From IMG/VR virus record IMGVR_UViG_3300050119_000052, positions 1 to 53,894 of that record: DNA of 53,894 nucleotides; one strand, 5' to 3'. This document shows, one piece after another, positions 1 to 53,894 of this stretch. Under the pieces are notes generated by a model. The model was not told where the DNA came from, did no database searches, and saw only the letters and a program-made list of their open reading frames with translations. The stretch is from a virus (lineage: Duplodnaviria > Caudoviricetes). Numbering within the stretch: position 1 is the stretch's first letter; every line of letters starts with the position of its first letter. The position numbers and the translations under genes were made by a program.

Positions 1-404
1 ACGCCTCCGAACTCCGCCAGCTCGGGTCGCGTCTCCGTAAGACGCGACCCGACGTGTACAAGGAGATCCGCAAGGCTGTCCTGGAAGAAGCGAAGGCCGT
101 CGCTAACGATGCGCGCGGTTCGGCGTCGTGGTCGTCGAAGATTCCCGGCACGATCAAGGCGTCCGCGCAGGGCCTCAACACGGCCGTCGTCAAGGCCACC
201 GCGGCGGACGCTGGGCCGTTCGAGCTCGCCGGGAAGAAGGGCACGTTCCGGCATCCGGTGTTCGGTGGGGATACGTGGGTCACGCAGGACTCTCACCCGT
301 TCCTTCACCCTGCCGCGTTGTCCCGGCTCCCGGAGACCGTCGAACATCTCGATCTCGCTGTCGTGACAGCGGTGGACCGCGCAATCAACTCGACGGGGGT
401 GTGA
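1..404 (+). CDS. HK97 gp10-like tail/neck component, 5'-truncated by the window edge
   Basis: Frame is open from position 3 (ASELRQLGSRLRKTRPDVYKEIRK...). Contains FRHPVFG and HPFLHPA motifs. Lies before the tape measure gene; the window end carries an RBS-like AAGGGGG that could serve this gene. Confidence 0.65.
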   Translation, partial: ASELRQLGSRLRKTRPDVYKEIRKAVLEEAKAVANDARGSASWSSKIPGTIKASAQGLNTAVVKATAADAGPFELAGKKGTFRHPVFGGDTWVTQDSHPFLHPAALSRLPETVEHLDLAVVTAVDRAINSTGV

Positions 405-409
405 CCTAA

Positions 410-3187
410 ATGGCCGGCACCTCCATCAAAATCTCAGGCAACGTCACCGAGGCCCTGGCCGCGCTCGACGCGCTCGGCATCAAGGCAGGGGAGACGGCAG
501 CCGAAACCGAGTCGAAGCTCGGCGGGGCAGCCGAAAAGACGGGCGGAATATTTCAGAAGCTCGGCAATACGCTCGGTAACTTCGGGCTGCCGTTCAGCGA
601 GTCCCTGACGAAGGTGGGCGACAAGCTCTCCGACACCGAAACCAAGGGCCAGAAGTTCGGTGCCGCGCTCTCCTCTGTCGGTAAGGCCGCTGTGCTGGGT
701 GCTGGCGCGGGGTTCGCTGTCGTCGCTGTTGAATCGGTGAAGCTGGGCGAGGCGTACCAGCAGACAACGGCCGGTATCCAGGCGTCGGCGGGGATCAGCG
801 CGTCCGCGGCCAAATCGATCGGCGACGCGTTCCTGACCACCGCGGGGCAGTCGACGTTCTCCGCGCAGGAGATGGCGTCCGCGTTCAGCCCCGTCGCTGG
901 CGTGGTGAAGAACCTCAACGGCGGGGTGTTGACCGCCGCCGCGTCGATGGACGTGATGAAAGCCGCCACGATGGGCGCGGAGGCGTCCGGTGGGAACCTG
1001 ACGACCACGACGTCGGACCTGACCGGTGTGATGCAGGCGTTCCAGATCAAGACGTCCGACTCGAGTACGACGATGAACGCACTGTTCAACGCCTCGAAGA
1101 CCACGGGTGTCAGCATCGATTCCCTGTCGTCGACGGTGGAGAAGCTGCACTCGAAGTTGGGTGTGGCCTCGCCGAGCCTCGCGGACACGTCGGCGCTGAT
1201 GGTCGACATGACCGAAGCCGGCGTCACCGGCCGGGCTGCAACGGCCGGGCTCAACACCGGAATGACGACGCTGCTCGGTGGATCCAAGGCCACGAATGCG
1301 GAACTGAGCACTCTCGGCGTGTCGGTGTACAACTCGTCGGGGCAGTTCGTGGGCATGCAGTCCGTCATCTCCCAACTGCAACCGAAACTCGCCGGCATGA
1401 CCGAGCAGCAGCAGGCCCTCGCTGAGAAGTCCTTGTTCGGTGCGGGTGCGGCCAGCGCGATGAACAAGGTCGTCTCCGGTGGTGTCGCCGCGTTCAATTC
1501 GGCGTCCGCTGCGGTGAATCAGAAGGGTGCGGCGGACAAAGCCGCGGAAGCGCAAGCGTCAACGCTCAAGGGCACGATGGAGAAGCTGAAGGCCACCGGG
1601 GAGGACCTGGGCACGAAGTTCGGCATCATCCTGATCCCGAAGATTCAGGAACTGGGTGCGGCGACAGCCGACGTCATCAACTGGTTCACGAAGCACAAGG
1701 CGATAACGGAAGCCCTCGCCGCTGTCATCGGCGGTGTCCTCGCTGTCGCTGTCGCCGCGTACGCAGTCCATCTGGTCGACGCTGCCGCCAAGTCCGTGAT
1801 CTCGTCGGCGAAAATCGTTGGTAGCTGGGTCGGTATCGGAACGTCCGCGGACGCCGCGGCTGCTGAGTCGACCGCCGCCGATGCGGAGGTCGCTGCTGGC
1901 AGCGAAGAGATGGCGACTTCCAGCATTGCCGCGTTCGGGGCCATGATCGGCGCCGCCGCTGGGTGGGTCGCGACTCAGGCCGCGCAGCTCGCCGAAGGCG
2001 TCGCCGGTATGGTCACCTGGGGGGCTGAGCACGCCGTCATGGCCGCCTCGTTCGTCGCGGAGAACCTCGCGATGATCGTGTCCGCTACTGCCGCGTTCGT
2101 CGCGGAGAACCTCGCGACTCTCGGCATCATCGCCGGCATCGCCCTCCTCATCGCCGGGATCGTGTTCCTCGCCACCCACTGGAAGCAGACGTGGAAGATC
2201 ATCCAGGACGTCGCTGGGGATGCGAAGAAATTCATAGTGAAGATATTCGACGATGTTGTCGACTTCGCCAAGAAGTGGGGGCCGCTGATCCTGACGGCGG
2301 TGGCACCGATGATCGGGATTCCGCTGCTGATCATGCAGCATTGGGGTGTCATCGAAACATTCTTCGAGAACCTCTGGTCCGACGTCACCGGCTACTTCAG
2401 CCGGGCTCTGACGTGGATATCGAACTTCTTCGAGTCGCTGCCCGGTAAGATCATGGGCTGGTTGTCGGGCGCCGGGACGTGGCTGCTGAGCCTCGGCGGC
2501 GACATCATCCATGGCCTGCTCGACGGCATCAACGCCTACTGGAAGTTGGTGCAGGACTTCTATGTGAAGATGCCGGAGGCGATCCTCGGGTACCTCGCGA
2601 ACGCCGGGACGTGGCTCACCCAAAAGGGTAAGGACGTCATCACCAGCTTCTGGAACGGCATCAAGGCGATCTGGCTGACCGTCACGAACTGGGCCGGCGG
2701 CATCCATCAGGACATCGTCGGGTACCTCAATGGCGCGGAGACGTGGCTCGTCCAGGCCGGTGAGGACATCATCAAGGGCCTCGTCAAGGGCATCACCAAC
2801 GTGGCGGGTTCGGTCGGTAACGCGATCAAGGGCGCGGTCGGGAACATCCCCGGTGCGAGTTCGGTGCTGGGTGCTATGGGTGTGCATCTTGGGGCACTGG
2901 GTGGCATTGTCACCAAGCCGACGTTCGCGTTGCTCGGTGAGGGTGGCGAGACGGAGTACGTGATCCCGCAGCATGTCCTCAGCGGCATAGGCGGCACGAA
3001 TGGTCTTCCGTCGCTGCCTGGTCTCAGCTCCGGTGGCATGGGCAACGCCCCGACACCGCCTGGAGCGTTCTCCAGTGGCGGGGGCGGCAGCAAGAGCGTC
3101 ACTTTGAACGTGAGTACCCCGCAGGCCAACCCCACTCAGCTCGCCACCGAGATGGCGTGGATTCTGCGCCCCTACCTCGGGACCTGA
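410..3187 (+). CDS. tape measure protein
   Basis: 925 aa, Ala/Gly-rich helical sequence with periodic Trp repeats and C-terminal GGIVTKPTFALLGEGG.EYVIP motif; expected position. Confidence 0.93.
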   Translation: MAGTSIKISGNVTEALAALDALGIKAGETAAETESKLGGAAEKTGGIFQKLGNTLGNFGLPFSESLTKVGDKLSDTETKGQKFGAALSSVGKAAVLGAGAGFAVVAVESVKLGEAYQQTTAGIQASAGISASAAKSIGDAFLTTAGQSTFSAQEMASAFSPVAGVVKNLNGGVLTAAASMDVMKAATMGAEASGGNLTTTTSDLTGVMQAFQIKTSDSSTTMNALFNASKTTGVSIDSLSSTVEKLHSKLGVASPSLADTSALMVDMTEAGVTGRAATAGLNTGMTTLLGGSKATNAELSTLGVSVYNSSGQFVGMQSVISQLQPKLAGMTEQQQALAEKSLFGAGAASAMNKVVSGGVAAFNSASAAVNQKGAADKAAEAQASTLKGTMEKLKATGEDLGTKFGIILIPKIQELGAATADVINWFTKHKAITEALAAVIGGVLAVAVAAYAVHLVDAAAKSVISSAKIVGSWVGIGTSADAAAAESTAADAEVAAGSEEMATSSIAAFGAMIGAAAGWVATQAAQLAEGVAGMVTWGAEHAVMAASFVAENLAMIVSATAAFVAENLATLGIIAGIALLIAGIVFLATHWKQTWKIIQDVAGDAKKFIVKIFDDVVDFAKKWGPLILTAVAPMIGIPLLIMQHWGVIETFFENLWSDVTGYFSRALTWISNFFESLPGKIMGWLSGAGTWLLSLGGDIIHGLLDGINAYWKLVQDFYVKMPEAILGYLANAGTWLTQKGKDVITSFWNGIKAIWLTVTNWAGGIHQDIVGYLNGAETWLVQAGEDIIKGLVKGITNVAGSVGNAIKGAVGNIPGASSVLGAMGVHLGALGGIVTKPTFALLGEGGETEYVIPQHVLSGIGGTNGLPSLPGLSSGGMGNAPTPPGAFSSGGGGSKSVTLNVSTPQANPTQLATEMAWILRPYLGT

Positions 3188-3188
3188 C

Positions 3189-4118
3189 GTGGCGTTCCCA
3201 ACGCCGGCCGTCGTCCCCCCGACTCTGTCCGCGTGGCAGTTCCAATACGCCGGGCTGACGTTCGGGCACGGGCAGCCGATCAAGATAGCGCAAGTCACCG
3301 GCATCGGTGACCTCGCCGTGATCCGCACAGGCGACCTGTCCAGGTCGAGGGACCATGGGGAACTCATCGGCCTCGACCTCTACGGTGGCCGTGACATCAG
3401 CATCGACCTCGAAGCGGAAGACGCCGGGTCCGGTGTGCAAGCGACCCTGCTCACACTGGCCGCCGCGACCGTCGTGGGTGCGACCACGGAACAGCCCCTG
3501 TGGTTCCAGGTCACCGGCTACCCGCTGCTGTGCGTCATGTGCCGGCCCCGTAAGCGGACCGCCCCGTGGGATGTGGGGTATCAGATCGGGAAGGTCGGCG
3601 TCGTGTCGACGCAGTTCCACGCCACCGACCCCCGCCTGTACGCGGCCACACTGACCGCGACTGTCGGCTTGGCGAGCCCGACCACAGGGGCGACGTTCCC
3701 GGTGACGTTCCCGATGACGTTCGGCACCGTCGCCCCGTCCGGGGTCACGGTCACCAACGCGGGCAACACCGAAACGCGCCCAGTGCTGGTCATCACCGGC
3801 CCGGTCACGAACCCGTCGGTCGCGAATTCGACCATCACGGGCGCTCCGACGTTGCAGTTCAGCAACCCGAATCAGGTCGGCTACACGGTCAATTCTGGGG
3901 ACCAGCTGGTCATCGACACTGATACGCATTCGATTCTGTATTACGTCGGGGGGGTGTCGTCGGGGTCCGCCCCGGCGTCCCGCGGGGGCTGGTTGGTGTC
4001 GGGTTCGACGTGGTGGGATCTGCCGCCGGGTGCGTCGCTGATTCAGTTCCTGTCGCAGGACTCCGCATCCGTCGCCGGAACGGTCCAAATAATTTGGGCT
4101 TCGGCGTATCAGCTATGA
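3189..4118 (+). CDS. distal tail (Dit)-like protein
   Basis: Follows TMP; F.ATDPRLY, NAGNTETRP and GPVTNP motifs typical of siphovirus tail components. Confidence 0.8.
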   Translation: MAFPTPAVVPPTLSAWQFQYAGLTFGHGQPIKIAQVTGIGDLAVIRTGDLSRSRDHGELIGLDLYGGRDISIDLEAEDAGSGVQATLLTLAAATVVGATTEQPLWFQVTGYPLLCVMCRPRKRTAPWDVGYQIGKVGVVSTQFHATDPRLYAATLTATVGLASPTTGATFPVTFPMTFGTVAPSGVTVTNAGNTETRPVLVITGPVTNPSVANSTITGAPTLQFSNPNQVGYTVNSGDQLVIDTDTHSILYYVGGVSSGSAPASRGGWLVSGSTWWDLPPGASLIQFLSQDSASVAGTVQIIWASAYQL

Positions 4119-5296
4119 GTATCCGCGTCAACGACGACGGCGACCCGAACACCATCACCTACCTCTTCACCGATCTCCATGGGAATCGCATCGAAGAACT
4201 ACCCATCACCGGGGTCACGTTCAGCCTCGCCTTGAACGCCTCCGGGCCGTTCGCCGGTTCGCTGAACATCGAAGACCCTCGAGTCCAAGCATTGGACTGG
4301 CAGGCGGCGACAGCACCGAACCTCGCGCAGGTGTGGGTCGACATCAACGGGACCCTCGTCTACGGGGGGATCGTCCAGGAACGCACCTACGACATGCCCT
4401 CCGGGACCGTCGCGATCAAGGGCACCGACCATTACGGGTACCTGATCCAGCGGTTGCAGGCGCAGGACTACTCCACGGTGTGGGCCACGACCCCGTTCGG
4501 GGCCGCGCAGATCGCGTACACGGTGATCACGGATGCGCTCGCTGTCGCGGACTCTCTGCCGCTGTCGGTGACGACCCCGGCGGCGACACCGTCCCAGTAC
4601 GGGATCACGTTGGCGGCGCCGATCAGTCAGCGCATGACGGTCGATTCGATCATCAATCAGGTGGCGGTGTTGGGGTGGCTGGTGGGTTTCGACTACGCCA
4701 TCGACGTCAAATACGTGGCCGGTGTCCCGACCGCGACGTTGACGCTCTCCTACCCGCGGCGGGGCCGGGTCGCTGGCACCACAGGTTTGGTCATCGACAC
4801 CCAGTCGGCGCTCGCGTTCACGTTCGACGAGTCCGGCACGGCTCAGGCCACCAGCGTCACCGAGGTCGCGACGGGGTCCGGTGGTGTCGCGACCACGGGG
4901 CAGTGGACGGCGGCCAACACGGTCGGGTATCCGCTGCTGGAGCGGGTCGGGTCGCACGCGTCGTTCTCGTCGGCGGCGATCCCACAAACCGTCCTCGACG
5001 CTTATGTGGCGAACGATTTGGCGTTGTCGGCGTATCCGGTGGTGACCCCGCAAGTGACGATGCCGATGTTCGCTGAGCCCGCGATCGGGGAGTGGATCGT
5101 CGGTGATGATGTGCGGATGCTGGTCGCGAAGACGTTGGGTGCGGGTCCGCCGCCGAATCCGCGGTTCCCGGCTGGGATGGACTTCTATTGGCGGATCACC
5201 CGCGCTGATGTGACCGTGCCAGCCGAAGGCATCCCCACGGTGGCGTTCACGTTCAACATGCCGCCGTCGTCGACGCCGCAGCGGCCACCGCAATAG
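4115..5296 (+). CDS. minor tail protein (baseplate hub/Tal-like)
   Basis: ATGA overlap with the Dit stop; GDDVR motif; synteny. Confidence 0.75.
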   Translation: MSIRVNDDGDPNTITYLFTDLHGNRIEELPITGVTFSLALNASGPFAGSLNIEDPRVQALDWQAATAPNLAQVWVDINGTLVYGGIVQERTYDMPSGTVAIKGTDHYGYLIQRLQAQDYSTVWATTPFGAAQIAYTVITDALAVADSLPLSVTTPAATPSQYGITLAAPISQRMTVDSIINQVAVLGWLVGFDYAIDVKYVAGVPTATLTLSYPRRGRVAGTTGLVIDTQSALAFTFDESGTAQATSVTEVATGSGGVATTGQWTAANTVGYPLLERVGSHASFSSAAIPQTVLDAYVANDLALSAYPVVTPQVTMPMFAEPAIGEWIVGDDVRMLVAKTLGAGPPPNPRFPAGMDFYWRITRADVTVPAEGIPTVAFTFNMPPSSTPQRPPQ

Positions 5297-5300
5297 GGAA

Positions 5301-5367
5301 CACTCAGCGGAGACGCCCGTCTGCATCCTGGGTGACGAAACAAATCTGGGGCATCTCCGCTGAGTGC
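5301..5367 (-). ncRNA. orphan dual-spacer guide RNA (tigRNA-like) #1; spacer A GATTTGTTT, spacer B GGATGCAGA
   Basis: Minus strand reads CACTCAGCGGAGATGCCC-CA-GATTTGTTT-CGTCACCCA-GGATGCAGA-C-GGGCGTCTCCGCTGAGTG. 18-bp stem with one G.U; loop repeat identical to the array units. Confidence 0.8.
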
Positions 5368-5374
5368 CGCCCAC

Positions 5375-5403
5375 AGTCTAACTGACTGAGCCGCGCAACC
5401 CAA
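5375..5403 (-). promoter_or_regulatory. promoter of orphan guide #1
   Basis: TAGACT -10 (5380-5375) 8 nt upstream of the stem; weak TTGGGT 17 bp further upstream. Confidence 0.65.
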
Positions 5404-5416
5404 AGGGGGACTTGGA

Positions 5417-6292
5417 ATGCCTGGTGTTTCGCCGCCAAACAACGAGAAATTCTTTGCGCTGCTCGGCGGCATGCAAAAGCAATTGCAAGCCATGAGCACC
5501 CAGCAGCAGCAAGCGATCACGAACGCGCTCGGGCAGGTGATCATCAACATCGGTTTGGTGCCCGGCTCGGACCCGGCCCGATATGGCATTCAATTTCTTG
5601 ATCCGAGTTCGGGTACCGAGATCGCGTTTTTAGGGGAAGGCACGTCTGCGGCGTTGTCGCTGTTGTTGGCCAACGATGGCAGTTTGACGATGAAGTCGAC
5701 TGCGGGCACGACGGTGCTGTATGCGGGTCAGGCGGCGATCCCCGACGGCAGTGGTCGCCTGCAAGAGGTCTTCGAGTTGTACCGCGACGACGGCTCGATA
5801 GCCCTGGCGCTAGGTGACTTCGGGACCGTCTACGACCACGCCCACCAACAGGCACTGCAGTGGTACGACCGCAGCGGCCGCATCGTGCTCGCCGATGACA
5901 CGACGAGCGCTCACGGCCTCGCGGCTCCACATCTGGCAACCAGCGGAACGCTTGTCAATACCAATACCTCAACGTGGCCAGCGACGACCAGCTCGGGCTT
6001 CACGACAATCGCCAACGGTGAAGTAGAACTACACAATCCGAAACTCAAATGGACGATCACGTTGATGGCGGATTCGGGGGTGACGGCCGAATTCCAGATG
6101 CTCATCAACGGCACCCAGATCGGCACCACGCAAACCGTCACAAGTGGCTTCTCGACATGGACGGCGACCAACCAGTCGCTTGGCGGCCTGCTACCCGGTG
6201 GTACCTACCTTGTGGAACTTCAAGCCAAGGTAACTGCTGGCAGCGGATCAGCTCGCGCGCAATGCCTGCAAATCACCGGCGATCAGTCCTAG
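5417..6292 (+). CDS. minor tail protein
   Basis: RBS AAAGGGGGA; N-terminal coiled segment then beta-rich sequence; tail module position. Confidence 0.65.
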   Translation: MPGVSPPNNEKFFALLGGMQKQLQAMSTQQQQAITNALGQVIINIGLVPGSDPARYGIQFLDPSSGTEIAFLGEGTSAALSLLLANDGSLTMKSTAGTTVLYAGQAAIPDGSGRLQEVFELYRDDGSIALALGDFGTVYDHAHQQALQWYDRSGRIVLADDTTSAHGLAAPHLATSGTLVNTNTSTWPATTSSGFTTIANGEVELHNPKLKWTITLMADSGVTAEFQMLINGTQIGTTQTVTSGFSTWTATNQSLGGLLPGGTYLVELQAKVTAGSGSARAQCLQITGDQS

Positions 6293-6293
6293 C

Positions 6294-6707
6294 CTAAGGG
6301 CATGGATTGCTGAGCGTCGTCCCGAGCGCGTAGTCGGTCGGCGTCTCACATGGCGTGGCAACGACGTAGGTCGGTGCGGGCGGGCGGAGGACACCGTCAT
6401 TCCCCGTTGTGCCAGGCCCCTGCACGACGAGCGTCTCGCGCGGCGTCGTCTTAGCTGGCGCGGGTATCGAAGCTGCGGTCACTGCTGCCTCCGTTGGTGC
6501 TACTGCTGGCGTGTTCACGGTAACCGCAGTCGGGCTCGAAACAGCAACGCTCGCCGAACTGGACGCGACCACCGGCTGATCAGCGGGCTGAACAACGACT
6601 GGCTGCGGCGCGACGGATGCACCACCTGACACAGCGAGTCCGAGACCAACCCCGGCGCCGATGAGCGCGAGTGCGGCTATGCCGACGATCTTGGTCCGAG
6701 CGTTCAT
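6294..6707 (-). CDS. membrane-anchored/secreted Ala-Pro-Thr-rich protein (moron)
   Basis: MNARTKIVGIAALALIGAGVGLGLAV signal/TM segment; start overlaps the stop of the upstream RHH gene. Confidence 0.6.
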   Translation of the reverse strand: MNARTKIVGIAALALIGAGVGLGLAVSGGASVAPQPVVVQPADQPVVASSSASVAVSSPTAVTVNTPAVAPTEAAVTAASIPAPAKTTPRETLVVQGPGTTGNDGVLRPPAPTYVVATPCETPTDYALGTTLSNPCP

Positions 6708-6847
6708 GGCTGGTCCTCGTCTATCCATCGTTGCAGCAGGTCGCGGATGACCTCGCTGACGTTCTTTCCCACCGTGTGAGCTTTGTCCCGGACTGCTTGG
6801 TACAGGTCGTCGGGGATTCGTACTTGCCGGAGCGGTGTCGTTGCCAT
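6704..6847 (-). CDS. ribbon-helix-helix DNA-binding protein
   Basis: MATTPLRQVRIPDDLYQAVRDKAHTVGKNVSEVIRDLL is a classic RHH pattern. Confidence 0.8.
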   Translation of the reverse strand: MATTPLRQVRIPDDLYQAVRDKAHTVGKNVSEVIRDLLQRWIDEDQP

Positions 6848-6854
6848 CACCGCA

Positions 6855-6883
6855 ACCATAACCCTTGTATATACACACGTCAA
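6855..6883 (-). promoter_or_regulatory. sigma70-type leaderless promoter with palindromic operator
   Basis: TTGACG-17-TATGGT, 7 nt before ATG 6847; palindrome TGTATATACA (6866-6875) in the spacer. Confidence 0.8.
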
Positions 6884-6896
6884 GAGGGGAGACCGC

Positions 6897-7217
6897 GTGT
6901 CCGACTGGATGCTCGCACTGTCCGGCCCACTCGCCCAGCGGAGCCCGCTACTCGCCACCCTCGACCGTGCCGGTGTCGACGTAGATCAGGACCATGGCCC
7001 ACGCGGTTTAGACACCGATCCCACGACGGGCTGGATCACCTGCCGGCACCCCGACGTGGATGACGTTGCACCGATCGCTATGGACGCCGGGTGGGCGCTG
7101 CGGATGCACTGGCCGACCCCACGCTGCCCCGCCTGCAACGGCACTACGAGCGTGGAGTTGCCGTGTCTGCACTGCGCGGGAACTGGGCGCACCGAGAAGC
7201 AACCCAAGGGAGCCTGA
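6897..7217 (+). CDS. hypothetical protein with C-terminal CxxCxG zinc-finger motifs
   Basis: RBS GAGGGGA then GTG; CPACNG...CLHCAGTG. Confidence 0.55.
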   Translation: MSDWMLALSGPLAQRSPLLATLDRAGVDVDQDHGPRGLDTDPTTGWITCRHPDVDDVAPIAMDAGWALRMHWPTPRCPACNGTTSVELPCLHCAGTGRTEKQPKGA

Positions 7218-7218
7218 C

Positions 7219-8283
7219 GTGGCATTAGAGGCTCCGGCGTTCGTCATTTCGGCGTCTTCCCATTCGGCTGCGCTTTTCCGCCAGGCGTCGCAGCTGTTCA
7301 TCGACGGAGCTGGTGTCGCCGAACCAAGTGGCCTCGCGGTCACCCAAAACGGTGTTGCGAACATGTCGGTCAACGTTGCCGCTGGCACGCTGTGGATGCC
7401 GGGCACGCTCGGTGCCACGACTGGGTTCGGTTCGAACGTCAACGCTCAAACCGCCTACGGGCTGCCGTCGAGCAAGACCGCGCAAGGCATGTACGCCGCC
7501 TATCAAGACGGCACAGTGAACCTCAGCATCTCCGCGGCGGACCCGACGAACCCGCGTATCGACATTGTGACGGCCGCCGTCCAAGACGCGCAATACGCGG
7601 GGTCGACGAATCTTCCGGTGTTGCAGATCATCACCGGAACCCCGAACGCGTCCCCGTCGGCGCCGTCCGCGCCCGCATCGTCGGTGGTCCTCGCGCAGGT
7701 CGCTGTCGCCGCTGGTGTGACGTCGATCGTGACCGCGAACATCACCGACGTGCGGCCCATGCTGTCGGTGCGGAGCAGTGTCACCCGCACGTCGGGTACC
7801 GCCCAGTATCCGACGCATCCCATCACTGGGCAGTACGTGGACGACGCGTATCTGAACGCGCTGCTGCGGTGGACCGGCTCCGCTTGGGTGCCTCCGTCGC
7901 CGCAGACGTATCTCCACACCGACACGATCGTCTCGGGGCCGCCGGCTGTGACGACCGGCGTCAACGGTGTCACCAGCGGCCTCGCGTTGCCGACTTTGCC
8001 GTACGCGACGCTGCTGAAGGTCTCGGCGCTCTGTTACATCCACCAAGCGACGTCGACGGATGTTTGTGAGGCGATCGTGCAGCAGAACAGCAGCACGGTG
8101 ATGGCCGCTGACATGACGGGCAGTTATGCGAGTCCGTCGATGCATAAGGTGTTCGCGGTGGCCGCGGGTGTGTCGCCCGGTACTTGGCAGCTGCTGCTGT
8201 CGAAGATCAGCGGTTCCGGGTCGTCGGCGACTGTTGTCGACAACGAGCGGACGTGGTTGCAGATCAGCGTCGAGGCGGCGTGA
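7219..8283 (+). CDS. minor tail protein
   Basis: ADPTNPRIDIV and LAQVAV...ITDVR motifs seen in actinophage minor tail proteins. Confidence 0.75.
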   Translation: MALEAPAFVISASSHSAALFRQASQLFIDGAGVAEPSGLAVTQNGVANMSVNVAAGTLWMPGTLGATTGFGSNVNAQTAYGLPSSKTAQGMYAAYQDGTVNLSISAADPTNPRIDIVTAAVQDAQYAGSTNLPVLQIITGTPNASPSAPSAPASSVVLAQVAVAAGVTSIVTANITDVRPMLSVRSSVTRTSGTAQYPTHPITGQYVDDAYLNALLRWTGSAWVPPSPQTYLHTDTIVSGPPAVTTGVNGVTSGLALPTLPYATLLKVSALCYIHQATSTDVCEAIVQQNSSTVMAADMTGSYASPSMHKVFAVAAGVSPGTWQLLLSKISGSGSSATVVDNERTWLQISVEAA

Positions 8284-8284
8284 C

Positions 8285-8791
8285 GTGAGTGGCCTGCTGA
8301 ATAGCACCGGCGTCGTCGTCTTGGAGTATGTGGGTGGCGCTGTTGGTGCCGCAGTCGTCTTGTACGTGTTCCGGGGGGTGCCGAAGTTGTTCAAGCGGTG
8401 GAATCAGTTCCTCGACGGTTGGGCTGGTACACCCGCTAGCCCCGGCGTTCCGGCCCGCCCGGGGGTGATGGAGCGGTTGCAGGATTTGACCGAGAGTCAG
8501 TTCGAGGATCGCGCGAAGATCGCGCAGGTCCTCGCGACGTCGACCGCGAATACTGCCTCAGCGTTGGCTGCCAATACCGCGGAGACAGCGAAGCAGCTCG
8601 CCAAGTGGACAGCGAAGACCGCCCAGGATGTAGCTGATCATGCGGCTAAGACCGACGCGGCGATCGTGGGCCTGACTGAGAACTTGGATGTGATCAAGCG
8701 GCAGGTTTCCCAGATTCATCATGAGACGCAGCCGAACGGCGGGGATTCGATGAAGGACCAGTTGAATCGCCTCGACCCGTTGAAGCCCTGA
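8285..8791 (+). CDS. membrane protein of the lysis cassette
   Basis: N-terminal TM, coiled coil, C-terminal PNGGDSMKDQLNR motif common next to actinophage lysins. Confidence 0.6.
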   Translation: MSGLLNSTGVVVLEYVGGAVGAAVVLYVFRGVPKLFKRWNQFLDGWAGTPASPGVPARPGVMERLQDLTESQFEDRAKIAQVLATSTANTASALAANTAETAKQLAKWTAKTAQDVADHAAKTDAAIVGLTENLDVIKRQVSQIHHETQPNGGDSMKDQLNRLDPLKP

Positions 8792-9693
8792 TGGTCGCGG
8801 TCACGGTCCCGATCGAGGGGACCGCTCATGATTTTGCCTATTGGCCCGGTGCGCCCGTGCTCGACTCGGCGGATCTGTTCGAGTCCTGTTATACGGACGG
8901 CCCTCATGCGACGCCGTTGGCCGACGTCGAAGCGATTCGGGCGACCGGCAAGGGCATTCTCTGGAACCACGAACGGGGCGCCCTGGATTTGTTGGGCGGC
9001 TCGACGGCCGGCACCCTCGCAGCCCAGGAAGCCATGGCGGCGGTCATCGCCGCGGGCACACCGACCGACGGCAGTTGCGCGATCGCGTACTCGGTCGACG
9101 GCAACGTCGGCCCAGCCGACTTCCAGAAAGCCCTCCCAGCGTTCCAGGCGATCAAGCTCGCGCACGGCGGCCGGTTCCTGACCGGCTACTACGGCGACCT
9201 CGCCCTCTACAAGTACTTGAAGGCCGCGGGCTTGGTCCAGACGAAGTGCTGGCTGTCCGCTAGCGCATCGTTCCCCGGCTACGACCCGAACGACCCCGAC
9301 GTCGGCCTGATCCAAACCGTCGGCACCGACATACCGGGCACTGACCGTGACCTCGTAACGGACCTCGCGAACCTTGGAGTTTGGATGACGCAAGTAGATC
9401 TCACCCCCGCATCGATCACGCTCGTCGCCGACGCGGTATGGCATCAGATACTGGTCCCCGCCAGCGAGCCGTACGCCGGCAACGTCTACGGCGACCTGAT
9501 GGTCCGCGCGAACCAGCAACTCGACCCGCTGCTCCCCGCGATCCAAGCCATCGTCACGACGATGACCGACCAGCAGGCCGCGACCCTCGTCGCGCAGATC
9601 CTCGCCGGCCTCGCCGCCCTCCCGCCCGCTGCGACGAAGCAGGACGTCATCGACGCCATCACCGCAACCATCAAGATCGGAGCCACCTCATGA
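8791..9693 (+). CDS. endolysin, DUF1906/Rv2525c-like (GH25-related) glycoside hydrolase
   Basis: GG..AG..AA, IAYSVD, TGYYG and W motifs; directly upstream of the holin. Confidence 0.7.
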   Translation: MVAVTVPIEGTAHDFAYWPGAPVLDSADLFESCYTDGPHATPLADVEAIRATGKGILWNHERGALDLLGGSTAGTLAAQEAMAAVIAAGTPTDGSCAIAYSVDGNVGPADFQKALPAFQAIKLAHGGRFLTGYYGDLALYKYLKAAGLVQTKCWLSASASFPGYDPNDPDVGLIQTVGTDIPGTDRDLVTDLANLGVWMTQVDLTPASITLVADAVWHQILVPASEPYAGNVYGDLMVRANQQLDPLLPAIQAIVTTMTDQQAATLVAQILAGLAALPPAATKQDVIDAITATIKIGATS

Positions 9694-9926
9694 CGATCAG
9701 TTGGGCCACTGTCAAGACCATCGGTGAGCGTGTCGTTGGCGCGTTCGCTGTCGCGTTCCTCGCCGCGTTGCCGGCCACTCTCGCGGGATGGCACGTGAGC
9801 GTATTGGAGAAGGCCGGTTACGCGGGCCTCGCCGCCGCGCTGGCGCTCGTTCAGTCGCTGCTGTGGACCCTGTTCTCCGGTCAGCCGCAGCTAACCCCAG
9901 CGGCCCGCGTAGGCGCAGCCAGGTAG
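9690..9926 (+). CDS. holin (r1t-like)
   Basis: 78 aa, two TM segments, ERVVGAFA motif, ATGA overlap with the lysin. Confidence 0.7.
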   Translation: MTISWATVKTIGERVVGAFAVAFLAALPATLAGWHVSVLEKAGYAGLAAALALVQSLLWTLFSGQPQLTPAARVGAAR

Positions 9927-9928
9927 CC

Positions 9929-10204
9929 ATGCCGTCACGGTTGCAGTCCCTCGGCGCGTACAAGCCGGACCAGTCGAACATCGGCATCTGGCTGTGGATC
10001 GGCCTCGGCGTGCTCGTCATCAGCTACGTGTCACTCGCCGACCTATGGCTACGCCGACACCAGCATGAGTACATGACCACGGAGTACCGCGAGGCGCTCC
10101 AGTCGTGGCTGTGGGGTCCGGTCGTTTGCTTCTTGACGTTCGGTTTCCTCGCCGCGCTGTTCTGGCACTTCTTCATCGCGAAGAACCCGGCAGGCAACGG
10201 ATGA
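9929..10204 (+). CDS. small two-TM membrane protein
   Basis: Two hydrophobic segments; coupled to neighbours. Confidence 0.55.
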   Translation: MPSRLQSLGAYKPDQSNIGIWLWIGLGVLVISYVSLADLWLRRHQHEYMTTEYREALQSWLWGPVVCFLTFGFLAALFWHFFIAKNPAGNG

Positions 10205-10692
10205 CTGATCCCGACGCGCATTACATGAAGCAGACGTTCCAGGAGGTCGTCGCCTACCCGCCCCACGGCCCACGCGCGTCCGATCCGTACTACCCGATTT
10301 TCGAGGCCGCGAAGCGCCACCTCGTCCACGTTCTAGGGGTGGGGTGCTGGATCGGCGGGGCCACCCTCGCGCAGATTACGGCGGGCCTACCCGCCGGGCA
10401 TCGGTGCCTCGGTGCCAAGCAGTTGGAGGCGCATCACGCGGTAGCGGAGTTCGCTGGGCTGAATGCGGTCGATTGGCAGAAGGTAGCGGCCGACTTCCCG
10501 CAGGTCGGGATTCATTCCGACGCCGACTTTCTTCGGTTCGCCGAATCAGAAGGCGGCCTATCGATTCTCTGCGACAAACATCATCGGCTCGGCAACACAG
10601 GCATTCATGCTGTGACGTACCCAGTGTGGCTGCTTGACCGCTATGCCCGAGCGGACTGGGAATTCCTGCCCGTTCAACCGCCTCACGTGTGA
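10201..10692 (+). CDS. hypothetical His/Cys-rich protein (HNH-like pattern)
   Basis: GCWIGG...LEAHH...LCDKHHR...GIH. Confidence 0.55.
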   Translation: MTDPDAHYMKQTFQEVVAYPPHGPRASDPYYPIFEAAKRHLVHVLGVGCWIGGATLAQITAGLPAGHRCLGAKQLEAHHAVAEFAGLNAVDWQKVAADFPQVGIHSDADFLRFAESEGGLSILCDKHHRLGNTGIHAVTYPVWLLDRYARADWEFLPVQPPHV

Positions 10693-10864
10693 CTGATCCG
10701 CGTTGCCGATTCACACCCAGGGACGAATGGGATTCGGCGTGGCTCCGGGGCATCCGCGTCATCGACGCACCCGAACTGACGAACACCGACCGCGAATGGC
10801 TGAACGAGCACTTGGAGCTCGCAGCGTCACGGGACAGGTACCGCACATCTAAAAGGGGAATCAG

Positions 10865-11719
10865 TTGAGTCAGCACAAGTATGGGTGGATCCCGACCCCG
10901 GAGGCTGAGAAGGCGCTTGCGCCGACGCGGCTGTTCGACGCGAGCAAGCCGCTCCCTGCGTCGGTGGATCTGCGCACGTCGGGGTTCATGCCGCCCGTCT
11001 ACGACCAGGGCCAGCTCGGTTCCTGCACCGCGAATGGTGGGGCTGGGGCGATCGCCTACGACCTCGCGAAGCAAGGCCAGCCCGGGTTCATGCCGAGTCG
11101 CTTGTTCATCTACTACAACGAGCGGGTCCTCGGCGGCGACGTCGACCAGGACGGCGGGGCGACGATCACCCAAGACGCCGCCGCGATGAACAAGTGGGGT
11201 GCCTGCCCGGAAACCCCCGACGACCCGTACGACATCGCCAAGTTCACCGTCAAGCCATCCAAGAAAGCGTATTCGGATGGGCTCCTTCGCCGGTCGGTGG
11301 ACTACCAGCAGGTCCAGCAGTCGGAACAGGCCATCAGGAGTGTCCTCGCGGATGGCATTCCGGTGCTGATCGGGTTCACCGTGTACGACACGTTCGAGTC
11401 CCAGGCCGTCGCCGAGAACGGGATCGTGCCGATGCCCCAGTCGGACGAGCAGGTCCTCGGCGGCCATTGTGTCCTGGTCGTGGGTTACGAGCAGCTCAAC
11501 GGGGAGCCGTACTGGATCGCCCGGAACTCTTGGGGTCCGGGTTGGGGCGACCAGGGCTACTTCTACTTCCCGAAGCAGTACCTACTCGACAACCAGCTCG
11601 CATCGGACTTTTGGACGATTCAGACGGTCTCGGCGCCGAACAACGGCGACCCGGCACCACACACCGACTGGCTCGACCGCATCGCCGACGACATCTGGCA
11701 CTTCGTAGAGAAGGTCTGA
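10865..11719 (+). CDS. papain-family (C1A) cysteine peptidase
   Basis: DQGQLGSCTAN (oxyanion Gln and catalytic Cys), GGHCVLVVGY (His), RNSWG (Asn). Confidence 0.92.
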   Translation: MSQHKYGWIPTPEAEKALAPTRLFDASKPLPASVDLRTSGFMPPVYDQGQLGSCTANGGAGAIAYDLAKQGQPGFMPSRLFIYYNERVLGGDVDQDGGATITQDAAAMNKWGACPETPDDPYDIAKFTVKPSKKAYSDGLLRRSVDYQQVQQSEQAIRSVLADGIPVLIGFTVYDTFESQAVAENGIVPMPQSDEQVLGGHCVLVVGYEQLNGEPYWIARNSWGPGWGDQGYFYFPKQYLLDNQLASDFWTIQTVSAPNNGDPAPHTDWLDRIADDIWHFVEKV

Positions 11720-11720
11720 C

Positions 11721-13226
11721 ATGCCATTGACCAGCGCGCAACTCGCCGCGTTGCAAGCCGAAGCGAAGGCCGCGACCGTTGCCGCCACTGCCGCGATCGG
11801 CGCAGCGTCAGCAGCCGCATCCGCGGCGAGCACTCTCACGGTGACCGTCAGTGGTCTCACTGCGGATCCGACACCTGCGCCGCCTCCACCGCCGGTCACC
11901 TCGTATGCGGTGACCGGGCTCGCCGCAGTGGTCGGCCCGGGCGCAGGTCAGATCACCGTCAGTTGGACGAATCCGACCCCGGCGCCGACGAGCGTCGACA
12001 TCGGCCGTAACGGTGTCGAATCCGGTGGTGGCGCACCGAACTGGTCGGGCACCATGACGGGCGCCCCGGTGACGGTGACGTTCAACAACTTGGCGACCGC
12101 CTTCGAATACGAGTTCACGATCACCCCGGTGCAGGCGTCCGGTGCGGGCACTCCGAGCACGGTGCAGTGCGAGATCCCCGCAGTGACTCCTACCCCGACG
12201 CCGACTCCTACACCCACGCCGACTCCTACGCCGAGCGGGACGACGCTGCCGTTCAGTGTGGGCGTCTACGTCGGCGACCCGCCCACTGCGGCGGCGATGA
12301 GCGGCTACGACACGTGGCTCGGGCACCCGACCGGGTTCGTGACCATCTTTCCGGGCCACTACGACGACCCGTCGACGATGGACCCGACGGGCGAGATGGC
12401 TCCGGTGTTGGCGGCCGGCAAGATCCCGATCGTGCAGTGCGAGCTGGTCATCTTCCAGGACGCCGGGGAGACGTGGCGCAACGGCATCAACGCCGCCAGT
12501 TCAACTGGCGACACGTACGGTCAGCGAGCCACGAAATGGGCCACGAATGTTGCCGCCGCGATGAAGGCCGCGAACATGGCCGACGTTCCGGTGCCGGTTC
12601 GGCTGATGAGCGAAGCCAACAACGCCAGCGCCGATGGCAGCGATAGCGGAGCAGCGGTCAACCAGTACAGCAGTACTGACGTCGCGCTCTACATCGCGTT
12701 CTTCAAGGGCGCCTACACACTGATGAAGGCCGCCAACCCGAACCTGATCATCCTGGCCGACTGGTCCTACGACCCGACCGGCGCGAGCCTGACCGTCCTC
12801 TACCCCGGTGATGGGTTCTGCGACGGCATCGGCATGGACTACTACGACTTCCTCTACCCGTGGGGGTCCGGGTTCACGACCCAAGCCGCGCAGGTCGCGA
12901 CGAACTTCGGTGGCTACCAGGGCGGCGCTGGTTACCAGTCGTACATCACCTGGGCGCAAGGCAAGGGATTGTGGTTCTTCATCCCCGAGTTCGGTATCGG
13001 GTGGACGAGTGCACCGCCGACCGACCAGAACGCGCTCGCCTGGCAAACCATGTTCGAGGCGCTCGAGGCCAGCGCGGCAGCGGGCGGCAAGATCGGCGGC
13101 GTCAGCTTCTGGGAGACCGCTTACCCGGGCGGCAACATGGCCGGCAATTCGTCGGTGCCGTTGTCGCAGGCCGCGTATCTGGCGACGTTCGGTTCGCTGC
13201 CCTCCGCGCCCTGGCCGCGGGCGTAG
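11721..13226 (+). CDS. FN3-like domain + (PT)n linker + GH26-like glycoside hydrolase
   Basis: ITVSWT...YEFTITP FN3 pattern; PT repeat linker; RLMSEAN, YPGD...IGMDYYD and IPEFG motifs of GH26. Confidence 0.75.
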   Translation: MPLTSAQLAALQAEAKAATVAATAAIGAASAAASAASTLTVTVSGLTADPTPAPPPPPVTSYAVTGLAAVVGPGAGQITVSWTNPTPAPTSVDIGRNGVESGGGAPNWSGTMTGAPVTVTFNNLATAFEYEFTITPVQASGAGTPSTVQCEIPAVTPTPTPTPTPTPTPTPSGTTLPFSVGVYVGDPPTAAAMSGYDTWLGHPTGFVTIFPGHYDDPSTMDPTGEMAPVLAAGKIPIVQCELVIFQDAGETWRNGINAASSTGDTYGQRATKWATNVAAAMKAANMADVPVPVRLMSEANNASADGSDSGAAVNQYSSTDVALYIAFFKGAYTLMKAANPNLIILADWSYDPTGASLTVLYPGDGFCDGIGMDYYDFLYPWGSGFTTQAAQVATNFGGYQGGAGYQSYITWAQGKGLWFFIPEFGIGWTSAPPTDQNALAWQTMFEALEASAAAGGKIGGVSFWETAYPGGNMAGNSSVPLSQAAYLATFGSLPSAPWPRA

Positions 13227-13323
13227 TCGACTTCTACGGGCTGCTGCGAGCCGATGGCAGCGCAAAGCCCGCGCTCACCGCTTTCGCCTAATACCCACCC
13301 ATGCCCTGAAAGGGAGTTCGGCT

Positions 13324-13647
13324 ATGCCGCTAAAAGTAACCCGCATCAGCACCAATGAGGACGGGTCGCCGCACTACCACTACGAGCAGGACCCGCCCGA
13401 CCCGTCGAAGCCAGTTGTGTTCACCGGACCCGTGAAGGGACCGATCACCCTGCTCGACGGCACCACGTACGAGGTGTCGCCGGACTTCATCGAGGTTCAG
13501 TCCCACGAACATGCGGGCGAGTTGTCGCATCACATCGGGGTGCGGCACGAAACCGACGGTCACCCGCTGCACACCGACGGTGAGCCGTTCGTGCACGAAT
13601 GCACCGACGCTTGCGGCCCCGCCAATCGCCAGAAGGTGAGCAAGTAA
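13324..13647 (+). CDS. hypothetical protein
   Basis: RBS AAGGGAG; His-rich; coupled to the next gene. Confidence 0.55.
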   Translation: MPLKVTRISTNEDGSPHYHYEQDPPDPSKPVVFTGPVKGPITLLDGTTYEVSPDFIEVQSHEHAGELSHHIGVRHETDGHPLHTDGEPFVHECTDACGPANRQKVSK

Positions 13648-14018
13648 TGGCTCTCGCATCCTCGGCCGCGGAGAACGCGGCCCTCAACGGCATCGCGGGT
13701 GTCGGCTCGACGAACACCGTCCCCGACATGAGCCTGCACACCGCAACCCCCGGTACTACGGGGGCGTCGGAGAACGCCAACTCGGGTTCGTACGCCCGGC
13801 AGGCGGTGTCGTGGAACGTGGCGTCCGGTGGGTCGATGACGAACTCGAACACGCAGACGTTCACCACGGCGGGTTCGGTCGCGGTGTCGTACATCGGGAC
13901 CTGGTCGTCGGCGACGTATGCGGGTGGCACGTACGCCATCGGCGCGGCCCTGAACTCGTCGGTGACGGCTACGTCGATCGTGATCGCGTCTGGCGCGGCG
14001 TCGTTCTCGGCGTCGTGA
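13647..14018 (+). CDS. virion/tail-fibre-associated small protein
   Basis: SLHTATPG..G..E....YARQAV.W motif of a common actinophage tail-fibre family. Confidence 0.65.
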   Translation: MALASSAAENAALNGIAGVGSTNTVPDMSLHTATPGTTGASENANSGSYARQAVSWNVASGGSMTNSNTQTFTTAGSVAVSYIGTWSSATYAGGTYAIGAALNSSVTATSIVIASGAASFSAS

Positions 14019-14061
14019 CGAGCGCCCGCTGACCGTTACCGCCCGCGAGAGGCGGTGAACT

Positions 14062-16323
14062 GTGGCTGTTGCATTCGACGCGGTCGGCCCGTCAGCGGCG
14101 GGCACCGACACGTTCGTCTTTTCCGGCACGACCGGCTCACTCACGTGGTCGCACACTGTCGGCGCGGCCGGCACCAACCGCTGCTTGTTCGTCGCTGTCT
14201 CCTTCGGTAACGAGGGGGGCAGCGACGCCTCGACGGCGGTCACCGTCACCTATGCCGGTGTGTCCATGACGAGTATCGGCGTGGTCCACGCCGACAACTC
14301 CACGGTCGGTTTCGTTCAATTGTTCGGTCTCGTCGCGCCTGCGACCGGCGCGAACAACGTCGTCGTTTCCGTCACTGGCATTCCGACAGCGGCGACGGAC
14401 AACAACACGATCATCGGCGGGTCGGTCAGCTTCACTGGCGTCAACCAGACGACCGGGTGGGGCACAGGCGTCACCGCCTACGGCAACTCGGCCGCTCCCA
14501 GCGCCGCCGTCACGGGCGGCTCGACGTCGGAGATGGTCATCGACGCCGTCACCAGCGGTACCGGTGGCACCACCTCGACTCAGACGAACCGCTGGACGCT
14601 CAACGCGAACACCTATTCCGGGGCGGGTAACTCGGCTTCTTCGACAGCGGCCGGTAGCGCCTCGAGCGTCACCATGTCGTACTCGATCACCAGCGACTAC
14701 TGGGGGATCGTCGCGTGCCGCGTCGAAGCGGCCAGCGGCACGATCACGGCTACGGGTTCGATCACCTTGTCGGGTGCCGACGTCTGGGACGAGCCGGCCA
14801 GCGGCAGCCTCACACTCACGGGCGCGGCGTCCACTTCCGGGCGGGCGACCGCGTCGGGGGCACTGTCGCTCAGCGGTGCCGGCACCTGGAACGAGCCGGC
14901 CAGCGGTAGTTTGTCGCTCGCCGGTACAACGACGTGGAACGAACCCTCTAACGATTCGCTCTCCTTGTCCGGCGCCGCGTCCAGCGTCGCCCACGCGACC
15001 GCGTTAGGCAGCCTGTCCCTCACGGGTGCAGCGACCTGGTCGACCGGTTCGGCCGGATCCGTTACCTTCTCCGGCGCCGCATCGGGTGCAACGGAACCGA
15101 CCGCAGCCGGCGCGCTGACTCTCAGCGGCGCCGCCACGTGGGACGAACCCGCCAGCGGCTCACTGTCGCTATCCGCCGCATCGACCTGGTCGGAACCAGC
15201 GTCGGGGTCGCTCAGCCTGACCGGCGCCGTCAACAACGCCATCACCGCGGCCGGTGCACTGACCCTCACGGGTGCCGCCACCTGGTCCGAGCAGCCAACT
15301 GATTCGCTGTCTCTCACGGGGGCCGCGTCGGCGACTGGGAACCCCGCCGCCGCTGGCAGCCTGTCGCTGGCCGGTGCCGCTACGTGGAACGCCACCGCCG
15401 CCGGTTCCCTATCACTGTCGGGCGCGTCGACCTGGTCCGAGCAACCATCCGGCGCTATCACCCTGTCCGGTGCGGGCACCTGGACCGAACCCGCCAGCGG
15501 CGCTATCACGCTCACAGGTGCGACCACCTGGTCCGAGCAGCCATCCGGCAGTCTGACCTTCAGCGGGTCCGCATCGGGTAAGGCGGAACCGACCGCCGCC
15601 GGCAGCGTCACGCTGTCCGGGGACGTCAACAACGCCATCATCACCACCGGTTCGTTGTCCCTTACCGGCGCCGCATCGGCGAGCGGCGAACCGACCGGCA
15701 GCGGCTCAGTCACCCTCACCGGCTCATCGACGTGGGACGAACCGGCGAGCGGTGCGATCAGCCTGGCCGGTTCGGCCACGATCACCCAAACCACCACCGC
15801 GTCGGGTTCGGTCACACTGACCAGCACCGCGTCGGAGTTCGTGACCCCGTCGGCGGCTGGGTCGGTTGTTCTCTCCGGTGCCGCTCTCGCCTACACCACG
15901 ACCACCACCGCCGGGGCGATCACACTAACCGGGGTCGCAGCACCGTACGTTCCCGCAACCGCGTCCGGGTCGATAACCCTCACCGGGACGGCGACTGTCG
16001 CCTCGGCGACACTCACCAAGGTCACGGTCACCGGAGACTTCAACAACACCGCACTAAGCAACGCGATTGGCACGGTGGCGTTCACACCGTCGAGCCCCCT
16101 ACGCGCACCGGCAGCAGGGATATTCGTCGTCCCGTCCACGAAGATCATCCAACTGGCCAACGGCGCGTTCGCGGTGCAGCTGATAGCGACCGACAACCCG
16201 GGGTTGACCCCGCCTGGTTGGACGTATTACTGCGAGATCCGGGTCACCGGGTCACCCGTCAAGTACTTCACGTTCAGCCTGCCGTCCGCACCTTCACCGG
16301 TCGACCTTTCGACTCTGATCTAG
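14062..16323 (+). CDS. repeat-rich tail fibre/virion protein
   Basis: More than 20 imperfect repeats of about 16-19 aa (ASGSLSLSGAATWxEP). Confidence 0.7.
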   Translation: MAVAFDAVGPSAAGTDTFVFSGTTGSLTWSHTVGAAGTNRCLFVAVSFGNEGGSDASTAVTVTYAGVSMTSIGVVHADNSTVGFVQLFGLVAPATGANNVVVSVTGIPTAATDNNTIIGGSVSFTGVNQTTGWGTGVTAYGNSAAPSAAVTGGSTSEMVIDAVTSGTGGTTSTQTNRWTLNANTYSGAGNSASSTAAGSASSVTMSYSITSDYWGIVACRVEAASGTITATGSITLSGADVWDEPASGSLTLTGAASTSGRATASGALSLSGAGTWNEPASGSLSLAGTTTWNEPSNDSLSLSGAASSVAHATALGSLSLTGAATWSTGSAGSVTFSGAASGATEPTAAGALTLSGAATWDEPASGSLSLSAASTWSEPASGSLSLTGAVNNAITAAGALTLTGAATWSEQPTDSLSLTGAASATGNPAAAGSLSLAGAATWNATAAGSLSLSGASTWSEQPSGAITLSGAGTWTEPASGAITLTGATTWSEQPSGSLTFSGSASGKAEPTAAGSVTLSGDVNNAIITTGSLSLTGAASASGEPTGSGSVTLTGSSTWDEPASGAISLAGSATITQTTTASGSVTLTSTASEFVTPSAAGSVVLSGAALAYTTTTTAGAITLTGVAAPYVPATASGSITLTGTATVASATLTKVTVTGDFNNTALSNAIGTVAFTPSSPLRAPAAGIFVVPSTKIIQLANGAFAVQLIATDNPGLTPPGWTYYCEIRVTGSPVKYFTFSLPSAPSPVDLSTLI

Positions 16324-16331
16324 GGAGCATC

Positions 16332-19300
16332 GTGACGCTTTCGATGGTGACGGTCACGGGTGACCTCGGCGACGTCTCCCTGGGCCCGGTGATGGGCACC
16401 GTGTCGTTCACTCCGCCGAGTTATCTGGTCGCCGCACCCGAGTCGCTGATCTTCCCGCCGTCACCGGTCACCGTCACCTTGTCCAACGAGGGCACCTTCA
16501 CTGTGGAACTCGTCGCCTGCGATAACGCCGACCTTCAGCCGACCGACTGGACGTACTACATCGAGGTCAAGATCCCCGGTATCCCGGTCATCTTCTTCAA
16601 CGCCTACATCCCGTCCGAGCCGTCCACGGTGGACCTGAGCGACCTGATCCCGGTGCCGGCTTCGATCGGTGTCGCATACGGGTTCGCGACCGCGGCTGCG
16701 CTCGCCACCGAGGTCGCCGCGCGGATCGCTGGCGACCTCACGCTGACCGAGGCGATCGCAGCACTGTCTGGCACATATGCCCGGGCCCTTAGCCGCACTT
16801 CAGTGAAGACCGGGAACTACTCGGCCGGCGCGGGCGATCTCGTTCCGTGGGACCTGTCCGGTGGGTCGTACATCCAGACGTTGCCCGCTGTACCAGCCGA
16901 CAAGACCGTGGTCGCTGCCAAGATCATCGTGACGCCGAACTCGACCAACACGCTCACTATCGCGTCGGCCGGCTCGGATGTGTTCAACAAAGCTGGCGGC
17001 TCGACGACGCTCACGCTGCTCGGTGCCAACCGAGGTGTCCTGCTGCAATACGACGTCCTCACCGGTATCTGGACGGTCCTTTCCGATGATCTGCCACTGA
17101 GCTTCCTCGATACTCGCTACACCCTGGCGCCCCTTTCGTTCGCGGCGCAATCAGTTCTGACCTCAGGCGCGTCGTCGGGTTCTGCACTCACGTGGACAGC
17201 CGCATCTGCGACGGTCGCCCGGGCGCTCGGCTGGGTGGTGGTAACCGACCCGCAGTTCGGGGCGAAAGGCAACGTTCAGCACTCCAGCAACGTGTCGATG
17301 ACGTCGGGCGTCAGCCCGGTCCTGACGGACAACGCGGCCACCGCGAACTGGACATCGGCGAACATCGGCCAGCCGATCGTCGTTTCGGTGACAGGCACGA
17401 CCGCCTACACGGCGACTATCGCGTCGGTGCAATCGGCCACGCAGGTCACGCTCTCGGGGACCGCCGGGTCTTCGGTCGCGAACCGCACCGCAACCTGGGG
17501 CAGCGACGACACTGCCGCGATTCAGGCGGCGATCAACTCACTGCCCAACGGCGGAAGTGTCTACTTCCCGGACCTCTGGTTCTTCGCGGCGAACCTCCGC
17601 ATCCCGACCATCTGCCTGGCGTTCCGGGGCAGCAATTCGCAGGCTTACGGGTTCGCGAGCGCGCGCGGTATCGGGCCGGCCATACAGACCACGCCTGGCG
17701 CGCCGACGAGTGGTGTCGGCGCCGTCGTGCTCGGGTCGCCTGGTTCGGGCTACACCAGCGCACCGACAGTCAGCTTCAGCGGCGGCGGCGGAACGGGCGC
17801 AGCGGCGACCGCCTACATCTCGGGCGGCGTCGTCCAAGCATTCCGAATCACAGATCCCGGGATCGGCTACACCTCCGCACCAACCGTCACTCTGACGGGC
17901 GGCGGTGGGACAGGTGCGTCTGCGACCTCGGTCGCGTTGACACCTCTTTTCTACACGTCTGGGACTCCCGGGAATCTGGTCGAGTTCGACTCCTTGATGT
18001 TGTCTGGCGGCAACGTGGGTGGCACTCAGGGGCTCGTTTTCCACAACGTCGCCAACCTGATGGTCAACAACTGCCGTCTCTACGGGTTCGACGTCGAAGC
18101 GCTCTGGCTGATGGCAGGTTCGGGCGGCACGATCTCCGACTGCAAGATCTTCGGGGTCAACCGGTCCAGCGCGATCTACATCTCGGGCTCGCTGCGTGTC
18201 GGCGGTAGCGACATGCAGCTGACCAACCTGGAGATCGGCGGCGGCTTCACCAACGACCAGGTCAATCTTTGGAACGCCGCGTTCTATGTCGATGGCGGCA
18301 GCGCGATGATGGCTGCCAATGTTGTCGGCGAAGGCGCCGATATCGGTGGTCGGATCACGGGCCAGAACAACCGCTTCGTCAACTCTCGTTGCGACATCAA
18401 CTATGGACACGGCTGGCTCCTGATCCGTGATGTCGCAAGCTTTTCACCACCTGTCGGGAACTACTTCACCAGCTGCTGGGGCCACCGCAACTCGAAGTAC
18501 GGAAGCAACCTCTTCGACAACTTCCATGTCGACGGCAACTCCTCGGTATCGAACAACCACTTCTTGTCGCCCAACTCGACCATCGGCTCGGGTGATACGT
18601 GGCAGATCCGGTACGGCTTCTACGACGGATCAAGCAACAGCACCGTCCTTGACCTTTCGTCAACGGGTGCGATCACCGCGCCATCGTTCGGCCTGTCGAG
18701 CCTGCCCAACATTCAGGTGTTCACCTCGAGCGGTACGTGGACGGCGCCGCCGGGCGCGAACACGGTTGAGGTATGGCTGATGGCAGGCGGGGGTGGTGGT
18801 GCGTCCGGTGAGAACTCCGCGAGCAGCGCAGTCGCCGCTGGCGGTGGCGGCGGTGGCGGTGGCGCGAAGTCGTATCACAAATTCATAGCGTCGGACCTGA
18901 CGTCCACCGTCCCGATTACAGTCGGAAGCGGCGGCGCCGGCGCCGCTGCGATATCAGCCACAAGCACTCCCGGCGCGGTGGGCAGCAACGGCGGCTCGTC
19001 GAGTTTCGGCTCCTATCTTCAGGCGGTTGCCGGGTCCGGTGCTAGTGCAGCTTCTTCATCTTCAGCGAACGGTGGGGGGGGCGGCGGCGGCACGTTCAAC
19101 GGTGGACAGGGCGCCGCTGGAAGTGTCACAGGCGCCGCTGGAAATAACGCAGCGGCCATCAGCACGGCCGGTGGTGGGGGCGGCGCGGGCGGCGGTGTTT
19201 CCAGCGGCAACGTCGCCGCAGTAGGAGGAACAGGGTTCTCCGACAACGACCGGCCCGGTAATGGCGGCGGCCAAGGCGGCGCTATCGCCACCAACGGCAC

Positions 19301-19511
19301 TTCGGGGATCAACCGGATCCCAGCCAATGAGGCGCTCGGCGGTACAGGCGGCGGTGGCGGTGGCGGCGCTGTGGGAGCCAACGGGGGCAACGGAGGCGCA
19401 GCTGCTCTCTATGGAGGTGGTGGCGGCGGTGGCGGTGCAGCTCAGACGGGGCATACCTCAGGTGCGGGCGGTGCTGGTGCCGGTGGCATCTGCATCGTGA
19501 TCACCACGTAA
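16332..19511 (+). CDS. tail spike/receptor-binding protein with pectate-lyase-like beta-helix and Gly-rich C-terminus
   Basis: RBS GGGAG then GTG; FGAKG...DDTAAIQAAIN...VYFP; parallel beta-helix repeats; FTSSGTWT..GGGGGG tail. Confidence 0.8.
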   Translation: MTLSMVTVTGDLGDVSLGPVMGTVSFTPPSYLVAAPESLIFPPSPVTVTLSNEGTFTVELVACDNADLQPTDWTYYIEVKIPGIPVIFFNAYIPSEPSTVDLSDLIPVPASIGVAYGFATAAALATEVAARIAGDLTLTEAIAALSGTYARALSRTSVKTGNYSAGAGDLVPWDLSGGSYIQTLPAVPADKTVVAAKIIVTPNSTNTLTIASAGSDVFNKAGGSTTLTLLGANRGVLLQYDVLTGIWTVLSDDLPLSFLDTRYTLAPLSFAAQSVLTSGASSGSALTWTAASATVARALGWVVVTDPQFGAKGNVQHSSNVSMTSGVSPVLTDNAATANWTSANIGQPIVVSVTGTTAYTATIASVQSATQVTLSGTAGSSVANRTATWGSDDTAAIQAAINSLPNGGSVYFPDLWFFAANLRIPTICLAFRGSNSQAYGFASARGIGPAIQTTPGAPTSGVGAVVLGSPGSGYTSAPTVSFSGGGGTGAAATAYISGGVVQAFRITDPGIGYTSAPTVTLTGGGGTGASATSVALTPLFYTSGTPGNLVEFDSLMLSGGNVGGTQGLVFHNVANLMVNNCRLYGFDVEALWLMAGSGGTISDCKIFGVNRSSAIYISGSLRVGGSDMQLTNLEIGGGFTNDQVNLWNAAFYVDGGSAMMAANVVGEGADIGGRITGQNNRFVNSRCDINYGHGWLLIRDVASFSPPVGNYFTSCWGHRNSKYGSNLFDNFHVDGNSSVSNNHFLSPNSTIGSGDTWQIRYGFYDGSSNSTVLDLSSTGAITAPSFGLSSLPNIQVFTSSGTWTAPPGANTVEVWLMAGGGGGASGENSASSAVAAGGGGGGGGAKSYHKFIASDLTSTVPITVGSGGAGAAAISATSTPGAVGSNGGSSSFGSYLQAVAGSGASAASSSSANGGGGGGGTFNGGQGAAGSVTGAAGNNAAAISTAGGGGGAGGGVSSGNVAAVGGTGFSDNDRPGNGGGQGGAIATNGTSGINRIPANEALGGTGGGGGGGAVGANGGNGGAAALYGGGGGGGGAAQTGHTSGAGGAGAGGICIVITT

Positions 19512-19618
19512 GTCACCACTCCTGCATCGTCTGGACCCATCGATTGCGGCAATCCTCCGAGCAGAACTATGTAGCACCCTCGTACAGCACCGCCCTAACC
19601 CTCACGGGTTTCTTTGTT

Positions 19619-19691
19619 GTCGCTCCACCAGCTCCCTCACCTAACACCCCCCGCGTGTTGACAGAGGTTGAGCTGGCGGAGCGACTTTTTT
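19619..19691 (+). terminator. long hairpin with T-tract between convergent genes
   Basis: GTCGCTCC-A-CCAGCTC...GAGCTGG-C-GGAGCGAC followed by TTTTTT. Confidence 0.7.
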
Positions 19692-19695
19692 GCGT

Positions 19696-20322
19696 TCAGC
19701 CCGTGACGGCGATATTCCAGTCGCATTCCGAATCAATCGACAAGGAGTAAGTCCCCGCGCCGTGCTCGACGGTGCTGCTGTTGCCCTTGATCGCCATCTC
19801 GTTCACACCGGGCTTGGTGAAGTCGAGTTGGCCTTTGCTGTCGTTGATGTCGATCGCGAAGTTACCGGCCTGCCCGAAGTTGGTGCAATCGTAGTTGTAG
19901 GCGATCGTCCACTGGTCTTGCGTGACGGTGAAGTTCGCGGAGTTCTTGGTCCCGTTCCCGGCGAGGGTGAGTACCGTCTTCGCTGCGGTGTTCGGCTGCC
20001 CGCTGGCTGGTGGAGCGGCCACGTTCGAGGCGCCGGATGAACTGGCCGCGATGATGTTCGTCGAGGCGGTCTGGTTCGACTTGCCGCCGCCGCTGGCGAT
20101 CGACACGATGATGACGATCAGGATGATGAGTCCAACGCCGCCGAGGAGACTGTTACGGATGCGGTGGTGCTTCTTCTTGGGTGGCTTCCCCGGTACGTAG
20201 CCGGGCGGGGGCCCGTAGCCGGGGAGCGGCGCCCCGCCTGGCGCTTGAGTGTATTGGTAGGCCTGCGGCGGTAGTTGCCCTTGGGTTGGCTGCTGCCATT
20301 GAGGTGGGTCTTGGTACGTCAT
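19696..20322 (-). CDS. single-pass membrane protein with Pro/Gln-rich N-terminus (lysogenic cargo)
   Basis: MTYQDPPQWQQP..., KKKHHR then TM, then extracellular beta domain with two Cys; downstream of the integrase. Confidence 0.75.
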   Translation of the reverse strand: MTYQDPPQWQQPTQGQLPPQAYQYTQAPGGAPLPGYGPPPGYVPGKPPKKKHHRIRNSLLGGVGLIILIVIIVSIASGGGKSNQTASTNIIAASSSGASNVAAPPASGQPNTAAKTVLTLAGNGTKNSANFTVTQDQWTIAYNYDCTNFGQAGNFAIDINDSKGQLDFTKPGVNEMAIKGNSSTVEHGAGTYSLSIDSECDWNIAVTG

Positions 20323-20374
20323 CTGGTCCCCCTGTAGATATTGAGTGGATCGTGCGCTGAATGTCAGAGCGGTG

Positions 20375-21265
20375 TCAAGCGACGAGGTGCAGGTTACGAG
20401 GCACCGGCAGACTGCGAATCGCGGCAACCCGTTGATCGAGTCCGATCTCGGTGTACATGACAGTGCTCGCGATATTGGTGTGCCGCATCAGTCGTTGGAC
20501 CAGAGCGACATTACCGGTCGATTCGAGCAATTCCGTTCCAAAGGTATGACGAAGGGAATGGGGGGTCAGCGGTCGACCAAGGCCGGCGCGGCGCATCACC
20601 ATGCTGAGGATGTGACTGGCGCTGTTCGCGAGGATCGCTTCATCGGGATTCTGATAACTGGGGAACCAGAATCCTTCGGACGGCATCCACGCGGCGACCT
20701 CGGCGACGAGCGGATGGAGTGGCACCTCGTCGTAAGTGCCACCCTTTCCGACGACACCGATCATTTCGCCCTTGATGTCCTCGCCGCGGAACTTCGCGAT
20801 CTCCATGACCCGGAAACCCTGATAGGCGCCGAGCAGGATCATCGGCAGTGTGCGCGGGTGAACTCGGGCCGCTAGGAGCTCGTTCAGCTGACAGCGCGTG
20901 AGAGGTCGTGGTTTGCGGCGAATCGGTTTGCCTCGGTGGAGCTGGAGCATCGGATCGTCGGCGCGCAAGCCGGTCTGATTGAGCCAGTTGAACCAGCTCC
21001 GCAGGTTCGAGCGATAGTTCTGCTGGGTGCCGGGTGAAAGGGGCGCCAAGAAGCCTGTGACGTCCCGCCAGTCGGCCGTCAATGGGTCGATGCCCATGCG
21101 CCTCTCGAAGAGACCGACCGTCTCGATGCGTCCTCGGATGGTTTTGGGCGCGAGACCACCGGCCTGCATCCATGTTTCCCAAGCGTGAAGTTTGTCCCCG
21201 ATCACCGATGCATCATGGTCCGTCGACTCAGCGTAAACAAGCCTTAACTTCGAGTTGAACTTCAT
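20375..21265 (-). CDS. int: tyrosine integrase lacking an obvious N-terminal arm-binding domain
   Basis: GFRVMEI (R), GKGG (K), HSLRH, MRHTNIASTVMY (H, Y); C-terminus LHLVA; exact start uncertain. Confidence 0.92.
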   Translation of the reverse strand: MKFNSKLRLVYAESTDHDASVIGDKLHAWETWMQAGGLAPKTIRGRIETVGLFERRMGIDPLTADWRDVTGFLAPLSPGTQQNYRSNLRSWFNWLNQTGLRADDPMLQLHRGKPIRRKPRPLTRCQLNELLAARVHPRTLPMILLGAYQGFRVMEIAKFRGEDIKGEMIGVVGKGGTYDEVPLHPLVAEVAAWMPSEGFWFPSYQNPDEAILANSASHILSMVMRRAGLGRPLTPHSLRHTFGTELLESTGNVALVQRLMRHTNIASTVMYTEIGLDQRVAAIRSLPVPRNLHLVA

Positions 21266-21673
21266 CTAGGATGCCACCTCAATCGATGTCCGCTTTGTAC
21301 GCCATTCCCTCAGGTCGACCACAGAACCATTCGCTAGGTAATCGAAGGGTTGCTGGTTCGAGTCCAGCCGGGGGAGCACACCCGTCGAGTCGGGCGGCGG
21401 CGTGGTGCCATTGGGGCGTGAGGTCATGAAGCGCCAGATCGGAATCTGGAGCAGCCTGGCGAGACGGTCCAGGTCGTCTACGTCGAGCGCCTGGTCAGCC
21501 GTGCTGATGCGCCGACTCCAATAGGACTGCGAGTTGCCGAGCAGCTTCGGCAATCTGTTGATCGTGATCTTTGCTTTTGCGAGTTCCGAGCGCACTTCGG
21601 TGGCAACGCGCCCGCGGGCGCTCGACCGATCGGGCATCGGAACGACGTTGCTCATACCATCATTGTTCGTCAT
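21266..21673 (-). CDS. immunity repressor (HTH) containing attP in its 3' part
   Basis: HTH-like segment GNSQSYWSRRIS...LDVDDLDRLARLLQIP; divergent from cro; leaderless start at 21673. Confidence 0.85.
   Translation of the reverse strand: MTNNDGMSNVVPMPDRSSARGRVATEVRSELAKAKITINRLPKLLGNSQSYWSRRISTADQALDVDDLDRLARLLQIPIWRFMTSRPNGTTPPPDSTGVLPRLDSNQQPFDYLANGSVVDLREWRTKRTSIEVAS
21339..21376 (+). other. attP: attP core = 3' half of a tRNA (probably Asn-GTT)
   Basis: TAATCGAAGGGTT-GCTGG-TTCGAGT-CCAGC-CGGGGGA-G: anticodon 3' strand, T-arm, acceptor strand, G discriminator; no 5' half. Confidence 0.85.
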
Positions 21674-21679
21674 GCGGTC

Positions 21680-21708
21680 AATATAGCCCCTCACCGGATA
21701 CTTGCCAA
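21680..21708 (-). promoter_or_regulatory. repressor promoter (leaderless)
   Basis: TTGGCA-17-TATATT, 6 nt before ATG. Confidence 0.8.
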
Positions 21709-21715
21709 GGAAGGT

Positions 21716-21726
21716 GATTGACAATC
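21716..21726. promoter_or_regulatory. palindromic operator GATTGACAATC
   Basis: Lies between the divergent promoters; identical 11-mer at 38769-38779. Confidence 0.55.
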
Positions 21727-21758
21727 TCCTGTCCATGGGGATGTTAGTCGCTCAAGGG

Positions 21759-21787
21759 TTGACACAAGCCCATCATGCGGCTAACTT
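21759..21787 (+). promoter_or_regulatory. early lytic (cro) promoter, leaderless
   Basis: TTGACA-17-TAACTT, 6 nt before ATG 21794. Confidence 0.85.
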
Positions 21788-21793
21788 GACCAC

Positions 21794-22027
21794 ATGGCAA
21801 CCAACACCACCGCTGCGCGGGTAGCTGGGAAGGTCCGAGCCGCTCTCGCAGAAGCGCGGGTATCGCGCCAGTCCATCGCCGACGCGCTTGGAATCTCACT
21901 CTCGGCCATCACCCGGCGCCTCAACGCTGAGATCCCATTCGATGTGGCCGAGCTGGACAAGATCGCCGAGCGCCTCGACCTTCCGATGAATGCGCTGATC
22001 GTGACGCCAGATCAGGTGGCGTCGTGA
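21794..22027 (+). CDS. cro: Cro-like HTH protein
   Basis: SRQSIADALGISLSAITRRLNAEIPFDVAELDKIA, an XRE-type HTH. Confidence 0.85.
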   Translation: MATNTTAARVAGKVRAALAEARVSRQSIADALGISLSAITRRLNAEIPFDVAELDKIAERLDLPMNALIVTPDQVAS

Positions 22028-22141
22028 TCCGAGTCTGGCTGAGTTGGTGCTGGCTTTGGTCGGGTTCTGTGTGGCGTACGTGGTGACCCGGCGGGTCCTA
22101 GCCCGTCTACGAACGGATCAGCGATGACCGCAACTAAGACT

Positions 22142-22260
22142 CCCCACCACGCCAAGACGGCGACGTCACCCAGAGGTCCAGCGCGTGGTGGGGCCAAAAC
22201 TTCCAGCTTCCCCGGCAGCCAACCGGAACACGACACCCAACGGCGACTCGCTGCCGGGGA
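22142..22260 (+). ncRNA. TIGR-like stem-loop array, block 1 (units 1-2)
   Basis: Spacer pairs AGACGGCGA/GAGGTCCAG and ACCGGAACA/ACGGCGACT, each in stem-CCA-N9-CG(T/A)CACCCA-N9-CG-stem. Confidence 0.85.
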
Positions 22261-22282
22261 CCACTACTCAGCGGGGGAACAC

Positions 22283-22756
22283 ATGACCGGATTCAAAGAA
22301 ATCGTAGGCGACGTGCTGGAACACAGCGCCCGCAACGACCCCAACGAACTCGCAGAAGAGATCATGGGTCGGCTCACCCTGCCGCAGATCCGTGAAGGGC
22401 TAGCGCTCGCCCTCCCGGAGTACGTCCGACACGCGTTCCATCGCATCACCTACACCCCCGACCCTGACCCGTCTCGGCGAGTCAGGCAGGCGGCGGGGGC
22501 GTGGGATCGGCACAAGCAGCTCCTCGCTGTCCGCAAGCTGGGGTTGGAGGACTGGAAGCCGTTCGGGGAGTTCACCGCTGCGGATTGCACTGCGGCGGCG
22601 GAGTTGCGGCGGTTGAAGGCGTCGGAGTCGACGGCGCGAGCGGTCAAGTTCGACGCGACGGCTGAGGCTGTTGTGGCTGCGGGTGTCGCGTGTGTCGCGG
22701 ACCTGCCTGCTGATGTGCTTCTCGGTTTGTGGGGTAGCCATGACCTCGGCGAATAA
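22283..22756 (+). CDS. hypothetical 157-aa protein embedded in the array (candidate Tas partner)
   Basis: RBS GGGGGAACAC-ATG nearly identical to that of the tas gene; flanked by array blocks on both sides. Confidence 0.75.
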   Translation: MTGFKEIVGDVLEHSARNDPNELAEEIMGRLTLPQIREGLALALPEYVRHAFHRITYTPDPDPSRRVRQAAGAWDRHKQLLAVRKLGLEDWKPFGEFTAADCTAAAELRRLKASESTARAVKFDATAEAVVAAGVACVADLPADVLLGLWGSHDLGE

Positions 22757-22760
22757 GACC

Positions 22761-23050
22761 TCCCCGGCAGCCAGACCGCCTACGTCACCCACAAGGGCAC
22801 CGCTGCCGGGGACCCAAACCACCGCCACGCCACGCTGGTCGCGTCACCCACATCTGGTTCGCGTGGCGGTCCTATTCGACCCCGGCAGCCAAAGCCGCGC
22901 CGTCACCCATGTCGTGGGCGCTGCCGGGGTCCATATTCCCCCACCACGCCAGAGGTCGACCGTCACCCAACGCCCACACGCGTGGTGGGTTCACACGTCC
23001 CCGGCAGCCAGCCCGCAGCCGTCACCCAGACGAGGCACGCTGCCGGGGAC
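22761..23050 (+). ncRNA. TIGR-like stem-loop array, block 2 (units 3-7)
   Basis: About 59-nt period. Spacers GACCGCCTA/CAAGGGCAC, CGCTGGTCG/CATCTGGTT, AAGCCGCGC/TGTCGTGGG, GAGGTCGAC/ACGCCCACA, GCCCGCAGC/GACGAGGCA; invariant CGTCACCCA loop repeat. Confidence 0.9.
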
Positions 23051-23070
23051 CTCACTCATCGGGGGACCAC

Positions 23071-23805
23071 ATGACTGACCTCTACGACCCACTCCTCGGC
23101 AACCTCGCCGCCACAGTCGACGACCTCGAGATGGTTCGGAAAGCCGCCGAGAACCGTCTACGGCAGTTGACTAGGACCGGCGTCGACAAAGACGGCACCT
23201 CACGCGGCTTCGGACTACCCGAAGACCACCTATCCGTCCAAGCGGCCACAGTCATCGTCGACGGACTCAAGCGAGTCGAACACCAAGCGATCCTGCTGTT
23301 ACAGCGCCAACTCCGCACCCACCCACTACACCCGTGGATCAAGGCCCAAAACGGGCTGGGTGAGAAAACCGTCGCCCGACTGCTCGCCGCGATCCAGGAC
23401 CCGTACTGGAACGACCGACACGACCGCCCCCGCACCGTTGGTGAGCTGTTCAAGTTCTGCGGTGTCGCCGGCCCCGGTCAGCGTAAGCGGAAGGGTGAAC
23501 GGGTCACGTGGTCGCCTGAGGCGCGGATGCGATTGCACGTGATCATCGAGCCGATCGTGAAGAATCGGCGGTCGCCCTATCGGGCGGTTTACGACCAGGC
23601 GCGGGTCAAGTACGCGGAGAAGACGCACACGGAGGTGTGTGTGCGGTGCGGCCCGGCGGGTAAGCCTGCGCTGGTTGGGTCGCCGTGGCCGCCGGCTCAT
23701 CAGCATGCGGCCGCGATGCGCCTGGTGAAGCGTGCAGTTCTGCGCGGGCTGTGGGAAGAATCCCGCCGGTTGCATGGTGCCGACGAACTGAAGGTCGCAG
23801 CATGA
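23071..23805 (+). CDS. Nop-domain/IS110 C-terminal-like RNA-binding protein without a nuclease domain (TasA-like)
   Basis: 244 aa; coiled coil (RKAAENRLRQL), then WIKAQNGLGEKTVARLLAAI...TVGELFKFCGVA...RKGERVTWSPEARMRL...YRAVYD...HAAAMRLVKRAVLRGLW. No RuvC/DEDD N-terminus. Flanked by dual-spacer arrays. Confidence 0.82.
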   Translation: MTDLYDPLLGNLAATVDDLEMVRKAAENRLRQLTRTGVDKDGTSRGFGLPEDHLSVQAATVIVDGLKRVEHQAILLLQRQLRTHPLHPWIKAQNGLGEKTVARLLAAIQDPYWNDRHDRPRTVGELFKFCGVAGPGQRKRKGERVTWSPEARMRLHVIIEPIVKNRRSPYRAVYDQARVKYAEKTHTEVCVRCGPAGKPALVGSPWPPAHQHAAAMRLVKRAVLRGLWEESRRLHGADELKVAA

Positions 23806-23816
23806 CCACTCAAACT

Positions 23817-23984
23817 CCCGCCACGCCAGCCATCTGCCGACACCCAGCTCTCTCGCGCGTGGCGGGGCTCAACTACCCCGGCAGCCATGGGCCTGGCGTC
23901 ACCCAAGCGATGACCGCTGCCGGGGTCCTAAACGAATCGTCGCGCCAAGTCCCAGCCGTCACCCATCAGAGGGCCGCCCGTCGG
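23817..23984 (+). ncRNA. TIGR-like stem-loop array, block 3 (units 8-10; last stem degenerate)
   Basis: Spacers GCCATCTGC/GCTCTCTCG, TGGGCCTGG/AGCGATGAC, AGTCCCAGC/TCAGAGGGC. Confidence 0.85.
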
Positions 23985-24007
23985 AGGCTTCCCGTCGGTG
24001 GTGGGTC

Positions 24008-24631
24008 ATGACCAGCACCGAAGAGGCCAGCGGCGATCTGCGACCGTGCCCGCGCTGCAATGGACGGGGGACCGTTCACAGCAAAGAGGTTGTCCACGGC
24101 ACGCTCTACGCGGCCACTCGTCTCCGCTGCCGATGCGATCTCTGCTCTGCTGCTCGCCGGGATTACGACTCAGCTCGATTGGGTCACCGGATCCGGTCTC
24201 GCGCAGAGCAGAAGCAGGCGCGACTCGAGTCGGCCGGAGAGTTCATCACCCTTCACCAGTCAGGCCTGACGATCGCGGAGATAGCGGCCAAGGTGAACCG
24301 GTCGATCAACTTCGTTGCTGGCGCGTTGCATGAAGCGGGATATCAGCCGCGGCGGGGTATTACCGCGACTTTCCTCGAGCACGGAACCCGCGCGTACAAG
24401 GTCCGCACAGGCTGCCGCTGCGATCTGTGCCGCGCTGCCGTCACCCGCGAGAAGAAGGAAGCGCGCCAGCGGCGCCACGAAGCCATGCTCGCTGGCCAAG
24501 TGAACCCGCCGCACGGATCGACCAGCACCTACAGCAACTACACCTGCCGCTGCGATCTGTGCCGCGCTGCGTGGTCGGTCCGTATGCGCGAACAACGCCA
24601 GCGCCGGAAGCCACCGAGAGGCCGGTCATGA
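24008..24631 (+). CDS. zinc-finger (HG..Y..CRC..C x3) + HTH DNA-binding protein
   Basis: Three HG-x-CRCDLC repeats flanking GLTIAEIAAKVNRS. Confidence 0.7.
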   Translation: MTSTEEASGDLRPCPRCNGRGTVHSKEVVHGTLYAATRLRCRCDLCSAARRDYDSARLGHRIRSRAEQKQARLESAGEFITLHQSGLTIAEIAAKVNRSINFVAGALHEAGYQPRRGITATFLEHGTRAYKVRTGCRCDLCRAAVTREKKEARQRRHEAMLAGQVNPPHGSTSTYSNYTCRCDLCRAAWSVRMREQRQRRKPPRGRS

Positions 24632-24936
24632 CAACTACGAGCATCGAACTCATCGCCTGCCCGCAGCCCAAGTAAGTAATCGGCCGCCGTGGGGGCGATC
24701 CCTCGGCGGCCTGCCAGTCCCAAGCCCTCTGAAAGGAATGGACCAGCAATGACCAGCATAGAACAGCCACAGCAGGAAACCCCCCATAGCAGCGAGGGGG
24801 CGTCGCTCGGTGTCGTGGCCCGGGCGACGACCCCTCGTCCAACCCCTGGCAGCCGGTTGCCGTCGTTTCTTGATGAGGGTTGGACGAAGCCCCCGGGCCG
24901 GCGAGGCCCTGGTTGGTTGCGGCGCAGGTGGGCCCG

Positions 24937-25419
24937 ATGAACGACCTCGAAGAGATGCTGAGCGATTTCGCCGATTTGGCGAAGAAGGTCTCCAGCTCGG
25001 ATTACCAATGGGGCATGAATAAGCTGCTCGCGTTTAAGCGGTTGGTGCTGAGCCAATTGCCGTTCGGCGAGGGTGACCGGGTAGCGATCGCGGACAGCTG
25101 GCGCGGGCCAGAGCGGGGTGGTTGGTGGCCTCATCGCGAATGGATGCGACCTGGCCAGACGGGGACGGTTCGGGAGATCGATATCTACCCAGATTCTTTG
25201 CGCCTGCGCGCGGTCACCAAGTTCGATACCGAATGGGAACTCTCCGACTGGCCAGCTGACAACGGGCGTCGGTTCAACAGGTTGTTCGACTATGACGGCG
25301 TCACACCCAGGGATCGCCGGCACGTCTTCCACTTCCAAGTCGAACATCTACGGGCTGCAACCGCCGCTGACAAGCCGTTCGGGTGCCCTGTCGATGCTTC
25401 TTGGGCGGTGTCGTCATGA
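24937..25419 (+). CDS. hypothetical early protein
   Basis: ATGA-coupled chain of early ORFs. Confidence 0.6.
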   Translation: MNDLEEMLSDFADLAKKVSSSDYQWGMNKLLAFKRLVLSQLPFGEGDRVAIADSWRGPERGGWWPHREWMRPGQTGTVREIDIYPDSLRLRAVTKFDTEWELSDWPADNGRRFNRLFDYDGVTPRDRRHVFHFQVEHLRAATAADKPFGCPVDASWAVSS

Positions 25420-25531
25420 CCTATCGCAGGCCCCCGTTGCGTCATGGTCATTGCTCTCACCAGTGGGTGCCGTCGGTGAGTCGGTTCTTCGAGTGGTGCC
25501 TGCGGTGCGCGGCGGAACGACCGGCACAACC

Positions 25532-25729
25532 ATGAGCACCGAAGAGAAGAGCGTCAGCGGCGATTCGTGGATTCTGCGGACGTACAGCTGCCCTGACGAT
25601 CACGCGCCGGCCGTTTACGCCTTCAAGGATCGGGCTGCGGCTGAGGCTTTCGTGCGGACCGATCGGCGTAGTAACCCGACGGACCTGTACGAGCTGACGA
25701 GTCCATATAACGAGGCGTACGACCTATGA
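25532..25729 (+). CDS. hypothetical protein
   Basis: ATGA overlaps at both ends. Confidence 0.5.
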   Translation: MSTEEKSVSGDSWILRTYSCPDDHAPAVYAFKDRAAAEAFVRTDRRSNPTDLYELTSPYNEAYDL

Positions 25730-25911
25730 CGACCGGTCAGTTGTTGTTCCTCGTCCTCGTCGGTGAAGCCGTGGCAGTTTCCCTGCTGGTCCTGGGCGGC
25801 CAGCGTGTCGTCGACTGGTGGCGTTCCCGGGCTTACGTGAAGGCGTTCGACGTGCCGGATTGTGAATGTTCCGCGTGCGTGGTCTGGCGCTGGGAAGAGG
25901 CGCAGCGATGA
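25726..25911 (+). CDS. small membrane protein
   Basis: N-terminal TM, CxC..C motif; coupled. Confidence 0.5.
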   Translation: MTTGQLLFLVLVGEAVAVSLLVLGGQRVVDWWRSRAYVKAFDVPDCECSACVVWRWEEAQR

Positions 25912-26102
25912 GCGGCTATTACGTGATGACGTGGGTCGGCGTCGGCCTGTTCGTGACCGTCGGTTTCGTCCTCGGCGCGATCATCGGCCTGATCCACGAC
26001 TACGACGACGACGGGGCCACGTTCGGGGATGTTCCTGTTGAGGCGCCGGACAGTGAGCGGCTGCTGCCGTTGATCATCGCCCGGGAGAAGGTGACGGTCT
26101 GA
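25908..26102 (+). CDS. small membrane protein
   Basis: One TM; coupled. Confidence 0.5.
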   Translation: MSGYYVMTWVGVGLFVTVGFVLGAIIGLIHDYDDDGATFGDVPVEAPDSERLLPLIIAREKVTV

Positions 26103-26311
26103 TGTACAACCCGAACTTGATGCCGAAGGGGCCGACCGCGGTCGCGGAAGCCCACCTGGCAATGGACTGGTCGCGGGAAAGAATCGCCGACGAGATGGAC
26201 CTGTCGGTGCTGTTCGTCGAGTTGGTGGTGATCCACCGGGACGCTATTCACTACGGCGACCATGAGCTGGTCGCGACGTCTGCTACTGCGATTGCGGCGG
26301 AGCTGCGGAGG

Positions 26312-26521
26312 CTACGACGGCGTCCGCGACGTGCGCCCCGCCGCGCCGATGCCGATTTGGCGGATCCGCTCCCGGTTGTATCCGCTGGCGCGGGCGACGT
26401 CGGCCTGGGGGACGCCCTTCTCGAGAGCCTCGATGATGCCGGCGACGAGGGCGGCTCGGCTTGCTTCGGTGCGTTTGAAGTCGGTCCAGTAGGTGTCGGC
26501 AAGCGCTTTGAGGTCGTCCAC
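26312..26521 (-). CDS. small HTH regulator
   Basis: GVPQADVARASGYNRERIRQI HTH; leaderless GTG after TGC-TATCGT. Confidence 0.75.
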   Translation of the reverse strand: MDDLKALADTYWTDFKRTEASRAALVAGIIEALEKGVPQADVARASGYNRERIRQIGIGAAGRTSRTPS

Positions 26522-26528
26522 GGTGGGG

Positions 26529-26598
26529 ACGATAGCACGGGGCAATGCCCCATGGCTAGGCCACGCCCCTTGACATGCCCCCGGGCAGGGCATACGGT
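26529..26598. promoter_or_regulatory. divergent leaderless promoter pair with GGGCA/TGCCC operators
   Basis: Plus: TTGACA(26570)-17-TACGGT, 6 nt before ATG 26605. Minus: extended -10 TGcTATCGT. Palindrome GGGGCAATGCCCC. Confidence 0.75.
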
Positions 26599-26604
26599 GA
26601 TGGC

Positions 26605-26820
26605 ATGACAACGACAGGCACTACCCACAAGATGGGTCGCGACATCGAGGTCGGCGACGTCGTCGACTACACCCCGGCTGGCTTCCAGATCGCCAGCTTC
26701 ACCGAGTACGACTCGCCGCTGATCCCGACCACCGGACCCGGCCGCATCGCTCACGCCCTGAACGGCAGCGCGATGGCGATCTACGACAACCACCCGATGC
26801 GCGTTCGGACGGCATCATGA
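26605..26820 (+). CDS. hypothetical protein
   Basis: Leaderless start; RDIEVGDVV motif. Confidence 0.6.
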   Translation: MTTTGTTHKMGRDIEVGDVVDYTPAGFQIASFTEYDSPLIPTTGPGRIAHALNGSAMAIYDNHPMRVRTAS

Positions 26821-26977
26821 CCGCCCAGATCTGTACCTGCAACGCCCGCGATTGTGGTCCGGGTGCTGGTCACGAGTCCTACTGCGGCCGAACCGAGGAA
26901 GACGACCAGATCGATGGTCTCGATGAACGTGCCCAGCAGGACGCAGAGAACATGTATGAGCAAAGGTGGGCCGAGCG

Positions 26978-27604
26978 ATGAGCTTCGATCTAGAGCACGC
27001 CGCGATTCTCCGACGAGAGGGCATGAATGGAGCGGCTGATGCTGTAGAGCGGTTGGTGGCTGAGCGGGACTCATTACGGGGCGAGCTGGAATACGCATCA
27101 GCTCGCCTCGCGACTCTTGAGCACCGGATAGCCCGTGCCCGCGACATCGTTCAGCACGCCAACGGCAATTGGCTAGACGACGAGGAGCTTCCGATTCGGC
27201 CGGCGCAGATCCTTGACGAACTTGAGGACGTACCGCCGCCGGATTACGGCATCGTCGATAGCGGCGAAGGCGGGCTGCCCGACCTGCGCCGACCGCGACT
27301 CCTGGACGCGTGCCCGATGAGCGTCCACGCGTACCACGAACAACTGCCGGGCTACCACCCCGACCAGATCTGGCACGACGGCTGCGCCGAGTGCGAGGCG
27401 CGCGGCAGCGTCGTCTACCGCGGCATCGGCCAGCTCGATCATCGCAACTGGGCCCGGGCGTGGCAGCGGGCGATCGACTGGAACTCGAAGCCCGACGACT
27501 TGCACATCAGTCACGCCGAGATGGCGCTCCTCGAAACGCTGTGGGCTGTCTACATCAAGCAGGACGCCGCCGTTCGACTCATCGTGATGGGGATCGAATC
27601 ATGA
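26978..27604 (+). CDS. hypothetical protein (possibly a fusion of two cassettes)
   Basis: Coupled ORF with an internal MSVHAYH start-like segment. Confidence 0.5.
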   Translation: MSFDLEHAAILRREGMNGAADAVERLVAERDSLRGELEYASARLATLEHRIARARDIVQHANGNWLDDEELPIRPAQILDELEDVPPPDYGIVDSGEGGLPDLRRPRLLDACPMSVHAYHEQLPGYHPDQIWHDGCAECEARGSVVYRGIGQLDHRNWARAWQRAIDWNSKPDDLHISHAEMALLETLWAVYIKQDAAVRLIVMGIES

Positions 27605-27843
27605 CCGCCGAAGAAGTACTCGCGAAGCACCTCAACCGAGCCCTGGACCTGGTCCTCGGCGAGTGCCGGTGGTGCGGGTACGCCGAAGACAACTGCATCT
27701 GCAATGGGCTGTGCTTCTACCGGGCCCATTTCCAGGCGCTTCCTTGCCTTGAAGTGAAGGACGACCCGGCCGATGACGGATGCCAGCGCCATTTGCCGGT
27801 GATTGTTCGGGAACGTCTTGAAGACGAGGCGGCCGACCGATGA
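27601..27843 (+). CDS. Cys-rich hypothetical protein
   Basis: ATGA overlaps at both ends. Confidence 0.5.
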   Translation: MTAEEVLAKHLNRALDLVLGECRWCGYAEDNCICNGLCFYRAHFQALPCLEVKDDPADDGCQRHLPVIVRERLEDEAADR

Positions 27844-28556
27844 GCGCCGAGAAGCCGACCGGTCTCGCCGCCCTGCGGGTGCCGTTCTCGGATAACCAGA
27901 TCGGGAAGCTACCGAAGCCGGTCAAGAGCAAGGACGAAGACAAAGGAAAGTGCGAGCGGGGGTCACGGTATTCAGCGGATGGGTATTTCTGCGGCGGGTG
28001 GCACGCCCGTTCCATCCACCTCGATTACGTGGGTCACGCCGCGCTGACTGACCGGTTCCTGGACGTGGACCCGCAGTGGTCGTGGGAGCCGCTGTCGGTC
28101 GGCCCGAATGGTCTGCCGGTGTTCGACCAGAACGGCGGGATGTGGATCCGGCTCACGATCCTCGGTGTGACCCGGCTGGGGTACGGGGACGCTCAGGGTA
28201 AGTCGGGTGGCAACGCCGTCAAGGAAGCCATCGGTGACGCCCTACGTAACGCTGGGATGCGTTTCGGTGCTGCCCTTGATTTGTGGCACAAGGGCGATCT
28301 TCGGTCGGACGTGGAAGCCGAATCGGAACCGGCGCCACGTCAATCTCGCACCCAGGCGCCCGAGGCTGACGCGTCGAACGACCCGGCTGTCGTTCGGGCC
28401 CGGATCGCCGCTGTCGCCAAAACCAAAGAGGTGTCGATCCAGGTCGTTGGGGATAACTTCGCTACATGGTCGCAGGGCACGAAGATCACCGAAGCTGACG
28501 GGCCGACCCTGCTCAAGTATTTGGATCACATCAACGAGCACGGGATCGCAGCATGA
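27840..28556 (+). CDS. Rad52/Sak-like single-strand annealing protein
   Basis: LDYVGHAALTDRF..VDPQWSW...KEAIGDALRNAGMRFG. Confidence 0.75.
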   Translation: MSAEKPTGLAALRVPFSDNQIGKLPKPVKSKDEDKGKCERGSRYSADGYFCGGWHARSIHLDYVGHAALTDRFLDVDPQWSWEPLSVGPNGLPVFDQNGGMWIRLTILGVTRLGYGDAQGKSGGNAVKEAIGDALRNAGMRFGAALDLWHKGDLRSDVEAESEPAPRQSRTQAPEADASNDPAVVRARIAAVAKTKEVSIQVVGDNFATWSQGTKITEADGPTLLKYLDHINEHGIAA

Positions 28557-28882
28557 GAATCGCGGCGAACATCCTGGCCCAGCGTGCCGAAGACCTGCTT
28601 GTCATAGTCGATGACTCGACCGGCGAAGAAGTCTCAATGGATGCCGAGACAGCGGATCGGTTGGTTGTTGCGATCGGCTACCTGTTTCACGACATCACCC
28701 CAGTCGTCCCTAGCGTCGGTCTATCTAGGGATGTGAAAAACCCCTCCGAGCGGGTGGGCGTCGGCTCGCCGACAGTCGATGCGCCTGTCTCCCCGCTCGG
28801 AGGGGTTCAACCCGATGACGACTGGCGCACGTTCTACGCCGAGGACGACTGGTCGCCCGGCAGTTACGACGTGCCGCGATGA
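28553..28882 (+). CDS. hypothetical protein
   Basis: Coupled ORF. Confidence 0.45.
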   Translation: MRIAANILAQRAEDLLVIVDDSTGEEVSMDAETADRLVVAIGYLFHDITPVVPSVGLSRDVKNPSERVGVGSPTVDAPVSPLGGVQPDDDWRTFYAEDDWSPGSYDVPR

Positions 28883-29769
28883 CCGCCCTGTCGCCGCTTC
28901 GCCGTGGCCGAATAACGGGGTCACGTATCCCGAAGCTGTTCAACGTCTCACCGTACGGCGACAGGGACTCACTGATGCGCGAGCTAGTCCGTGAGCATTT
29001 CGAGTACCCGGAGGAATTCACCGGCAACATCGCTACCCGGTGGGGTTTGGAGCACGAACCCGAAGCGGTAGCCGACTACCGGATTGAGCACCCCGACATC
29101 TTCGTCGACAAGACCGGCGAGCAGCAGGAAACCGTGATCCACCCGCAGTGCGACTTCCTGGCGATCACCCCCGATGGCATCCTCGATGACCACGGGTACC
29201 TCGAAGTGAAGTGTCCCTACAGCGGCACCTACACCCACATCAGCCAACGGCCCGACTACCAGCTCCAAGTCAATCTTGGGCTGGAAGTCACCGGCCGGGA
29301 CTGGGCGCACTTCTACGTCTGGCGCCCAGACGGGGCAGCGCTATCCACTGTCGAGTACGACCCGTGGTGGCTAGAAACAAAGCTCCCCGAGATCGAGAAG
29401 TTCCTGGCCGAATTCAACACGATCGTCGCCGACCCCGAGTTGACGGCGCCGTTCCTAGCCGATCCGGTGATCGAGCGGTCAGACGACGACTGGTTCCTCG
29501 CTGCTACCGACTACCTCGAAGCGTGCATGGCTGTAGAGGCCGCTCAGACGGTCAAGGACGCAGCGAAAGACAAGCTGGTGGCATTGAGGGCAGCGAGCCC
29601 GGATCTGCCGGCTAAGGGCGCCGGAGTGACACTGATCCAAAATCGGCCGAGAAAATCCGTGGCCTACAAAGAAGCTCTTACTGCTCTGGCGCCATCGGCG
29701 GATCTCACTCCGTTCACTAAGGAGCAGGACGAGGTTTCCTGGTCGGTTCGTAGGACGGCGGCCGTATGA
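28879..29769 (+). CDS. YqaJ/lambda-exonuclease-like nuclease
   Basis: RRGRITGS, WGLEHEPEA, TPDG, LEVKCP, Y..QV motifs. Confidence 0.9.
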   Translation: MTALSPLRRGRITGSRIPKLFNVSPYGDRDSLMRELVREHFEYPEEFTGNIATRWGLEHEPEAVADYRIEHPDIFVDKTGEQQETVIHPQCDFLAITPDGILDDHGYLEVKCPYSGTYTHISQRPDYQLQVNLGLEVTGRDWAHFYVWRPDGAALSTVEYDPWWLETKLPEIEKFLAEFNTIVADPELTAPFLADPVIERSDDDWFLAATDYLEACMAVEAAQTVKDAAKDKLVALRAASPDLPAKGAGVTLIQNRPRKSVAYKEALTALAPSADLTPFTKEQDEVSWSVRRTAAV

Positions 29770-30116
29770 CCGGACCTTCTGGCGCCGCGCAGCTCCTAGG
29801 GCAACGCCTGAGCGAATTGCACAAGGTCATCGAGCAGATGCACGAAGCGGAGCAGGACGCGCTCACAGCACGCCACACAGCCGACCTCGAGGAGTCCAAG
29901 GAGTTCCTGAAGGGCGACGGCTCGATCGAGGCGCGGAAGCACAACGCGAAGGTGATCACGGAGCGCCTGGACTTCGAGGCCTTGGTCGCTGAGGCGAACG
30001 TCCGGCATCTCGGGCGGCTCTACAAAGAGGCTCAGCTACGGGTCGAGGCCGGCCGCACGTATTCCGCTGACATGCGCGCCGAACTGGCAGCTCTCGGCCG
30101 GGACGGCACCACATGA
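29766..30116 (+). CDS. helical hypothetical protein
   Basis: Coupled; coiled-coil-like. Confidence 0.6.
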   Translation: MTGPSGAAQLLGQRLSELHKVIEQMHEAEQDALTARHTADLEESKEFLKGDGSIEARKHNAKVITERLDFEALVAEANVRHLGRLYKEAQLRVEAGRTYSADMRAELAALGRDGTT

Positions 30117-30436
30117 TCACCGCCGCGCTGCCGCTGACGCTCTCGGAGAGCGACTTCAAAGCGACGGTCCTCGACTACGCCATGCTCCGCAAATGGAGGG
30201 TCAGTCACTTCCGACCGTCGATCAACCGACGCGGGTATTGGTCGACGCCGCTCGAAGGTCATCCCGGCTGTCCCGATCTCATTCTCGCCCGTAACGGTGA
30301 TGTGCTGCTCGCTGAGCTGAAAAGCCAGGGCGGTCGACCGACCAGGGAGCAGCGGGTGTGGCTCGAAGCTGCTGGGCCGTGTGGGCGTTTGTGGAAGCCG
30401 TCGGATTGGCCGCAAATCCTCGAGGAGCTGCTATGA
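30113..30436 (+). CDS. VRR-NUC domain nuclease
   Basis: GCPDLIL...AELKSQGGRPTREQRVW. Confidence 0.85.
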   Translation: MITAALPLTLSESDFKATVLDYAMLRKWRVSHFRPSINRRGYWSTPLEGHPGCPDLILARNGDVLLAELKSQGGRPTREQRVWLEAAGPCGRLWKPSDWPQILEELL

Positions 30437-31002
30437 GCGAGCCGGTGTACGTCCCTGTCCGTGATTTGCCGATGCGTGTCGATGTCCCTGATGGGGTTGT
30501 CAGTACCCAAGACGCACCGGGGTATGAAGTGGTGCCAGCGGATTTCGTGGCTGAAGCCAGAGCGCTCGCAGCAGCAGCCACACCCGGACCGTGGCGTTGG
30601 ACCCAGCGCGGAATCGACGGCGGCGAAAACTTCTGGACCGACGTCATCGTGCCCGGCCGCGTTGAGTGCATGGCTTACTGCTATGGCGGGAGCAGCACAT
30701 TCGAGATGGACAACGAGCAGGATGACGCCGAGTTCATTGCTGCTGCTCGTTCTTTGGTTCCGGCTCTGTGTGATCAGGTTGACCGAGCCCGAAACGTGGC
30801 CGTCCAACTTGAACAGCAGATCGCGGCAGTACTTGCAATCCACGTCCCCGTCGTTACTGGCGCGGGCCTTGGTGACGTTCTGCTCTACAGCTGCGACGTT
30901 TGCCTTAGCGACAGCGGTGAAGAACCTGACTGGGGTCACGATCCGCACGACATGGTGCCGTGGCCTTGTGCTACTGCTCGGGCTCTCGGAGTGCAGGAAT
31001 GA
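30433..31002 (+). CDS. hypothetical protein (ATPGPW...DAEFIAAAR family)
   Basis: Motif common in phage ead/Ea22-like proteins; WPCAT C-terminus. Confidence 0.6.
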   Translation: MSEPVYVPVRDLPMRVDVPDGVVSTQDAPGYEVVPADFVAEARALAAAATPGPWRWTQRGIDGGENFWTDVIVPGRVECMAYCYGGSSTFEMDNEQDDAEFIAAARSLVPALCDQVDRARNVAVQLEQQIAAVLAIHVPVVTGAGLGDVLLYSCDVCLSDSGEEPDWGHDPHDMVPWPCATARALGVQE

Positions 31003-31343
31003 GCTGGGCGGTCGGTTACGACACGACCTGGGACCGTGACATCGGCTACGGCGTCCCGGCGGTGTGCGACGAGCCTGGCTGTACTGCTGCGATCGACCGC
31101 GGGTTGGGGTATGTCTGTGGTGGTGAACCGTACGGCGGTGAGAGCGGCTGCGGCCTGTACTTCTGCATGAAGCACGGCGGTGGCGTCGACAACTGCGGCC
31201 ACGTGTTCAAAGACGATCCGACCTACGAACCATCTGCCGACACAGCCGAGTGGCTCAACTGGAAACTGACCGACGAGTCATGGGCTCAATGGCGTGCCGA
31301 GAATCCTGAGCTTGTCGCTGCCGCGCGTTTTGGGTTGGGGTGA
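30999..31343 (+). CDS. Cys-rich hypothetical protein
   Basis: RDIGYGVPAVCD.PGC...IDRGL.YVCG motif. Confidence 0.65.
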   Translation: MSWAVGYDTTWDRDIGYGVPAVCDEPGCTAAIDRGLGYVCGGEPYGGESGCGLYFCMKHGGGVDNCGHVFKDDPTYEPSADTAEWLNWKLTDESWAQWRAENPELVAAARFGLG

Positions 31344-31551
31344 CTACCTGAATGAGCACCGAGAGCCGGGAAGGAACCGCGCCGATGAGTAACTACGACA
31401 GGGCTATGTCGCTAGTTGAGAAACGGCTCGCCGCATACGACCGAGTTTGGGAGTTGGCGCTCAGCGAACCTGAGGGTAAGCACCGACCGAACGGCGCATA
31501 TATAGCTGGCTGGGACGCAGCGATGGCAGCCGTCATTGAGGCCTTGCGCGG

Positions 31552-32025
31552 ATGAGCACCGAGAAGGAACAAGCTCAGCCGCGATACGTGGATCTGCTCG
31601 CGTGGATGGATGCGCAGGAGAAGGAACGTGCAGGGTGGCCGTGGTGGCGTCGCACTGGTCATGAGGTTTGGCGGCAGATCCGGTATGAAGCTAAGCATTG
31701 GCCGAGTCGTGCCGTGCGAGGCCTCAAGCACGCGTGGCAGCGGCTCGCCCGCGGTTGGGACAACCAGAGCGCATGGAATCTGAACTACGCTCTGCCGTCC
31801 ATGCTTGGGGCTCAACTCATCTACCTCGGCCGCATAGCGCACGGCTACCCGCCGGACTACTTCGGCGGATTCGATTCTTGGACAGCCGACCTGACCGTCC
31901 ACGGTGAAGCGCTGATCCGCTACGGGAAGGACAGCCTCGAGGACTTCGACGATTCGCAACTGTACGAATCAGCGCAACGCGCGTTGCGCTGGGTGGCCGC
32001 GAATCTAGGTTCGATATGGGATTGA
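31552..32025 (+). CDS. hypothetical protein
   Basis: Coupled; WQR..RGW...W motif. Confidence 0.6.
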   Translation: MSTEKEQAQPRYVDLLAWMDAQEKERAGWPWWRRTGHEVWRQIRYEAKHWPSRAVRGLKHAWQRLARGWDNQSAWNLNYALPSMLGAQLIYLGRIAHGYPPDYFGGFDSWTADLTVHGEALIRYGKDSLEDFDDSQLYESAQRALRWVAANLGSIWD

Positions 32026-32074
32026 GCCGCGAATCCGCCGAGTCTCCTGTTGATGCGTCTTTGGGTGGTTTGTG

Positions 32075-32422
32075 ATGCGGGGTGTGTCACCGAAGCGCCG
32101 CGGGGACGCGTACAAGCGCACCAAAGCTGAGAAGGCTCTCGGCCGGGTGAACGGGTTCGGTGTCTGCGCTAGATGCCAGCGGTACACGTATGTGAATGGG
32201 CATGAGCGGCTCAGTAGGTCTCAGGGTGGGGACCCGACCCGGCCGGATTGTCTGCTGTGCGTGATCTGCAACGGCTGGTGCGAAGACAAGCCGCAGTTGG
32301 CTGCGTGGTCGGGTTGGAAGATCAGCCGCAAGGAATCCTGCTTCGACTTCCTGACCGCTGATCAGGCGATGCGCACGGACGGCTCGTTCCACACGTTCGC
32401 TGTGCTGGAAGCGGCGTCATGA
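32075..32422 (+). CDS. HNH-like zinc-binding protein
   Basis: CARC...HE..SRSQGG...LCVICN. Confidence 0.6.
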   Translation: MRGVSPKRRGDAYKRTKAEKALGRVNGFGVCARCQRYTYVNGHERLSRSQGGDPTRPDCLLCVICNGWCEDKPQLAAWSGWKISRKESCFDFLTADQAMRTDGSFHTFAVLEAAS

Positions 32423-32643
32423 CGAACGTGGCGCTGGGTGAAGAGATCAGTTGGCTTCGTGGCTGGGGTTGGAACGCCGCTCGGATCGCCAAGAAACTCG
32501 AATGCCCGATCGAGCTCGTCCTCAACCACCTACGCGACTACACGCCGGACGAGAAGGATCTGCTTTCCGCTGGCCGAGCTGCACGCCATGAAGCCAGGCT
32601 CGTCTACTCGAGGACGGTGCGCCAGTGGAGGGCCGATGGTTAA
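32419..32643 (+). CDS. small HTH-like protein
   Basis: GWNAARIAKKLEC. Confidence 0.5.
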   Translation: MTNVALGEEISWLRGWGWNAARIAKKLECPIELVLNHLRDYTPDEKDLLSAGRAARHEARLVYSRTVRQWRADG

Positions 32644-32919
32644 TCACCCACCGGACTGGTGTGCGAAGCGATGCGGCTACCCACTGGATCCTGTCCTTGT
32701 CGCTGAGGGTTGGTCGATGCACCCGAGCTGCGAGTTCCCCGAATCTCAGGTCCGTTTTGGCCCAGAATCCGACGGGTTTTCTGGTAAAATTGGGGCACAA
32801 ACTGAAGACGGGCCGGACACCGCGCTAACGGTGCAACCCGGCCCTGAGCCGCTCGGTAAGGAGCAGCCTGTGCCGCACACTATGCCACGTACCGCCGACG
32901 ATCTAGTCGGTGTCGCCTA

Positions 32920-33684
32920 ATGGCTCGTAGCTACGGAACCATTCTCTGCGCAATCTGGGCCGACCCGGAATTCTGCGCCTTGTCGTCGGACGCCCAGCGG
33001 ACCTACCTGATGCTTGTCACGCAGCCCGACATCACTGCGTGCGGGTCGTTGCCGCTGACGTTTCGCCGCTGGTCGATGACGCTGCCGCAAGGTGAGCGTG
33101 ATCGGCTCGCGCCCGCTCTCGTAGAGTTGGAGACGGCACGGTTCGTACTCGTCGACCGCGACACCGAAGAACTGCTGGTCCGGTCGTTCGCCAAGCACGA
33201 CGGCGGCTATAAGCACGCGAAGCGAGTGCTTGCGGTCATCGGCTACGCGGAGGCAATCCGTTCCCAGTCGCTTCGCTCGGTGGTGGTTGTTGAGCTGGCA
33301 AAACTAGGCGTATCGATTCCCGCCCGAGTGGCACTCAATACGGAACCGATTCCCAATGACGACGTAATCGAGTCCGGCAGGGTTGTGGTTACGGAAGTAC
33401 CTCAGCTACCACAACCCACAACCCACAACAGGGAGCCGGCCCCAATCCGCTCCCGATGCAATCAGAAACACCCCGCCGACCAGCCCTGCGGGCTGTGCCG
33501 CCAAGACCGCCTCGACGACGAAGCAGCAGCAGCACTAACCGATGTCCAGAAACGCGCCGCTCTAGCCCGAAACGAACCCGCGATGGCCGAGCTGAACGCC
33601 GACTTGGCCAAGCCGCTCGACAAGAGCGCTTTCGTCGCCGCCCGTGAAATCTTCCAAGCCAAGATCGAATCGAGAACCGCATGA
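32920..33684 (+). CDS. replication initiator-like protein
   Basis: IWADPEF.ALS..AQ..YL.L N-terminus and C-terminal C..H....C..C, as in actinophage replication proteins. Confidence 0.65.
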   Translation: MARSYGTILCAIWADPEFCALSSDAQRTYLMLVTQPDITACGSLPLTFRRWSMTLPQGERDRLAPALVELETARFVLVDRDTEELLVRSFAKHDGGYKHAKRVLAVIGYAEAIRSQSLRSVVVVELAKLGVSIPARVALNTEPIPNDDVIESGRVVVTEVPQLPQPTTHNREPAPIRSRCNQKHPADQPCGLCRQDRLDDEAAAALTDVQKRAALARNEPAMAELNADLAKPLDKSAFVAAREIFQAKIESRTA

Positions 33685-33739
33685 CCTGCTGGCTGTGGGT
33701 TCGGGTACCCGACAACCCCTACTTTCTAGGAGCCGTCTC

Positions 33740-34000
33740 ATGAGCATCAAGATCGATTTCACGGCCGACGCGGCCTACGTCTTTCTGCCGGAACATGAAG
33801 GCGCGCACTCGGCGCGCACGATACCGCTCAGCTATTCCGTCCTAGTCGATTACGACGCGATGATGCGACCGATCGGGGTCGAGATTATCGGCTTGCAGAC
33901 TGAGATCCCAATCGGCGCTCTGGTACGTCTTGGCATCACTGACCAGACGATCCGTGAGCTGCTGTCGCTCTCAAGCGCATCCTTGGAGGTTAGTCAGTGA
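33740..34000 (+). CDS. DUF2283-like protein
   Basis: DAAYVFL...VLVDYD....IGVEII. Confidence 0.7.
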   Translation: MSIKIDFTADAAYVFLPEHEGAHSARTIPLSYSVLVDYDAMMRPIGVEIIGLQTEIPIGALVRLGITDQTIRELLSLSSASLEVSQ

Positions 34001-34317
34001 GCCAAGAACAGCATCAAGGGATAGAAGACGCCCAGCCGGATCTACGGGCTGAGCCACTGAGCCGTTCGGTCGATCAGGTGATGATGGACTACGGCCATGG
34101 CCGTTCGGACTTCGATCCGTACGGCGAGATGGCTGTCCTGATCGCCGAGGTTGTGCGTGTTCGGGCTGAGCGGGATTCGCTGCTCGCAGCACTCACCGCA
34201 ATACGCGCCGAGATCGAACGTGACCTCAAAGAGCGCGGCCAGACATGGACGACAGCCGGCAATCCGCTCGTAGTCCGGTTGGCGGCTCTTCTGGGGAGCG
34301 AGGCTGGCCGTGGCTAG
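33997..34317 (+). CDS. hypothetical protein
   Basis: RBS GGAGG, coupled. Confidence 0.5.
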   Translation: MSQEQHQGIEDAQPDLRAEPLSRSVDQVMMDYGHGRSDFDPYGEMAVLIAEVVRVRAERDSLLAALTAIRAEIERDLKERGQTWTTAGNPLVVRLAALLGSEAGRG

Positions 34318-34515
34318 TCAACCCGAAACCCCAAAGCGCGCCGAAGAGAATAAGAATGCTCAGCCGGATTTCTCGGATGTCACCCGTTGCGGCTCGGTAC
34401 TAGCAGGTCAGCAGTGTGTCCGGGAGGCCTGCCACTCAGAAAATTGCAGGTATTTAGCGCCTGTTGAATGCTGCGCCAGCGGCTCATGTGAGGTCTGCAA
34501 GCCATGGAGATATCA

Positions 34516-35187
34516 ATGACTGCGCCCTATTACAGCGATGAGTGGGTAACCCTCTGGCATGGCGACTGCTTTGAGATTCCATCCGTATGGACTGGCCGCG
34601 AAGTGCTCGTAACCGATCCGCCGTATGGCGTGGCCTATGAGTCCAACATGAACCGGGACAGCCGCAACATCAAACAAGGACGACCAGTTACTGCCGACCG
34701 CGACACGTCGGCGCGAGATCGACTACTGGAACTGTGGGGTGATCGTCCAGCAGTGGTGTTCGGTCGCTGGGATGTACCCCGTCCGTCATCAGTACGAGCC
34801 CGATTGATCTGGGACAAAGGCAACTCACCCGGAATGGGTGATCTCTCGATGCCTTGGGGCCGTTCCGAGGAGGAGATCTACGTTCTCGGAGCCGGGTTCG
34901 CGGGCAAGCGGAGCGGCAACGTGATCCGCGTCCAGATGCTCATGTCTGGTGATGCGACTCGACCTGATCACCCTACGCCCAAGCCCGTGGGGCTTATGGA
35001 ACGGCTAATCGAGAAGTGTCCGCCTGGATGGATCGCCGATCCGTTCGCTGGCTCAGGCTCGACGCTGGTGGCCGCTAAGGCCATGGGCAGGCAGGCCATC
35101 GGCGTTGAGATTGAGGAGCGGTACTGCGAGATCGCCGCGAAGCGTCTCGCCCAAGATGCATTCGACTTTGGAGGTGTGCCCGCGTGA
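34516..35187 (+). CDS. DNA N6-adenine/N4-cytosine methyltransferase (beta class)
   Basis: TDPPY, HPTPKP, DPFAGSGST, GVEIEERYC. Confidence 0.92.
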   Translation: MTAPYYSDEWVTLWHGDCFEIPSVWTGREVLVTDPPYGVAYESNMNRDSRNIKQGRPVTADRDTSARDRLLELWGDRPAVVFGRWDVPRPSSVRARLIWDKGNSPGMGDLSMPWGRSEEEIYVLGAGFAGKRSGNVIRVQMLMSGDATRPDHPTPKPVGLMERLIEKCPPGWIADPFAGSGSTLVAAKAMGRQAIGVEIEERYCEIAAKRLAQDAFDFGGVPA

Positions 35188-35265
35188 AAGACGAAGCAAT
35201 GCACGACGATACGGACTTGCGGGCGAGTGACGCTTGGCAGCATGAGCAGATCCGAGGTGGTTTGG

Positions 35266-35655
35266 GTGGCTAGTCAACCCGAAACCGCAGGTGACGTTTT
35301 CGATCCGATGCAAAACGCCGGTCATCCGTCGTGGTTCGACATGCCCGAGATCGGCGAAGACGGCATCGCGCATCACGTCGAATACACGCCTGGCGTTGGT
35401 CATCAATGCTTGCCTGATTGCCCAGCGACTGACGGCCATGCGTTTGGGGGTGGTTTGGGCCCGCGAATCGTCGTGACGGTCACTTTGGATGGCCAGCCGA
35501 TCTTCATCGGATCACCCCGTGCCGACAGTAATGACCTATTCCGCCTCGACGACAAGGCAGGCGAGCCCTCATGGCTGACCTGCTGCATCCCTGATCTCAG
35601 TGTTCGGCTGTCGGTGCCTTCTGTCCGTGAACACCCCGAAGGAGCGCAGCAATGA
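35266..35655 (+). CDS. hypothetical protein
   Basis: Starts in the repeat (MASQPET). Confidence 0.45.
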   Translation: MASQPETAGDVFDPMQNAGHPSWFDMPEIGEDGIAHHVEYTPGVGHQCLPDCPATDGHAFGGGLGPRIVVTVTLDGQPIFIGSPRADSNDLFRLDDKAGEPSWLTCCIPDLSVRLSVPSVREHPEGAQQ

Positions 35656-35821
35656 GCGCGGTGAGTGGCACCCCGGTGGCTAGTCAACCCGAAACCCCAA
35701 AGCCGGACGGTAAGCGCATCGAAGAGGACGTCCGCGATCTGCGGTTCTCGGACGAGGCGCGTAAGTACATGCCGGAGCTGACCGACAGGCAGGCTGCATT
35801 CGTGGATTGGTTGGTGCACCG

Positions 35822-36277
35822 ATGAGCAATCCGGAGATCAAAGCGTCGGTGCGGCGTCTGACAGCGGCGTTGATCGCCGTGTCGGACAGGCTCGATAAGC
35901 CTTATACAGATCGCCCCGAACTATCGCCATGGACGCGATACGTGCAACCCCGGCTAGCTGAGGTGCGTTATTACGTAGGACTTGACTCGGAGGTACCTGA
36001 TGAGGGCGATCCCGGATCCGCCGCTGCACAACCTGCTGATCTGTTGCGGACCTGGACCGTGCCACCCGAACTGCGCAAGGGAGATCTGGCGCCAGACGTA
36101 CTTCCCCACACCAGAGAAACCGCGTCCAAAGCCGAAGCAGCGTTAGCCGAAATCCGTGAACTAGTTCACGATGTCCATGGTCATGGCGCTGACAGCCTGG
36201 AAGGCGAGATCGACCGGCTGCGAGCCATCATCAGTCGTATCGCCGCGGCCACGTTTGGGGGTGGTTTGGGTGGCTAG
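35822..36277 (+). CDS. hypothetical protein
   Basis: Coupled ORF. Confidence 0.5.
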   Translation: MSNPEIKASVRRLTAALIAVSDRLDKPYTDRPELSPWTRYVQPRLAEVRYYVGLDSEVPDEGDPGSAAAQPADLLRTWTVPPELRKGDLAPDVLPHTRETASKAEAALAEIRELVHDVHGHGADSLEGEIDRLRAIISRIAAATFGGGLGG

Positions 36278-36632
36278 TCAACCCACCGACCATCAGGAAG
36301 AGAGTGCGACGCTTCGGGTAGCTCTAGCCCGAATCCGCGAGCTACATCGACTCGCTGCCCCGATCGATAACAGATTCGGTCCACCGGACTGGTGTAACGA
36401 GTGCGGCGGTGACGTGGTTTGGCCGTGTCCTACTGCTGAGATTGTGGAGGCTGTTGATGTCTGACTTTGCGCCCGTAGCCGAACCCGATTATCTAGAGCG
36501 CGCTATTTACGCGGTGGAGAAGCTGCGCGCTGAGTGGGAAATGGACACGGAGTCTGAGTCTGGCGCGAACTACCCGTTAGCGATTGCAACGGCTCAGTTC
36601 CTTGACGAGGTCTATTCATGGAGGGCGAATCG

Positions 36633-37010
36633 GTGACCGGTCAACCCACCGACCCGCAAGAGCTGCCAACGTGCCCGAACTGCAACATCACGTTCAACAC
36701 GAACGAGTGCCCACGGTGCGGCTGGATGAACTACCTCTGGGCGGTCGAAGCCGGGTTCGAGACCTCGACGTTCATCCCGCACACGGGCGGTGAGACGTAC
36801 CGGATTCTCTGGTACCCGGACGGCCGGGTCGCTTTCGAGCACAAATGCAAGGTCATCGACGGGCAGCGGGTCATCTGCGCGCCACGGCTGCAAATCGGCC
36901 AGGGCCACGAAGTGATCACCCGCGATCCGCTGCACATCGAAGCGTCCATCCTGTGCCCGGACTGCGGGACTCACGGCTGGATCCGAAACGGAAGATGGGT
37001 CGAGGCATGA
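36633..37010 (+). CDS. zinc-ribbon hypothetical protein
   Basis: CPNC..CPRC and SILCPDCGTHGWIRNGRW. Confidence 0.6.
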   Translation: MTGQPTDPQELPTCPNCNITFNTNECPRCGWMNYLWAVEAGFETSTFIPHTGGETYRILWYPDGRVAFEHKCKVIDGQRVICAPRLQIGQGHEVITRDPLHIEASILCPDCGTHGWIRNGRWVEA

Positions 37011-37719
37011 CCGGTCAACCCACCGACCCGCGAGCCTCAGATCTGCTGCTTGACAGTGCGAGTGGTCACCGGCTGATCCAGCGCCCATTCGATGGCTTTG
37101 GTGAGCCAGGCGTTGCGGGAGAGCCCGGTCGTCGACAACCAGGCAGCGGGAGAGCAATAACCAACAAGCCGACGTATGAGCAGCTGCTCATGGTCTGCGA
37201 TGCCCTGGCGCCGATGCTGCTGGAGGAATATCCGAGCCCGTCGCTGTCGAACATCGCGCTGACGTGGGGTGACGTTTACAGCTACGACGTCGAAGTGGTC
37301 GCCGCCCTTGATGCTTATCAGACCTATCGGTACCAGGCAGCCGAGGAGGCCGAACAATGAGCGCCACAACATATCTCAATGACCCTCGTACATGCCCGCA
37401 TCCTAGCGGTGGGGACGATTACAGGTTCTCGGCGGTGTGGCCTTACCGGCCTGTCTATCTCGGTGTTCGTTGCTGTCGCTGTGGAACTTTGTGGCGCCAT
37501 GGTCGGCCGGTCGTCGACAGCGATTGAGATACACGGTGCACGTCTCGGCTATCGACGCCGACGATCAGATGAGTATGCGCAGCTGGTTCGCGACCAAGGA
37601 AACAGCCGAACAGATCACCGAATGGCTGGGAGCTGAGGGCATGATCTCGTCGCTCGGCACGCGTGAGCTAGCCGCATCGGCCGCCGAAGGACTACTGATC
37701 TACGACCCGAGGGAGCCGA

Positions 37720-38433
37720 ATGATTGACCAGGTAGTCGGCCAGCGCTGCTTCATGGCTCACGACAAGCCAGCACCAGCGGTCGTCGGTTCGTTGTGTGAC
37801 CACCACTACGCCGCTGTCCGGGAGCAGTTGCAGGACTGCATGGAGATGTACGCGATCCTGCCGGAGTTCCTGCTCCCAGGGTCGACACCACCGGACGACG
37901 GCAGCAAGCACACGAAGAAGGGCACGATCCCGGCACCGATCCGGCTGGACGTCCTCGCTTTGTACGACCCTAGGAACGCAACCGACCTCGAGTGGTCGTA
38001 CGAGTCGAACTGGGACCCAGCGAAAGGCAAGCTGACTGGGAACGGCTCGGATATTCCTACCTTCGATGCGTGGTTGGACGGGTGGGCGCAGTACATCCGC
38101 GAAGGCCGCCACATGGGCGACGAGAACGCCGACCGGTCCGTCACCGGCAACACATGGCTCATCCGGAACCATCTGGGGTGGCTCGCTGGTGACGATTGGC
38201 TGCCACAGTTCGTCCGCGAGCTCCGCCACGCCCACCGTGCGCTCGAGGTCGGCATCGGCAAATCCCCGAAACGCCCCTTGGGCAAGTGCTACCTAGAATT
38301 CAACGATAAGGAATGCGAAGGCTCGATCTGGTTGTCCGACGATGCGAAGGGTGCTAGATGCGGTCGATGCAAAATGACGTGGACAGGGATCGAGTTGATT
38401 CGGTTGAGGTTGGCGTTGGAGATGACAGCATGA
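37720..38433 (+). CDS. conserved actinophage protein, candidate late-gene regulator
   Basis: LC..H N-terminus, P.RLDVL, C-terminal C...C..C..C..W; last large early gene before the putative late promoter. Confidence 0.6.
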   Translation: MIDQVVGQRCFMAHDKPAPAVVGSLCDHHYAAVREQLQDCMEMYAILPEFLLPGSTPPDDGSKHTKKGTIPAPIRLDVLALYDPRNATDLEWSYESNWDPAKGKLTGNGSDIPTFDAWLDGWAQYIREGRHMGDENADRSVTGNTWLIRNHLGWLAGDDWLPQFVRELRHAHRALEVGIGKSPKRPLGKCYLEFNDKECEGSIWLSDDAKGARCGRCKMTWTGIELIRLRLALEMTA

Positions 38434-38678
38434 GCCGGATTGAAGGAGCTGGCAGCGTGGTTTACGACCCTGATGAGCCGTTATGGGTGACACCTGACCT
38501 CGCCGCGAACGTCGCCGAGGTCAATATCAACACCATCCGTCAGTGGAAAGCTCGGGGACTCGTCCGGTCCAACGATCGCGGCTGCTACAGCCTCAGGGAT
38601 GTCTGGAACTGGCTGGAGCAGCGCAATCAATCCCAGGTCAGGAAATTGACGGACCCGGATGAGACGATGACAACGTGA
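38430..38678 (+). CDS. MerR-like HTH protein
   Basis: AANVAEVNINTIRQWKARGLV...YSLRDV. Confidence 0.7.
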   Translation: MSRIEGAGSVVYDPDEPLWVTPDLAANVAEVNINTIRQWKARGLVRSNDRGCYSLRDVWNWLEQRNQSQVRKLTDPDETMTT

Positions 38679-38820
38679 CGGAAGCCACCTGGGACGCCAT
38701 CGAACGCAGCTGCTACAGAACTGAGTACTACTAGCCTTTCGACACGCCGTAGCTGACCTACTTGCGTGGATTGACAATCCGTGTCACGCTGTCGGCACCA
38801 GGACCATGTCCTGGAATCAT

Positions 38821-38862
38821 CCCCGCCGTCCGCTTAGCTGCGTATCGGCGGGGTTTTGCTTT
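38821..38862 (+). terminator. intrinsic terminator in the late leader
   Basis: CCCCGCCG...CGGCGGGG followed by TTTTGCTTT. Confidence 0.7.
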
Positions 38863-38875
38863 GTCTGGAGACCCC

Positions 38876-39058
38876 GTGTTTGCACTAATAGCGTTCGTCA
38901 TCTTCGTGATCGCGGCCGTACGTGATTGGTTCGCGACCGCGCCGACCCACCAGCTGGGTCTGCTGTTCATCGGCCTGGCGTTGCTGTCGTTGCATCTTGT
39001 GTGGGGGATTGTGCTGCCTCACTTCACCCGGGCACCCGCTGCACCCCCGGCCGCGTAG
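38876..39058 (+). CDS. small two-TM protein
   Basis: RBS GGAG; hydrophobic. Confidence 0.55.
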   Translation: MFALIAFVIFVIAAVRDWFATAPTHQLGLLFIGLALLSLHLVWGIVLPHFTRAPAAPPAA

Positions 39059-39128
39059 ACGTGTCGCTTCTCTGGATCCTGGTGCTCGTCCTGGTCGTGG
39101 TCGCGATCATCTGGGTCGTCAGGCACTA

Positions 39129-39569
39129 GTGGAGCTGCATCCGACTCACGGCTTCACGAAGCGCGGCCACGCAGTCCACGGCAAGACGATGGACCACATG
39201 CCGACCGACACCGCCTACCAGCGGTTCTGCCAGACCATCGCGGTACGGGTAACACGCAACGTCGGCACGATGACATGCGCGTTCGTGTTCGCGCTCATCG
39301 CGTTCGTTGGCTTACCGGCGGCGTTGGGTTTGACGCTGGTGCCATCGCGGGCCGGCAACGTGGTGCTGTGGGTCAGCTCCGAGTTCATCCAGTTGGTGCT
39401 GTTGTCGATCATCATGGTCGGTCAGGATGTGGCGGCGAAGGCTAGCGACGCCCGGACGGCCTTGTCGTTCGAGCATTTGGAGTTCGTGAAGAACCAGGTC
39501 GACGAGACCACTGATGGCGGACTGAAGAAGATCCTCGACGCGATCGAGGCGCTAAAGCCTGCTACCTGA
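39129..39569 (+). CDS. membrane protein (DUF1003-like)
   Basis: IQLVLLSIIMVGQ motif. Confidence 0.6.
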   Translation: MELHPTHGFTKRGHAVHGKTMDHMPTDTAYQRFCQTIAVRVTRNVGTMTCAFVFALIAFVGLPAALGLTLVPSRAGNVVLWVSSEFIQLVLLSIIMVGQDVAAKASDARTALSFEHLEFVKNQVDETTDGGLKKILDAIEALKPAT

Positions 39570-39604
39570 TCGTCGTTGATTTCCCCGCGATCGGAGGCCG
39601 GTGA

Positions 39605-39931
39605 ATGGTCGGTTATGACCTGTGGGACACGGGCCCGAAACTCAACGAACTACTCGCCAACACGCACCTGATCCTCACCAACCAGAATCTGATCCTCGTC
39701 CAACTACACGAAACGAGAGAACAAATGACTTCAGCACAAGGCGACATCGACGCGGACGTTGCGGCTCTCACAGCGTCGGAGGCTGGTATCGCGAGCGCGG
39801 TAACTGCTCTGGTCGCGGAGATCGCGAACCTTCAGTCGCAGGGTGTCGACACGACCAAGCTGGATGCGATCGCGGCTCAGTTCACTGCTGACACGACCGC
39901 TGACCAGGCGGACGTACCACCAGCCTCATAG
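39605..39931 (+). CDS. coiled-coil hypothetical protein
   Basis: RBS GGAGG. Confidence 0.55.
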   Translation: MVGYDLWDTGPKLNELLANTHLILTNQNLILVQLHETREQMTSAQGDIDADVAALTASEAGIASAVTALVAEIANLQSQGVDTTKLDAIAAQFTADTTADQADVPPAS

Positions 39932-40123
39932 CTTCTCCGTCTTAGTAGTGGTGCGGGTGTGCTGCAATCCGCGAGCTAACAGTTCGCGGTAGGTGTCGGC
40001 TTTGGATTGGCCTTTGTCGGCCGCGAGAGCGTCTACGGCGGCTTTGCCTGATCGGCTGATGTAGAAGCTGACCATGACCCGATCCTTACTCGGACGCGGC
40101 AACGTGGCCTCGCGGGTTGTCAT
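39926..40123 (-). CDS. ribbon-helix-helix protein
   Basis: VMVSFYISRSGKAAVDALAADKGQSKADTYRELLARGL. Confidence 0.65.
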   Translation of the reverse strand: MTTREATLPRPSKDRVMVSFYISRSGKAAVDALAADKGQSKADTYRELLARGLQHTRTTTKTEKL

Positions 40124-40483
40124 CGTCTCGCCAGCGCTTATGTTCGGGGCGTACGAGGATGGCGCCGGTTCTATCACGGGGCGCGATGCGCTTAGGCTTC
40201 GGCGGTTCCTCGCCGAAGATCTGTGCTAAGAACTTCTCTTCCGGGCTGGGCTCGCCGTCGCTTGATGCACACGCGATGTGACCGCGTGACTGGACGTGCT
40301 TGGCCCACCATTCATCGAGTGCTTGTTCGGTATTGGCTGATTTTTGGCCGTGACGCTTGGGGCAGACCTTGCACCGGGTGAGCCAGTGATCGACGCCGAG
40401 CTGTTTGGTGTAGCGGACGAAGGCAAGACCAGGCAGACCAGGCAGACCAGGCCAAGGCCAACGGGATGACGGGACGACCCCGG

Positions 40484-40828
40484 ATGACAGCAACCCGTAA
40501 CCGCTTCCACACCGCCAAACCCAAACCAGACCACAGCCGGAAGTACGGCCCCGAACACCAGAGACTCCGCGCCCACTACAACAAACAGGTGCAGGCAGGG
40601 CAGGCATACTGCCAGCAAGGACTCAAGGGATCATCCGGCCGCTGCCACTACCGCACCCGCTGGATACCACCAGGCACACCCTGGCAGCTAGGCCACGACG
40701 ACACAGGCACCCACTACATCGGCCCCTGCCACCCACGCTGCAACCAACGCGACGGGGCACGCAGGGGCGGCCAAGCCGCCGCCACCACACAACGACCACG
40801 TACTACCTGGCACTCACAAACGTGGTAG
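40484..40828 (+). CDS. packaging-associated HNH endonuclease
   Basis: YG.EHQRLR...C...WQLGHDD...GPCHPRCN; immediately upstream of the terminase. Confidence 0.85.
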   Translation: MTATRNRFHTAKPKPDHSRKYGPEHQRLRAHYNKQVQAGQAYCQQGLKGSSGRCHYRTRWIPPGTPWQLGHDDTGTHYIGPCHPRCNQRDGARRGGQAAATTQRPRTTWHSQTW

Positions 40829-40958
40829 CCGAGCCGCCTACACACAGGCCGGTGGGGGCAGGTAAAACTACAAAACGGACATAACTACGACCCGCATGTT
40901 TTCCCTTTTTTCGCGGGGTGTTCTGGAGCGAGTGCGCGCACGGGAAGGGGCGGTCGGG
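40829..40958. other. putative cos/packaging region
   Basis: Non-coding gap between HNH and terS with A- and T-tracts and a switch in strand composition; expected cos position in HK97-like phages (inference). Confidence 0.55.
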
Positions 40959-41363
40959 ATGGGTCGACAGTGCCGTAACCCGAAGTGCAACCGTCCGTTG
41001 ACTGGTCGTAAGACGATGTGGTGTGACAGTGGGTGTCGGAACGCGGCGAGTCGCGCGGCGAGTCGTGGTGCGACGGTGATCAGCCTCCCGAAGGTGGAGG
41101 ACCAGGGCCCTCTGAGCACGTATTCGGCGTTCAAGGCGGCTCTCGACGCTGCGGGGCGCCTGGACACGCCTTTAGGGCAGCTCGCGCTGTCTCATGCGGC
41201 GCTGTTGAACGCCTCGGTTGCTGTGATGGGCCGTGCGGCGTTGGCCAAGGAGCTTCGTGAGACGTTTGTTGAGGCGATGAAGGATGCCGACCACAACACT
41301 TCCGCTCTCGACGAGATCAATGAGTCCGCTGCTGCTGCGCTCGAGCTCATTCGTGGAGCCTGA
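40959..41363 (+). CDS. terS: terminase small subunit (N-terminal Zn finger)
   Basis: Position; AALAKELR and LDEI motifs. Confidence 0.7.
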   Translation: MGRQCRNPKCNRPLTGRKTMWCDSGCRNAASRAASRGATVISLPKVEDQGPLSTYSAFKAALDAAGRLDTPLGQLALSHAALLNASVAVMGRAALAKELRETFVEAMKDADHNTSALDEINESAAAALELIRGA

Positions 41364-42909
41364 TCTTGTCGCGCCGAGGTATCTGACTGTCCCGGAGTAT
41401 GAGGGCACGTTGGGTCCGCATGTGGCGGCGGTGTCGACGTTGGCGGGGTTCGCGCCTGATCCGGAGCAGCGGATTCTGTTGGATGGTGCGTTCGGGTTGG
41501 ATAGGTCGGGGAAGCCGGCTGCGTTCGCGGTGGTGGTGATCGCGCCGCGGCAGAACTTGAAGACGGGGTTCCTTAAGCAGTATTCGCTGGGTCAATTGTT
41601 CGTCGTGTCGCAGCATTTGTCTCGGCGGGACGCTCAGGACTGGCTGATGGTGTGGTCCTCACATGAGTTCACGACGGCCGAGGCTGCGCTGCGTGACTTG
41701 GAGTCGCTGATCGAGGGGTCCCCGGATCTGGCGCGGATGGTGAAGCGGACGAGCCGCGGGTTCCTCGCGAAACATGGCGCTGTTCCGGTCATCGAGTTGA
41801 AGAACGGCGCCCGGTGTGTGTTCAAGACCCGCACCAAGGGCGGCGGGCGGGGGTTGTCGGGTAACAAGACGATCCTCGACGAGGCGTTCGCGGTGCAGGC
41901 GGGGCAGGCGGGGGCGTTGCTGCCGATCATGTTGGCTCGACCGGGCGCGCAGGTGTTGTGGGCGTCGTCGGCGTGTCGACCCGAGTCGGCTGTGTTGTGG
42001 GATCAGGTGGTCCGTGGTCGCGCCGGGGCCCGGCGGATGTTGTATGCGGAGTGGTGCGCGCCGCCCCCAGCGGAGGCGTGCCGGTTGGGTGAGCGGTGCA
42101 CGCACGGCCGGGAGGTTCGCGGCTGCGGCTGCGACGACCTGGACCTGATCCGGGGTGTTCATTCGGCGATCACCCGCGGCCGTATCGACATTCAGACCGT
42201 TGTCGATCTGCGGTCGCTGCCGCCGGAGGAGTATTGCCGGGAGATCATGGGCTGGCACAACGACGTCGTCGGTTCGACGATGATCATGTCGCTGGCGAAG
42301 TGGTCGCTGCTGGCCGATGAGAAGTCTGGCCTCACATCGGTGTCCGCGTTCGGTGTCGCAGTGTCACATGACCGCAAGTGGGCGAGTATCGGCGCGGCGG
42401 GGCCGGCTAAGTCGGCGATCGGCCGCACCCACCTGGAACTGGTCGACCGGAGACCCGGCGTCGACTGGGTGGTGGAGCGGTGCAAGGAGTTGGCGAAGAC
42501 GCACAGGCGGGTGCCGTTCGTCGTCGACGACCACGGCCCGGCGGCGTCGCTGATCAAAGCGTTGAAGCAGGCGCGGGTGCCGCTGATGACAACCAGTACA
42601 GGTGAGTACGCGGACGCGACGGAACAGTTCCTCGACGGTGTGGTGGGTGAGTTGTTCACCCACGGCCCGGACGAGGTGATTCAGGACGCGGTCGACGCGG
42701 TGCAGCCGCGGCCGATGGGTGACCGGTTCGTTCTCGGCCGCAAAGCGTCGGGGGACATCACAGCGCTGGAAGGTCCCATGCTCGCGGCGTGGGGCGCATC
42801 GAACTACAAGCGGCCCACCTATGTGGTCGACCTCAACCAGTTTGGAGCCGTAGATGACGTGGTTGAGGCGGGTGACGAGGCAGCGGGTCCTGATCCACTC
42901 GGCCGCTGA
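41320..42909 (+). CDS. terL: terminase large subunit
   Basis: PRQNLKT Walker-A-like, GRGLSG, ILDEA Walker B, DITALE; start could be GTG 41353. Confidence 0.92.
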   Translation: MSPLLLRSSSFVEPDLVAPRYLTVPEYEGTLGPHVAAVSTLAGFAPDPEQRILLDGAFGLDRSGKPAAFAVVVIAPRQNLKTGFLKQYSLGQLFVVSQHLSRRDAQDWLMVWSSHEFTTAEAALRDLESLIEGSPDLARMVKRTSRGFLAKHGAVPVIELKNGARCVFKTRTKGGGRGLSGNKTILDEAFAVQAGQAGALLPIMLARPGAQVLWASSACRPESAVLWDQVVRGRAGARRMLYAEWCAPPPAEACRLGERCTHGREVRGCGCDDLDLIRGVHSAITRGRIDIQTVVDLRSLPPEEYCREIMGWHNDVVGSTMIMSLAKWSLLADEKSGLTSVSAFGVAVSHDRKWASIGAAGPAKSAIGRTHLELVDRRPGVDWVVERCKELAKTHRRVPFVVDDHGPAASLIKALKQARVPLMTTSTGEYADATEQFLDGVVGELFTHGPDEVIQDAVDAVQPRPMGDRFVLGRKASGDITALEGPMLAAWGASNYKRPTYVVDLNQFGAVDDVVEAGDEAAGPDPLGR

Positions 42910-43063
42910 CCAGACGTTCGAGGGCTTGTTGTGGGAGCAGGACAAGGAAGGCGTGACCCTTCGGGACGCGGCCCTGATCAGTGAGAAAGGCGCACAGACG
43001 CGGCTGGCGGGGGAGGTGTGGATTCCCCGCGGCAACGTGCTGTTCGCGCAGCACGACGGATAA
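42854..43063 (+). CDS. small Sm-like hypothetical protein
   Basis: TFEGLL...GEVWIPRGNVLFAQ. Confidence 0.6.
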   Translation: MTWLRRVTRQRVLIHSAADQTFEGLLWEQDKEGVTLRDAALISEKGAQTRLAGEVWIPRGNVLFAQHDG

Positions 43064-43072
43064 GAGGCGGCC

Positions 43073-44314
43073 ATGCAGGTTCTGACCAGGGATCGGCGCT
43101 TCGAAGAGGTCCGTTCGGGCACCTGGAATCCGGCTCAGCAGTGGGGTTCGACTGTGCCGCCCACCAACGGGCAGGCGGGTGGCGTCGCGGCCTCGGGGAC
43201 GACGGTGTCGGAGAAGCACGCGATGCAGCTCGCGGCGGCGTGGGGGTCGGTGTCGATCATCTGCGACGCGTTGGCGACGCTACAGATCCGGCAGTACAAG
43301 CTGGTGTCGAGTAGCGACGTCCCGGTGCAGATGGACCCGTCGCAGGTCATCGCGGAGCCGTGGCCCGAGATCAATCAGCTGGATTTCATCACCCAGGGCA
43401 CCTATTCGCTTTTGCAGCGGGGGAATCTGTTCGGCAACATCACCGCACGGGACCCGAACACCCTTTACCCGACGCAGGTGCAGCTCGTCCACCCTGATCA
43501 TGCGCGGGTTCGCCGCGCCGGCCAGGGGCAGATCGAGGTGTCCTACTTCAACAAGGTCGCGAACCCCGACAATGTGACCCGGGCGATGGCGCTGTCCGTC
43601 CCTGAGGGACTGGTCGGGTTGAACCCGATCGAGTACATGCGTAACTCGTTCGGGCTGGGTTTGGCGCAGGACGGCATGAGTGGTTCGTTCTTCGCGAACT
43701 CGGCTAGGCCCGATGGTGTCCTCCAAGTCGAGGGTGATCTGGACCCGGACGAAACGAAGGCGATGCTCGCCGCGTGGAACTCCTCCCATCAGGGCATCGA
43801 GGCCGCGTACGGCGTCGGTGTGTTGACGAGCGGCGCCAAGTGGCAACCGATCACGATGAACCTCGCGGACGCCCAGTTCTTGCAGCAGATGCAGTATTCG
43901 GCGTCGGTGATTTCCGGGATGATTTACCGGGTTCCGCCGCACATGCTCGGCATCGTCGACAAGTCCACGTCGTGGGGTGCCGGCATCGAGCAGCAGGAAC
44001 AAGGGTTCATCACCAACACCATCGGGATCTGGCTGGCCCGCTGGGAAGACTTGATGACGTCGTGGCTGCCACCAAGGCAGTTCGTGATGTTCGACCTGAG
44101 CAAGCGGCTCCGTGGTGACACGTTGCAGCGCTGGTCGATGTATCAGATGGCGCGGGTTATCGGTGCGATGAACAACCTTCAGATCATCAAGGCTGAGGGT
44201 TTGGAGATTCCGACGGACCCGGCGGTGTTGGCGACGTTGGCGGATTATGCGGCGCCGTTGAATTCGGCGCCGATGAAGCCGACGAATTCCGCAGTCGACG
44301 GAGACAAAGCGTAA
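43073..44314 (+). CDS. HK97-family portal protein
   Basis: GLNPI, FFANSARP, DAQFL, YRVPPHMLG, IEQQ. Confidence 0.93.
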   Translation: MQVLTRDRRFEEVRSGTWNPAQQWGSTVPPTNGQAGGVAASGTTVSEKHAMQLAAAWGSVSIICDALATLQIRQYKLVSSSDVPVQMDPSQVIAEPWPEINQLDFITQGTYSLLQRGNLFGNITARDPNTLYPTQVQLVHPDHARVRRAGQGQIEVSYFNKVANPDNVTRAMALSVPEGLVGLNPIEYMRNSFGLGLAQDGMSGSFFANSARPDGVLQVEGDLDPDETKAMLAAWNSSHQGIEAAYGVGVLTSGAKWQPITMNLADAQFLQQMQYSASVISGMIYRVPPHMLGIVDKSTSWGAGIEQQEQGFITNTIGIWLARWEDLMTSWLPPRQFVMFDLSKRLRGDTLQRWSMYQMARVIGAMNNLQIIKAEGLEIPTDPAVLATLADYAAPLNSAPMKPTNSAVDGDKA

Positions 44315-44321
44315 TAGCAAA

Positions 44322-44389
44322 GCACCCAGCGGAGAAGCCCGAAAGGGAAATGGGTGACGTTTTGGAGATGGGGCTTCCCCGCTGAGTGC
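44322..44389 (-). ncRNA. orphan dual-spacer guide RNA #2; spacer A TCTCCAAAA, spacer B TTTCCCTTT
   Basis: 18-bp stem that is complete only on the minus strand (two G.U); CCA-N9-CGTCACCCA-N9-CG; TAGACT at 44402-44397 and CTGTCA 18 bp upstream. Confidence 0.82.
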
Positions 44390-44419
44390 AGCCACAAGTC
44401 TACCTGAAAGGAGGTCGCC

Positions 44420-45394
44420 GTGACAGACGACGCAAGCGACGCAGCCGAGGAGAAGGCTCTGCCGAAGTCGGTCGAGTGGCGCAAGACGCGCGCCATGGAA
44501 CTGCGAGGCGCCGAGCGTCGCACCCATCTGGAGCATGTCGAGTTCCGCGACAACCCAGACGGGTCCCTGCATCTGTCCGGTTACGCATCGGTTACGAATA
44601 CTCCATACGATATGGGATGGTATTCCGAGTCGATCTCCCGCGGCGCGTTCGCGAAAACCCTCGCCGAAAACCCCGACGTGCAACTCCTCGTGAACCACGC
44701 CGGGCTGCCGTTGGCGCGCACCAAGTCGGGCACTTTGCAACTGTCTGAGGACAACACGGGGCTGCGGGTAGACGCTGATCTCGACCCGGAAGACCCCGAC
44801 GTGCAGTCGCTGTCGCGGAAGATGAAGCGCGGCGATATCGACCAGATGAGCTTCGCGTTCCGTGCGACCAGGCAGTCCTGGGACGAGGACTACACCGACC
44901 GGCAGATCACCGAATGCGATATTCACCGCGGCGATGTCAGCGTTGTGAATCAGGGTGCGAACCCGAGCACGTCCGTGTCGGTGCGCACTGAAGACGCACT
45001 GGTGGCGTTGCGGCACATCGGGCACCTCGGATTCCTCGAGGCGATGCTCGACATTCGGCGCTTCTCCGGCACTCCGCTGGAGCAGCGGGCCGGGATGACG
45101 CTGTCCGCGGCCACCACCGAGGTACTGACCCAGGTGCTGGCCCTCATTGCGACGGCGGACGAAGCAGTCGACGAGGCTCAGCCGCTCCTGGCCGATCTGA
45201 TGGGCGTCCCCAACCCCGACGAGCCCGAAGAGGACGCGAGCGATGCGACCGTCGATGACACCAGCGACGAAGGTGACGACGGCGACCAGGGCGGCGACGA
45301 GGGCGAACAGGACTCGGCCCGCAGCGTGTCGCTGGCGTTGGAAGCCCGCCGCCGCCTAGAAGCGCTCCGCTACCCGAAGAAGGACGCAGCATGA
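44420..45394 (+). CDS. HK97-type prohead protease
   Basis: GYASV, LLVNH, MSFAF, DVSVV...AN; acidic C-terminal extension. Confidence 0.9.
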   Translation: MTDDASDAAEEKALPKSVEWRKTRAMELRGAERRTHLEHVEFRDNPDGSLHLSGYASVTNTPYDMGWYSESISRGAFAKTLAENPDVQLLVNHAGLPLARTKSGTLQLSEDNTGLRVDADLDPEDPDVQSLSRKMKRGDIDQMSFAFRATRQSWDEDYTDRQITECDIHRGDVSVVNQGANPSTSVSVRTEDALVALRHIGHLGFLEAMLDIRRFSGTPLEQRAGMTLSAATTEVLTQVLALIATADEAVDEAQPLLADLMGVPNPDEPEEDASDATVDDTSDEGDDGDQGGDEGEQDSARSVSLALEARRRLEALRYPKKDAA

Positions 45395-46539
45395 CCAGCG
45401 TCGAAGTCGTGTCCGAGCCGCTCACCTACGAGCGGCACGGCCCCCACTCGTACTTCCAGGACATGTATCGGGCGCAGGAAGATCCTCGCGCCTTTGACCG
45501 CTTGTCCCGGCACAGCGCGGAGATGCGGGTCGTTGGTGAGAAGCGGGAGGCACGTGCCCGTCAGGCGCTCGACGCTGGTGACCTGGAGTACCGGGTCAGC
45601 CCCGACACAACTCAGGGCACGGGCGGGTACCTCACCGTGCCACTCTGGCTCGATCAGTTGTTCGCGACGGCGCCGCGCCCGGGCCGGATCTTGGCAGCTC
45701 TGATCGAGGCTGCGTTCGACCTGCCTGACGGTGTGTCGTCGATCAACGTCCCGATTCTGACCGCTGGCACGGCCGTGCAGCCTGTGCTCGACGACTCCGC
45801 GGCGCCGAGCGCTGATGTCACCGACGCGGCGGGTTCCTCGACCGTCGTCACCCTCACTGGCCAGTCTGATTGGCCGATCCAGGCACTGGAGCAGTCCCCG
45901 GCCGGTGCCGCCCTGGATTGGGTGATCTTCACCGACATGGCTGCCGCCTACGACGCCCAACTCGAAACGCAACTCCTCACCGGACTGGGTGCCGCTGCGA
46001 AGCAACTAGTTGGTGTCCTCAACGTCGCGGGCACGGTCGGCGTCACCTACACCAACGCGTCGCCGACCGGCGCGTTGCTGTACCCCTATCTCGGCCAAGC
46101 GACGGCTCGGGTCGGTAACAACCGCAATCTGCCGCCGGAGGCGTTTCTGATGCGGACGGCTCGGTGGGCGTGGCTCGCTACGTCTGAGGACACGCAGGGC
46201 CTCCCCTTTTTCTTGCCCACGTTTTTTCTCGGCGACGACGAGGACACCCCGGATGCGCTCGGTGGTGTCGTCGGGATCCCCGTGTTCTGTGATGACGCGT
46301 TGCCCGCGAATCTCGGTGCGGGCGGCAATCAGGATGTCATTGTCGCGTTGCGACCGTCGGACATGGTCATTTTCGAAGGCACCCCGCAGACCACCGTGAT
46401 GCGTGAGGTGCTGTCCGGGTCGCTCGGTGTCCGCTTCCAGATGCACAACAGAGTTGCTGCGATCACGAATCGCTACCCGTCCGGTATCTCGCCCATTACC
46501 GGGACGGGCCTCGTCGTGCAGTCAGGCTTCAGCTCCTGA
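45391..46539 (+). CDS. major-capsid-like protein, paralogue 1 (short)
   Basis: HK97-fold motifs GGYLTVPLWL and REVLSGSLGVRFQ shared with the next gene. Confidence 0.8.
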   Translation: MTSVEVVSEPLTYERHGPHSYFQDMYRAQEDPRAFDRLSRHSAEMRVVGEKREARARQALDAGDLEYRVSPDTTQGTGGYLTVPLWLDQLFATAPRPGRILAALIEAAFDLPDGVSSINVPILTAGTAVQPVLDDSAAPSADVTDAAGSSTVVTLTGQSDWPIQALEQSPAGAALDWVIFTDMAAAYDAQLETQLLTGLGAAAKQLVGVLNVAGTVGVTYTNASPTGALLYPYLGQATARVGNNRNLPPEAFLMRTARWAWLATSEDTQGLPFFLPTFFLGDDEDTPDALGGVVGIPVFCDDALPANLGAGGNQDVIVALRPSDMVIFEGTPQTTVMREVLSGSLGVRFQMHNRVAAITNRYPSGISPITGTGLVVQSGFSS

Positions 46540-46548
46540 CGCAATGGA

Positions 46549-46616
46549 GCACCCAGCGGAGAAGCCCGCACACCGACTGGGTGCCGCTCATGACCTGGGG
46601 TCTCTCCGCTGAGTGC
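46549..46616 (-). ncRNA. orphan dual-spacer guide RNA #3; spacer A GGTCATGAG, spacer B GTCGGTGTG
   Basis: Same 18-bp stem family; loop repeat CGGCACCCA; TAGACT at 46630-46625. Confidence 0.78.
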
Positions 46617-46782
46617 CGTCCCCGAGTCTAACCACTAGTCGTTTCACCCCACGCCGGGCCTGTGCCCGGTGCGCGCCGCTGCACCCACGGGTCGCAGCAC
46701 CCGCACCGGACGTGGCGCACCACCTGGGAAATCCAGCAAACCCCCAGAGCGCACGAATGCGCCCGACGCTAGGAGAACAGCA

Positions 46783-48441
46783 ATGGCAGACAAGAAGGAG
46801 CCGACGCTCCTCGAACTTTTGAACGAGCGCCGCCAGAAGGCGTTCGAAGCATGGAGCGGTGAGATCGGCAGGCGGGAGACCGCTGATACCGATTTCGAGG
46901 CTCGCCGCAACGCTACCGACGAGGCTGTGCACCCGACCGACGACGAGGTGACGGCGCACCGTGACGCGCAGGCCGCGTTCCGGGTCCGCTCGGACGAGGC
47001 TGAGGTGGAGTTGCGCGAGTTCGACAAGCGCATCGACGAACAGGGTGAGATCGAGACCCGCCGCGCCGCCGCCGCCGCAGCCAGCAAGGGCAACGCCGAG
47101 GTCGAGTCGGAGCCGCTGACCTATCGCCGCGACAACGCCCACGTACGGTCCTACTACGCCGACCTCGCCGTGGCGATGGTCGACGGGGTGACCTTGTCAC
47201 GCAACAACAAGACCGAGGCCCTGACCCGCCTGAACCGGCACGCCGCCGAGATGGACGTCGAGATCCCGAAGCGGATCAAGGCGGCCGAGGCCCGCGCCGT
47301 CGCCCGGTTCGCGGAGGCCGAGTCCCGGTCCGTGTCGCGCCGCAACGGCGTCACCATGGAAGATGTTCGCCCGCTCGCCTACGACCCGTTCCAGCGGTCA
47401 CGGCGTGGCGCTGAACTGGAGGAGCGGGTCACCCCGAACCGGCAGGACGGCTACGGCGGGTACCTGATCCCACCGTTGTGGCTGCCCGAGGACTTCATCC
47501 CCGGCCTGCGTGCTCAGGGTGTCGCCCGGGACCTGTGCCGGCAAATGGACTTGCCCGCCGGCACCGACAGCATCAATATCCCGAAGTTGGCGAACCTGAC
47601 CGCGGTTGGGTATCAGCAGGCGGACAACTCCGGTGTCGTGACGCAGGACTGGACGGACACGTTCGTTCAGGCCAATGTGAAGACCGCCGCGGGGCAGTCC
47701 GACGTCGCGTTGCAGCTGTTGGAGCAGTCCCCGAACGGCATCACCGACGAGGTGATCACCACTGACCTGCTGGCCGCGTACAACCAGTTCGTTGATCAGC
47801 AGGTGATCTCCGGTGACGGTGTGTCGACGGGGCAGCTCAACGGCGGCCACATCCTCGGGATCTACCCGTCGAGCAACTGGGCGAACACGAACGGCGTGAC
47901 CTACACCGACAGCTCCCCGGCTGGTGTGCACTTCGGTGCTGGCGCGATGGGCCCGTTGGCGTCGAAGATCGCCCGGACTCGTTTCGACGTCGAGGACTTC
48001 GCGATCGTGATGCACGGTCGCCGCTGGTTCTGGTACTCCACGGCGAATGACGTCAACGGTCGCCCGCTCGGTGAGACCCTCGGAGCTGGTCGGTTCCAGG
48101 CGGCGGTCGCTGAAGAGGAACTGGCCGCCTACGGCCGGGTCGGCACCTTGCCGTACCTCGCTGACGCGCCCGTGTACATCGACAACAACATCCCGATCAC
48201 CGACACCGCTGGTGGCGGCTCGGCACAGGACATCGCGATCGGTGCCCTGTGGTCGGACCTGTGGCTGTTCATGGGCGACCTGCGGACGAACGTGTTCCGT
48301 GAGGTTCTCTCCGGCAGCCTCGGTGTCAGGTTCCAGGTCTACAACTACTTCGCGTTCCTCGCGCGGTACGGCCAGTCGATCGCTGTCGCGACCGGCTCCG
48401 GTTTCGCTCAGCCGTCCACCGGCTACGGCGACTACTTCTAA
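46783..48441 (+). CDS. major capsid protein with N-terminal coiled-coil (delta) domain
   Basis: RBS AGGAG; 552 aa; GGYLIPPLWL and REVLSGSLGVRFQ. Confidence 0.88.
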   Translation: MADKKEPTLLELLNERRQKAFEAWSGEIGRRETADTDFEARRNATDEAVHPTDDEVTAHRDAQAAFRVRSDEAEVELREFDKRIDEQGEIETRRAAAAAASKGNAEVESEPLTYRRDNAHVRSYYADLAVAMVDGVTLSRNNKTEALTRLNRHAAEMDVEIPKRIKAAEARAVARFAEAESRSVSRRNGVTMEDVRPLAYDPFQRSRRGAELEERVTPNRQDGYGGYLIPPLWLPEDFIPGLRAQGVARDLCRQMDLPAGTDSINIPKLANLTAVGYQQADNSGVVTQDWTDTFVQANVKTAAGQSDVALQLLEQSPNGITDEVITTDLLAAYNQFVDQQVISGDGVSTGQLNGGHILGIYPSSNWANTNGVTYTDSSPAGVHFGAGAMGPLASKIARTRFDVEDFAIVMHGRRWFWYSTANDVNGRPLGETLGAGRFQAAVAEEELAAYGRVGTLPYLADAPVYIDNNIPITDTAGGGSAQDIAIGALWSDLWLFMGDLRTNVFREVLSGSLGVRFQVYNYFAFLARYGQSIAVATGSGFAQPSTGYGDYF

Positions 48442-48470
48442 ACCGCCCTCAACCAGATAGGAAAACGATT

Positions 48471-49088
48471 ATGCCTGGCGATCTTGTTGGCGGTTCATAC
48501 CCGCTCACGTTCGACCTCAAGAAGCTCCTGGGCGCGGTCAACGCGACCCAGGGCAACATCGCGGGTCGCAGCAACCTGCAATGGCCCATCGGGTCTTTGC
48601 AGGACGCTGCGGCTTCGCTGGTAACTGCGGACATCACCCTCGTCGCGGTCCCCGTGGAGTACGGCGACGAGTACAACTACGTGGACGTGCTGGTTGGTGC
48701 GACCCCTGCGTCGACACCCACCCACTCGTACGCGGCCCTGTACTCCGGCGTCCTCACCACGGCGAAGCTGGTCGGCACCCAGTCGACGGACAGCACCACG
48801 ACCGCTATCGGGGCATCGACGACGCTGACCTACACCCTCGGCGCCGGCTACATCGCGAACCCGGTCGATTCCCCGTACGGGTACCTGTACGTCGCGTTGG
48901 CGCAGACCGGCACCACCGTGTCGTCGCTGATCTCGGGGACGTTCCCGACCGCGGCGCAGAAGGCGTGGTACACGAACATGCCGAAGCTCGCGGCGACGAT
49001 CTCCGCAGCGGGCGGGACCGCACCAGCAACGATCACACTCGCGTCGACGACAGCTATCGCGTCGCCTCCGGTGGTCGTTCTCCGCTAG
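48471..49088 (+). CDS. capsid decoration-like protein
   Basis: Beta-rich, Thr/Ala-rich, immediately after the MCP. Confidence 0.55.
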   Translation: MPGDLVGGSYPLTFDLKKLLGAVNATQGNIAGRSNLQWPIGSLQDAAASLVTADITLVAVPVEYGDEYNYVDVLVGATPASTPTHSYAALYSGVLTTAKLVGTQSTDSTTTAIGASTTLTYTLGAGYIANPVDSPYGYLYVALAQTGTTVSSLISGTFPTAAQKAWYTNMPKLAATISAAGGTAPATITLASTTAIASPPVVVLR

Positions 49089-49190
49089 TGGCCATACCGG
49101 GGCAGGAGACGCCTGAGCAGAACATGCCGAAGCCGTCGCCTGCCCCGGTCCCACGGAAAGAACACGCCGTGCCGCCCGAGAAGGAGACAC

Positions 49191-49760
49191 GTGAGGATCG
49201 TCATCCCCCATGCGGGCCGTCGGCACACCCAAGTGGACGCAGCAGCTCCTGACGGTGCCGAATGGCATGACGTCGGCGGCGACGACCTCGCCTACTGGCG
49301 GCTGATGTGCGACCTATGGGAGCAATGCCGCGATGACGGTGACGACCTTTGGATCATCGAGCACGACGTCATCTGTCGGCCCGACGTTCTCTCCGCTTTC
49401 GACGACTGCCCCGCGCCCTGGTGCGCCAACGGCTACTCCAATATCTGCCACCGCGAGTGCCTCGACGCTTGGGCGAACCTCCTCGGCTGCACCCGCTTCC
49501 GCAACGAACTGATCCGCGCCGTTCCCGACGCCGTATCGGCCATCACCCGACCCGAGCATCTGGACTGGCACAACCTCTGCGACGGCATCGGCGGCAACCA
49601 TCCGATGATGCCCGGTTACACCCCGAATGAGAACTGGGGTCTACGTGCCGCTGGATTCACACACCACTGGCACTGGCCGGCAGTTGACCACCTAGACCGC
49701 AATGTCGATCCCGATTTCTGGTACGGGCCTGGTGGCCGGTACGCGAAGGAGCCAGCATGA
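49191..49760 (+). CDS. glycosyltransferase-like protein
   Basis: MRIVIPH start, WIIEHDV (DxD-like), LLGCTRF. Confidence 0.5.
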   Translation: MRIVIPHAGRRHTQVDAAAPDGAEWHDVGGDDLAYWRLMCDLWEQCRDDGDDLWIIEHDVICRPDVLSAFDDCPAPWCANGYSNICHRECLDAWANLLGCTRFRNELIRAVPDAVSAITRPEHLDWHNLCDGIGGNHPMMPGYTPNENWGLRAAGFTHHWHWPAVDHLDRNVDPDFWYGPGGRYAKEPA

Positions 49761-50038
49761 GCACTCTGTCCGACATGCACGCCAAGGCGACCGCGATGCT
49801 GGAGATGATCGGTGAGGACTTGGACGCGTTCGGTGGTGATGTTGAGGGGCATCTGCGGGTTGTGATCGCCCATCTGGAGCATGTCATCGGTGATGCCAAG
49901 CCCACCCCAGTCGAGCCCGTGGCCGAGCATGAGCTCGTCGCAGAAGTGCAATGGCGCGACCCGGCTGGCAGGACGGTTACCGCCGATGAGCCTGCTGCGG
50001 CTCCCGCCGCCGTGAAGCGCACCAGCGGCAAGAGCTGA
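49757..50038 (+). CDS. hypothetical protein
   Basis: RBS AAGGAG, coupled. Confidence 0.55.
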   Translation: MSTLSDMHAKATAMLEMIGEDLDAFGGDVEGHLRVVIAHLEHVIGDAKPTPVEPVAEHELVAEVQWRDPAGRTVTADEPAAAPAAVKRTSGKS

Positions 50039-50042
50039 CCCC

Positions 50043-50402
50043 ATGTCGGGGACTATCACCGTCACCGGCATGTCCGCTGGTCTCACGTCCGGATACAAGG
50101 TCATCGGCCCGATCACGATCACCGGAAGCAACCCGGTCGGGGAGATCATCGACGCGACCCTCGCGTCGGGTGACAACACGTTCACGGTGCCCACGGGGGC
50201 GACTGCGGTCCTTCTTGCGCTCGGCTCGGCGTCGGCAGTGACGGTGAAGGTCCGCACCAACCTCAACGCGGGCGATGCTGGACTGCCGGTTGCCCCGTTC
50301 GGCGGGGTCGGGTTCATGGTGTTCAACCTCGTCGCTGACGTGACCAGCGTGATCCTCAACGCGTCCGGGTCGCTACCCAACGCCGAGCTGTCCTTCATCT
50401 AA
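50043..50402 (+). CDS. virion structural protein
   Basis: Beta-rich; head-tail module position. Confidence 0.55.
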   Translation: MSGTITVTGMSAGLTSGYKVIGPITITGSNPVGEIIDATLASGDNTFTVPTGATAVLLALGSASAVTVKVRTNLNAGDAGLPVAPFGGVGFMVFNLVADVTSVILNASGSLPNAELSFI

Positions 50403-50413
50403 GGGGGTGCGTT

Positions 50414-51373
50414 GTGCCGGCTGTCGCTGACCTCACCATCCGCCAAGGCGACACCACTCCCGCATTCACTGCGTGGGTCACCGACCAGAACGGGAACGGG
50501 CTGGACCTGACCGGTGCGACGTGCACGTTCGTGATGCGCGAGATGTATTCCTCGGCTCCGGTCGTGAATGCGGCGATGACCCTCAAGCCCCCTTTCTTGG
50601 GGCTGGTCACCTACAACTGGGCGAGCACCGACACCGCGGCAGCGGGCCTGTACATGGCGGAAATCCACGTCACCCTGCCGGGCGGTGGGACGTTCACATA
50701 CCCGAACGACGGCTACCTGACGGTCGCGGTCGAGGAGAACCTCCTCACCTCGAACCGCACCCTTGTGTCCCTCGGCGACGCGAAGGACGTCCTCCTCGTC
50801 CCGGCGTCGGATCACAGTCATGACGCGAAGATTCTTCAGTTCATCCGCGCCGTCCAGGTCGTCGTTGAGTCGCGGGTCGGCGCGGTGGTGCCGCGGGTGT
50901 TCGACGAGTGGTACGACGGCGGCCATCCGGCGGTCAGGCTGCGGTATCGGCCGTCGACCGCGTTGGGGACTACGCCGCTGCTGATCCTGCTCGCATGCAG
51001 CGAGTACATCGGGCCGATCGAGTGGCCGCTGGCGGTGATCAGCTCACCGGACCAGGGGCAGATGTATTCGTGCATGTTGGATGTTCCGACGGGCACTGTG
51101 GTGCGCCGTACCGCTGGGGGCGCGGTGCAGGCGTTCGCGGGTGGCCCGCAGGCCGTGCACGTGGTTTATCAGGCGGGGCAGTCGCAGACGCCCGCGAACG
51201 TGTACGAGGGCACCTTGGAGTTGCTGCGTGAGCATTACCAGCAGACGCAGCAGGTCGGCGCCCCGGGCCCGGGCGGTAATCAGGTGGATGAGCACGAAGC
51301 CATCGGGGAGCTCGTCTCGGCGAAGGTCATGCAGTGGATCAGCCCGATGCGACGTCACCCGTCTGTCGCATGA
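50414..51373 (+). CDS. head-tail adaptor with N-terminal BppU-like Ig domain
   Basis: IRQGDT...DLTGAT...YNW...DT..AG.Y.AE, then LVSLGDAK...V.YQAG. Confidence 0.7.
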   Translation: MPAVADLTIRQGDTTPAFTAWVTDQNGNGLDLTGATCTFVMREMYSSAPVVNAAMTLKPPFLGLVTYNWASTDTAAAGLYMAEIHVTLPGGGTFTYPNDGYLTVAVEENLLTSNRTLVSLGDAKDVLLVPASDHSHDAKILQFIRAVQVVVESRVGAVVPRVFDEWYDGGHPAVRLRYRPSTALGTTPLLILLACSEYIGPIEWPLAVISSPDQGQMYSCMLDVPTGTVVRRTAGGAVQAFAGGPQAVHVVYQAGQSQTPANVYEGTLELLREHYQQTQQVGAPGPGGNQVDEHEAIGELVSAKVMQWISPMRRHPSVA

Positions 51374-51882
51374 GTATCACGTCCACCATCCCCGGTGCGG
51401 CCCAGACGCTCCTCGGCTACATGCAGGCCGTCGCCGGGGCCAACCCGGACCTGGATGTGCAGGTCTACACCGGTTGGCCCGTCACCAGCGCCTGGTCACC
51501 GAACTTCATGATGCTCGGCGACTACAAGGAAGGGCTGGTCGTCAGCCCGGATTCGTACAGGTGGGCGGCGGTCCCGGGCGCTGCGAAGCTCCGTTTCGAG
51601 GAGTACGCGCTGATGGGCTGCATCCGGGCGTGGTCGGGCAGCCCGGATGGTACCGCGCCGTTCGACCGCCTCGGTGAGGCGTACACGCTCCTCAATGGCT
51701 TGCACGATCAGATCGTCTCCGACATTGGGGGCGACTCCTACGTGGTCGATTCTTTGACGTCGTCCGGGTCGTGGGGTGACCTCGGCGTGACGATGGATGC
51801 CTTCGGTCAGATCGATGGTAAGGGCTGGGGTGTTGTCCTCGGCTTCGAGCTGCACGTGATAAACGCCCAGCTCATCGGCTGA
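51370..51882 (+). CDS. tail terminator-like protein
   Basis: Position before the major tail gene; ATGA overlap. Confidence 0.55.
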   Translation: MSITSTIPGAAQTLLGYMQAVAGANPDLDVQVYTGWPVTSAWSPNFMMLGDYKEGLVVSPDSYRWAAVPGAAKLRFEEYALMGCIRAWSGSPDGTAPFDRLGEAYTLLNGLHDQIVSDIGGDSYVVDSLTSSGSWGDLGVTMDAFGQIDGKGWGVVLGFELHVINAQLIG

Positions 51883-51883
51883 G

Positions 51884-51994
51884 GAAAGGCCGAAGGCCCC
51901 ACTGTAGCGGGGCCTTCGACTTGCCGCCCTGTGCGCAGGGTTGCTGCGTTGAGTACGGCCACGCGGCTCACAGCCCGAACCGCCAGGCAATTGC
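51884..51994 (-). ncRNA. putative antisense structured small RNA
   Basis: TACGAT -10 (52006-52001), several internal stems, and a 3' hairpin CGAAGGCCCC/GGGGCCTTCG extended by G.U pairs on the minus strand, then CTTTCC. Confidence 0.5.
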
Positions 51995-52053
51995 CTACCT
52001 ATCGTAGCGCCCCTTCCACCGTTTCCGACACCCCGTGAAAGGGGCTGCTTGTC

Positions 52054-52287
52054 GTGCCCACAATCCGCAACCGCACCAGCCAGCTGCTGCATCTGCACCG
52101 CGTCGGCCGGGAGATCGAACCCGAGCAGTCGATCGATGTGTCCGACGACGAAGCGCAAATGCTCGCCGGCCACCCACTGCTTACGGGTGTCCCGCCGTAC
52201 CCGCAACCCGAGCCGCCGGTCATCACAGCGGTCGCCGCGAAGCCCAGCAAACCCATCACCACGCAGGAAGACGGTGACTCGCAGTGA
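52054..52287 (+). CDS. small hypothetical protein
   Basis: Coupled to the major tail gene. Confidence 0.55.
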   Translation: MPTIRNRTSQLLHLHRVGREIEPEQSIDVSDDEAQMLAGHPLLTGVPPYPQPEPPVITAVAAKPSKPITTQEDGDSQ

Positions 52288-53318
52288 GTTCCCCAGGTTC
52301 AGGTCTCGGCTCATCGTTCGGCACAGGCGTCGAAACCGCTGGGTCGTACGGCACGTTGGCCACGATCGGTAAGTGGCTGGCCGTCGACTCATGCGAGATC
52401 AAACAGGCCCCCGTCTACTACAAGGGCGAGGGTTTGCACGGCGGCACGCTGGTCCGTGAGGACGCGGAAGTTGTCCGCACGAACCTCGATTCCGCCGGGT
52501 CGATCAAGGCCCCGTTCTATTACAACGGGCTCGGCCGGCTCATCGGGTCGCTGATGGGCTCACTGGCGGTCGCACCCTCAGCGGACACGTCACCCGCGTA
52601 CACGGCCACGCACGCGTTCGCGAACTCATGGCATCAGTCGCTGTCCATTCAGCAGTGCATCCCGGACGTGGCGCAGGCGGCCCACTACTGGAACCACCTC
52701 GGCGTGAAAGTCACCGACGCCCAGTTCGAATGCTCCACTGGTAATCCGCTGCTGGCGACGTTCAACGTCGACTGCCAGGACACGTTCGAAGCGTCGTCCG
52801 GCACGTCAGCGACAGAGCCGGGCGGGTCGCCGTTCTTCGCGTTCCACCAGATGGCGGTGAAGGTCGGCGCCTTCGGTTCCGAGGTGAAGGTCGACGGTGT
52901 TTCGAAGTGGACCGGGGCGATCAAGCGGGCTCAGGCGAACAAGCGTTTCAACGCCGGCAACGTCACGACCAACCCCAACGACTCGTACGCCATCAAGGAT
53001 GAGCCGGTCGACAACGGGTTCGCTGACATCACCGGCACCCTCGACACCGAATATTTGAACGACACCCTGTTCGAGAACTACTACCAGACGGACACGCCGT
53101 TCTCGCTGATCGTGGCGTTCACGTCCGCGACGCTGGCGGCTGTCGCATTCCCGTATTCGGTGACGTTCGCGTTCCCCCGCTGCCGGTTCCTCACGGGGGA
53201 GAACCCGACCATCGCCGGCCCGGACATCGTGAAGCCCGTCATGGCTTACGAAGTGATGCTCGACGGCACCCACCCGGCCGCGACCATCACCGTCGTCAAC
53301 ACCGACGTGACGCTCTGA
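52284..53318 (+). CDS. major tail tube protein
   Basis: G.GVET..YGT, YTATH.F, GVKV, ITGTL motifs; precedes the chaperone genes. Confidence 0.85.
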   Translation: MSSPGSGLGSSFGTGVETAGSYGTLATIGKWLAVDSCEIKQAPVYYKGEGLHGGTLVREDAEVVRTNLDSAGSIKAPFYYNGLGRLIGSLMGSLAVAPSADTSPAYTATHAFANSWHQSLSIQQCIPDVAQAAHYWNHLGVKVTDAQFECSTGNPLLATFNVDCQDTFEASSGTSATEPGGSPFFAFHQMAVKVGAFGSEVKVDGVSKWTGAIKRAQANKRFNAGNVTTNPNDSYAIKDEPVDNGFADITGTLDTEYLNDTLFENYYQTDTPFSLIVAFTSATLAAVAFPYSVTFAFPRCRFLTGENPTIAGPDIVKPVMAYEVMLDGTHPAATITVVNTDVTL

Positions 53319-53650
53319 TGGCTGACCTGATAAAGCTCGACTGGGACGGCAAGCATTACGAGCTGGAGTTGCAGTCCATCACGGGCCGCGAATTCAAGTC
53401 CATCAAAACGCACCTCGGAATGAAGTCCGGCCCCTTCATCCAGTCGTTCATGTCATTGGACAACCAGGACGCGGACGCTGTCGTGGCGCTCCTCTGGTTG
53501 TGCAAGAAGCGGGCTGGTGAACAGGTCGACTTCGAGCAGCTCTCCGACTTGCCGGTGTTCTCCATCATGGAGGGCATCAGCACCCCCGACCTGGATGTCG
53601 AGGACGTGGTGGACCCAAAAGGCGAGGCGAGTACGCCGACCGTTGGCTAG
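53318..53650 (+). CDS. tail assembly chaperone (gpG-like)
   Basis: Follows the major tail gene; ends at a slippery site. Confidence 0.8.
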   Translation: MADLIKLDWDGKHYELELQSITGREFKSIKTHLGMKSGPFIQSFMSLDNQDADAVVALLWLCKKRAGEQVDFEQLSDLPVFSIMEGISTPDLDVEDVVDPKGEASTPTVG

Positions 53651-53883
53651 CGACGCAGCGGCAACGGTTCGACACGCGGGCCGCTGACGAGCCGTGGGAC
53701 ATCGCCAACAAGTACATGGGCTGGTTCGCGATCGAATGCCATTACACCCCGGATCAGGTTTTCGACATGCCGTGGCCGCAGCTGGTCGCGTTGAGTCTCC
53801 TCGCCGATGACATGGCTGACGCCCGCAACCGCCAGAACACCAATCAGGCGATGAGCAGCCGACCACCACGCCGCATGACCTAA
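53614..53883 (+). CDS. -1 frameshift extension (gpGT-like)
   Basis: In-frame slippery heptamer C CCA AAA (53614-53620); -1 frame open to TAA 53883, encoding HYTPDQVFDMPWPQL. Confidence 0.8.
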   Translation, partial: PKRRGEYADRWLATQRQRFDTRAADEPWDIANKYMGWFAIECHYTPDQVFDMPWPQLVALSLLADDMADARNRQNTNQAMSSRPPRRMT

Positions 53884-53894
53884 AAGGGGGGTTC

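Follow-up and report, generated by a model that had tools for sequence, protein, structure and literature searches.

Must the guide RNAs of a TIGR-TasA system be encoded in an array beside the gene of their protein, or can a single guide unit stand elsewhere in the genome as a gene of its own? The question is raised by a peat-bog actinobacterial phage that encodes such an RNA-guided system and from which a stretch of 53,894 nucleotides was analyzed (hereafter, the window). An earlier note on this DNA had claimed that three hairpins hidden antisense in the virion operon, here called orphan units O1-O3, are self-promoted guide-RNA genes. On balance, we think it probable, though by no means certain, that O1-O3 are true solo tigRNA genes whose RNAs are loaded in trans onto the TasA of this phage.

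The resident TIGR-TasA locus

The product of tasA, which is present in a single copy in the window, matches TasH chain 21kl_A (E 2.3e-8), 9mty_A (E 1.7e-8) and phrog_4285 (E 6e-88), in agreement with the TasA-like protein reported before. A Pfam match was not found for it, and searches detected in it neither a nuclease domain nor a recombinase domain of the DEDD or RuvC type. By its sequence, the product is assigned to the Nop-domain Tas proteins of the TasA type; in several phage records, the related Tas gene is labeled "transposase". The longest tasA frame overlaps one of the sub-arrays with its 5' extension (Table 1), and the true start is probably downstream of unit U7, because several phage TasA matches align only from about residue 58. 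The array comprises 10 stem-loop units with stems of 10-12 pairs; the stems of sub-array 2 alternate between two types, CCCCGGCAGCC and CCACCACGCC, and that of U10 in sub-array 3 is weaker. Because tasA and the array directly follow a cro-like gene and face a repressor-like gene, their position is that of early lytic genes, and the lysogen may lack TasA. The earlier suggestion that the orphan guides are perhaps active in the lysogen is therefore unsupported.

Table 1. Positions in the window of the orphan units, their neighbors and the resident TIGR-TasA locus
Feature	Positions	Strand	Parts and remarks
O1	5289-5380	-	TAGACT 5375-5380; 5' arm 5367-5348; box C A 5347; spacer A GATTTGTTT 5346-5338; loop CGTCACCCA 5337-5329; spacer B GGATGCAGA 5328-5320; 3' arm 5319-5300; U-rich tail 5299-5289, ending ATTGCG
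O1 neighbors			minor-tail gene (stop 5294-5296); gene starting 5417
Integrase	20375-21265	-	
Repressor-like gene	21266-21736	-	
attP core	about 21339-21377		tRNA-Asn 3' end
cro-like HTH gene	21794-22027	+	immediately 5' of array
TIGR array	22142-23986	+	10 stem-loop units, either side of tasA
Sub-array 1	22142-22193, 22209-22260	+	U1, U2; 52-nt cores
Sub-array 2	22761-23049	+	U3-U7; overlaps 5' extension of longest tasA frame
tasA, longest frame	22909-23805	+	
Sub-array 3	23816-23986	+	U8-U10; downstream of tasA
O2	44310-44402	-	TAGACT 44397-44402; 5' arm 44389-44370; A 44369; spacer A TCTCCAAAA 44368-44360; loop 44359-44351; spacer B TTTCCCTTT 44350-44342; 3' arm 44341-44322; tail 44321-44310
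O2 neighbors			portal gene (43073-44314); head maturation protease gene (44420-45394)
O3	46540-46630	-	TAGACT 46625-46630; 5' arm 46616-46597; A 46596; spacer A GGTCATGAG 46595-46587; loop CGGCACCCA 46586-46578; spacer B GTCGGTGTG 46577-46569; 3' arm 46568-46549; tail 46548-46540
O3 neighbors			capsid-like genes 45391-46539 and 46669-48441

Three solitary TIGR-like units in the virion operon

O1-O3 are three paralogous modules of ~95 nt on the minus strand, each of which reads, in order, TAGACT, 7-8 nt, a 19-bp stem, CCA, spacer A (9 nt), CG(T/G)CACCCA, spacer B (9 nt), CG, the returning stem and a U-rich tail. The distance from TAGACT to CACTCAGCGGRGA..CCCCA is 8, 8 and 9 nt, respectively, and the 3' side reads CGGGC.TCTCCGCTGRGTG; the minus-strand sequence at these positions thus confirms the string first described for them. 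The modules are solitary, on the strand opposite to the array and 16.8-24.4 kb away from it, and the tandem or tas-adjacent arrangement of known TIGR units is absent. As had been claimed, they lie far from tas, singly and antisense within the virion operon, at the junctions of the minor tail gene with the next gene (O1), portal with protease (O2) and capsid-like A with capsid-like B (O3). The loops of O1 and O2 are identical to the CGTCACCCA of the array, and that of O3 is CGGCACCCA; array units U2 and U8 likewise vary at position 3. The spacers of O1 and O2 have a GC content of 33-39%, compared with 64% for the genome.

The box grammar and 9+9 spacing are indeed those of the array: the columns of CCA-[9]-CG.CACCCA-[9]-CG are invariant across all 13 units (10 array units plus three orphans). 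Exact copies of CGTCACCCA number 10 in the window, eight in array units and two in orphans, and none lies outside a TIGR-like unit, while TAGACT occurs three times on both strands of the window, every time at an orphan (mean of shuffled sequences, 6.4). A finder that combines the grammar with a stem returned 11 units in the window and none in 20 shuffles, O3 being recovered only with two stem mismatches allowed. Across the 13 units, the flanking helix is 95.1% paired, with changes on both sides in 10 of 11 pairs, a level of covariation that was reached by none of 500 shuffles. The covariance model built from all 13 units yielded 13 matches at 44.9-57.4 bits, the next scoring 17.8, a separation that is circular for the orphans. 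A model built from the 10 array units only gave minus-strand scores of 21.5 bits for O2 (E 0.025) and 16.5 bits for O1 (E 0.27), and did not recover O3 at E <= 0.5. Independent covariance-model support for the orphans is thus weak, because the array and orphan stems differ in sequence. Identical fragments that span O2 and O3 are present in contigs from two further runs of other studies, so these two units are not an assembly artifact of one sample.

Stem, polarity and position within the late mRNA

The orphan stem is longer than that of the array, as had been stated, with 19 pairs rather than the 18 bp claimed. In O1 and O2, it consists of 17 Watson-Crick and two G.U pairs, and in O3 of 16 Watson-Crick pairs, two G.U pairs and one A.C, the only mismatch among the 57 pairs of the three units; the remaining changes are G.U or compensated. 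Long stems are also found in bona fide arrays of other phages, such as Morrissey (21-22 pairs) and Rich (15-18 pairs). The proposed minus-strand polarity of the RNA agrees with the pairing, as six pairs are G.U on the minus strand and one would be G.U on the plus strand, and with the directional box order, which matches the minus strand. The folding energies of the minus and plus strands are -43.8 and -34.6, -38.2 and -38.0, and -42.1 and -37.0 kcal/mol for O1, O2 and O3, respectively, and the minus-strand z-scores are -7.4, -6.8 and -4.2.

Alternatively, the hairpins may act in cis in the plus-strand late mRNA, affecting its processing, stability or polarity, or give short antisense RNAs that pair with this mRNA at the three gene junctions, the TIGR grammar being a leftover. 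All three orphans are located exactly between the stop codon of one plus-strand virion gene and the ribosome-binding site of the next, plus-strand RNA folds well by itself (-34.6 to -38.0 kcal/mol; z -3.2 to -6.0), and the late mRNA could pair with any minus-strand RNA along its full length. We nevertheless regard this explanation as unlikely, given that six pairs of the stems become A.C mismatches in plus-strand RNA, that a U-tract is absent after the plus-strand hairpin, that relatives have no hairpin at two comparable junctions, and that the exact CCA, CG.CACCCA and CG with 9+9 spacing would be left unexplained.

Distribution among related phages and search for targets

No further copy of the orphan scaffold was found in viral, metagenome or genome collections, where it is confined to this one genome. 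Among eight other TasA phages scanned, dispersed units were not found either, and the units of all eight adjoin tas. At the portal-protease junction, which holds O2, the protease gene starts a few bases past the portal stop codon in five of eight portal relatives; the gap is short, with a ribosome-binding site, in L016, contains a whole inserted TIGR-tasA cassette in L015 and another inserted gene in L017. At the capsid-like junction, which holds O3, no such hairpin is present in the five relatives examined. By these comparisons, two of the three units, O2 and O3, appear as insertions relative to related phages.

Such insertions, together with the common ends of the three paralogs (GTTAGACT to ATTRCG), the absence of the scaffold from every other record searched and the acceptance of other inserts by the portal-protease gap in L015 and L017, would also be expected if the orphans were dispersed copies of TIGR units, i.e., a small selfish or recombination-borne element with the stem arms as terminal inverted repeats, that persist as functionless or decaying passengers where intergenic gaps tolerate them. 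Decay, however, predicts equal loss throughout, whereas identity among O1-O3 is 153/168 (91%) in the scaffold and 11/54 (20%) in the spacers (Fisher p 6.5e-23). A kept scaffold with unrelated spacers is, at the level of sequence, the pattern of guides and not that of uniform decay. All box and loop positions common with the array are also intact, the stem changes are as described above, and neither common nor duplicated flanking direct repeats were seen in the three-way alignment. We therefore consider passengers of this kind rather improbable.

Spacer targets were not found in the window at <=1 mismatch. One target geometry of O2 had no match in 301 genomes from the family to which G001 belongs, and a search of IMG/VR returned only low-GC, chance-like matches.

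Promoter or processing signal

The earlier interpretation is supported in part, but the self-promotion that it includes is putative. TAGACT is invariant at the three orphans and lies 7-8 nt before the stem base, with a linker of variable sequence, and conservation begins abruptly at G[T/G]TAGACT in the three-way alignment. The pattern TANNNT with a transcription start 6-8 nt downstream is that of mycobacterial housekeeping promoters. Upstream of G[T/G]TAGACT, neither a -35 element nor an extended -10 (TGN) is conserved in this alignment, and a two-hexamer promoter scan made no call at any orphan. A terminator scan likewise found no canonical intrinsic terminator at the orphans on either strand; the orphan loop is ~30 nt and the tail is moderately U-rich. 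A search for RNA runs that contain the sequence found none. The orphans' own promoter is thus a candidate that rests only on the invariant -10-like TAGACT.

It may be instead that the orphans are real tigRNAs cut from longer antisense transcripts, with TAGACT as a processing or other signal. Known stem-loop tigRNAs are described as maturing by processing at the stem base, with CUU there as the processing site (Xu et al., 2026 preprint; 10.64898/2026.09.09.750476). CUU follows the 3' arm in O2 (GUGCUUUG) but not in O1 (GUGUUCCC) or O3 (GUGCUCCA). In keeping with a processing signal, a related TAAGAC(T/C) or TAAGAACTC abuts the first units of sub-arrays in this phage and also in the Fromanvirus mycobacteriophages Kanely, Bethlehem, Gompeii16 and Marsha, where it sits too near the stem for the role of a -10 box, and the orphans have no -35. 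However, neither a candidate antisense promoter nor an antisense gene was identified upstream of any orphan within the plus-strand virion genes, and both the abrupt start of conservation and the spacing between TAGACT and the stem base, which suits a transcription start, argue against release from a longer transcript, for which we see little likelihood.

Proposed function and comparison with known systems

If O1-O3 are solo tigRNA genes, each module would give rise to a minus-strand transcript that has TAGACT as its -10 box, begins at the stem base or within 1-2 nt of it and ends at the stem and its U-rich tail. The RNA would fold such that the stem presents CCA (box C), spacer A, the loop, spacer B and CG (box D), with the loop providing the CG of box D' and then the CCA of box C'. 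A dimer of the resident TasA may bind this RNA in trans, be guided by the 9+9 nt spacers to an 18-bp DNA site and, if it acts as other TasA proteins do, repress transcription there with no cut in the DNA. The same preprint reports TasA proteins as RNA-guided repressors and the expression of stem-loop tigRNAs from flexible positions (10.64898/2026.09.09.750476). As tasA is in an early operon, co-expression of guide and TasA may be lacking in some phage states.

Stem-loop TIGR units with TasA are described for PlTasA of Peromyscus gut and BlTasA of Bifidobacterium longum (PMC12045711; 10.64898/2026.09.09.750476), where, as in this phage, the genome that holds the units also encodes a Nop-domain protein that lacks a nuclease. 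The units described there lie upstream of, downstream of or inside genes, in tandem and beside or inside tas; the orphans, in contrast, are single, far away, on the opposite strand and in the late operon, and come with a conserved hexamer upstream and a tail of their own. The TIGR survey covered <=10 kb to either side of tas (median, 5.4 kb). The TIGR texts searched contain no mention of dispersed mono-unit guides, and the earlier note was not aware of any description either.

The orphans resemble box C/D sRNAs and snoRNAs in the order C-guide-D'-C'-guide-D and in the terminal stem, but all that is left of the boxes is CCA and CG, DNA rather than RNA is the presumed target, and neither a K-turn nor L7Ae or fibrillarin partners are evident in this phage. 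Like the orphans, the bridge RNA of the IS110 family is a single structured guide that serves a protein with a Nop-like RNA-binding domain, but it is encoded beside its recombinase and has target and donor loops. Viruses also contain solitary CRISPR repeat-spacer units and mini-arrays, which are likewise guides that stand apart from a full array on a mobile element and usually depend on host Cas proteins; the orphans differ from them in guide family and protein, and their effector is encoded by the same phage.

Implications

Faure et al. contrast the clustered guides of TIGR systems with sparse snoRNA genes (PMC12045711). A broader proposal, which we hold to be a long shot, is that dispersed and independently transcribed tigRNA genes constitute a second way, similar to that of snoRNAs, in which TIGR guides are laid out in genomes, and that the antisense placement in the late operon is a timer. 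Constitutive, -10-only promoters would produce the three guides as long as the late operon is not transcribed, and the guides would join the early-expressed TasA to silence AT-rich promoters of the host or competitors, until late read-through shuts them off by promoter occlusion and pairing with the late mRNA. Were this true, a natural tigRNA would necessarily be promoter-driven and not processed from an array.

The orphan case is a well-defined lead from the sequence of a single metagenomic phage, and not a demonstrated mechanism. If solo tigRNA genes are real, array-centered annotation misses guides, and copies of TIGR units could arise at further sites with different spacers, a possibility that touches on the unsolved origin of TIGR spacers. 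A tigRNA could then be a free-standing gene, which bears on whether tigRNAs arise by processing or from independent promoters, a question that the preprint of Xu et al. leaves open (10.64898/2026.09.09.750476).

Genome Organization and the Resident TIGR-TasA System

The window spans the whole of a linear IMG/VR virus record (53,894 bases, ~64% GC), for which CheckV gives an estimated completeness of 77%. Its genes are ordered as in a temperate siphovirus, in circularly permuted form (see the table). Its relatives at the nucleotide level are Mycobacterium phages only, with 70–76% identity over short stretches. A search of sequencing runs found the whole stretch 43900–47000 in a peat metagenome run, from which the record may come, and contigs of two runs from other studies (X2 and X3) carry pieces of this phage with identical sequence and no variants. 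Scans of the window found no tRNA genes and no Rfam families at gathering score.

Features of the window and of the conserved GC-rich leader in related viral contigs
Feature	Record	Coordinates	Strand	Remark
Tape measure	Window	410-3187		then minor tail genes
Orphan unit O1	Window	5289-5380	-
Integrase	Window	20375-21265	-
Repressor-like gene	Window	21266-21736	-
Cro-like gene	Window	21794-22027	+	early genes follow
First TIGR sub-array	Window	22142-22260	+
Second TIGR sub-array	Window	22761-23049	+
tasA frame	Window	22909-23805
Third TIGR sub-array	Window	23816-23986	+
Terminase	Window	41284-42909
Portal	Window	43073-44314
Orphan unit O2	Window	44310-44402	-
Protease	Window	44420-45394
First capsid-like gene	Window	45391-46539
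Orphan unit O3	Window	46540-46630	-
GC-rich leader	Window	46640-46800
Second capsid-like gene	Window	46669-48441
GC-rich leader	L011	6160-6330
GC-rich leader	L013	6990-7100
GC-rich leader	L015	13560-13700
GC-rich leader	L017	15030-15140

Ten plus-strand TIGR units lie 3' of the cro-like gene, each built as stem-CCA-(9 nt)-CG(T/A)CACCCA-(9 nt)-CG-stem, and the tasA frame sits between the second and third sub-arrays. This frame matches solved TasH chains (21kl_A, E 2.3e-8), 9mty_A (E 1.7e-8) and phrog_4285 (E 6e-88), and its homologs occur in 91 phage records at 42–53% identity, mostly of Mycobacterium phages, where they are annotated as transposase or hypothetical proteins. No match to the frame was found in Pfam, and no nuclease domain was detected in it; the Tas protein is therefore TasA-like. 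A near search with the tas region found nothing in the phage collection, and searches of IMG/VR with peptide patterns confirmed no close TasA relatives. The array and Tas protein fit the published stem-loop TIGR class, in which, according to the text of a preprint, tigRNAs can sit on either side of tas or within it (Xu et al. preprint 10.64898/2026.09.09.750476).

Several other features of the early region were observed. By eye, TTGACA, 17 nt, TAACTT, 6 nt and then the ATG of the cro-like gene can be read at 21757–21796, which looks like an early promoter with a leaderless mRNA. A probable attP core at 21339–21377 reproduces the 3' end of tRNA-Asn(GTT) exactly, and its sequence is unchanged in Mycobacterium, Mycolicibacterium, Amycolatopsis, Nocardioides, Rubrobacter and other actinobacterial genera; its use as a host identifier was ruled out because this tRNA end is common to so many of them. 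The frame 24008–24631, which matches HNH and zinc-finger-like families, contains an exact 27-nt direct repeat (24412–24438 and 24544–24570), with the copies 132 nt apart.

Identity and Polarity of the Orphan Units

On the minus strand, the sequences of three single units, O1, O2 and O3, agree exactly with their description in an earlier note on this DNA. Their upstream half consists of TAGACT, a variable linker of 7–8 nt, GCACTCAGCGGRGA..CCCC, A and the 9-nt spacer A, and their downstream half of CG(T/G)CACCCA, the 9-nt spacer B, CGGGC.TCTCCGCTGRGTG(C/T) and a U-rich tail ending in ATTRCG. In a three-way alignment, the likeness begins abruptly at G[T/G]TAGACT and stops at ATTRCG, which delimits a module of ~95 nt.

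Chance is excluded as the origin of this pattern, because all 10 exact copies of CGTCACCCA in the window lie inside TIGR-like units, TAGACT occurs in the window only at the three orphans, a finder of the grammar plus stem returned 11 units in the window vs 0 in 20 shuffles, and the 10 array and three orphan units share the invariant columns CCA, CG.CACCCA and CG as well as a helix in which 10 of 11 pairs covary. When a covariance model was built from the 13 units together, they scored 44.9–57.4 bits vs at most 17.8 bits elsewhere, a result that is circular for the orphans. A model built from the array units only, 10 in number, found O2 (21.5 bits) and O1 (16.5 bits), both on the minus strand, and missed O3 at E <= 0.5. 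The array stems have a sequence bias that the orphan stem does not share, so that the assignment of the orphans to the TIGR units is made on grammar and structure and not on stem sequence. The observation of the earlier note is confirmed, and the TIGR identity of the orphans is well supported by the shared box columns, the 9+9 grammar and the covarying helix.

The minus-strand polarity is likewise well supported by the directional order of the boxes and by the count of G.U pairs: among the 57 stem pairs of the orphans, 50 are Watson-Crick, six pair as G.U in the minus-strand sequence but read A.C in the plus-strand sequence, and for one it is the other way round. Each orphan sits in a gap between plus-strand genes of the virion operon, immediately past the stop codon of one gene and ahead of the ribosome-binding site of the next, and a rival explanation is that the orphans have a plus-strand or antisense-pairing role. 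The predicted fold of the minus strand is more stable than that of the plus strand in O1 and O3, and the two are equal in O2.

The orphans could also be selfish or relic copies. Summed over the pairwise comparisons, they agree at 153/168 positions of TAGACT, the arms and the loop vs 11/54 of the spacers, a level for the spacers that is no higher than random (Fisher p 6.5e-23 for the contrast). As scaffold and spacer identities diverge so strongly, uniform decay of duplicated DNA is rejected, and the variation is the signature of a constant scaffold with exchangeable guides.

Putative Promoter and Expression

The housekeeping -10 pattern of mycobacteria is TANNNT, with transcription starting 6–8 nt downstream. 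TAGACT fits this pattern and is invariant in the three copies, while the adjoining linker is variable. As a -10 box, it would let the RNA of each orphan begin at its stem base, such that no 5' processing would be needed. A rival explanation is that the orphan RNAs are processed from longer transcripts. Several results speak against an own promoter: neither a conserved -35 element nor a TGN extension was found at the orphans, a simple promoter scan made no call there, and the hexamer is unused elsewhere in the phage. Of the self-promotion proposed earlier, the invariant hexamer at a fitting spacing stands, while the further promoter signals are missing, and an own promoter for the orphans is plausible but unproven. 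The recognisable phage promoter at 21757–21796 has a -35 element, which the orphans lack.

TAAGACT or TAAGACC stands immediately 5' of the first unit in two sub-arrays (22135–22141 and 22754–22760), as does TAAGAACTC 5' of the first array unit in four Fromanvirus mycobacteriophages (Kanely, Bethlehem, Gompeii16 and Marsha). These sequences resemble the TAGACT of the orphans but lie at zero distance from the stem, which is unsuited to a -10 box and likewise speaks against an own promoter of the orphans; a function in processing, or as a leader signal, is possible.

The suggestion that the orphans are active in the lysogen found no support: tasA and the array look like part of an early rightward operon. 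No RNA sequencing run was found to contain the stretch 43900–47000 around O2 and O3.

Genomic Context and Origin

The junctions were compared in eight related viral contigs found through the portal protein (61–66% identity). Only a few bases separate the portal stop from the protease start in five of them (L011–L014 and L018), the gap is short in L016, and a different gene is inserted there in L017. In L015, a whole TIGR array (four units with alternating stems and the loop CGAYGCCCA) and a tasA homolog (34% identity to TasA of the window, E 1e-34) lie at 8931–10100 on the minus strand of the locus, between the portal and the next virion gene and antisense to the virion operon, i.e., at the junction and in the orientation of O2. 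Between the two capsid-like genes, five relatives were read, and they contain no hairpin of this kind, only a shared leader. Because the junctions of the relatives are tight or hairpin-free and the L015 cassette lies antisense there, O2 and O3 are insertions relative to these contigs, and antisense TIGR material is tolerated in the virion operon. A search of IMG/VR for relatives of the genes on either side of O1 found none. L015 is the only one of the eight portal-related records with tasA, all eight being fragments (11–61% complete).

The shared leader is a conserved GC-rich sequence (CGCGCCGGACC ... GGCACCACCCGGG) 5' of the second capsid-like gene in the window and its relatives. It could be a plus-strand RNA element, and that of the window has no match in Rfam. 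By eye, the leader gap of L013 seemingly also contains a tRNA-like sequence. The two capsid-like genes are adjacent paralogs (~31–35% protein identity through their relatives) that are kept together in every relative reaching that far.

Distribution and Candidate Targets

Eight other phages with TasA were scanned, six as whole genomes (Morrissey, Kanely, Bethlehem, Gompeii16, Marsha and Peregrin) and two over their first 50,000 bases (Rich, of 69,819, and prophiFSAT01-1, of 67,729). In all eight, every unit is beside or inside tas and on the tas strand, with no dispersed units; the combined 13-unit model also found no units elsewhere in Morrissey or in the first 50 kb of Rich and prophiFSAT01-1. 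In the four Fromanvirus phages (L381–L397), the TasA homolog is annotated as transposase, HTH or hypothetical protein and is preceded by 2–4 stem-loop TIGR units whose stems are common to the phages and whose spacers differ.

The orphan scaffold was not found in the eight stretches that matched a relaxed pattern in IMG/VR. The specific pattern had no match in metagenome contigs, where the relaxed pattern had at least 120, and among the matches listed three have stems of at least nine pairs, none with the orphan scaffold. Species-representative genome contigs had no match to the scaffold pattern. A loop-only pattern had at least 120 matches in IMG/VR, essentially chance, with one stemmed among the matches listed.

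Genuine TIGR targets are described as hard to identify in the text of Faure et al. (PMC12045711). When 12 units were searched against the window in both strand geometries with gaps of 0–6 and up to three mismatches allowed, no self-target was found at 0–1 mismatch. For O2 in the rcA+B geometry, a target was found in 0/3 and then 0/301 genomes of the family of the genome G001; the two geometries gave five and one exact matches in IMG/VR, which were all in contigs with 40–44% GC and were judged to be chance. The array unit U4 (B+rcA) matches at 17/18 positions at L056:3074 and L095:12099, the sole near match in 3.3 Mb of fetched loci, which is within chance for the number of queries; the two contigs are 95.7% identical and represent one lineage. 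The spacers of O1 and O2 are AT-rich (33–39% GC vs 64% in the genome), a composition that, by inference only, would suit promoter or foreign DNA.

Implications

The case is built on one metagenomic genome. The published TIGR survey, as its text states, covered up to 10 kb on each side of tas (median, 5.4 kb). In the study of Faure et al. (PMC12045711), tigRNAs are described as clustered in regular arrays, in contrast to the sparsely distributed snoRNAs. For TIGR-Tas in mycobacteriophages, a literature search found only the study of Faure et al. The TIGR texts consulted, supplements apart, make no mention of orphan, solo, standalone or antisense/opposite-strand units, and within these limits dispersed single TIGR units with an upstream signal of their own are undescribed. 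Our best reading, which we hold to be somewhat better than an even bet, is that the orphans of this phage act as trans-acting, self-transcribed guides.

Follow-up and report, generated by a model that had tools for sequence, protein, structure and literature searches.

A probable stem-loop TIGR-TasA locus with a conserved partner gene in a temperate actinobacterial phage

Organization of the locus and its hairpin units

The window (the whole stretch of 53,894 nt that was analysed) holds a complete temperate phage genome, in which the module described here has a clear place next to the immunity switch, within the early operon (Table 1). The cro-like gene shows matches to Pfam BetR (2.4e-9) and HTH_3 (2.5e-6). 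The genes opposite it encode a cI-like repressor and an integrase, and PHROG matches in this region are to a transcriptional repressor (9.3e-16) and an integrase (5e-38). The P_R-like promoter was missed by the consensus scan because its -10 element matches TATAAT at 3/6 positions, and the cro-like transcript is probably leaderless. Between cro and the array no terminator is found above chance (3 terminator-like sites vs 2.1 expected), and expression of the array from the cro promoter is plausible. One metatranscriptome run gave two 151-nt contigs of low depth inside the partner ORF (22329-22618), covering no unit, which is too little to claim expression. The module occupies a fixed early-operon place in many phages.

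The array consists of ten cores on the + strand within 22152-23976, each reading CCA-N9-CG(T/A)CACCCA-N9-CG. The pattern CCA-N9-CG-NCAC-CCA-N9-CG has 13 matches in the 53.9-kb phage, whereas 100 dinucleotide-preserving shuffles average 0.01; the remaining three matches lie on the - strand. In 13/13 units there are two variable 9-nt spacers, each with CCA before and CG after, separated by a loop CG-N4-CCA of 9 nt. All 26 spacers are distinct. The ten cores sit where the original prediction, covering 22142..23984, had placed them, and with the grammar it gave. Its 20 spacers, all of 9 nt and all different, and its 2+5+3 blocks around ORFs 22283-22756 and 23071-23805 are borne out, and the layout that it had assigned to TIGR arrays equals that of the published stem-loop TIGR unit. 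Its count of ten is correct for the + strand array but overlooks the three further units on the - strand.

Perfect closing stems of 9-11 bp are present in units 1-9. The predicted length of 10-12 bp is reached in these nine units only if the pair between C of box C and G of box D is included, and it does not apply to stemless unit 10. This C:G pairing is possible by sequence at both the edge and the loop elements of all units, and the edge pair is included in the predicted folds. For units 1-9 the fold z against shuffles is -2.6 to -6.1, and the closing stem is predicted in all nine, as it is in the three solo units. Unit 10, which has the core but lacks the stem, is a degenerate terminal unit. 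Counting the solo units, stems are found in 12/13 units, 9-11 bp long in the array and 19-20 bp long in the solo units. The linkers between units are 7-8 nt long with 47% G+C, compared with 64% for the genome. CTT stands directly 5' of the stem in unit 2 alone (1/9 units). An Rfam search of the whole window gave 0 matches.

Table 1. Features of the TIGR-TasA locus and its surroundings. Core gives the start of the core for + strand units 1-10 and its full extent for solo units.
Feature	Position	Strand	Core	Fold z	Description
integrase	20375-21265	-			opposite cro-like gene
cI-like repressor	21266-21736	-			opposite cro-like gene
P_R-like promoter (putative)	21760..21788	+			TTGACA, 17 nt, TAACTT; ends 5 nt before cro-like ATG
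cro-like HTH gene	21794..22027	+			77 aa; first gene of operon holding array
tigRNA unit 1	22142..22193	+	22152	-3.49	52 nt; 10-bp stem CCCCACCACG
tigRNA unit 2	22209..22260	+	22219	-3.97	52 nt; stem TCCCCGGCAG, loop CGACACCCA
conserved partner gene	22283..22756	+			157 aa; PHROG 4604 (E 9.2e-9); between sub-arrays 1 and 2; RBS GGGGGA 4 nt 5' of ATG
tigRNA unit 3	22761..22812	+	22771	-4.15	
tigRNA unit 4	22821..22870	+	22830	-2.92	
tigRNA unit 5	22878..22931	+	22889	-4.77	
tigRNA unit 6	22940..22989	+	22949	-2.64	
tigRNA unit 7	22997..23050	+	23008	-6.13	
tasA	23071..23805	+			244 aa; nuclease-free Nop-domain protein; RBS GGGGGA 4 nt 5' of ATG
tigRNA unit 8	23817..23866	+	23826	-3.35	
tigRNA unit 9	23875..23926	+	23885	-3.07	
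unit 10	23945..23976	+	23945	+0.89	core intact, no closing stem (1 pair)
solo unit m1	5300..5380	-	5318-5349	-7.23	TAGACT 5380-5375, 7 nt, then 19-20 bp stem; spacers GATTTGTTT / GGATGCAGA; in gap between two + strand tail genes
solo unit m2	44322..44402	-	44340-44371	-5.89	TAGACT 44402-44397, then long stem; spacers TCTCCAAAA / TTTCCCTTT; between portal and protease genes
solo unit m3	46549..46630	-	46567-46598	-3.98	TAGACT 46630-46625, then long stem; loop CGGCACCCA; between two capsid-like genes

The three solo units m1-m3 lie 17-23 kb from the array, each behind a TAGACT -10-like box. Their orientation is opposite to that of the late operon, and their putative promoters consist of the conserved hexamer only. 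A scan of IMG/VR for the solo-unit stem gave 0 matches, and by megablast no phage record matched the locus. At the level of grammar, the same unit is found near tas and on the tas strand in 63/80 IMG/VR relatives, with 1 unit only on the opposite strand. Combined with a stem of >=7 bp, this grammar recurs in 78/99 sources.

Hairpins near a degenerate IS110-type gene might also be ordinary structural RNA or DNA elements, such as terminators, attenuators, mRNA-stabilising or REP-like structures, rather than guides. The position of the solo units exactly in intergenic gaps after late genes would suit such a role, as would the 19-20 bp hairpin, which would also form in the + strand mRNA. However, a terminator has no need for a loop fixed at 32 nt in which two CCA...CG frames are invariant while 26 inserts of 9 nt all differ. 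The excess of the pattern over chance, its strand-specific place beside tas in the relatives and the confinement of variation to the spacer columns argue against this as well, and the array stems are not followed by a T run. We consider such a structural role extremely unlikely.

The TasA protein and its partner

The 244-aa protein is related in sequence to the Tas nucleases (phmmer against PDB: TasR 9MTY, E 8.5e-9; TasH, E 1.7e-8). Both alignments set in only past the nuclease domains, at residue 150 of TasR and residue 118 of TasH. The AF2 model is of high confidence (pLDDT 95, pTM 0.87), and Foldseek with this model places TasR and TasH structures at all of ranks 1-10 (TM 0.65-0.72, 235-244 aligned columns, E ~1e-7). 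Model and search thus recover the Tas fold for 23071-23805. [quoted passage not shown] Nop5/fibrillarin (1NT2) is a weak match of the model (E 1.4). A Pfam search of the protein gave 0 families at E<=1, and neither Pfam nor the alignments to TasR/TasH reveal a RuvC or HNH nuclease domain. The absence of a nuclease domain assigns the protein to the TasA subtype, in agreement with the nuclease-less, TasA-like Nop-domain ORF that had been proposed. The chain ends at residue 244, 10 residues after the last long helix (208-234 in the AF2 model), while the TasH chain runs ~69 residues beyond its aligned end with TasA. TasA therefore has no Y/H processing loop.

The protein matches PHROG 4285 (9e-88), which is labelled 'transposase'. 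We found 630 homologs of it. In cultured phages, tas homologs are present in 91, 83 of which are from Mycobacterium. Some tas homologs are annotated as transposase in GenBank. These labels, together with the IS110 recombinases IS621 and ISCro4 as the next structural matches (E 2e-3), raise the question of whether the locus is an IS110-like mobile element, with an RNA-guided recombinase or transposase and with bridge RNAs as hairpins. However, the alignment to IS621 is limited to the RNA-binding part and its TM of 0.52-0.54 is lower than that to Tas. The protein consists of the coiled coil and the RNA-binding part only; the DEDD (RuvC-like) and serine catalytic domains of IS110 recombinases are absent by Pfam. 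At least 10 units with unrelated spacers are present instead of one two-loop bridge RNA, and the place of the module is fixed in the early operon of many phages. A mobile element has, in our estimate, almost no probability.

The partner gene is interleaved with the array. In 96/98 related loci a homolog immediately precedes tas on the same strand, mostly with units between the two genes. The profile had been built from 24 of these 96, and of the two loci lacking the homolog, one has only 34 nt of upstream DNA. The family comprises 2,539 representative clusters at E<=1e-3, and the partner/tas pair is found in cultured phages, such as Pinto (gp71/gp70) and Rich (gp51/gp50). The partner most likely acts together with TasA or with the guides. 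Searches for its activity yielded no usable annotation. Pfam has a match for 0/25 members of the family, with no ParB signature; Foldseek gives nothing at E<=1e-3, with no ParB or methyltransferase fold among the matches; the best VIA score is Z 4.9, on a helical hairpin. PADLOC has no match for the three genes scanned, ESM Atlas gave nothing usable for the partner, and a word-based homolog search with it returned the query itself only.

The partner may have a larger role, in which TasA would not act by plain steric repression. In a three-part system of partner, array and TasA, the partner would be either the true effector or indispensable as a third component, for example in the maturation or loading of tigRNAs or as a protein recruited to the target by TasA. 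Its near-constant place upstream of tas, the size of its family and the pairs in cultured phages speak for this, and Xu 2026 leaves auxiliary factors for stem-loop tigRNA processing as a possibility. However, no family, fold or motif points to an activity, other TasA proteins repress in E. coli with the array alone, and synteny of partner and tas is by itself no proof of common function. Such a role is conceivable rather than likely, and it refines the stem-loop TIGR-TasA reading rather than excluding it.

Spacer statistics and the target rule

The spacers of related units show two regularities. The last bases of spacers A and B (A9:B9) are complementary in 149/312 related units, 48% compared with 25.5% expected (z 9). 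A scan for the exact loop CGTCACCCA gave 126 matches in 120 loci, 1 with a stem; in the stemless matches, taken as background, A9:B9 is complementary in 22/125. The spacers also show a coding-like 3-base periodicity. Spacer A and the reverse complement of B share a reading phase (z 3.2-4.6), while A and B on one strand give z ~0.1-1.1, and the shared phase is offset by one position. The complementarity and the offset phase fit a 17-bp site with a shared central base pair, or half-sites 2 bp apart, and the fitted sites would lie mostly in protein-coding DNA. The 17-bp reading is unproven; the phase signal is not concentrated in the A9:B9-complementary units (z 1.4 vs 2.6).

The phase also bears on the kind of target. 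In analogy to box C/D snoRNPs, the guides could pair with RNA instead of DNA, so that transcripts of the host or of phages would be bound or modified. Box C/D guides have a homologous architecture (PMC12045711, Discussion), and the 3-base periodicity of the spacers resembles that of coding sequence. However, the shared phase requires the reverse complement of B, which fits the two strands of duplex DNA and not one RNA. Published TasA complexes bind dsDNA, the module lacks a methyltransferase or L7Ae-like gene, and the partner has no such fold. RNA targeting is highly unlikely.

Searches for DNA targets stayed at chance level. In the phage itself, contiguous A + reverse complement of B or the reverse order gave 5 candidate self-targets with <=3 mismatches, all with 3 mismatches, vs 4.7 for mispaired controls. 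Allowing offsets 7-12 with at least 15/18 matches gave 29 vs 24.4, the best of them at 15-16 of 18, and several of these are the units themselves. Two candidates were rejected as within chance level: a unit 10 target at 24716-24732 (16 of 17-18), and an m3 target at 23994-24013, where the gene following the array begins, with the outer 15 nt exact. In 0.9 Mb of related loci no offset stood out at <=1 mismatch, and sites with the outer 7+7 nt exact numbered 98 vs 96.5. Guides overlap each other's reconstructed targets in 9-17 events per model vs 9.5-12.4 in controls, including a 9-mer shared by units 1 and 2, and these overlaps were uninformative about the junction rule. The strict 18-bp target of the original prediction (spacer A + reverse complement of B) is not confirmed for the clade, with no target in the phage or the 0.9 Mb of related loci. 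Since the phage itself holds none, the most likely place for targets is the host or mobile elements that compete with the phage. A database-wide 18-mer scan is estimated to give ~1-2 chance matches per query, and Xu 2026 (bioRxiv 10.64898/2026.09.09.750476) voices the same caution on chance 18-mer matches.

Proposed mechanism and relation to known systems

The locus is very probably a TIGR-TasA system of the stem-loop type in a temperate actinobacterial phage, with nine canonical units, each 50-54 nt long, and a tenth that lacks the stem. In the mechanism that we propose, the array, partner and tasA would be transcribed as one precursor from the cro-side promoter early in lytic growth. Cleavage in the AU-richer linkers, probably by an RNase of the host, would free the hairpin tigRNAs. 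Each of the solo units m1-m3, with its own -10-like box and long stem, would probably be transcribed separately from the opposite strand as a small RNA. A TasA dimer would grip each tigRNA via the two box C/D pairs; at a site of ~17-20 bp, spacers A and B would pair with opposite DNA strands. Once bound, the complex would block transcription or another DNA transaction without cutting. For TasA of this phage we infer both the binding without cutting and the silencing.

Stem-loop TIGR-TasA is an already published kind of system, described in 2025-26, and so is TasA as an RNA-guided repressor. The present locus is therefore not a new kind but adds one well-resolved example. PlTasA comes from a Peromyscus leucopus gut contig (Faure et al. 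2025, PMC12045711; Guan et al. 2026, bioRxiv 10.64898/2026.08.11.744272), and stem-loop arrays with PlTasA are expressed and processed per unit (PMC12045711). BlTasA and MbTasA belong to the stem-loop TIGR-TasA systems of Xu et al. 2026 (bioRxiv 10.64898/2026.09.09.750476), where MbTasA binds target DNA and represses a reporter in a guide-dependent manner. [quoted passage not shown] Another shared feature is sub-arrays that lie up- and downstream of tas and are split by coding DNA; the PlTasA locus has 13 units in three sub-arrays. [quoted passage not shown] With CUU in only 1/9 units, processing in the phage may differ. Also unlike the published stem-loop TIGR-TasA systems are the partner gene interleaved with the array, and three promoter-bearing solo units (-10-like box only) 17-23 kb from tas on the other strand. 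Neither the partner nor the A9:B9 covariation was found in the sections and legends consulted of the stem-loop TIGR-TasA papers. These features could together form a three-part variant, with an obligatory partner inside the array, scattered promoter-driven guides that need no processing, and a target rule unlike contiguous 9+9; we regard this variant as doubtful.

The best sequence and fold matches of TasA, TaTasR (PDB 9MTY) and SpTasH (9W04), share with the phage the CCA box C and two 9-nt spacers, which TasR and TasH read on opposite DNA strands. However, TasR and TasH carry RuvC or HNH and cut DNA, whereas TasA of the phage has no nuclease. Their units measure 36 nt and have conserved edge repeats, in contrast to the variable stems found here, and TasH processes its array with a C-terminal Y/H loop that TasA lacks. 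Box D is CG in the phage, UG in TaTasR and ParTasR, and the boxes of PateTasR are CUU/UG. The TasA-TasParB operons (Faure 2025, fig. S14 as described in the Methods) likewise have a conserved companion gene preceding TasA, with units between. However, TasParB is ParB-like and goes with dual-repeat arrays, and the present partner has neither a ParB signature nor a ParB fold. The bridge-RNA recombinases IS110/IS621 have a homologous RNA-binding domain and guide loops reading both DNA strands, whereas the phage system has no catalytic domain, no donor-binding loop and many independent guides, and is not mobile. Box C/D s(no)RNPs use RUGAUGA/CUGA K-turn boxes with L7Ae and fibrillarin, in contrast to the CCA and CG boxes of the phage. 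In CRISPR-Cas, single spacers alternate with identical 25-36 nt repeats, and cas genes accompany them; such repeats were not found in the phage.

Three features bear on the biology of the family. The partner gene is nearly universal in a clade to which 83 cultured Mycobacterium phages belong, and is open to immediate test in phages of Mycobacterium smegmatis. The solo guides with promoter-like boxes bear on the question of processing versus independent transcription, which is raised in the Discussion of Xu 2026. The spacer covariation constrains the natural target rule or the origin of spacer pairs, both of which are stated open questions in the field.

TasA and the guide array

The locus is a genuine and well-formed TIGR-TasA system of the stem-loop type, a kind already known. 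The original prediction of a TIGR-Tas system is supported by the unit grammar and by both the sequence and the fold of the 244-aa ORF product (Nop-domain Tas family). A sequence search of the PDB with this protein returns exactly two entries, TasR of 9MTY (8.5e-9) and TasH (1.7e-8). PHROG 4285 ('transposase') matches it over its full length (9e-88), and a Pfam search gives no matches. The AlphaFold model, built from a 54-homolog alignment, has a pLDDT of 95 and a pTM of 0.87, and is predicted to consist of a coiled-coil hairpin followed by a helical RNA-binding domain. The structural comparison agrees with the expected Nop/Tas fold: Foldseek ranks 1–10 are all TasR/TasH chains (E about 1e-7 to 3e-6, TM 0.65–0.72, 235–244 columns), and the next matches are the IS621 and ISCro4 recombinases (E 2e-3 to 6e-3). 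The alignments to TasR and TasH begin past their nuclease domains, as anticipated for a nuclease-less, TasA-like protein, and the chain terminates shortly after the last helix. With the nuclease part absent and the chain end so placed, the protein is a TasA without the Y/H processing loop; the available text of Xu 2026 (bioRxiv 10.64898/2026.09.09.750476) reports the absence of this loop for all stem-loop clades. Residues 186–195 form a nearly invariant H-x3-C-x2-C-G-P stretch in a β-hairpin insertion (54-sequence alignment), which TasH lacks in the phmmer alignment.

The ten plus-strand cores lie where they were first placed, in blocks of 2, 5 and 3, and the 20 array spacers are all 9 nt long and all different. 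Across the window, CCA-N9-CG-NCAC-CCA-N9-CG matches exactly 13 times, whereas 100 shuffled sequences average 0.01 matches. The motif CG(T/A)CACCCA is conserved as described earlier, but it is better parsed as box D (CG), a 4-nt linker and box C (CCA), so that each unit is a pseudo-symmetric pair of CCA-N9-CG frames. Stems had been proposed for all ten units; units 1–9 (50–54 nt) do have perfect stems of 9–11 bp and each folds into its closing stem (z −2.6 to −6.1 versus shuffles), but unit 10 keeps the core without a stem (z +0.89). Two stem families alternate, …CCCCGGCAG and …CC(A/G)CCACG. The linkers are 7–8 nt long, except for the 15 nt that separate units 1 and 2, and their G+C is 47%. An Rfam search of the window gives no matches.

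Stem-loop arrays have been described, including one at a TasA locus where three sub-arrays comprise 13 units, each of them expressed and processed individually (Faure 2025, PMC12045711). Xu 2026 catalogues 2,559 such arrays, notes units within the tas coding sequence, and reports target DNA binding by a TasA and guide-dependent, reversible gene repression by a TasA. Cryo-EM structures of PlTasA are also reported (Guan 2026, bioRxiv 10.64898/2026.08.11.744272).

Homologs of tas number 630 proteins at E<=1e-3. By tblastn, the gene is present in 91 records of cultured phages, 83 of them Mycobacterium phages, where its annotation is hypothetical, transposase or DNA-binding; eighteen prokaryote genomes also carry it, including Streptomyces, Kitasatospora, Mycobacterium, Tsukamurella, Glutamicibacter and Nocardia. 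Stem-bearing units of the same grammar lie beside or inside tas in 63 of 80 IMG/VR relatives, and just one unit in all lies on the opposite strand. In the window, longer in-frame ORFs run from upstream ATGs through units 5–7 into tasA (22909–23805, 298 aa) and through units 1–2 into the partner gene (22124–22756, 210 aa, the protein-database form). The short forms are favoured by homolog alignments and by the GGGGGA ribosome sites. Lengths of 300–420 aa are common among database homologs, probably owing to the same read-through of units from upstream ATGs.

Early-region setting and the partner gene

The window is the entire record for this genome, a single contig of 53,894 bases with a G+C content of 63.9%, which PHROG matches show to be that of a tailed temperate phage. 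The terminase shares no more than 39% identity with its Gordonia and Mycobacterium phage counterparts, which places the host as some actinobacterium.

Features of the phage genome and the guide system
Feature	Position	Strand	Remark
Tape measure and tail genes	410–5296		PHROG
Solo unit m1, core	5318–5349	−	3′ of minor tail gene
Integrase	20375–21265	−	PHROG
cI-like repressor	21266–21736	−	opposes cro-like gene
cro-like HTH gene	21794–22027	+	Pfam/PHROG matches
Partner ORF	22283–22756	+	157 aa
tasA	23071–23805	+	244 aa
Terminase, portal, protease, capsid-like genes	41284–48441		PHROG
Solo unit m2, core	44340–44371	−	between portal and protease genes
Solo unit m3, core	46567–46598	−	between two capsid-like genes

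The partner-array-tasA module is the first element after cro. Between the repressor and cro genes, TTGACA-17 nt-TAACTT ends 5 nt 5′ of the cro-like ATG and is a plausible early rightward promoter, probably leaderless. Among relatives, Pfam annotation covers 148 upstream ORFs from 44 non-redundant loci. Five loci (L003, L010, L014, L021 and L043) have, within 2.5 kb, a divergently oriented HTH gene of repressor type; L007 has an IrrE-type peptidase gene, and most others have early replication, recombination or regulator genes (such as SSB, Prim-Pol, YqaJ, Lsr2, WhiB and HNH). These neighbours mark the module as an early-region element. In one IMG/VR relative, some 1 kb separates the module from an upstream TnpB/Cas12f-like OrfB_IS605 gene (L046:1757–2983), making neighbours of two unrelated RNA-guided proteins. 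Directly 3′ of the array in the window is a 207-aa gene (24008–24631, plus strand) with three C-R-C-D-L-C-(R/S)-A-A copies, an N-terminal CxxC and weak PHROG matches of HNH or HTH type. Of 98 related loci, only 1 has this gene together with tas, which puts it outside the module.

On comparative evidence, the partner ORF separating sub-arrays 1 and 2 is no passenger. With a simple tblastn, 28 of 98 loci show a homolog immediately 5′ of tas; a 25-sequence profile, built in part from 24 of the positive loci, finds one in 96 of 98, every time on the tas strand. In one of the two negative loci the sequence upstream of tas is only 34 nt long. The gap between the two genes is mostly 200–800 nt, and this is where the units lie. 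At E<=1e-3 the profile matches 2,539 representative clusters, of which 1,872 remain at E<=1e-10. The pair is gp71/gp70 in Mycobacterium phage Pinto and gp51/gp50 in phage Rich. In Rich (L100) the annotated ORFs take in several units as N-terminal extensions: units of the same grammar, at 2136–2977 and 3723–3754, fall within the gp51 and gp50 coding sequences, so that the GenBank annotation hides the array. In Pinto (Fromanvirus) the gp71–gp70 gap contains longer-loop hairpins outside the strict unit pattern.

The partner is modelled as a helical protein with a disordered middle (pLDDT 84.5, pTM 0.50). Foldseek finds no match to this model at E<=1e-3, and the best Z in a VIA search is only 4.9. 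None of the 25 family members matches Pfam, and PADLOC and Atlas also give no match. RNA libraries yield one run with two identical 151-nt contigs, both within the partner ORF, which is not proof of transcription. The available text of Faure 2025 states that TasA lacks 'clear associations with other proteins', except a ParB-like gene in dual-repeat loci, and that of Xu 2026 makes no reference to an accessory gene. Full-text literature searches return no description of the partner gene.

Solo units on the minus strand

Three further cores, m1–m3, each lie in an intergenic gap of the plus-strand late operon. They have in common a 19–20 bp stem (GCACTCAGCGG(A/G)GA…), and when the copies are aligned, conservation covers the stem, the boxes, a short GTGCT…ATTGCG tail and, 7–9 nt 5′ of the stem, the hexamer TAGACT; the spacers and the sequence farther upstream diverge. 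TAGACT conforms to TANNNT, a −10 motif seen in actinobacterial promoters. From this arrangement, we infer that m1–m3 are stand-alone guide genes. Dispersed units are absent from five related phage records, and an IMG/VR search with the solo stem pattern gives no hits. The spacers of m1 and m2 are A+T-rich (33–56% G+C) compared with the array spacers (67% G+C), which hints at a different class of site, for example intergenic DNA.

The leaders of the partner gene (22262–22282, …ACTCAGCGGGGGAACAC-ATG) and tasA (23050–23070, …ACTCATCGGGGGACCAC-ATG) are alike, and the similarity extends to the 5′ stem arm of the solo units (CACTCAGCGGAGA; 5354–5366, 44376–44388 and 46603–46615). The solo units may derive from array-end sequence. 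The two genes flanking m3, 45391–46539 (9.7e-30) and 46669–48441 (1.2e-28), both match major-head PHROG 2263.

Spacer covariation and 3-base phase

The spacer set comprises 312 distinct stem-bearing units from 78 of 99 sources. Spacer pairs are common only to near-identical loci, and none is in common with the window. The last positions of the two spacers, A9 and B9, are Watson-Crick complementary in 149 of the 312 units (47.8% versus 25.5% expected, z 9.0). This is the sole outlier among 231 variable-position pairs (runner-up z 2.5), and stemless chance matches to the same core show it in 22 of 125. The effect extends across most loci and across upstream, intragenic and downstream units, and 6 of the 13 window units have it.

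The spacers also show 3-base periodicity. Spacer A and the reverse complement of spacer B (rcB) are in a common phase, shifted one position from the prediction for a contiguous 9+9 site, with z 4.6 in a GC-phase test and z 3.2–3.3 in a codon-likelihood test, where real coding 18-mers correctly give zero shift. The signal remains without positions 9 or without positions 7–9 (z 3.0–3.2). With A and B on the same strand, the periodicity tests give no phase signal. A 17-bp site, with one central base pair read by both spacers, would account for the phase as well as the A9:B9 complementarity; half-sites 2 bp apart would account for the phase only. The phase signal is not enriched in complementary units, and comparison with mispaired-spacer controls reveals no targets in the phage itself or in 0.9 Mb of related loci; for these two reasons the 17-bp rule is offered as a hypothesis. 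Neither the available passages of Guan 2026 nor the available text and legends of Xu 2026 mention the shared-centre rule.

The specific value of this locus lies in the conserved partner gene, the putative solo guides with promoters of their own and the covariation between spacers. Each can be tested cheaply in cultured Mycobacterium smegmatis phages.

Follow-up and report, generated by a model that had tools for sequence, protein, structure and literature searches.

TIGR-Tas was published in 2025 as a two-part system made up of an array and a Tas protein (Faure et al. 2025, PMC12045711). In the accessible text of that article, TasA is said to be without 'clear associations' to other proteins, and box C/D RNPs are named as structural relatives of Tas particles. 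Among published loci, the tasParB-tasA operon alone has a protein gene operonic with tasA. According to the accessible part of a later report (Xu et al. 2026, 10.64898/2026.09.09.750476), three TasA proteins (MbTasA, PlTasA and FpTasA) need nothing but tigRNA to bind their targets and to act as repressors or activators. The stem-loop arrays were processed in E. coli, for which the authors favour a host RNase; what nuclease-less TasA does natively, how stem-loop tigRNAs mature and where the spacers come from were declared open (Xu et al. 2026).

The window, the whole 53.9-kb stretch of viral DNA analysed here, carries a tasA gene on the plus strand (23071..23805, ATG at 23071) encoding a protein of 244 aa with a Nop domain only. 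The protein matched NCBIfam NF052498 (TIGR_Tas_endo) at 1.2e-57 with 195.4 bits (cut-off 100) over positions 2-215 of the 215 of the profile. It also matched phrog_4285 (9e-88), a family labelled 'transposase' in PHROGs. The Tas profile recovered the TasH chains (1.3e-13) and 9mty (4.5e-27) from the PDB; because these alignments begin at residue 113 of TasH and residue 141 of 9mty, TasA is without a counterpart of the N-terminal nuclease parts. No Pfam domain was found in it at E<=0.1, hence no Pfam nuclease domain. A search for related loci with the single Tas protein as the query confirmed none.

The TIGR array of the window comprises 10 units with a 59-nt period, and all 10 were parsed as CCA-N9-CG[T/A]CACCCA-N9-C, the conserved CCA, CG[T/A]CACCCA and C bordering the two spacers. 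The units are arranged in three parts on the plus strand. The first part consists of U1 (22142-22193; -29.0 kcal/mol, z -3.4) and U2 (22209-22260; -26.3 kcal/mol, z -4.1), and both are located 5' of an open reading frame, ORF 22283-22756. The second part (U3-U7, 22761..23049; -22.6 to -35.7 kcal/mol) lies between this ORF and tasA, with U3 beginning 4 nt past the stop codon of the ORF, at 22761, and with stems alternating between CCCCGGCAGC/GCTGCCGGGG and CCACCACGCC/GCGTGGTGG. The third part, 3' of tasA (23816..23992), includes U8, U9 and a degenerate terminal U10. Hairpin folding was obtained for nine of the 10 units, with energies between -22.6 and -35.7 kcal/mol and z between -2.4 and -5.9, whereas U10 (23932-23992) has lost its stem (z +1.5) and kept the spacer and loop motif. 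The Rfam search of 21000-24800 returned no family, and ARAGORN detected no tRNA in 20000-25000. A sigma-70 scan, untuned for actinobacteria, detected no plus-strand promoter and no terminator within the array.

The locus is thus of the stem-loop TasA type of TIGR-Tas, with a Nop-domain Tas, no nuclease domain and tandem palindromic units carrying two spacers. As far as the accessible texts describe it, the published stem-loop TIGR-TasA (Faure et al. 2025; Xu et al. 2026) has the same features: a Nop-only Tas, tandem units in which a conserved loop is flanked by two 9-nt spacers, units 5' and 3' of tas with some within its 5' end, and a phage or prophage location. An enrichment of CUU or CUC at the 5' stem base may be a further common trait. 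Among 347 units from 58 dereplicated loci, CTT was present between -6 and +4 relative to the 5' stem base in 102, compared with 58 of 1160 random 10-mers; within the window it is visible by eye in U2 only. The published system consists in these texts of Tas and an array only, and in this it differs from the module of the actinophage clade, which has a second protein gene.

This second gene is ORF 22283-22756 (plus strand; ATG at 22283, TAA at 22754-22756), which encodes a 157-aa product and is placed among the array units. An exhaustive HMMER search returned 243 cluster representatives at E<=1e-3, 12 of them at E<=1e-10, and the best 150 homologues listed were mostly 146-200 aa long and aligned end to end. 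The ORF is a genuine gene. It belongs to a family of about 160 aa, here called fam157, that evolves fast and is found 5' of tasA; the family HMM matched the product at 3e-43 over profile positions 9-163. Two other searches had been empty, a tblastn against 50,697 phage records (nothing at 1e-3) and a word-indexed protein search (self-match only), and both outcomes were overturned by the exhaustive one. The sole library family matching the product was the related phrog_4604 (PHROGs v4; E 9.2e-9, residues 7-145), annotated there as of unknown function with no stated link to Tas. Pfam (E<=0.1), NCBIfam (above the cut-off) and PADLOC gave it no name. Matches in BFVD at E<=1e-3 were limited to three proteins, including Omega gp22, the next being Rich gp51 at 1.9e-3. 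In a metatranscriptome run, two 151-nt contigs identical to 22329-22618 were found, for which DNA carry-over is possible. These data are assembled contigs, blind to RNA ends, and the array and tasA lie outside their cover, which does not imply that they are absent from the RNA. ORF 22283-22756 and tasA both follow a hairpin unit of the same type, CCCCGGCAGC...GCTGCCGGGG at 22209-22260 before the ORF and its counterpart at 22998-23049 before tasA. When the two leaders were aligned, starting with the 3' hairpin arm and ending with ATGAC, 34 of 39 columns were identical with one gap, which bears out the original observation of a tas-like leader on an ORF embedded in the array; the repeat search of the window matched the pair at 20 of 22 positions. 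In both leaders (22261..22282 for fam157 and 23050..23070 for tasA, plus strand), GGGGGA, in fam157 the likely ribosome-binding site, is located 6 nt 5' of the ATG. The near-identity was not seen in the other loci read and is particular to this window.

The genomic neighbourhood of Tas was compared in 93 loci (62 viral and 31 bacterial contigs). A fam157 gene was located directly upstream of tas on the same strand in 88 of them, with the array between or around the two genes, which strongly favours the second component put forward in the original prediction. After dereplication at 70% Tas identity, this arrangement was present in 53 of 58 loci. The aligned ends of fam157 and tasA are 333 nt apart in the window, and the median over the pair loci was 360 nt. 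Adjacency, order and strand were kept down to about 35% Tas identity (about 65% divergence). No other Tas neighbour was conserved, the next real family being found in 6 of the 58 dereplicated loci; two apparent neighbour 'families' in 47 and 44 of the 58 were rejected as antisense shadow ORFs inside tas. The five loci without a fam157 call differed in kind. One (L011) had no DNA upstream of tas, and two (L098 and L099) contained weak divergent members, with E values of 4e-6 and 1e-3 when seven ORFs were searched. The last two are among the most divergent Tas loci, with no detectable member in L058 and only a marginal one in L097.

The linkage was also observed when fam157 was taken as the starting point. 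For this, viral contigs were scanned with a smaller family alignment (A3), and the W-K-x-L-G-D-C-T motif was turned into a degenerate DNA pattern. The scans of viral contigs by the fam157 motif alone yielded 10 contigs with fam157, and tasA was located downstream in nine. Of 71 pattern matches in metagenomes, 47 represented fam157. Nine of these 47 contigs had less than 600 nt downstream and were left out as untestable, and tasA followed on the same strand in 36, which corresponds to 36 of the 38 testable contigs. The metagenome set included a doubtful 93-nt match (L131). In another contig (L176), 12 array units were followed by an apparent Tas gene start at the contig end. A homologue independent of tas and arrays, the finding that was to speak against a second component, was clear in one case only, an IMG/VR contig (L114/L122) in which a small ORF and then a terminase gene in convergent orientation lie after fam157. 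Each of five whole bacterial genomes contained a single fam157 match, adjoining tas. A sample of 400 other Actinomycetota genomes, which had no power for this comparison, gave seven weak partial matches only. Partial matches L101, L103 and L104 were rejected as noise, their frames crossing genes for DsbA, superoxide dismutase and an HTH protein according to Pfam.

All eight actinophages inspected (Rich, prophiFSAT01-1, Morrissey, Buttons, Omega, LonelyBoi, Peregrin and Talia1610) carry the pair, as do about 80 sequenced cluster A mycobacteriophages. Among the named phages the pair was located after cro, next to a helicase gene, next to a DNA polymerase gene or inverted within the structural genes. 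The linkage of fam157 and tasA was shown from either gene as the starting point and in genome contexts that are otherwise not related. The two Tas-bearing phages checked from outside the actinophages, Microcystis phage Mvi-JY20 and Salicola phage CGphi29 (the latter with TasH), contained no fam157 member.

The usual order of the actinophage module is fam157, tigRNA array and tasA on one strand. At least one array unit was detected in the gap between the two genes in 75 of the 88 pair loci (311 units in total), against a background density elsewhere of 0.07 units per kb; the opposite-strand pattern gave 0.017 per kb. The remaining 13 loci had no detected unit in the gap, and some of them have units 5' of fam157 instead. 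The two proteins co-diversified (Mantel r 0.41, reached in 0 of 2000 permutations), with fam157 evolving much faster (mean p-distance 0.74 versus 0.47 for Tas). No fusion of the two was found among 120 Tas homologues, and a common origin of fam157 and Tas was rejected (hhalign probability 0.2%).

Among the closest published arrangements is the tasParB-tasA operon, in which, in the accessible article text (Faure et al. 2025), a protein gene likewise accompanies tasA, with arrays located 5', 3' or between both genes. The difference lies in the components, TasParB being ParB-like and associated with dual-repeat arrays, whereas fam157 is associated with stem-loop arrays and its helical model has no recognised fold. 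No ParB/Srx-like domain was detected in fam157 by Pfam (E<=0.1), NCBIfam (at its cut-off) or the profile search of PDB sequences, the last giving no ParB at E<=10. The gene is not mentioned in the TIGR-Tas article texts searched, and the supplementary tables and figures may list neighbouring genes. In the accessible text of the published survey, neighbours were clustered at 50% identity (Faure et al. 2025). As members of fam157 share about 30% identity, such clustering would split the family into many small groups, which is likely the reason why it was missed.

The AlphaFold2 model of the ORF product (mean pLDDT 91.0) contained six helices and one beta-hairpin, in accordance with the mostly helical protein expected in the original prediction. 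The architecture comprises a three-helix N-domain, a basic flexible linker and helix, a beta-hairpin with the W-K-x-L-G-D-C-T motif, and a long helix on which alanines recur at a seven-residue spacing. In an alignment of 107 sequences, no column was invariant, and P20, L44, A106, A113 and A120 were near-invariant. There was no invariant polar residue, and 12 positions were mostly Arg or Lys. A Foldseek search of the model against the PDB gave no match at E<=0.001, and the ESM Atlas search gave no usable match. In the VIA fold search, the best Z was 5.3 for the whole model, covering residues 99-156 (the C-terminal helix) only, and 4.5 for the N-domain alone; no nuclease was present among the weak fold matches. 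A profile match to the designed long Rop protein (PDB, E 0.0025) was attributed to helix composition and rejected as homology.

The linkage to tasA points to fam157 as an undescribed second protein part of TIGR-TasA in phages of actinobacteria, and the residue make-up suggests that the protein is not an enzyme but a nucleic-acid-binding accessory of the TasA-tigRNA particle. The reading preferred here, held with slightly better than even confidence, is that fam157 is a conserved partner gene of stem-loop TasA in actinobacterial phages and prophages, whose non-enzymatic, nucleic-acid-binding product acts with the TasA-tigRNA particle. The mechanism proposed below was drawn from gene order and residue make-up and from these only. 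In its most likely role, fam157 would bind the hairpin-rich precursor transcript produced just 3' of its own gene and, once bound, would aid tigRNA maturation or loading onto TasA. Next most likely, it would couple the DNA-bound TasA particle to a downstream effect. In the window, excision of the hairpin units would leave both mRNAs with a common 22-nt leader, which would favour matched synthesis of fam157 and TasA. A stronger version appears doubtful, namely that fam157 is a dedicated third component, an RNA-binding protein encoded immediately before the array on a shared transcript, which captures the hairpins as they emerge and without which tigRNAs would not mature or be loaded onto TasA; if true, it would explain how stem-loop tigRNAs arise, given Tas proteins without a processing loop. 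As a bold alternative, fam157 may be needed for building or renewing the array, a process without known machinery. The prediction of a TasA-fam157 complex from alignments had a score of 0.00 and a mark of 0.32 in runs without controls, and it counts neither way.

The original prediction had proposed a partner effector or processing factor on the grounds that a nuclease-less Tas may need one. The gene linkage speaks for the partner, and the enzymatic part of the proposal is unlikely, with no invariant polar residue and no nuclease family or fold match in fam157. The argument from need was weakened as well, because the published TasA proteins bind and repress DNA with tigRNA alone in the accessible text (Xu et al. 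2026), so that a partner is not generally required. In a more concrete sense, fam157 offers a handle on the role of TasA, on tigRNA maturation and on the origin of spacers in a system under development as a compact programmable DNA binder, and it is testable directly in the easily engineered phages of Mycobacterium smegmatis. In archaeal and eukaryotic box C/D RNPs (Nop5 with L7Ae and fibrillarin), a Nop-domain protein sits on a guide RNA hairpin and acts with small partner proteins. Such a particle would be the nearest working analogue if fam157 proves to be a particle subunit. The comparison is one of analogy only, as none of the searches made matched fam157 with L7Ae or fibrillarin.

The best surviving alternative, though an unlikely one, is that fam157 regulates the transcription, read-through or stability of the array and tasA without belonging to the TasA particle; autoregulation or antiterminator-like action is included here. 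The gene is always the first of the module, RNA polymerase has to cross 3-12 stable GC-rich hairpins 3' of it before reaching tasA, and the protein combines a basic helix with a small N-domain of three helices. Both in the window and in LonelyBoi, fam157 is located directly after cro in an early operon. In the window, the Cro-like HTH gene (21794..22027, plus strand, 77 aa; Pfam HTH_3 2.5e-6, BetR 2.4e-9, and phrog_4583, transcriptional repressor, 9.3e-16) opens the rightward early operon leading into the module. A repressor-like gene (21266-21736) and an integrase gene (20375-21265), both on the minus strand, run divergently from it. However, fam157 matched no helix-turn-helix or other regulator family, with only the Z of 4.5 as the structural best of its N-domain, and the 13 loci without a detected gap unit, some with units 5' of fam157, fit read-through control less well. 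Moreover, the native-locus stem-loop arrays were expressed in E. coli in the accessible part of Xu et al. (2026), from constructs which may include the fam157 gene.

It is somewhat less probable again that fam157 is a co-inherited neighbour with a TasA-unrelated function of its own, its linkage reflecting joint movement only. A compact mobile cassette would retain the pair and produce a positive Mantel correlation without functional dependence, and the many genome contexts of the module resemble those of such a cassette. The one orphan without tas or array (L114) and the much faster divergence of fam157 than of Tas are also consistent with an independent function. However, in the mosaic genomes of phages the surroundings of the pair are otherwise not conserved, the next real family being present in only 6 of 58 loci. 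The pair itself was adjacent in 88 of 93 Tas loci and, when fam157 alone served as the query, in 36 of the 38 metagenome contigs that were testable; an unrelated gene should have been lost or exchanged much more frequently.

Another alternative assumes that fam157 inhibits TasA as a safety partner, for example by sparing the phage's own DNA or timing the action of TasA. Such a protein is likened to an antitoxin or an anti-CRISPR-like brake encoded next to its target. The small, fast-evolving, non-enzymatic product encoded just 5' of the presumed target would suit this role, as would the matched leaders of the two genes in the window. The inhibitor role is very unlikely. The 10 tigRNAs gave 32 hits with <=3 mismatches in the 53.9-kb window, no excess over the 13-32 of 10 shuffled-spacer controls, and hence no self-targets calling for protection.

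It is highly improbable that fam157 represents a missing enzyme, either a DNA nuclease effector or an RNase cutting the stem-loop tigRNAs, in spite of its tight linkage to the array and tasA. As no catalytic residues or known fold were found, a nuclease or RNase role is unlikely: the near-invariant positions are Pro, Leu and three Ala in an alignment with no invariant column, there is no match in Pfam, NCBIfam or PADLOC, and the helical model has a two-strand hairpin only, with no nuclease among its weak fold matches. Finally, long spurious ORFs are common in GC-rich DNA, and several overlap ORF 22283-22756 on both strands, but its being a chance open frame between array units and no gene has a negligible probability and is refuted by the 243 homologue clusters of similar length, the confident fold given by their alignment, the position conserved in 88 of 93 loci and the PHROG match.

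The start of the gene was placed differently in a public gene call (P0001), which begins at 22124 and gives a product of 210 aa. The 157-aa start is preferred, because the fam157 profile alignment in the window begins only at 22289 and the relatives are mostly 146-200 aa long.

Genes related to the 157-aa ORF at 22283–22756 (plus strand; family fam157) were identified upstream of tas in nearly all Tas loci compared. The original prediction had taken this ORF as a candidate second component of the system, and the gene neighbourhoods spoke in its favor, with fam157 being constant upstream of tas. The loci were fetched using a 34-sequence Tas alignment (62 viral and 31 bacterial), and their six-frame ORFs were scanned with a profile of 150 fam157 members. 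A member was present in 88 of 93 loci, and in all 88 it was located upstream of tas on the same strand, with a median distance of 360 nt between aligned ends (interquartile range 272–421). When loci were clustered by Tas identity, fam157 was detected in 73/78 clusters at 90%, 53/58 at 70% and 15/19 at 60%. Among the misses, L011 had no DNA upstream of tas, L098 and L099 each had, at the equivalent place, an ORF of roughly 150 aa that matched weakly (4e-6 and 1e-3, respectively, among 7 ORFs), L097 gave a marginal match (0.13) and no member was detected upstream of tas in L058 in the same check.

An all-against-all comparison of ORFs located up to 4 kb upstream and 3 kb downstream of tas in 58 dereplicated loci grouped Tas from 58 loci and fam157 from 52 (by BLAST linkage), with the next real family reaching 6/58; no other conserved tas neighbor was detected in this set. 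The third and fourth groups were antisense shadow ORFs inside tas and were rejected as families. The genomic setting varied widely among named phages: the pair followed a helicase gene in Rich and directly followed cro in LonelyBoi, belonged to a group of small early genes in prophiFSAT01-1, was close to the DNA polymerase gene of Morrissey and, in Buttons, was flanked by the immunity repressor and a Cas4-like exonuclease. It was also present in Peregrin and Talia1610. In the two non-actinophage Tas phages inspected, Microcystis Mvi-JY20 and Salicola CGphi29 (with TasH), no fam157 was detected.

The linkage was also counted from the fam157 side. The full family was too divergent for a pattern search, so a 20-sequence subset and a degenerate DNA pattern for W-K-x-L-G-D-C-T were used. 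In nine of ten distinct viral contigs with fam157, tasA was directly downstream, including one in which the pattern-scan locus ended at the fam157 gene and Tas was known from locus L052. The 71 pattern matches in metagenome contigs comprised 24 chance matches and 47 fam157 members. Among the members, tasA followed in the same orientation in 36; the contig continued downstream for less than 600 nt in 9, and for 600–1499 nt with no Tas match in 2. Of these last two, L176 (395–1367) carried no fewer than 12 consecutive units from fam157 to the terminal ORF, the longest array met here, and by eye the first codons of that ORF resemble the N-terminus of Tas; the other, L131, was a doubtful match of 93 nt. 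All five whole bacterial genomes had a single fam157 match, beside tas, and phage records contained 83 with Buttons-type fam157 and 93 with Tas (83 of them mycobacteriophages), the overlap of the two lists being partly compared. Homologues independent of tas and arrays, which the original prediction regarded as refuting a partnership, amounted to one clear case, tasA almost always being located downstream in the others. In this case (L114/L122, one contig; L114 4004–4706), downstream of a good fam157 match (5e-34) lay a small ORF of 48 aa, ribbon-helix-helix-like by eye, and then a terminase large-subunit gene in convergent orientation; no tas or array was detected on the contig.

In the 53.9-kb IMG/VR record (completeness estimate 77%), the ORF was located in a control region of the temperate-phage type. 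The genes for a tyrosine integrase (20375–21265) and a repressor-like HTH protein (21266–21736) were on the minus strand, with a divergent Cro-like gene (21794–22027) on the plus strand, followed in the same orientation by two stem-loop units, the 157-aa ORF, five units, tasA (23071–23805, 244 aa), three further units and, just 3' of the last one, a 207-aa gene (24008–24631). Each unit consisted of a conserved loop flanked by two variable 9-nt spacers; the parse CCA-N9-CG[T/A]CACCCA-N9-C fitted 10/10 units within stem arms of about 10 bp, and the array had a 59-nt period with two stem sequences in alternation. Hairpin folding was predicted for nine of the ten units (−22.6 to −35.7 kcal/mol, z −2.4 to −5.9). 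The last unit, U10 (23932–23992), kept CCA-N9-CGTCACCCA-N9-C and had lost the stem (z +1.5); it is a degenerate terminal unit, matching descriptions of array ends.

The 244-aa protein matched NCBIfam NF052498, "TIGR-Tas system RNA-guided endonuclease" (1.2e-57, 195 bits, cut-off 100), and the profile of the Tas alignment headed by it matched solved TasH chains (1.3e-13) and entry 9mty (4.5e-27), with no nuclease domain found in Pfam. Based on the Tas match, the lack of a nuclease domain and the stem-loop units, the locus was assigned to the stem-loop TIGR-TasA systems, the kind described in Faure et al. 2025 (PMC12045711) and the Xu et al. 2026 preprint (10.64898/2026.09.09.750476). TIGR-Tas itself is already known, and the tasA and array of the window are ordinary members. 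In many phage records, Tas is labeled "transposase".

The position of the array was examined with a stringent search for units, which required 8-nt arms differing at no more than one position, followed by C[AC], N13-16, CCA and N9-11; it recovered 9/10 units of the window with 3 stray matches in 53.9 kb. At least one unit was present in the fam157–tas gap in 75 of 88 pair loci (311 units), and units were detected within 400 nt upstream of fam157 in 16 loci and downstream of tas in 21; outside these positions the background density was 0.07 units per kb, and on the opposite strand the pattern occurred 0.017 times per kb. The usual order is therefore fam157, array, tasA. The description of the ORF as embedded in the array held for the window, units on both sides being the less common layout among the pair loci. 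Of 347 units, 102 had CTT at the 5' stem base, versus 58/1160 random 10-mers, which fits the published CUU motif and an RNA in the same sense as the genes.

As predicted, the ORF followed a CCCCGGCAGC-type unit and shared a near-identical leader with tasA (34/39 aligned columns from the unit 3' arm to ATGAC). Both had GGGGGA 6 nt before the ATG and a hairpin-to-ATG distance of about 21–22 nt, and the next unit began 4 nt after the ORF stop and about 10 nt after that of tasA. This common leader is a local feature of the window, absent from the other loci examined. The public gene call started at 22124 (210 aa), with the extension crossing two array units, and the fam157 profile aligned from 22289 onwards only. 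Gene callers prolonged both the ORF and Tas genes upstream through array units (22124–22282 in the window; many Tas homologues). Many Tas homologues are listed at 300–420 aa with a conserved part of about 240 aa, and 70 detected units had their midpoint inside the Tas-aligned stretch; array sequence translated as if it were coding may account for some of the N-terminal Tas extensions.

Word-based protein searches and tblastn revealed no homologues of the ORF. HMMER run exhaustively against 1.84 billion cluster representatives identified 243 of them at E<=1e-3, and most of the best 150 of these were 146–200 aa long and aligned end to end. The PHROGs family phrog_4604 (function unknown) matched at 9.2e-9, and no family was found in Pfam, NCBIfam or PADLOC. 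The ORF is a real gene. A weak hint of its transcription came from two 151-nt contigs identical to 22329–22618, both inside the ORF, in the one RNA-library run containing part of the window, a metatranscriptome in which DNA carry-over is possible.

The AlphaFold2 model built from an alignment of 107 members (mean pLDDT 91.0) bore out the predicted mostly helical character, with six helices (4–14, 20–30, 33–54, 65–82, 99–133 and 143–150) and one hairpin (84–93). Foldseek against the PDB gave nothing at E<=0.001, and VIA-align of the whole model gave a best Z of 5.3, covering the C-terminal helix only; the N-domain folded alone (pLDDT 92.5) gave 4.5. BFVD contained three proteins at E<=1e-3, including Omega gp22, followed by Rich gp51 at 1.9e-3. 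No sequence relative in the PDB, no homology to Tas and no match in Atlas were detected. The alignment had no invariant columns, with P20, L44, A106, A113 and A120 nearly invariant, the three alanines being exactly 7 apart on the long helix, and 12 positions (5, 9, 37, 49, 56, 66, 71, 76, 84, 92, 109 and 110) were mostly Arg/Lys. This pattern favors a protein that would pack a helix tightly on a partner helix and bind nucleic acid. Sequence divergence was faster in fam157 than in Tas (mean p-distance 0.74 and 0.47), and the two changed in step (Mantel r 0.41, reached in 0/2000 permutations), a correlation which would be expected of linked genes in any case.

On balance, the data lean slightly towards fam157 serving the actinophage TIGR-TasA module as a functional accessory. 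Its most likely role is predicted to be in tigRNA maturation or loading, which it would aid by binding the hairpin precursor whose transcription follows directly on its own coding region. In the Xu et al. 2026 preprint (10.64898/2026.09.09.750476), TasA of other clades binds and represses with tigRNA alone, and stem-loop arrays mature in E. coli, a host RNase being favored by the authors; both observations count against an accessory role. The legend of a Bifidobacterium longum construct used there names downstream coding sequences only, and the construct may have carried an upstream fam157 gene. The literature otherwise leaves room for an accessory role. Faure et al. 2025 (PMC12045711) describe TasA without clear associations with other proteins save occasional ParB-like genes. 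No mention of fam157 was found in the full texts searched; the conserved partner gene of tasA is what is new here, a claim on which supplementary files may bear.

A role as a regulator of the module is unlikely. Slightly less probable still, fam157 could be a mere cassette neighbor. In Mycobacterium phage Omega (L108, 3477–5005), the module (gp22, gp21) was inverted inside the head-tail gene block and looks like an inserted mobile cassette. A brake on TasA is improbable. The least probable of these four readings is an enzyme, as the original prediction of an effector or processing factor might imply, since the conserved residues (P20, L44 and three Ala) argue against it.

The 207-aa gene product combined three cysteine repeats of the C-R-C-D-L-C type with an HTH-like central part. 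Its PHROG matches, labeled HNH endonuclease or HTH, were weak, and no Pfam family scored above the cut-off. A CRCxxC-repeat protein was also encoded directly downstream of tas in L058 (5728–6324, plus strand), a low-GC phage contig without fam157. Such a protein as a general tas neighbor was not borne out, every downstream family being present in at most 6/58 loci. At 21335–21385, between the genes for the integrase and the repressor-like protein, GGTTCGAGTCCAGCCGGGGGAGCACA resembled a tRNA T-arm and 3' end; ARAGORN detected no whole tRNA there, and the resemblance would be consistent with the attP core of a phage that integrates at a tRNA gene.

Follow-up and report, generated by a model that had tools for sequence, protein, structure and literature searches.

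The locus described here raises the question of what a solitary tigRNA unit, encoded in a phage genome far from the tas gene, is aimed at, and whether the sequence at positions 40900-40917, which resembles its predicted target, points to a packaging (cos) site. Passages of two TIGR-Tas papers, including 10.64898/2026.09.09.750476, describe the natural targets and biological roles of TIGR spacers as unknown. In the literature searched on TIGR-Tas, tigRNA, natural targets, prophage and cos site, neither stand-alone units nor a cos target is described, and the words orphan, solo, standalone and antisense are absent from the main text of one TIGR-Tas preprint.

The window, meaning the whole stretch of DNA that was analysed, is a complete 53,894-bp assembly in a single contig with ~64% G+C, and the runs carrying its sequence are labelled as peat metagenome. 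Both ends of the record (53870-53894 joined to 1-404) fall in a tail-assembly-chaperone frame that continues into the tape-measure gene, so the assembly is circular, the point at which it was cut open is arbitrary, and nothing about the packaging ends follows from it. It was opened at a AAAAGGGGGG stretch in that frame, where the G/T frameshift probably has its slippery site. The nearest phages among those compared are distant, with portal identities of at most 66% (8 IMG/VR contigs) and terminase large subunit (terL) identities of at most 46% (32 contigs), and the similarity of isolate phages to the window is far weaker than that of these IMG/VR relatives. A megablast search of 40000-45000 against phages returned a 72-bp terL match and nothing more, and Rfam (gathering) and tRNA scans of the whole window gave no matches.

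The protein that would use such a guide is encoded at 23071-23805 (+) and is a Nop-domain Tas protein of 244 residues. It matches NCBIfam TIGR_Tas_endo NF052498.1 at 1.2e-57 and 195 bits (cut-off 100), over profile positions 2-215 of 215 and residues 10-232 of the protein, as well as the PDB chains of the TasR-like 9mty (8.5e-9) and TasH 9w04 (1.7e-8); the gene also matches PHROG 4285, named 'transposase'. Pfam shows no further domain, and neither HNH nor RuvC lies N-terminal to the Nop core. Since 244 residues leave no room for a nuclease domain, the protein is TasA, in agreement with the original prediction of a non-cutting protein. A longer ORF at 22909-23805 would add 54 residues that are array sequence. 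The stem-loop TIGR-TasA proteins PlTasA, MbTasA and BlTasA are likewise nuclease-free Nop-domain Tas proteins, whose published activity is guide-dependent DNA binding without cutting (PMC12045711, 10.64898/2026.09.09.750476, 10.64898/2026.08.11.744272).

The main stem-loop TIGR array at 22140-23930 (+) comprises nine units in three sub-arrays interleaved with + strand genes, runs in the same direction as tas and is followed by one extra degenerate unit near 23965. The loop core TGGGTGACG served as the lead to these nine units (22.1-23.9 kb) and to a third solitary unit at 46.58 kb. All 12 units, array and solitary together, read stem-CCA-N9-CG-N4-CCA-N9-CG-stem on one strand, and all 12 fit the TIGRFinder motif set (box C = CNA, box D = YG). 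The window thus shares with known TIGR-TasA systems the palindromic stem, the box C CCA, two 9-nt spacers, a 9-nt loop and the box D CG, together with units upstream, downstream and inside ORFs beside tas. Motif matches elsewhere in the window (42275, 42278 and 38296), and two in an IMG/VR relative, L056, were put down to chance on account of odd boxes or short stems.

Several observations concern the array and its neighbours. Its units lie inside open frames (22124-22285, 22909-23070 and 23685-24011, all +) that are in frame with the downstream genes, namely 22286-22756, tasA and 24008-24631, the last with an ATGA overlap; they resemble the intragenic units described for BlTasA. The hexamer TAAGAC(T/C) precedes the first unit of two sub-arrays (22135 and 22754, +), is similar to the TAGACT of the solitary units discussed below and may represent internal promoters. 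Between sub-arrays, the 156-aa protein of 22286-22756 has phrog_4604 (function unknown) as its sole match. Downstream of the array, the 207-aa protein of 24008-24631 (+) carries three C-R-C-D-L-C repeats and weak PHROG matches to HNH endonuclease and HTH families.

While the array units lie next to or inside tas, a feature of TIGR-Tas systems, three orphan units do not. These are single units at 5.3, 44.35 and 46.58 kb, on the strand opposite to the array, 17-24 kb from tas and in intergenic gaps of the late operon. Orphan #1 (5299-5368, -) carries spacers A GATTTGTTT and B GGATGCAGA. Orphan #2 (44322-44389, -) forms a hairpin between the portal gene (43073-44314, +; PF04860, 6.8e-62) and the protease gene, and its RNA runs in the order stem, CCA, spacer A UCUCCAAAA (44360-44368), CG UCAC CCA, spacer B UUUCCCUUU (44342-44350), CG; on the + strand its two 9-mers read AAAGGGAAA (44342-44350) and TTTTGGAGA (44360-44368) and flank the loop core. 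Orphan #3 (46549-46616, -), with spacers A GGTCATGAG and B GTCGGTGTG and loop CGGCACCCA, sits after the ORF at 45391-46539 and was missing from the original prediction, which spoke of two orphans only.

The orphans differ from the array in their stems, which are 19-20 bp long as against 10-12 bp, and in having a TAGACT each. The predicted fold of orphan #2 has a free energy of -38.2 kcal/mol (z -5.35) and a 19-bp stem, which is uninterrupted as minus-strand RNA only. Across the stems, either strand gives 148 Watson-Crick pairs; the motif strand adds 9 G.U pairs with 1 mismatch, the opposite strand 1 G.U pair with 9 mismatches. The RNA strand was assigned because the motif set demands an A ending box C, which one strand alone supplies; it agrees with the coding strand of tas in three places, namely the window array, the IMG/VR relative L054 and Gordonia phage Morrissey. 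The orphans are consequently on the minus strand and antisense to the late genes. The three orphans have wholly different spacers within conserved stems and flanks, and each retains both boxes and the loop in intact form, with the array consensus sequence in two of the three. Judged on its sequence, guide #2 is a genuine stem-loop tigRNA unit.

The hexamer TAGACT occurs only three times in the genome (44397-44402, 5375-5380 and 46625-46630), once before each orphan and 8-9 nt from the stem; the copy at 44397-44402 (-) lies upstream of the stem of orphan #2. This -10-like hexamer could be the -10 element of promoters belonging to the orphans themselves, an assignment that stays putative because a sigma-70-type promoter scan found no full promoter, and no site near the orphans. 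The orphan-family pattern had no match in IMG/VR; a looser version gave one, which was rejected as it has no stem and lies inside an ORF.

Other phages carry TIGR units as well, and there are 91 records of end-defined actinophages with TasA. In L054, a 404-aa ORF at 7307-8521 (-) encodes a Tas homologue in its 3' part (34% identity) and four embedded stem-loop units in its 5' part, and this complete tas gene, with its units, is inserted in reverse orientation where orphan #2 lies in the window, between portal and protease. A 1.3-kb insert occupies the portal-protease slot in L056 too. Gene 42 of Gordonia phage Morrissey (32402-33505, -), annotated as hypothetical, is a further Tas homologue; four stem-loop units precede it, one lies within its 5' end and one follows it, none of them annotated in the record, and these six guides have no self-match of 15/18 or better in Morrissey.

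The geometry of the target was derived from the text of published papers. A passage of Faure 2025 (PMC12045711) states that TasR leaves 3' overhangs; section 5 of 10.64898/2026.08.11.744272 places the box C adenine and the first paired guide base of PlTasA at the unwinding junction; and a passage of PMC13421893 describes strand A as flanking duplex (17-23) followed by a 3' unpaired segment (16-14), with positions 1-8 pairing with spacer A. All three texts put each spacer on the 3' half of its own strand, so one strand reads 5'-A + reverse complement of B-3'. The strand, the spacer naming and this rule, as originally used, agree with both the TIGRFinder motifs and the text-derived geometry. The cut position stated in the literature implies, by count under this geometry, 10-nt rather than 8-nt overhangs, a discrepancy taken as an off-by-one in wording.

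For guide #2, with A = TCTCCAAAA and B = TTTCCCTTT, the predicted 18-bp target is TCTCCAAAA+AAAGGGAAA, of which the genome contains no exact copy. It was rightly described as AT-rich, with 33% G+C in a genome of ~64%, and the target originally given for guide #1 follows likewise from the unit at 5320-5346. Orphan #3, in contrast, has a GC-rich predicted target, GGTCATGAGCACACCGAC.

Against the full target TTTCCCTTTTTTTGGAGA, the + strand site TTTCCCTTTTTTCGCGGG at 40900-40917 is identical over the whole spacer-B half (9/9) and over 5/9 of the spacer-A half, with 12 contiguous and 14/18 total identities; recomputation returned the same counts as the original prediction. Spacer A would form 5 Watson-Crick pairs and 2 rU.dG pairs at this site, with mismatches at positions 4 and 6, and the idea that the phage's own DNA is spared by spacer-A mismatches fits this sequence. 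Under the opposite geometry (reverse complement of A, then B), the same site reaches 10/18 only, and that arrangement was discarded. A second 14/18 match to the target of guide #2 is found at 38854-38871 (TTTTGCTTTGTCTGGAGA, 7/9 + 7/9), 2 kb to the left of the terminus discussed below. A spacer-A-type half site, TTCTGGAGC (7/9), noticed post hoc at 40921-40929 (+), lies 12 bp too far to the right to adjoin the B half and has a chance expectation of ~10%; to judge from its position, such a displaced half site would fit an escape insertion. The fold of 40860-40960 was unremarkable on either strand (z +1.0).

The site lies between the ORF at 40466-40828 and the small ORF that precedes terL (41284-42909, +; phrog_9, 8.8e-37). 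The original description of this interval as an HNH-terS gap stands as to the position of the site between two ORFs, and less well as to their names. The ORF at 40466-40828 (+), the last gene before the terminus, matched no Pfam, PHROG or NCBIfam family, and is called HNH-like here after its homologues, which carry the name HNH endonuclease in 5 of 12 records among the matches listed. The small ORF at 40959-41363 (+) is terS by position alone; it corresponds to phrog_6975, of unknown function, had no match when searched in phages, and has an alternative start at 40896 that would cross the probable terminus.

A physical end near 40.9 kb had been set beforehand as a test of the idea, and contig ends and synteny indeed place a likely one at 40898/40899. 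One run, from which the window itself may come, has a 10,014-nt contig with an end at 40899 and a 13,004-nt contig with an end at 40898, and in a run of another study a 151-nt contig begins at 40898; two further runs contain, among the matches listed, no contig piece bridging 40898/40899. Because contigs are not reads, such ends are a hint and not a terminus map. The two long contigs share 2 nt only (GT), which does not fit a de Bruijn branch with its k-1 overlap. Actinophage cos sites usually have 3' overhangs, which an overlap of 2 nt does not fit either.

Comparison with other phages points to the same place. Among the 32 terL relatives, many contigs have their first base 250-650 nt ahead of terL; several open with G and a pyrimidine tract, and such starts resemble the GTTTTCCCTTTTTT with which a left end at 40898/40899 would begin in the window; two of the portal relatives start at the identical base, with GTCAGGATTTCCCTCCCC. 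In all 12 isolates listed of 44 records matched, no gene follows the homologue of the HNH-like gene, which stops 117-325 nt short of the record end, and isolate records conventionally start at physical ends. The position between the last right-arm (HNH-like) gene and terS/terL fits a cos-type packaging site, and the order HNH-like gene, end, small ORF, terL is common to the window and to the HNH-terS-terL (HK97-like) cos sites of actinophages. The interval 40780-41000 contains two weak direct repeats and no inverted repeat. The left physical end of the packaged DNA, of cos type, is thus probably at 40898/40899, and the guide-like site starts 1-2 nt inside it, on the terS side.

Taken together, these results tentatively favour, at something below an even probability, a guide #2 aimed at the cos end of a relative, where TasA would act by steric occupation while the phage's own DNA is spared through spacer-A mismatches. 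A promoter of its own would drive orphan #2, TasA would take up the RNA, and the resulting RNP would bind, without cutting, a cos-proximal sequence of a related phage or of a capsid-borrowing element. TasA proteins are guide-dependent steric repressors, and the bound RNP might hinder recognition or cleavage by terminase, or reduce terS and terL expression. Escape of the phage's own cos would rest on 5/9 spacer-A pairing and on mismatches around the centre of that spacer. The spacer pair may itself derive from such a DNA end.

Coincidence is nearly as likely. It would make orphan #2 a working TasA guide for an unrelated AT-rich site, such as a terminator-RBS junction or a promoter, in a host or mobile element, and the likeness to the terminus would come only from a shared T-run. 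The best self-match is 13-15/18 for 13 of 13 units, so that 14/18 alone is ordinary, and 8% of shuffles of the same composition attain 14/18. Nowhere in the genome but at 40899-40901 are there pyrimidine 12-mers with 8 or more T, and the pull of this single T-tract on every target that has a long A/T run makes the coincidence partly forced; block shuffles that preserve the A7 run place their best match at the terminus tract in 376 of 1860 cases (20%). As the T-run draws matches, the real information resides in the adjoining TTTCCC and in the register. The 12-nt run is rarer, being found in 4 of 300 Markov genomes and in 1.0% and 0.77% of letter shuffles (nulls 0.8-1.3%), and a run of at least 12 within 40870-40930 arose in 1 of 3000 letter shuffles, which argues against coincidence, as does a match that begins 2 nt from the probable end. 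The corrected chance of the match is roughly 0.3-3%.

Searches for the full target bear on the same alternative. In IMG/VR the 18-mer has one match, before a start codon in a 41-48% GC contig; in species genomes it has 48, none of them Actinomycetota by title, with a median GC of 0.40; and in metagenomes it occurs in 90 stretches, with a median GC of 0.45 in 80 of the 90, and none of these 80 encodes a homologue of the HNH-like protein, the terS-like protein, terL, portal or TasA. Many perfect matches fall at junctions of a T-tract and GGAGA before a start codon, as coincidence would have it, while the lack of an Actinomycetota host target among the 48 genome matches stands against it. The original expectation that perfect 18-mers would lie upstream of related terS genes failed within the sequences covered, since no match lay there and all were in unrelated, mostly lower-GC DNA. 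None of the 8 portal relatives or the 32 terL relatives reaches 14/18 for this target, an absence that counts for little because the closest relatives compared are distant, and no satellite was found. The original proposal that guide #2 recognises the cos region of a related phage or satellite is partly supported, by the tigRNA unit itself, the nuclease-free Tas protein, the location of the site at a probable end and the fit of self-sparing to the sequence.

Wider searches gave a similar picture. The 14-mer GTTTTCCCTTTTTT has at least 117 loci, none of which, among the matches listed, has packaging-gene or TasA homologues. Under the derived geometry, the target of guide #1 has 6 IMG/VR matches, all in 39-47% GC contigs, and that of guide #3 has none. 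Across 48 sequences (470 kb in all), 22 guides from the window, L054 and Morrissey were compared under either geometry, and the derived one yielded no match of 16/18 or better save the exact-match loci of guide #1; in the other geometry, one L054 guide (L054a) reached 16/18 in six terL-relative loci. A passage of 10.64898/2026.09.09.750476 notes that short TIGR spacers give many false target matches, which again speaks for coincidence.

An improbable third reading is that the guide is self-directed, binding the phage's own left end or cosB to time terminase access, damp the late operon or cover the DNA end. The complete spacer-B match and the 5 Watson-Crick and 2 rU.dG pairs of spacer A are compatible with it, TaTasR acted in published work on an E. 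coli site with full spacer-B and 6/9 spacer-A pairing, and the duplex opens readily at a free DNA end such as the probable one beside the site. Full identity would be expected of a self-regulator, however, and the mismatches here flank the centre of spacer A, the most sensitive position in TasH and TasR according to passages of published studies, in which spacer A also reportedly engages first. Least probable is that the orphans are inactive, as relics of reversed TIGR cassettes or as mRNA-stability or attenuation hairpins between late genes whose 'targets' are meaningless: their location after the portal gene and after the ORF at 45391-46539, the kind of place after late genes at which late-operon hairpins are common, the + strand RNA that folds too (-38 kcal/mol), the negative sigma-70-type scan and the absence of the orphan pattern elsewhere in IMG/VR are in keeping with it, but the intact boxes and loops, the G.U pairs that favour minus-strand RNA (8 versus 1 for the + strand) and spacers that differ completely between conserved stems and flanks argue against it.

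The reading in which guide #2 is directed at a relative's cos end can be extended to a fuller model, rather unlikely as a whole, in which promoter-driven, stand-alone antisense tigRNAs and TasA occupy the cos/terminase site of competing phages or capsid-borrowing satellites, and in which the phage's own cos escaped by changes, or by a 12-bp insertion, on the spacer-A side. In known TIGR-TasA systems the units accompany tas; the three solitary units of the window, 17-24 kb away and antisense to late genes, depart from that arrangement. Phage-borne CRISPR arrays and solitary repeat units, some of them far from their effector, are thought to be used against rival viruses or satellites. Guides are carried by the virus in both cases, whereas the guide and effector family of the window differs, its two 9-nt spacers read opposite strands, and neither a PAM nor cutting is involved. 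In the packaging interference known from satellites and phages, proteins redirect or block terminase small subunits and act on the terminase or the capsid. The contested step would be alike, but in the present case the packaging site on the DNA would itself be covered by an RNA-guided protein.

A guide target tied to a packaging site would make the question of natural targets testable at the bench. If true, the reading proposed here would give TIGR-Tas guides a natural target class for the first time and would also be the first instance of packaging interference guided by RNA. Units that stand alone and seem to have promoters of their own also show that guides can escape tools searching only around tas genes. 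Should the link to cos prove coincidental, the locus remains an example of tigRNA cassettes scattered through a genome and of a slot between the portal and protease genes that has taken insertions repeatedly.
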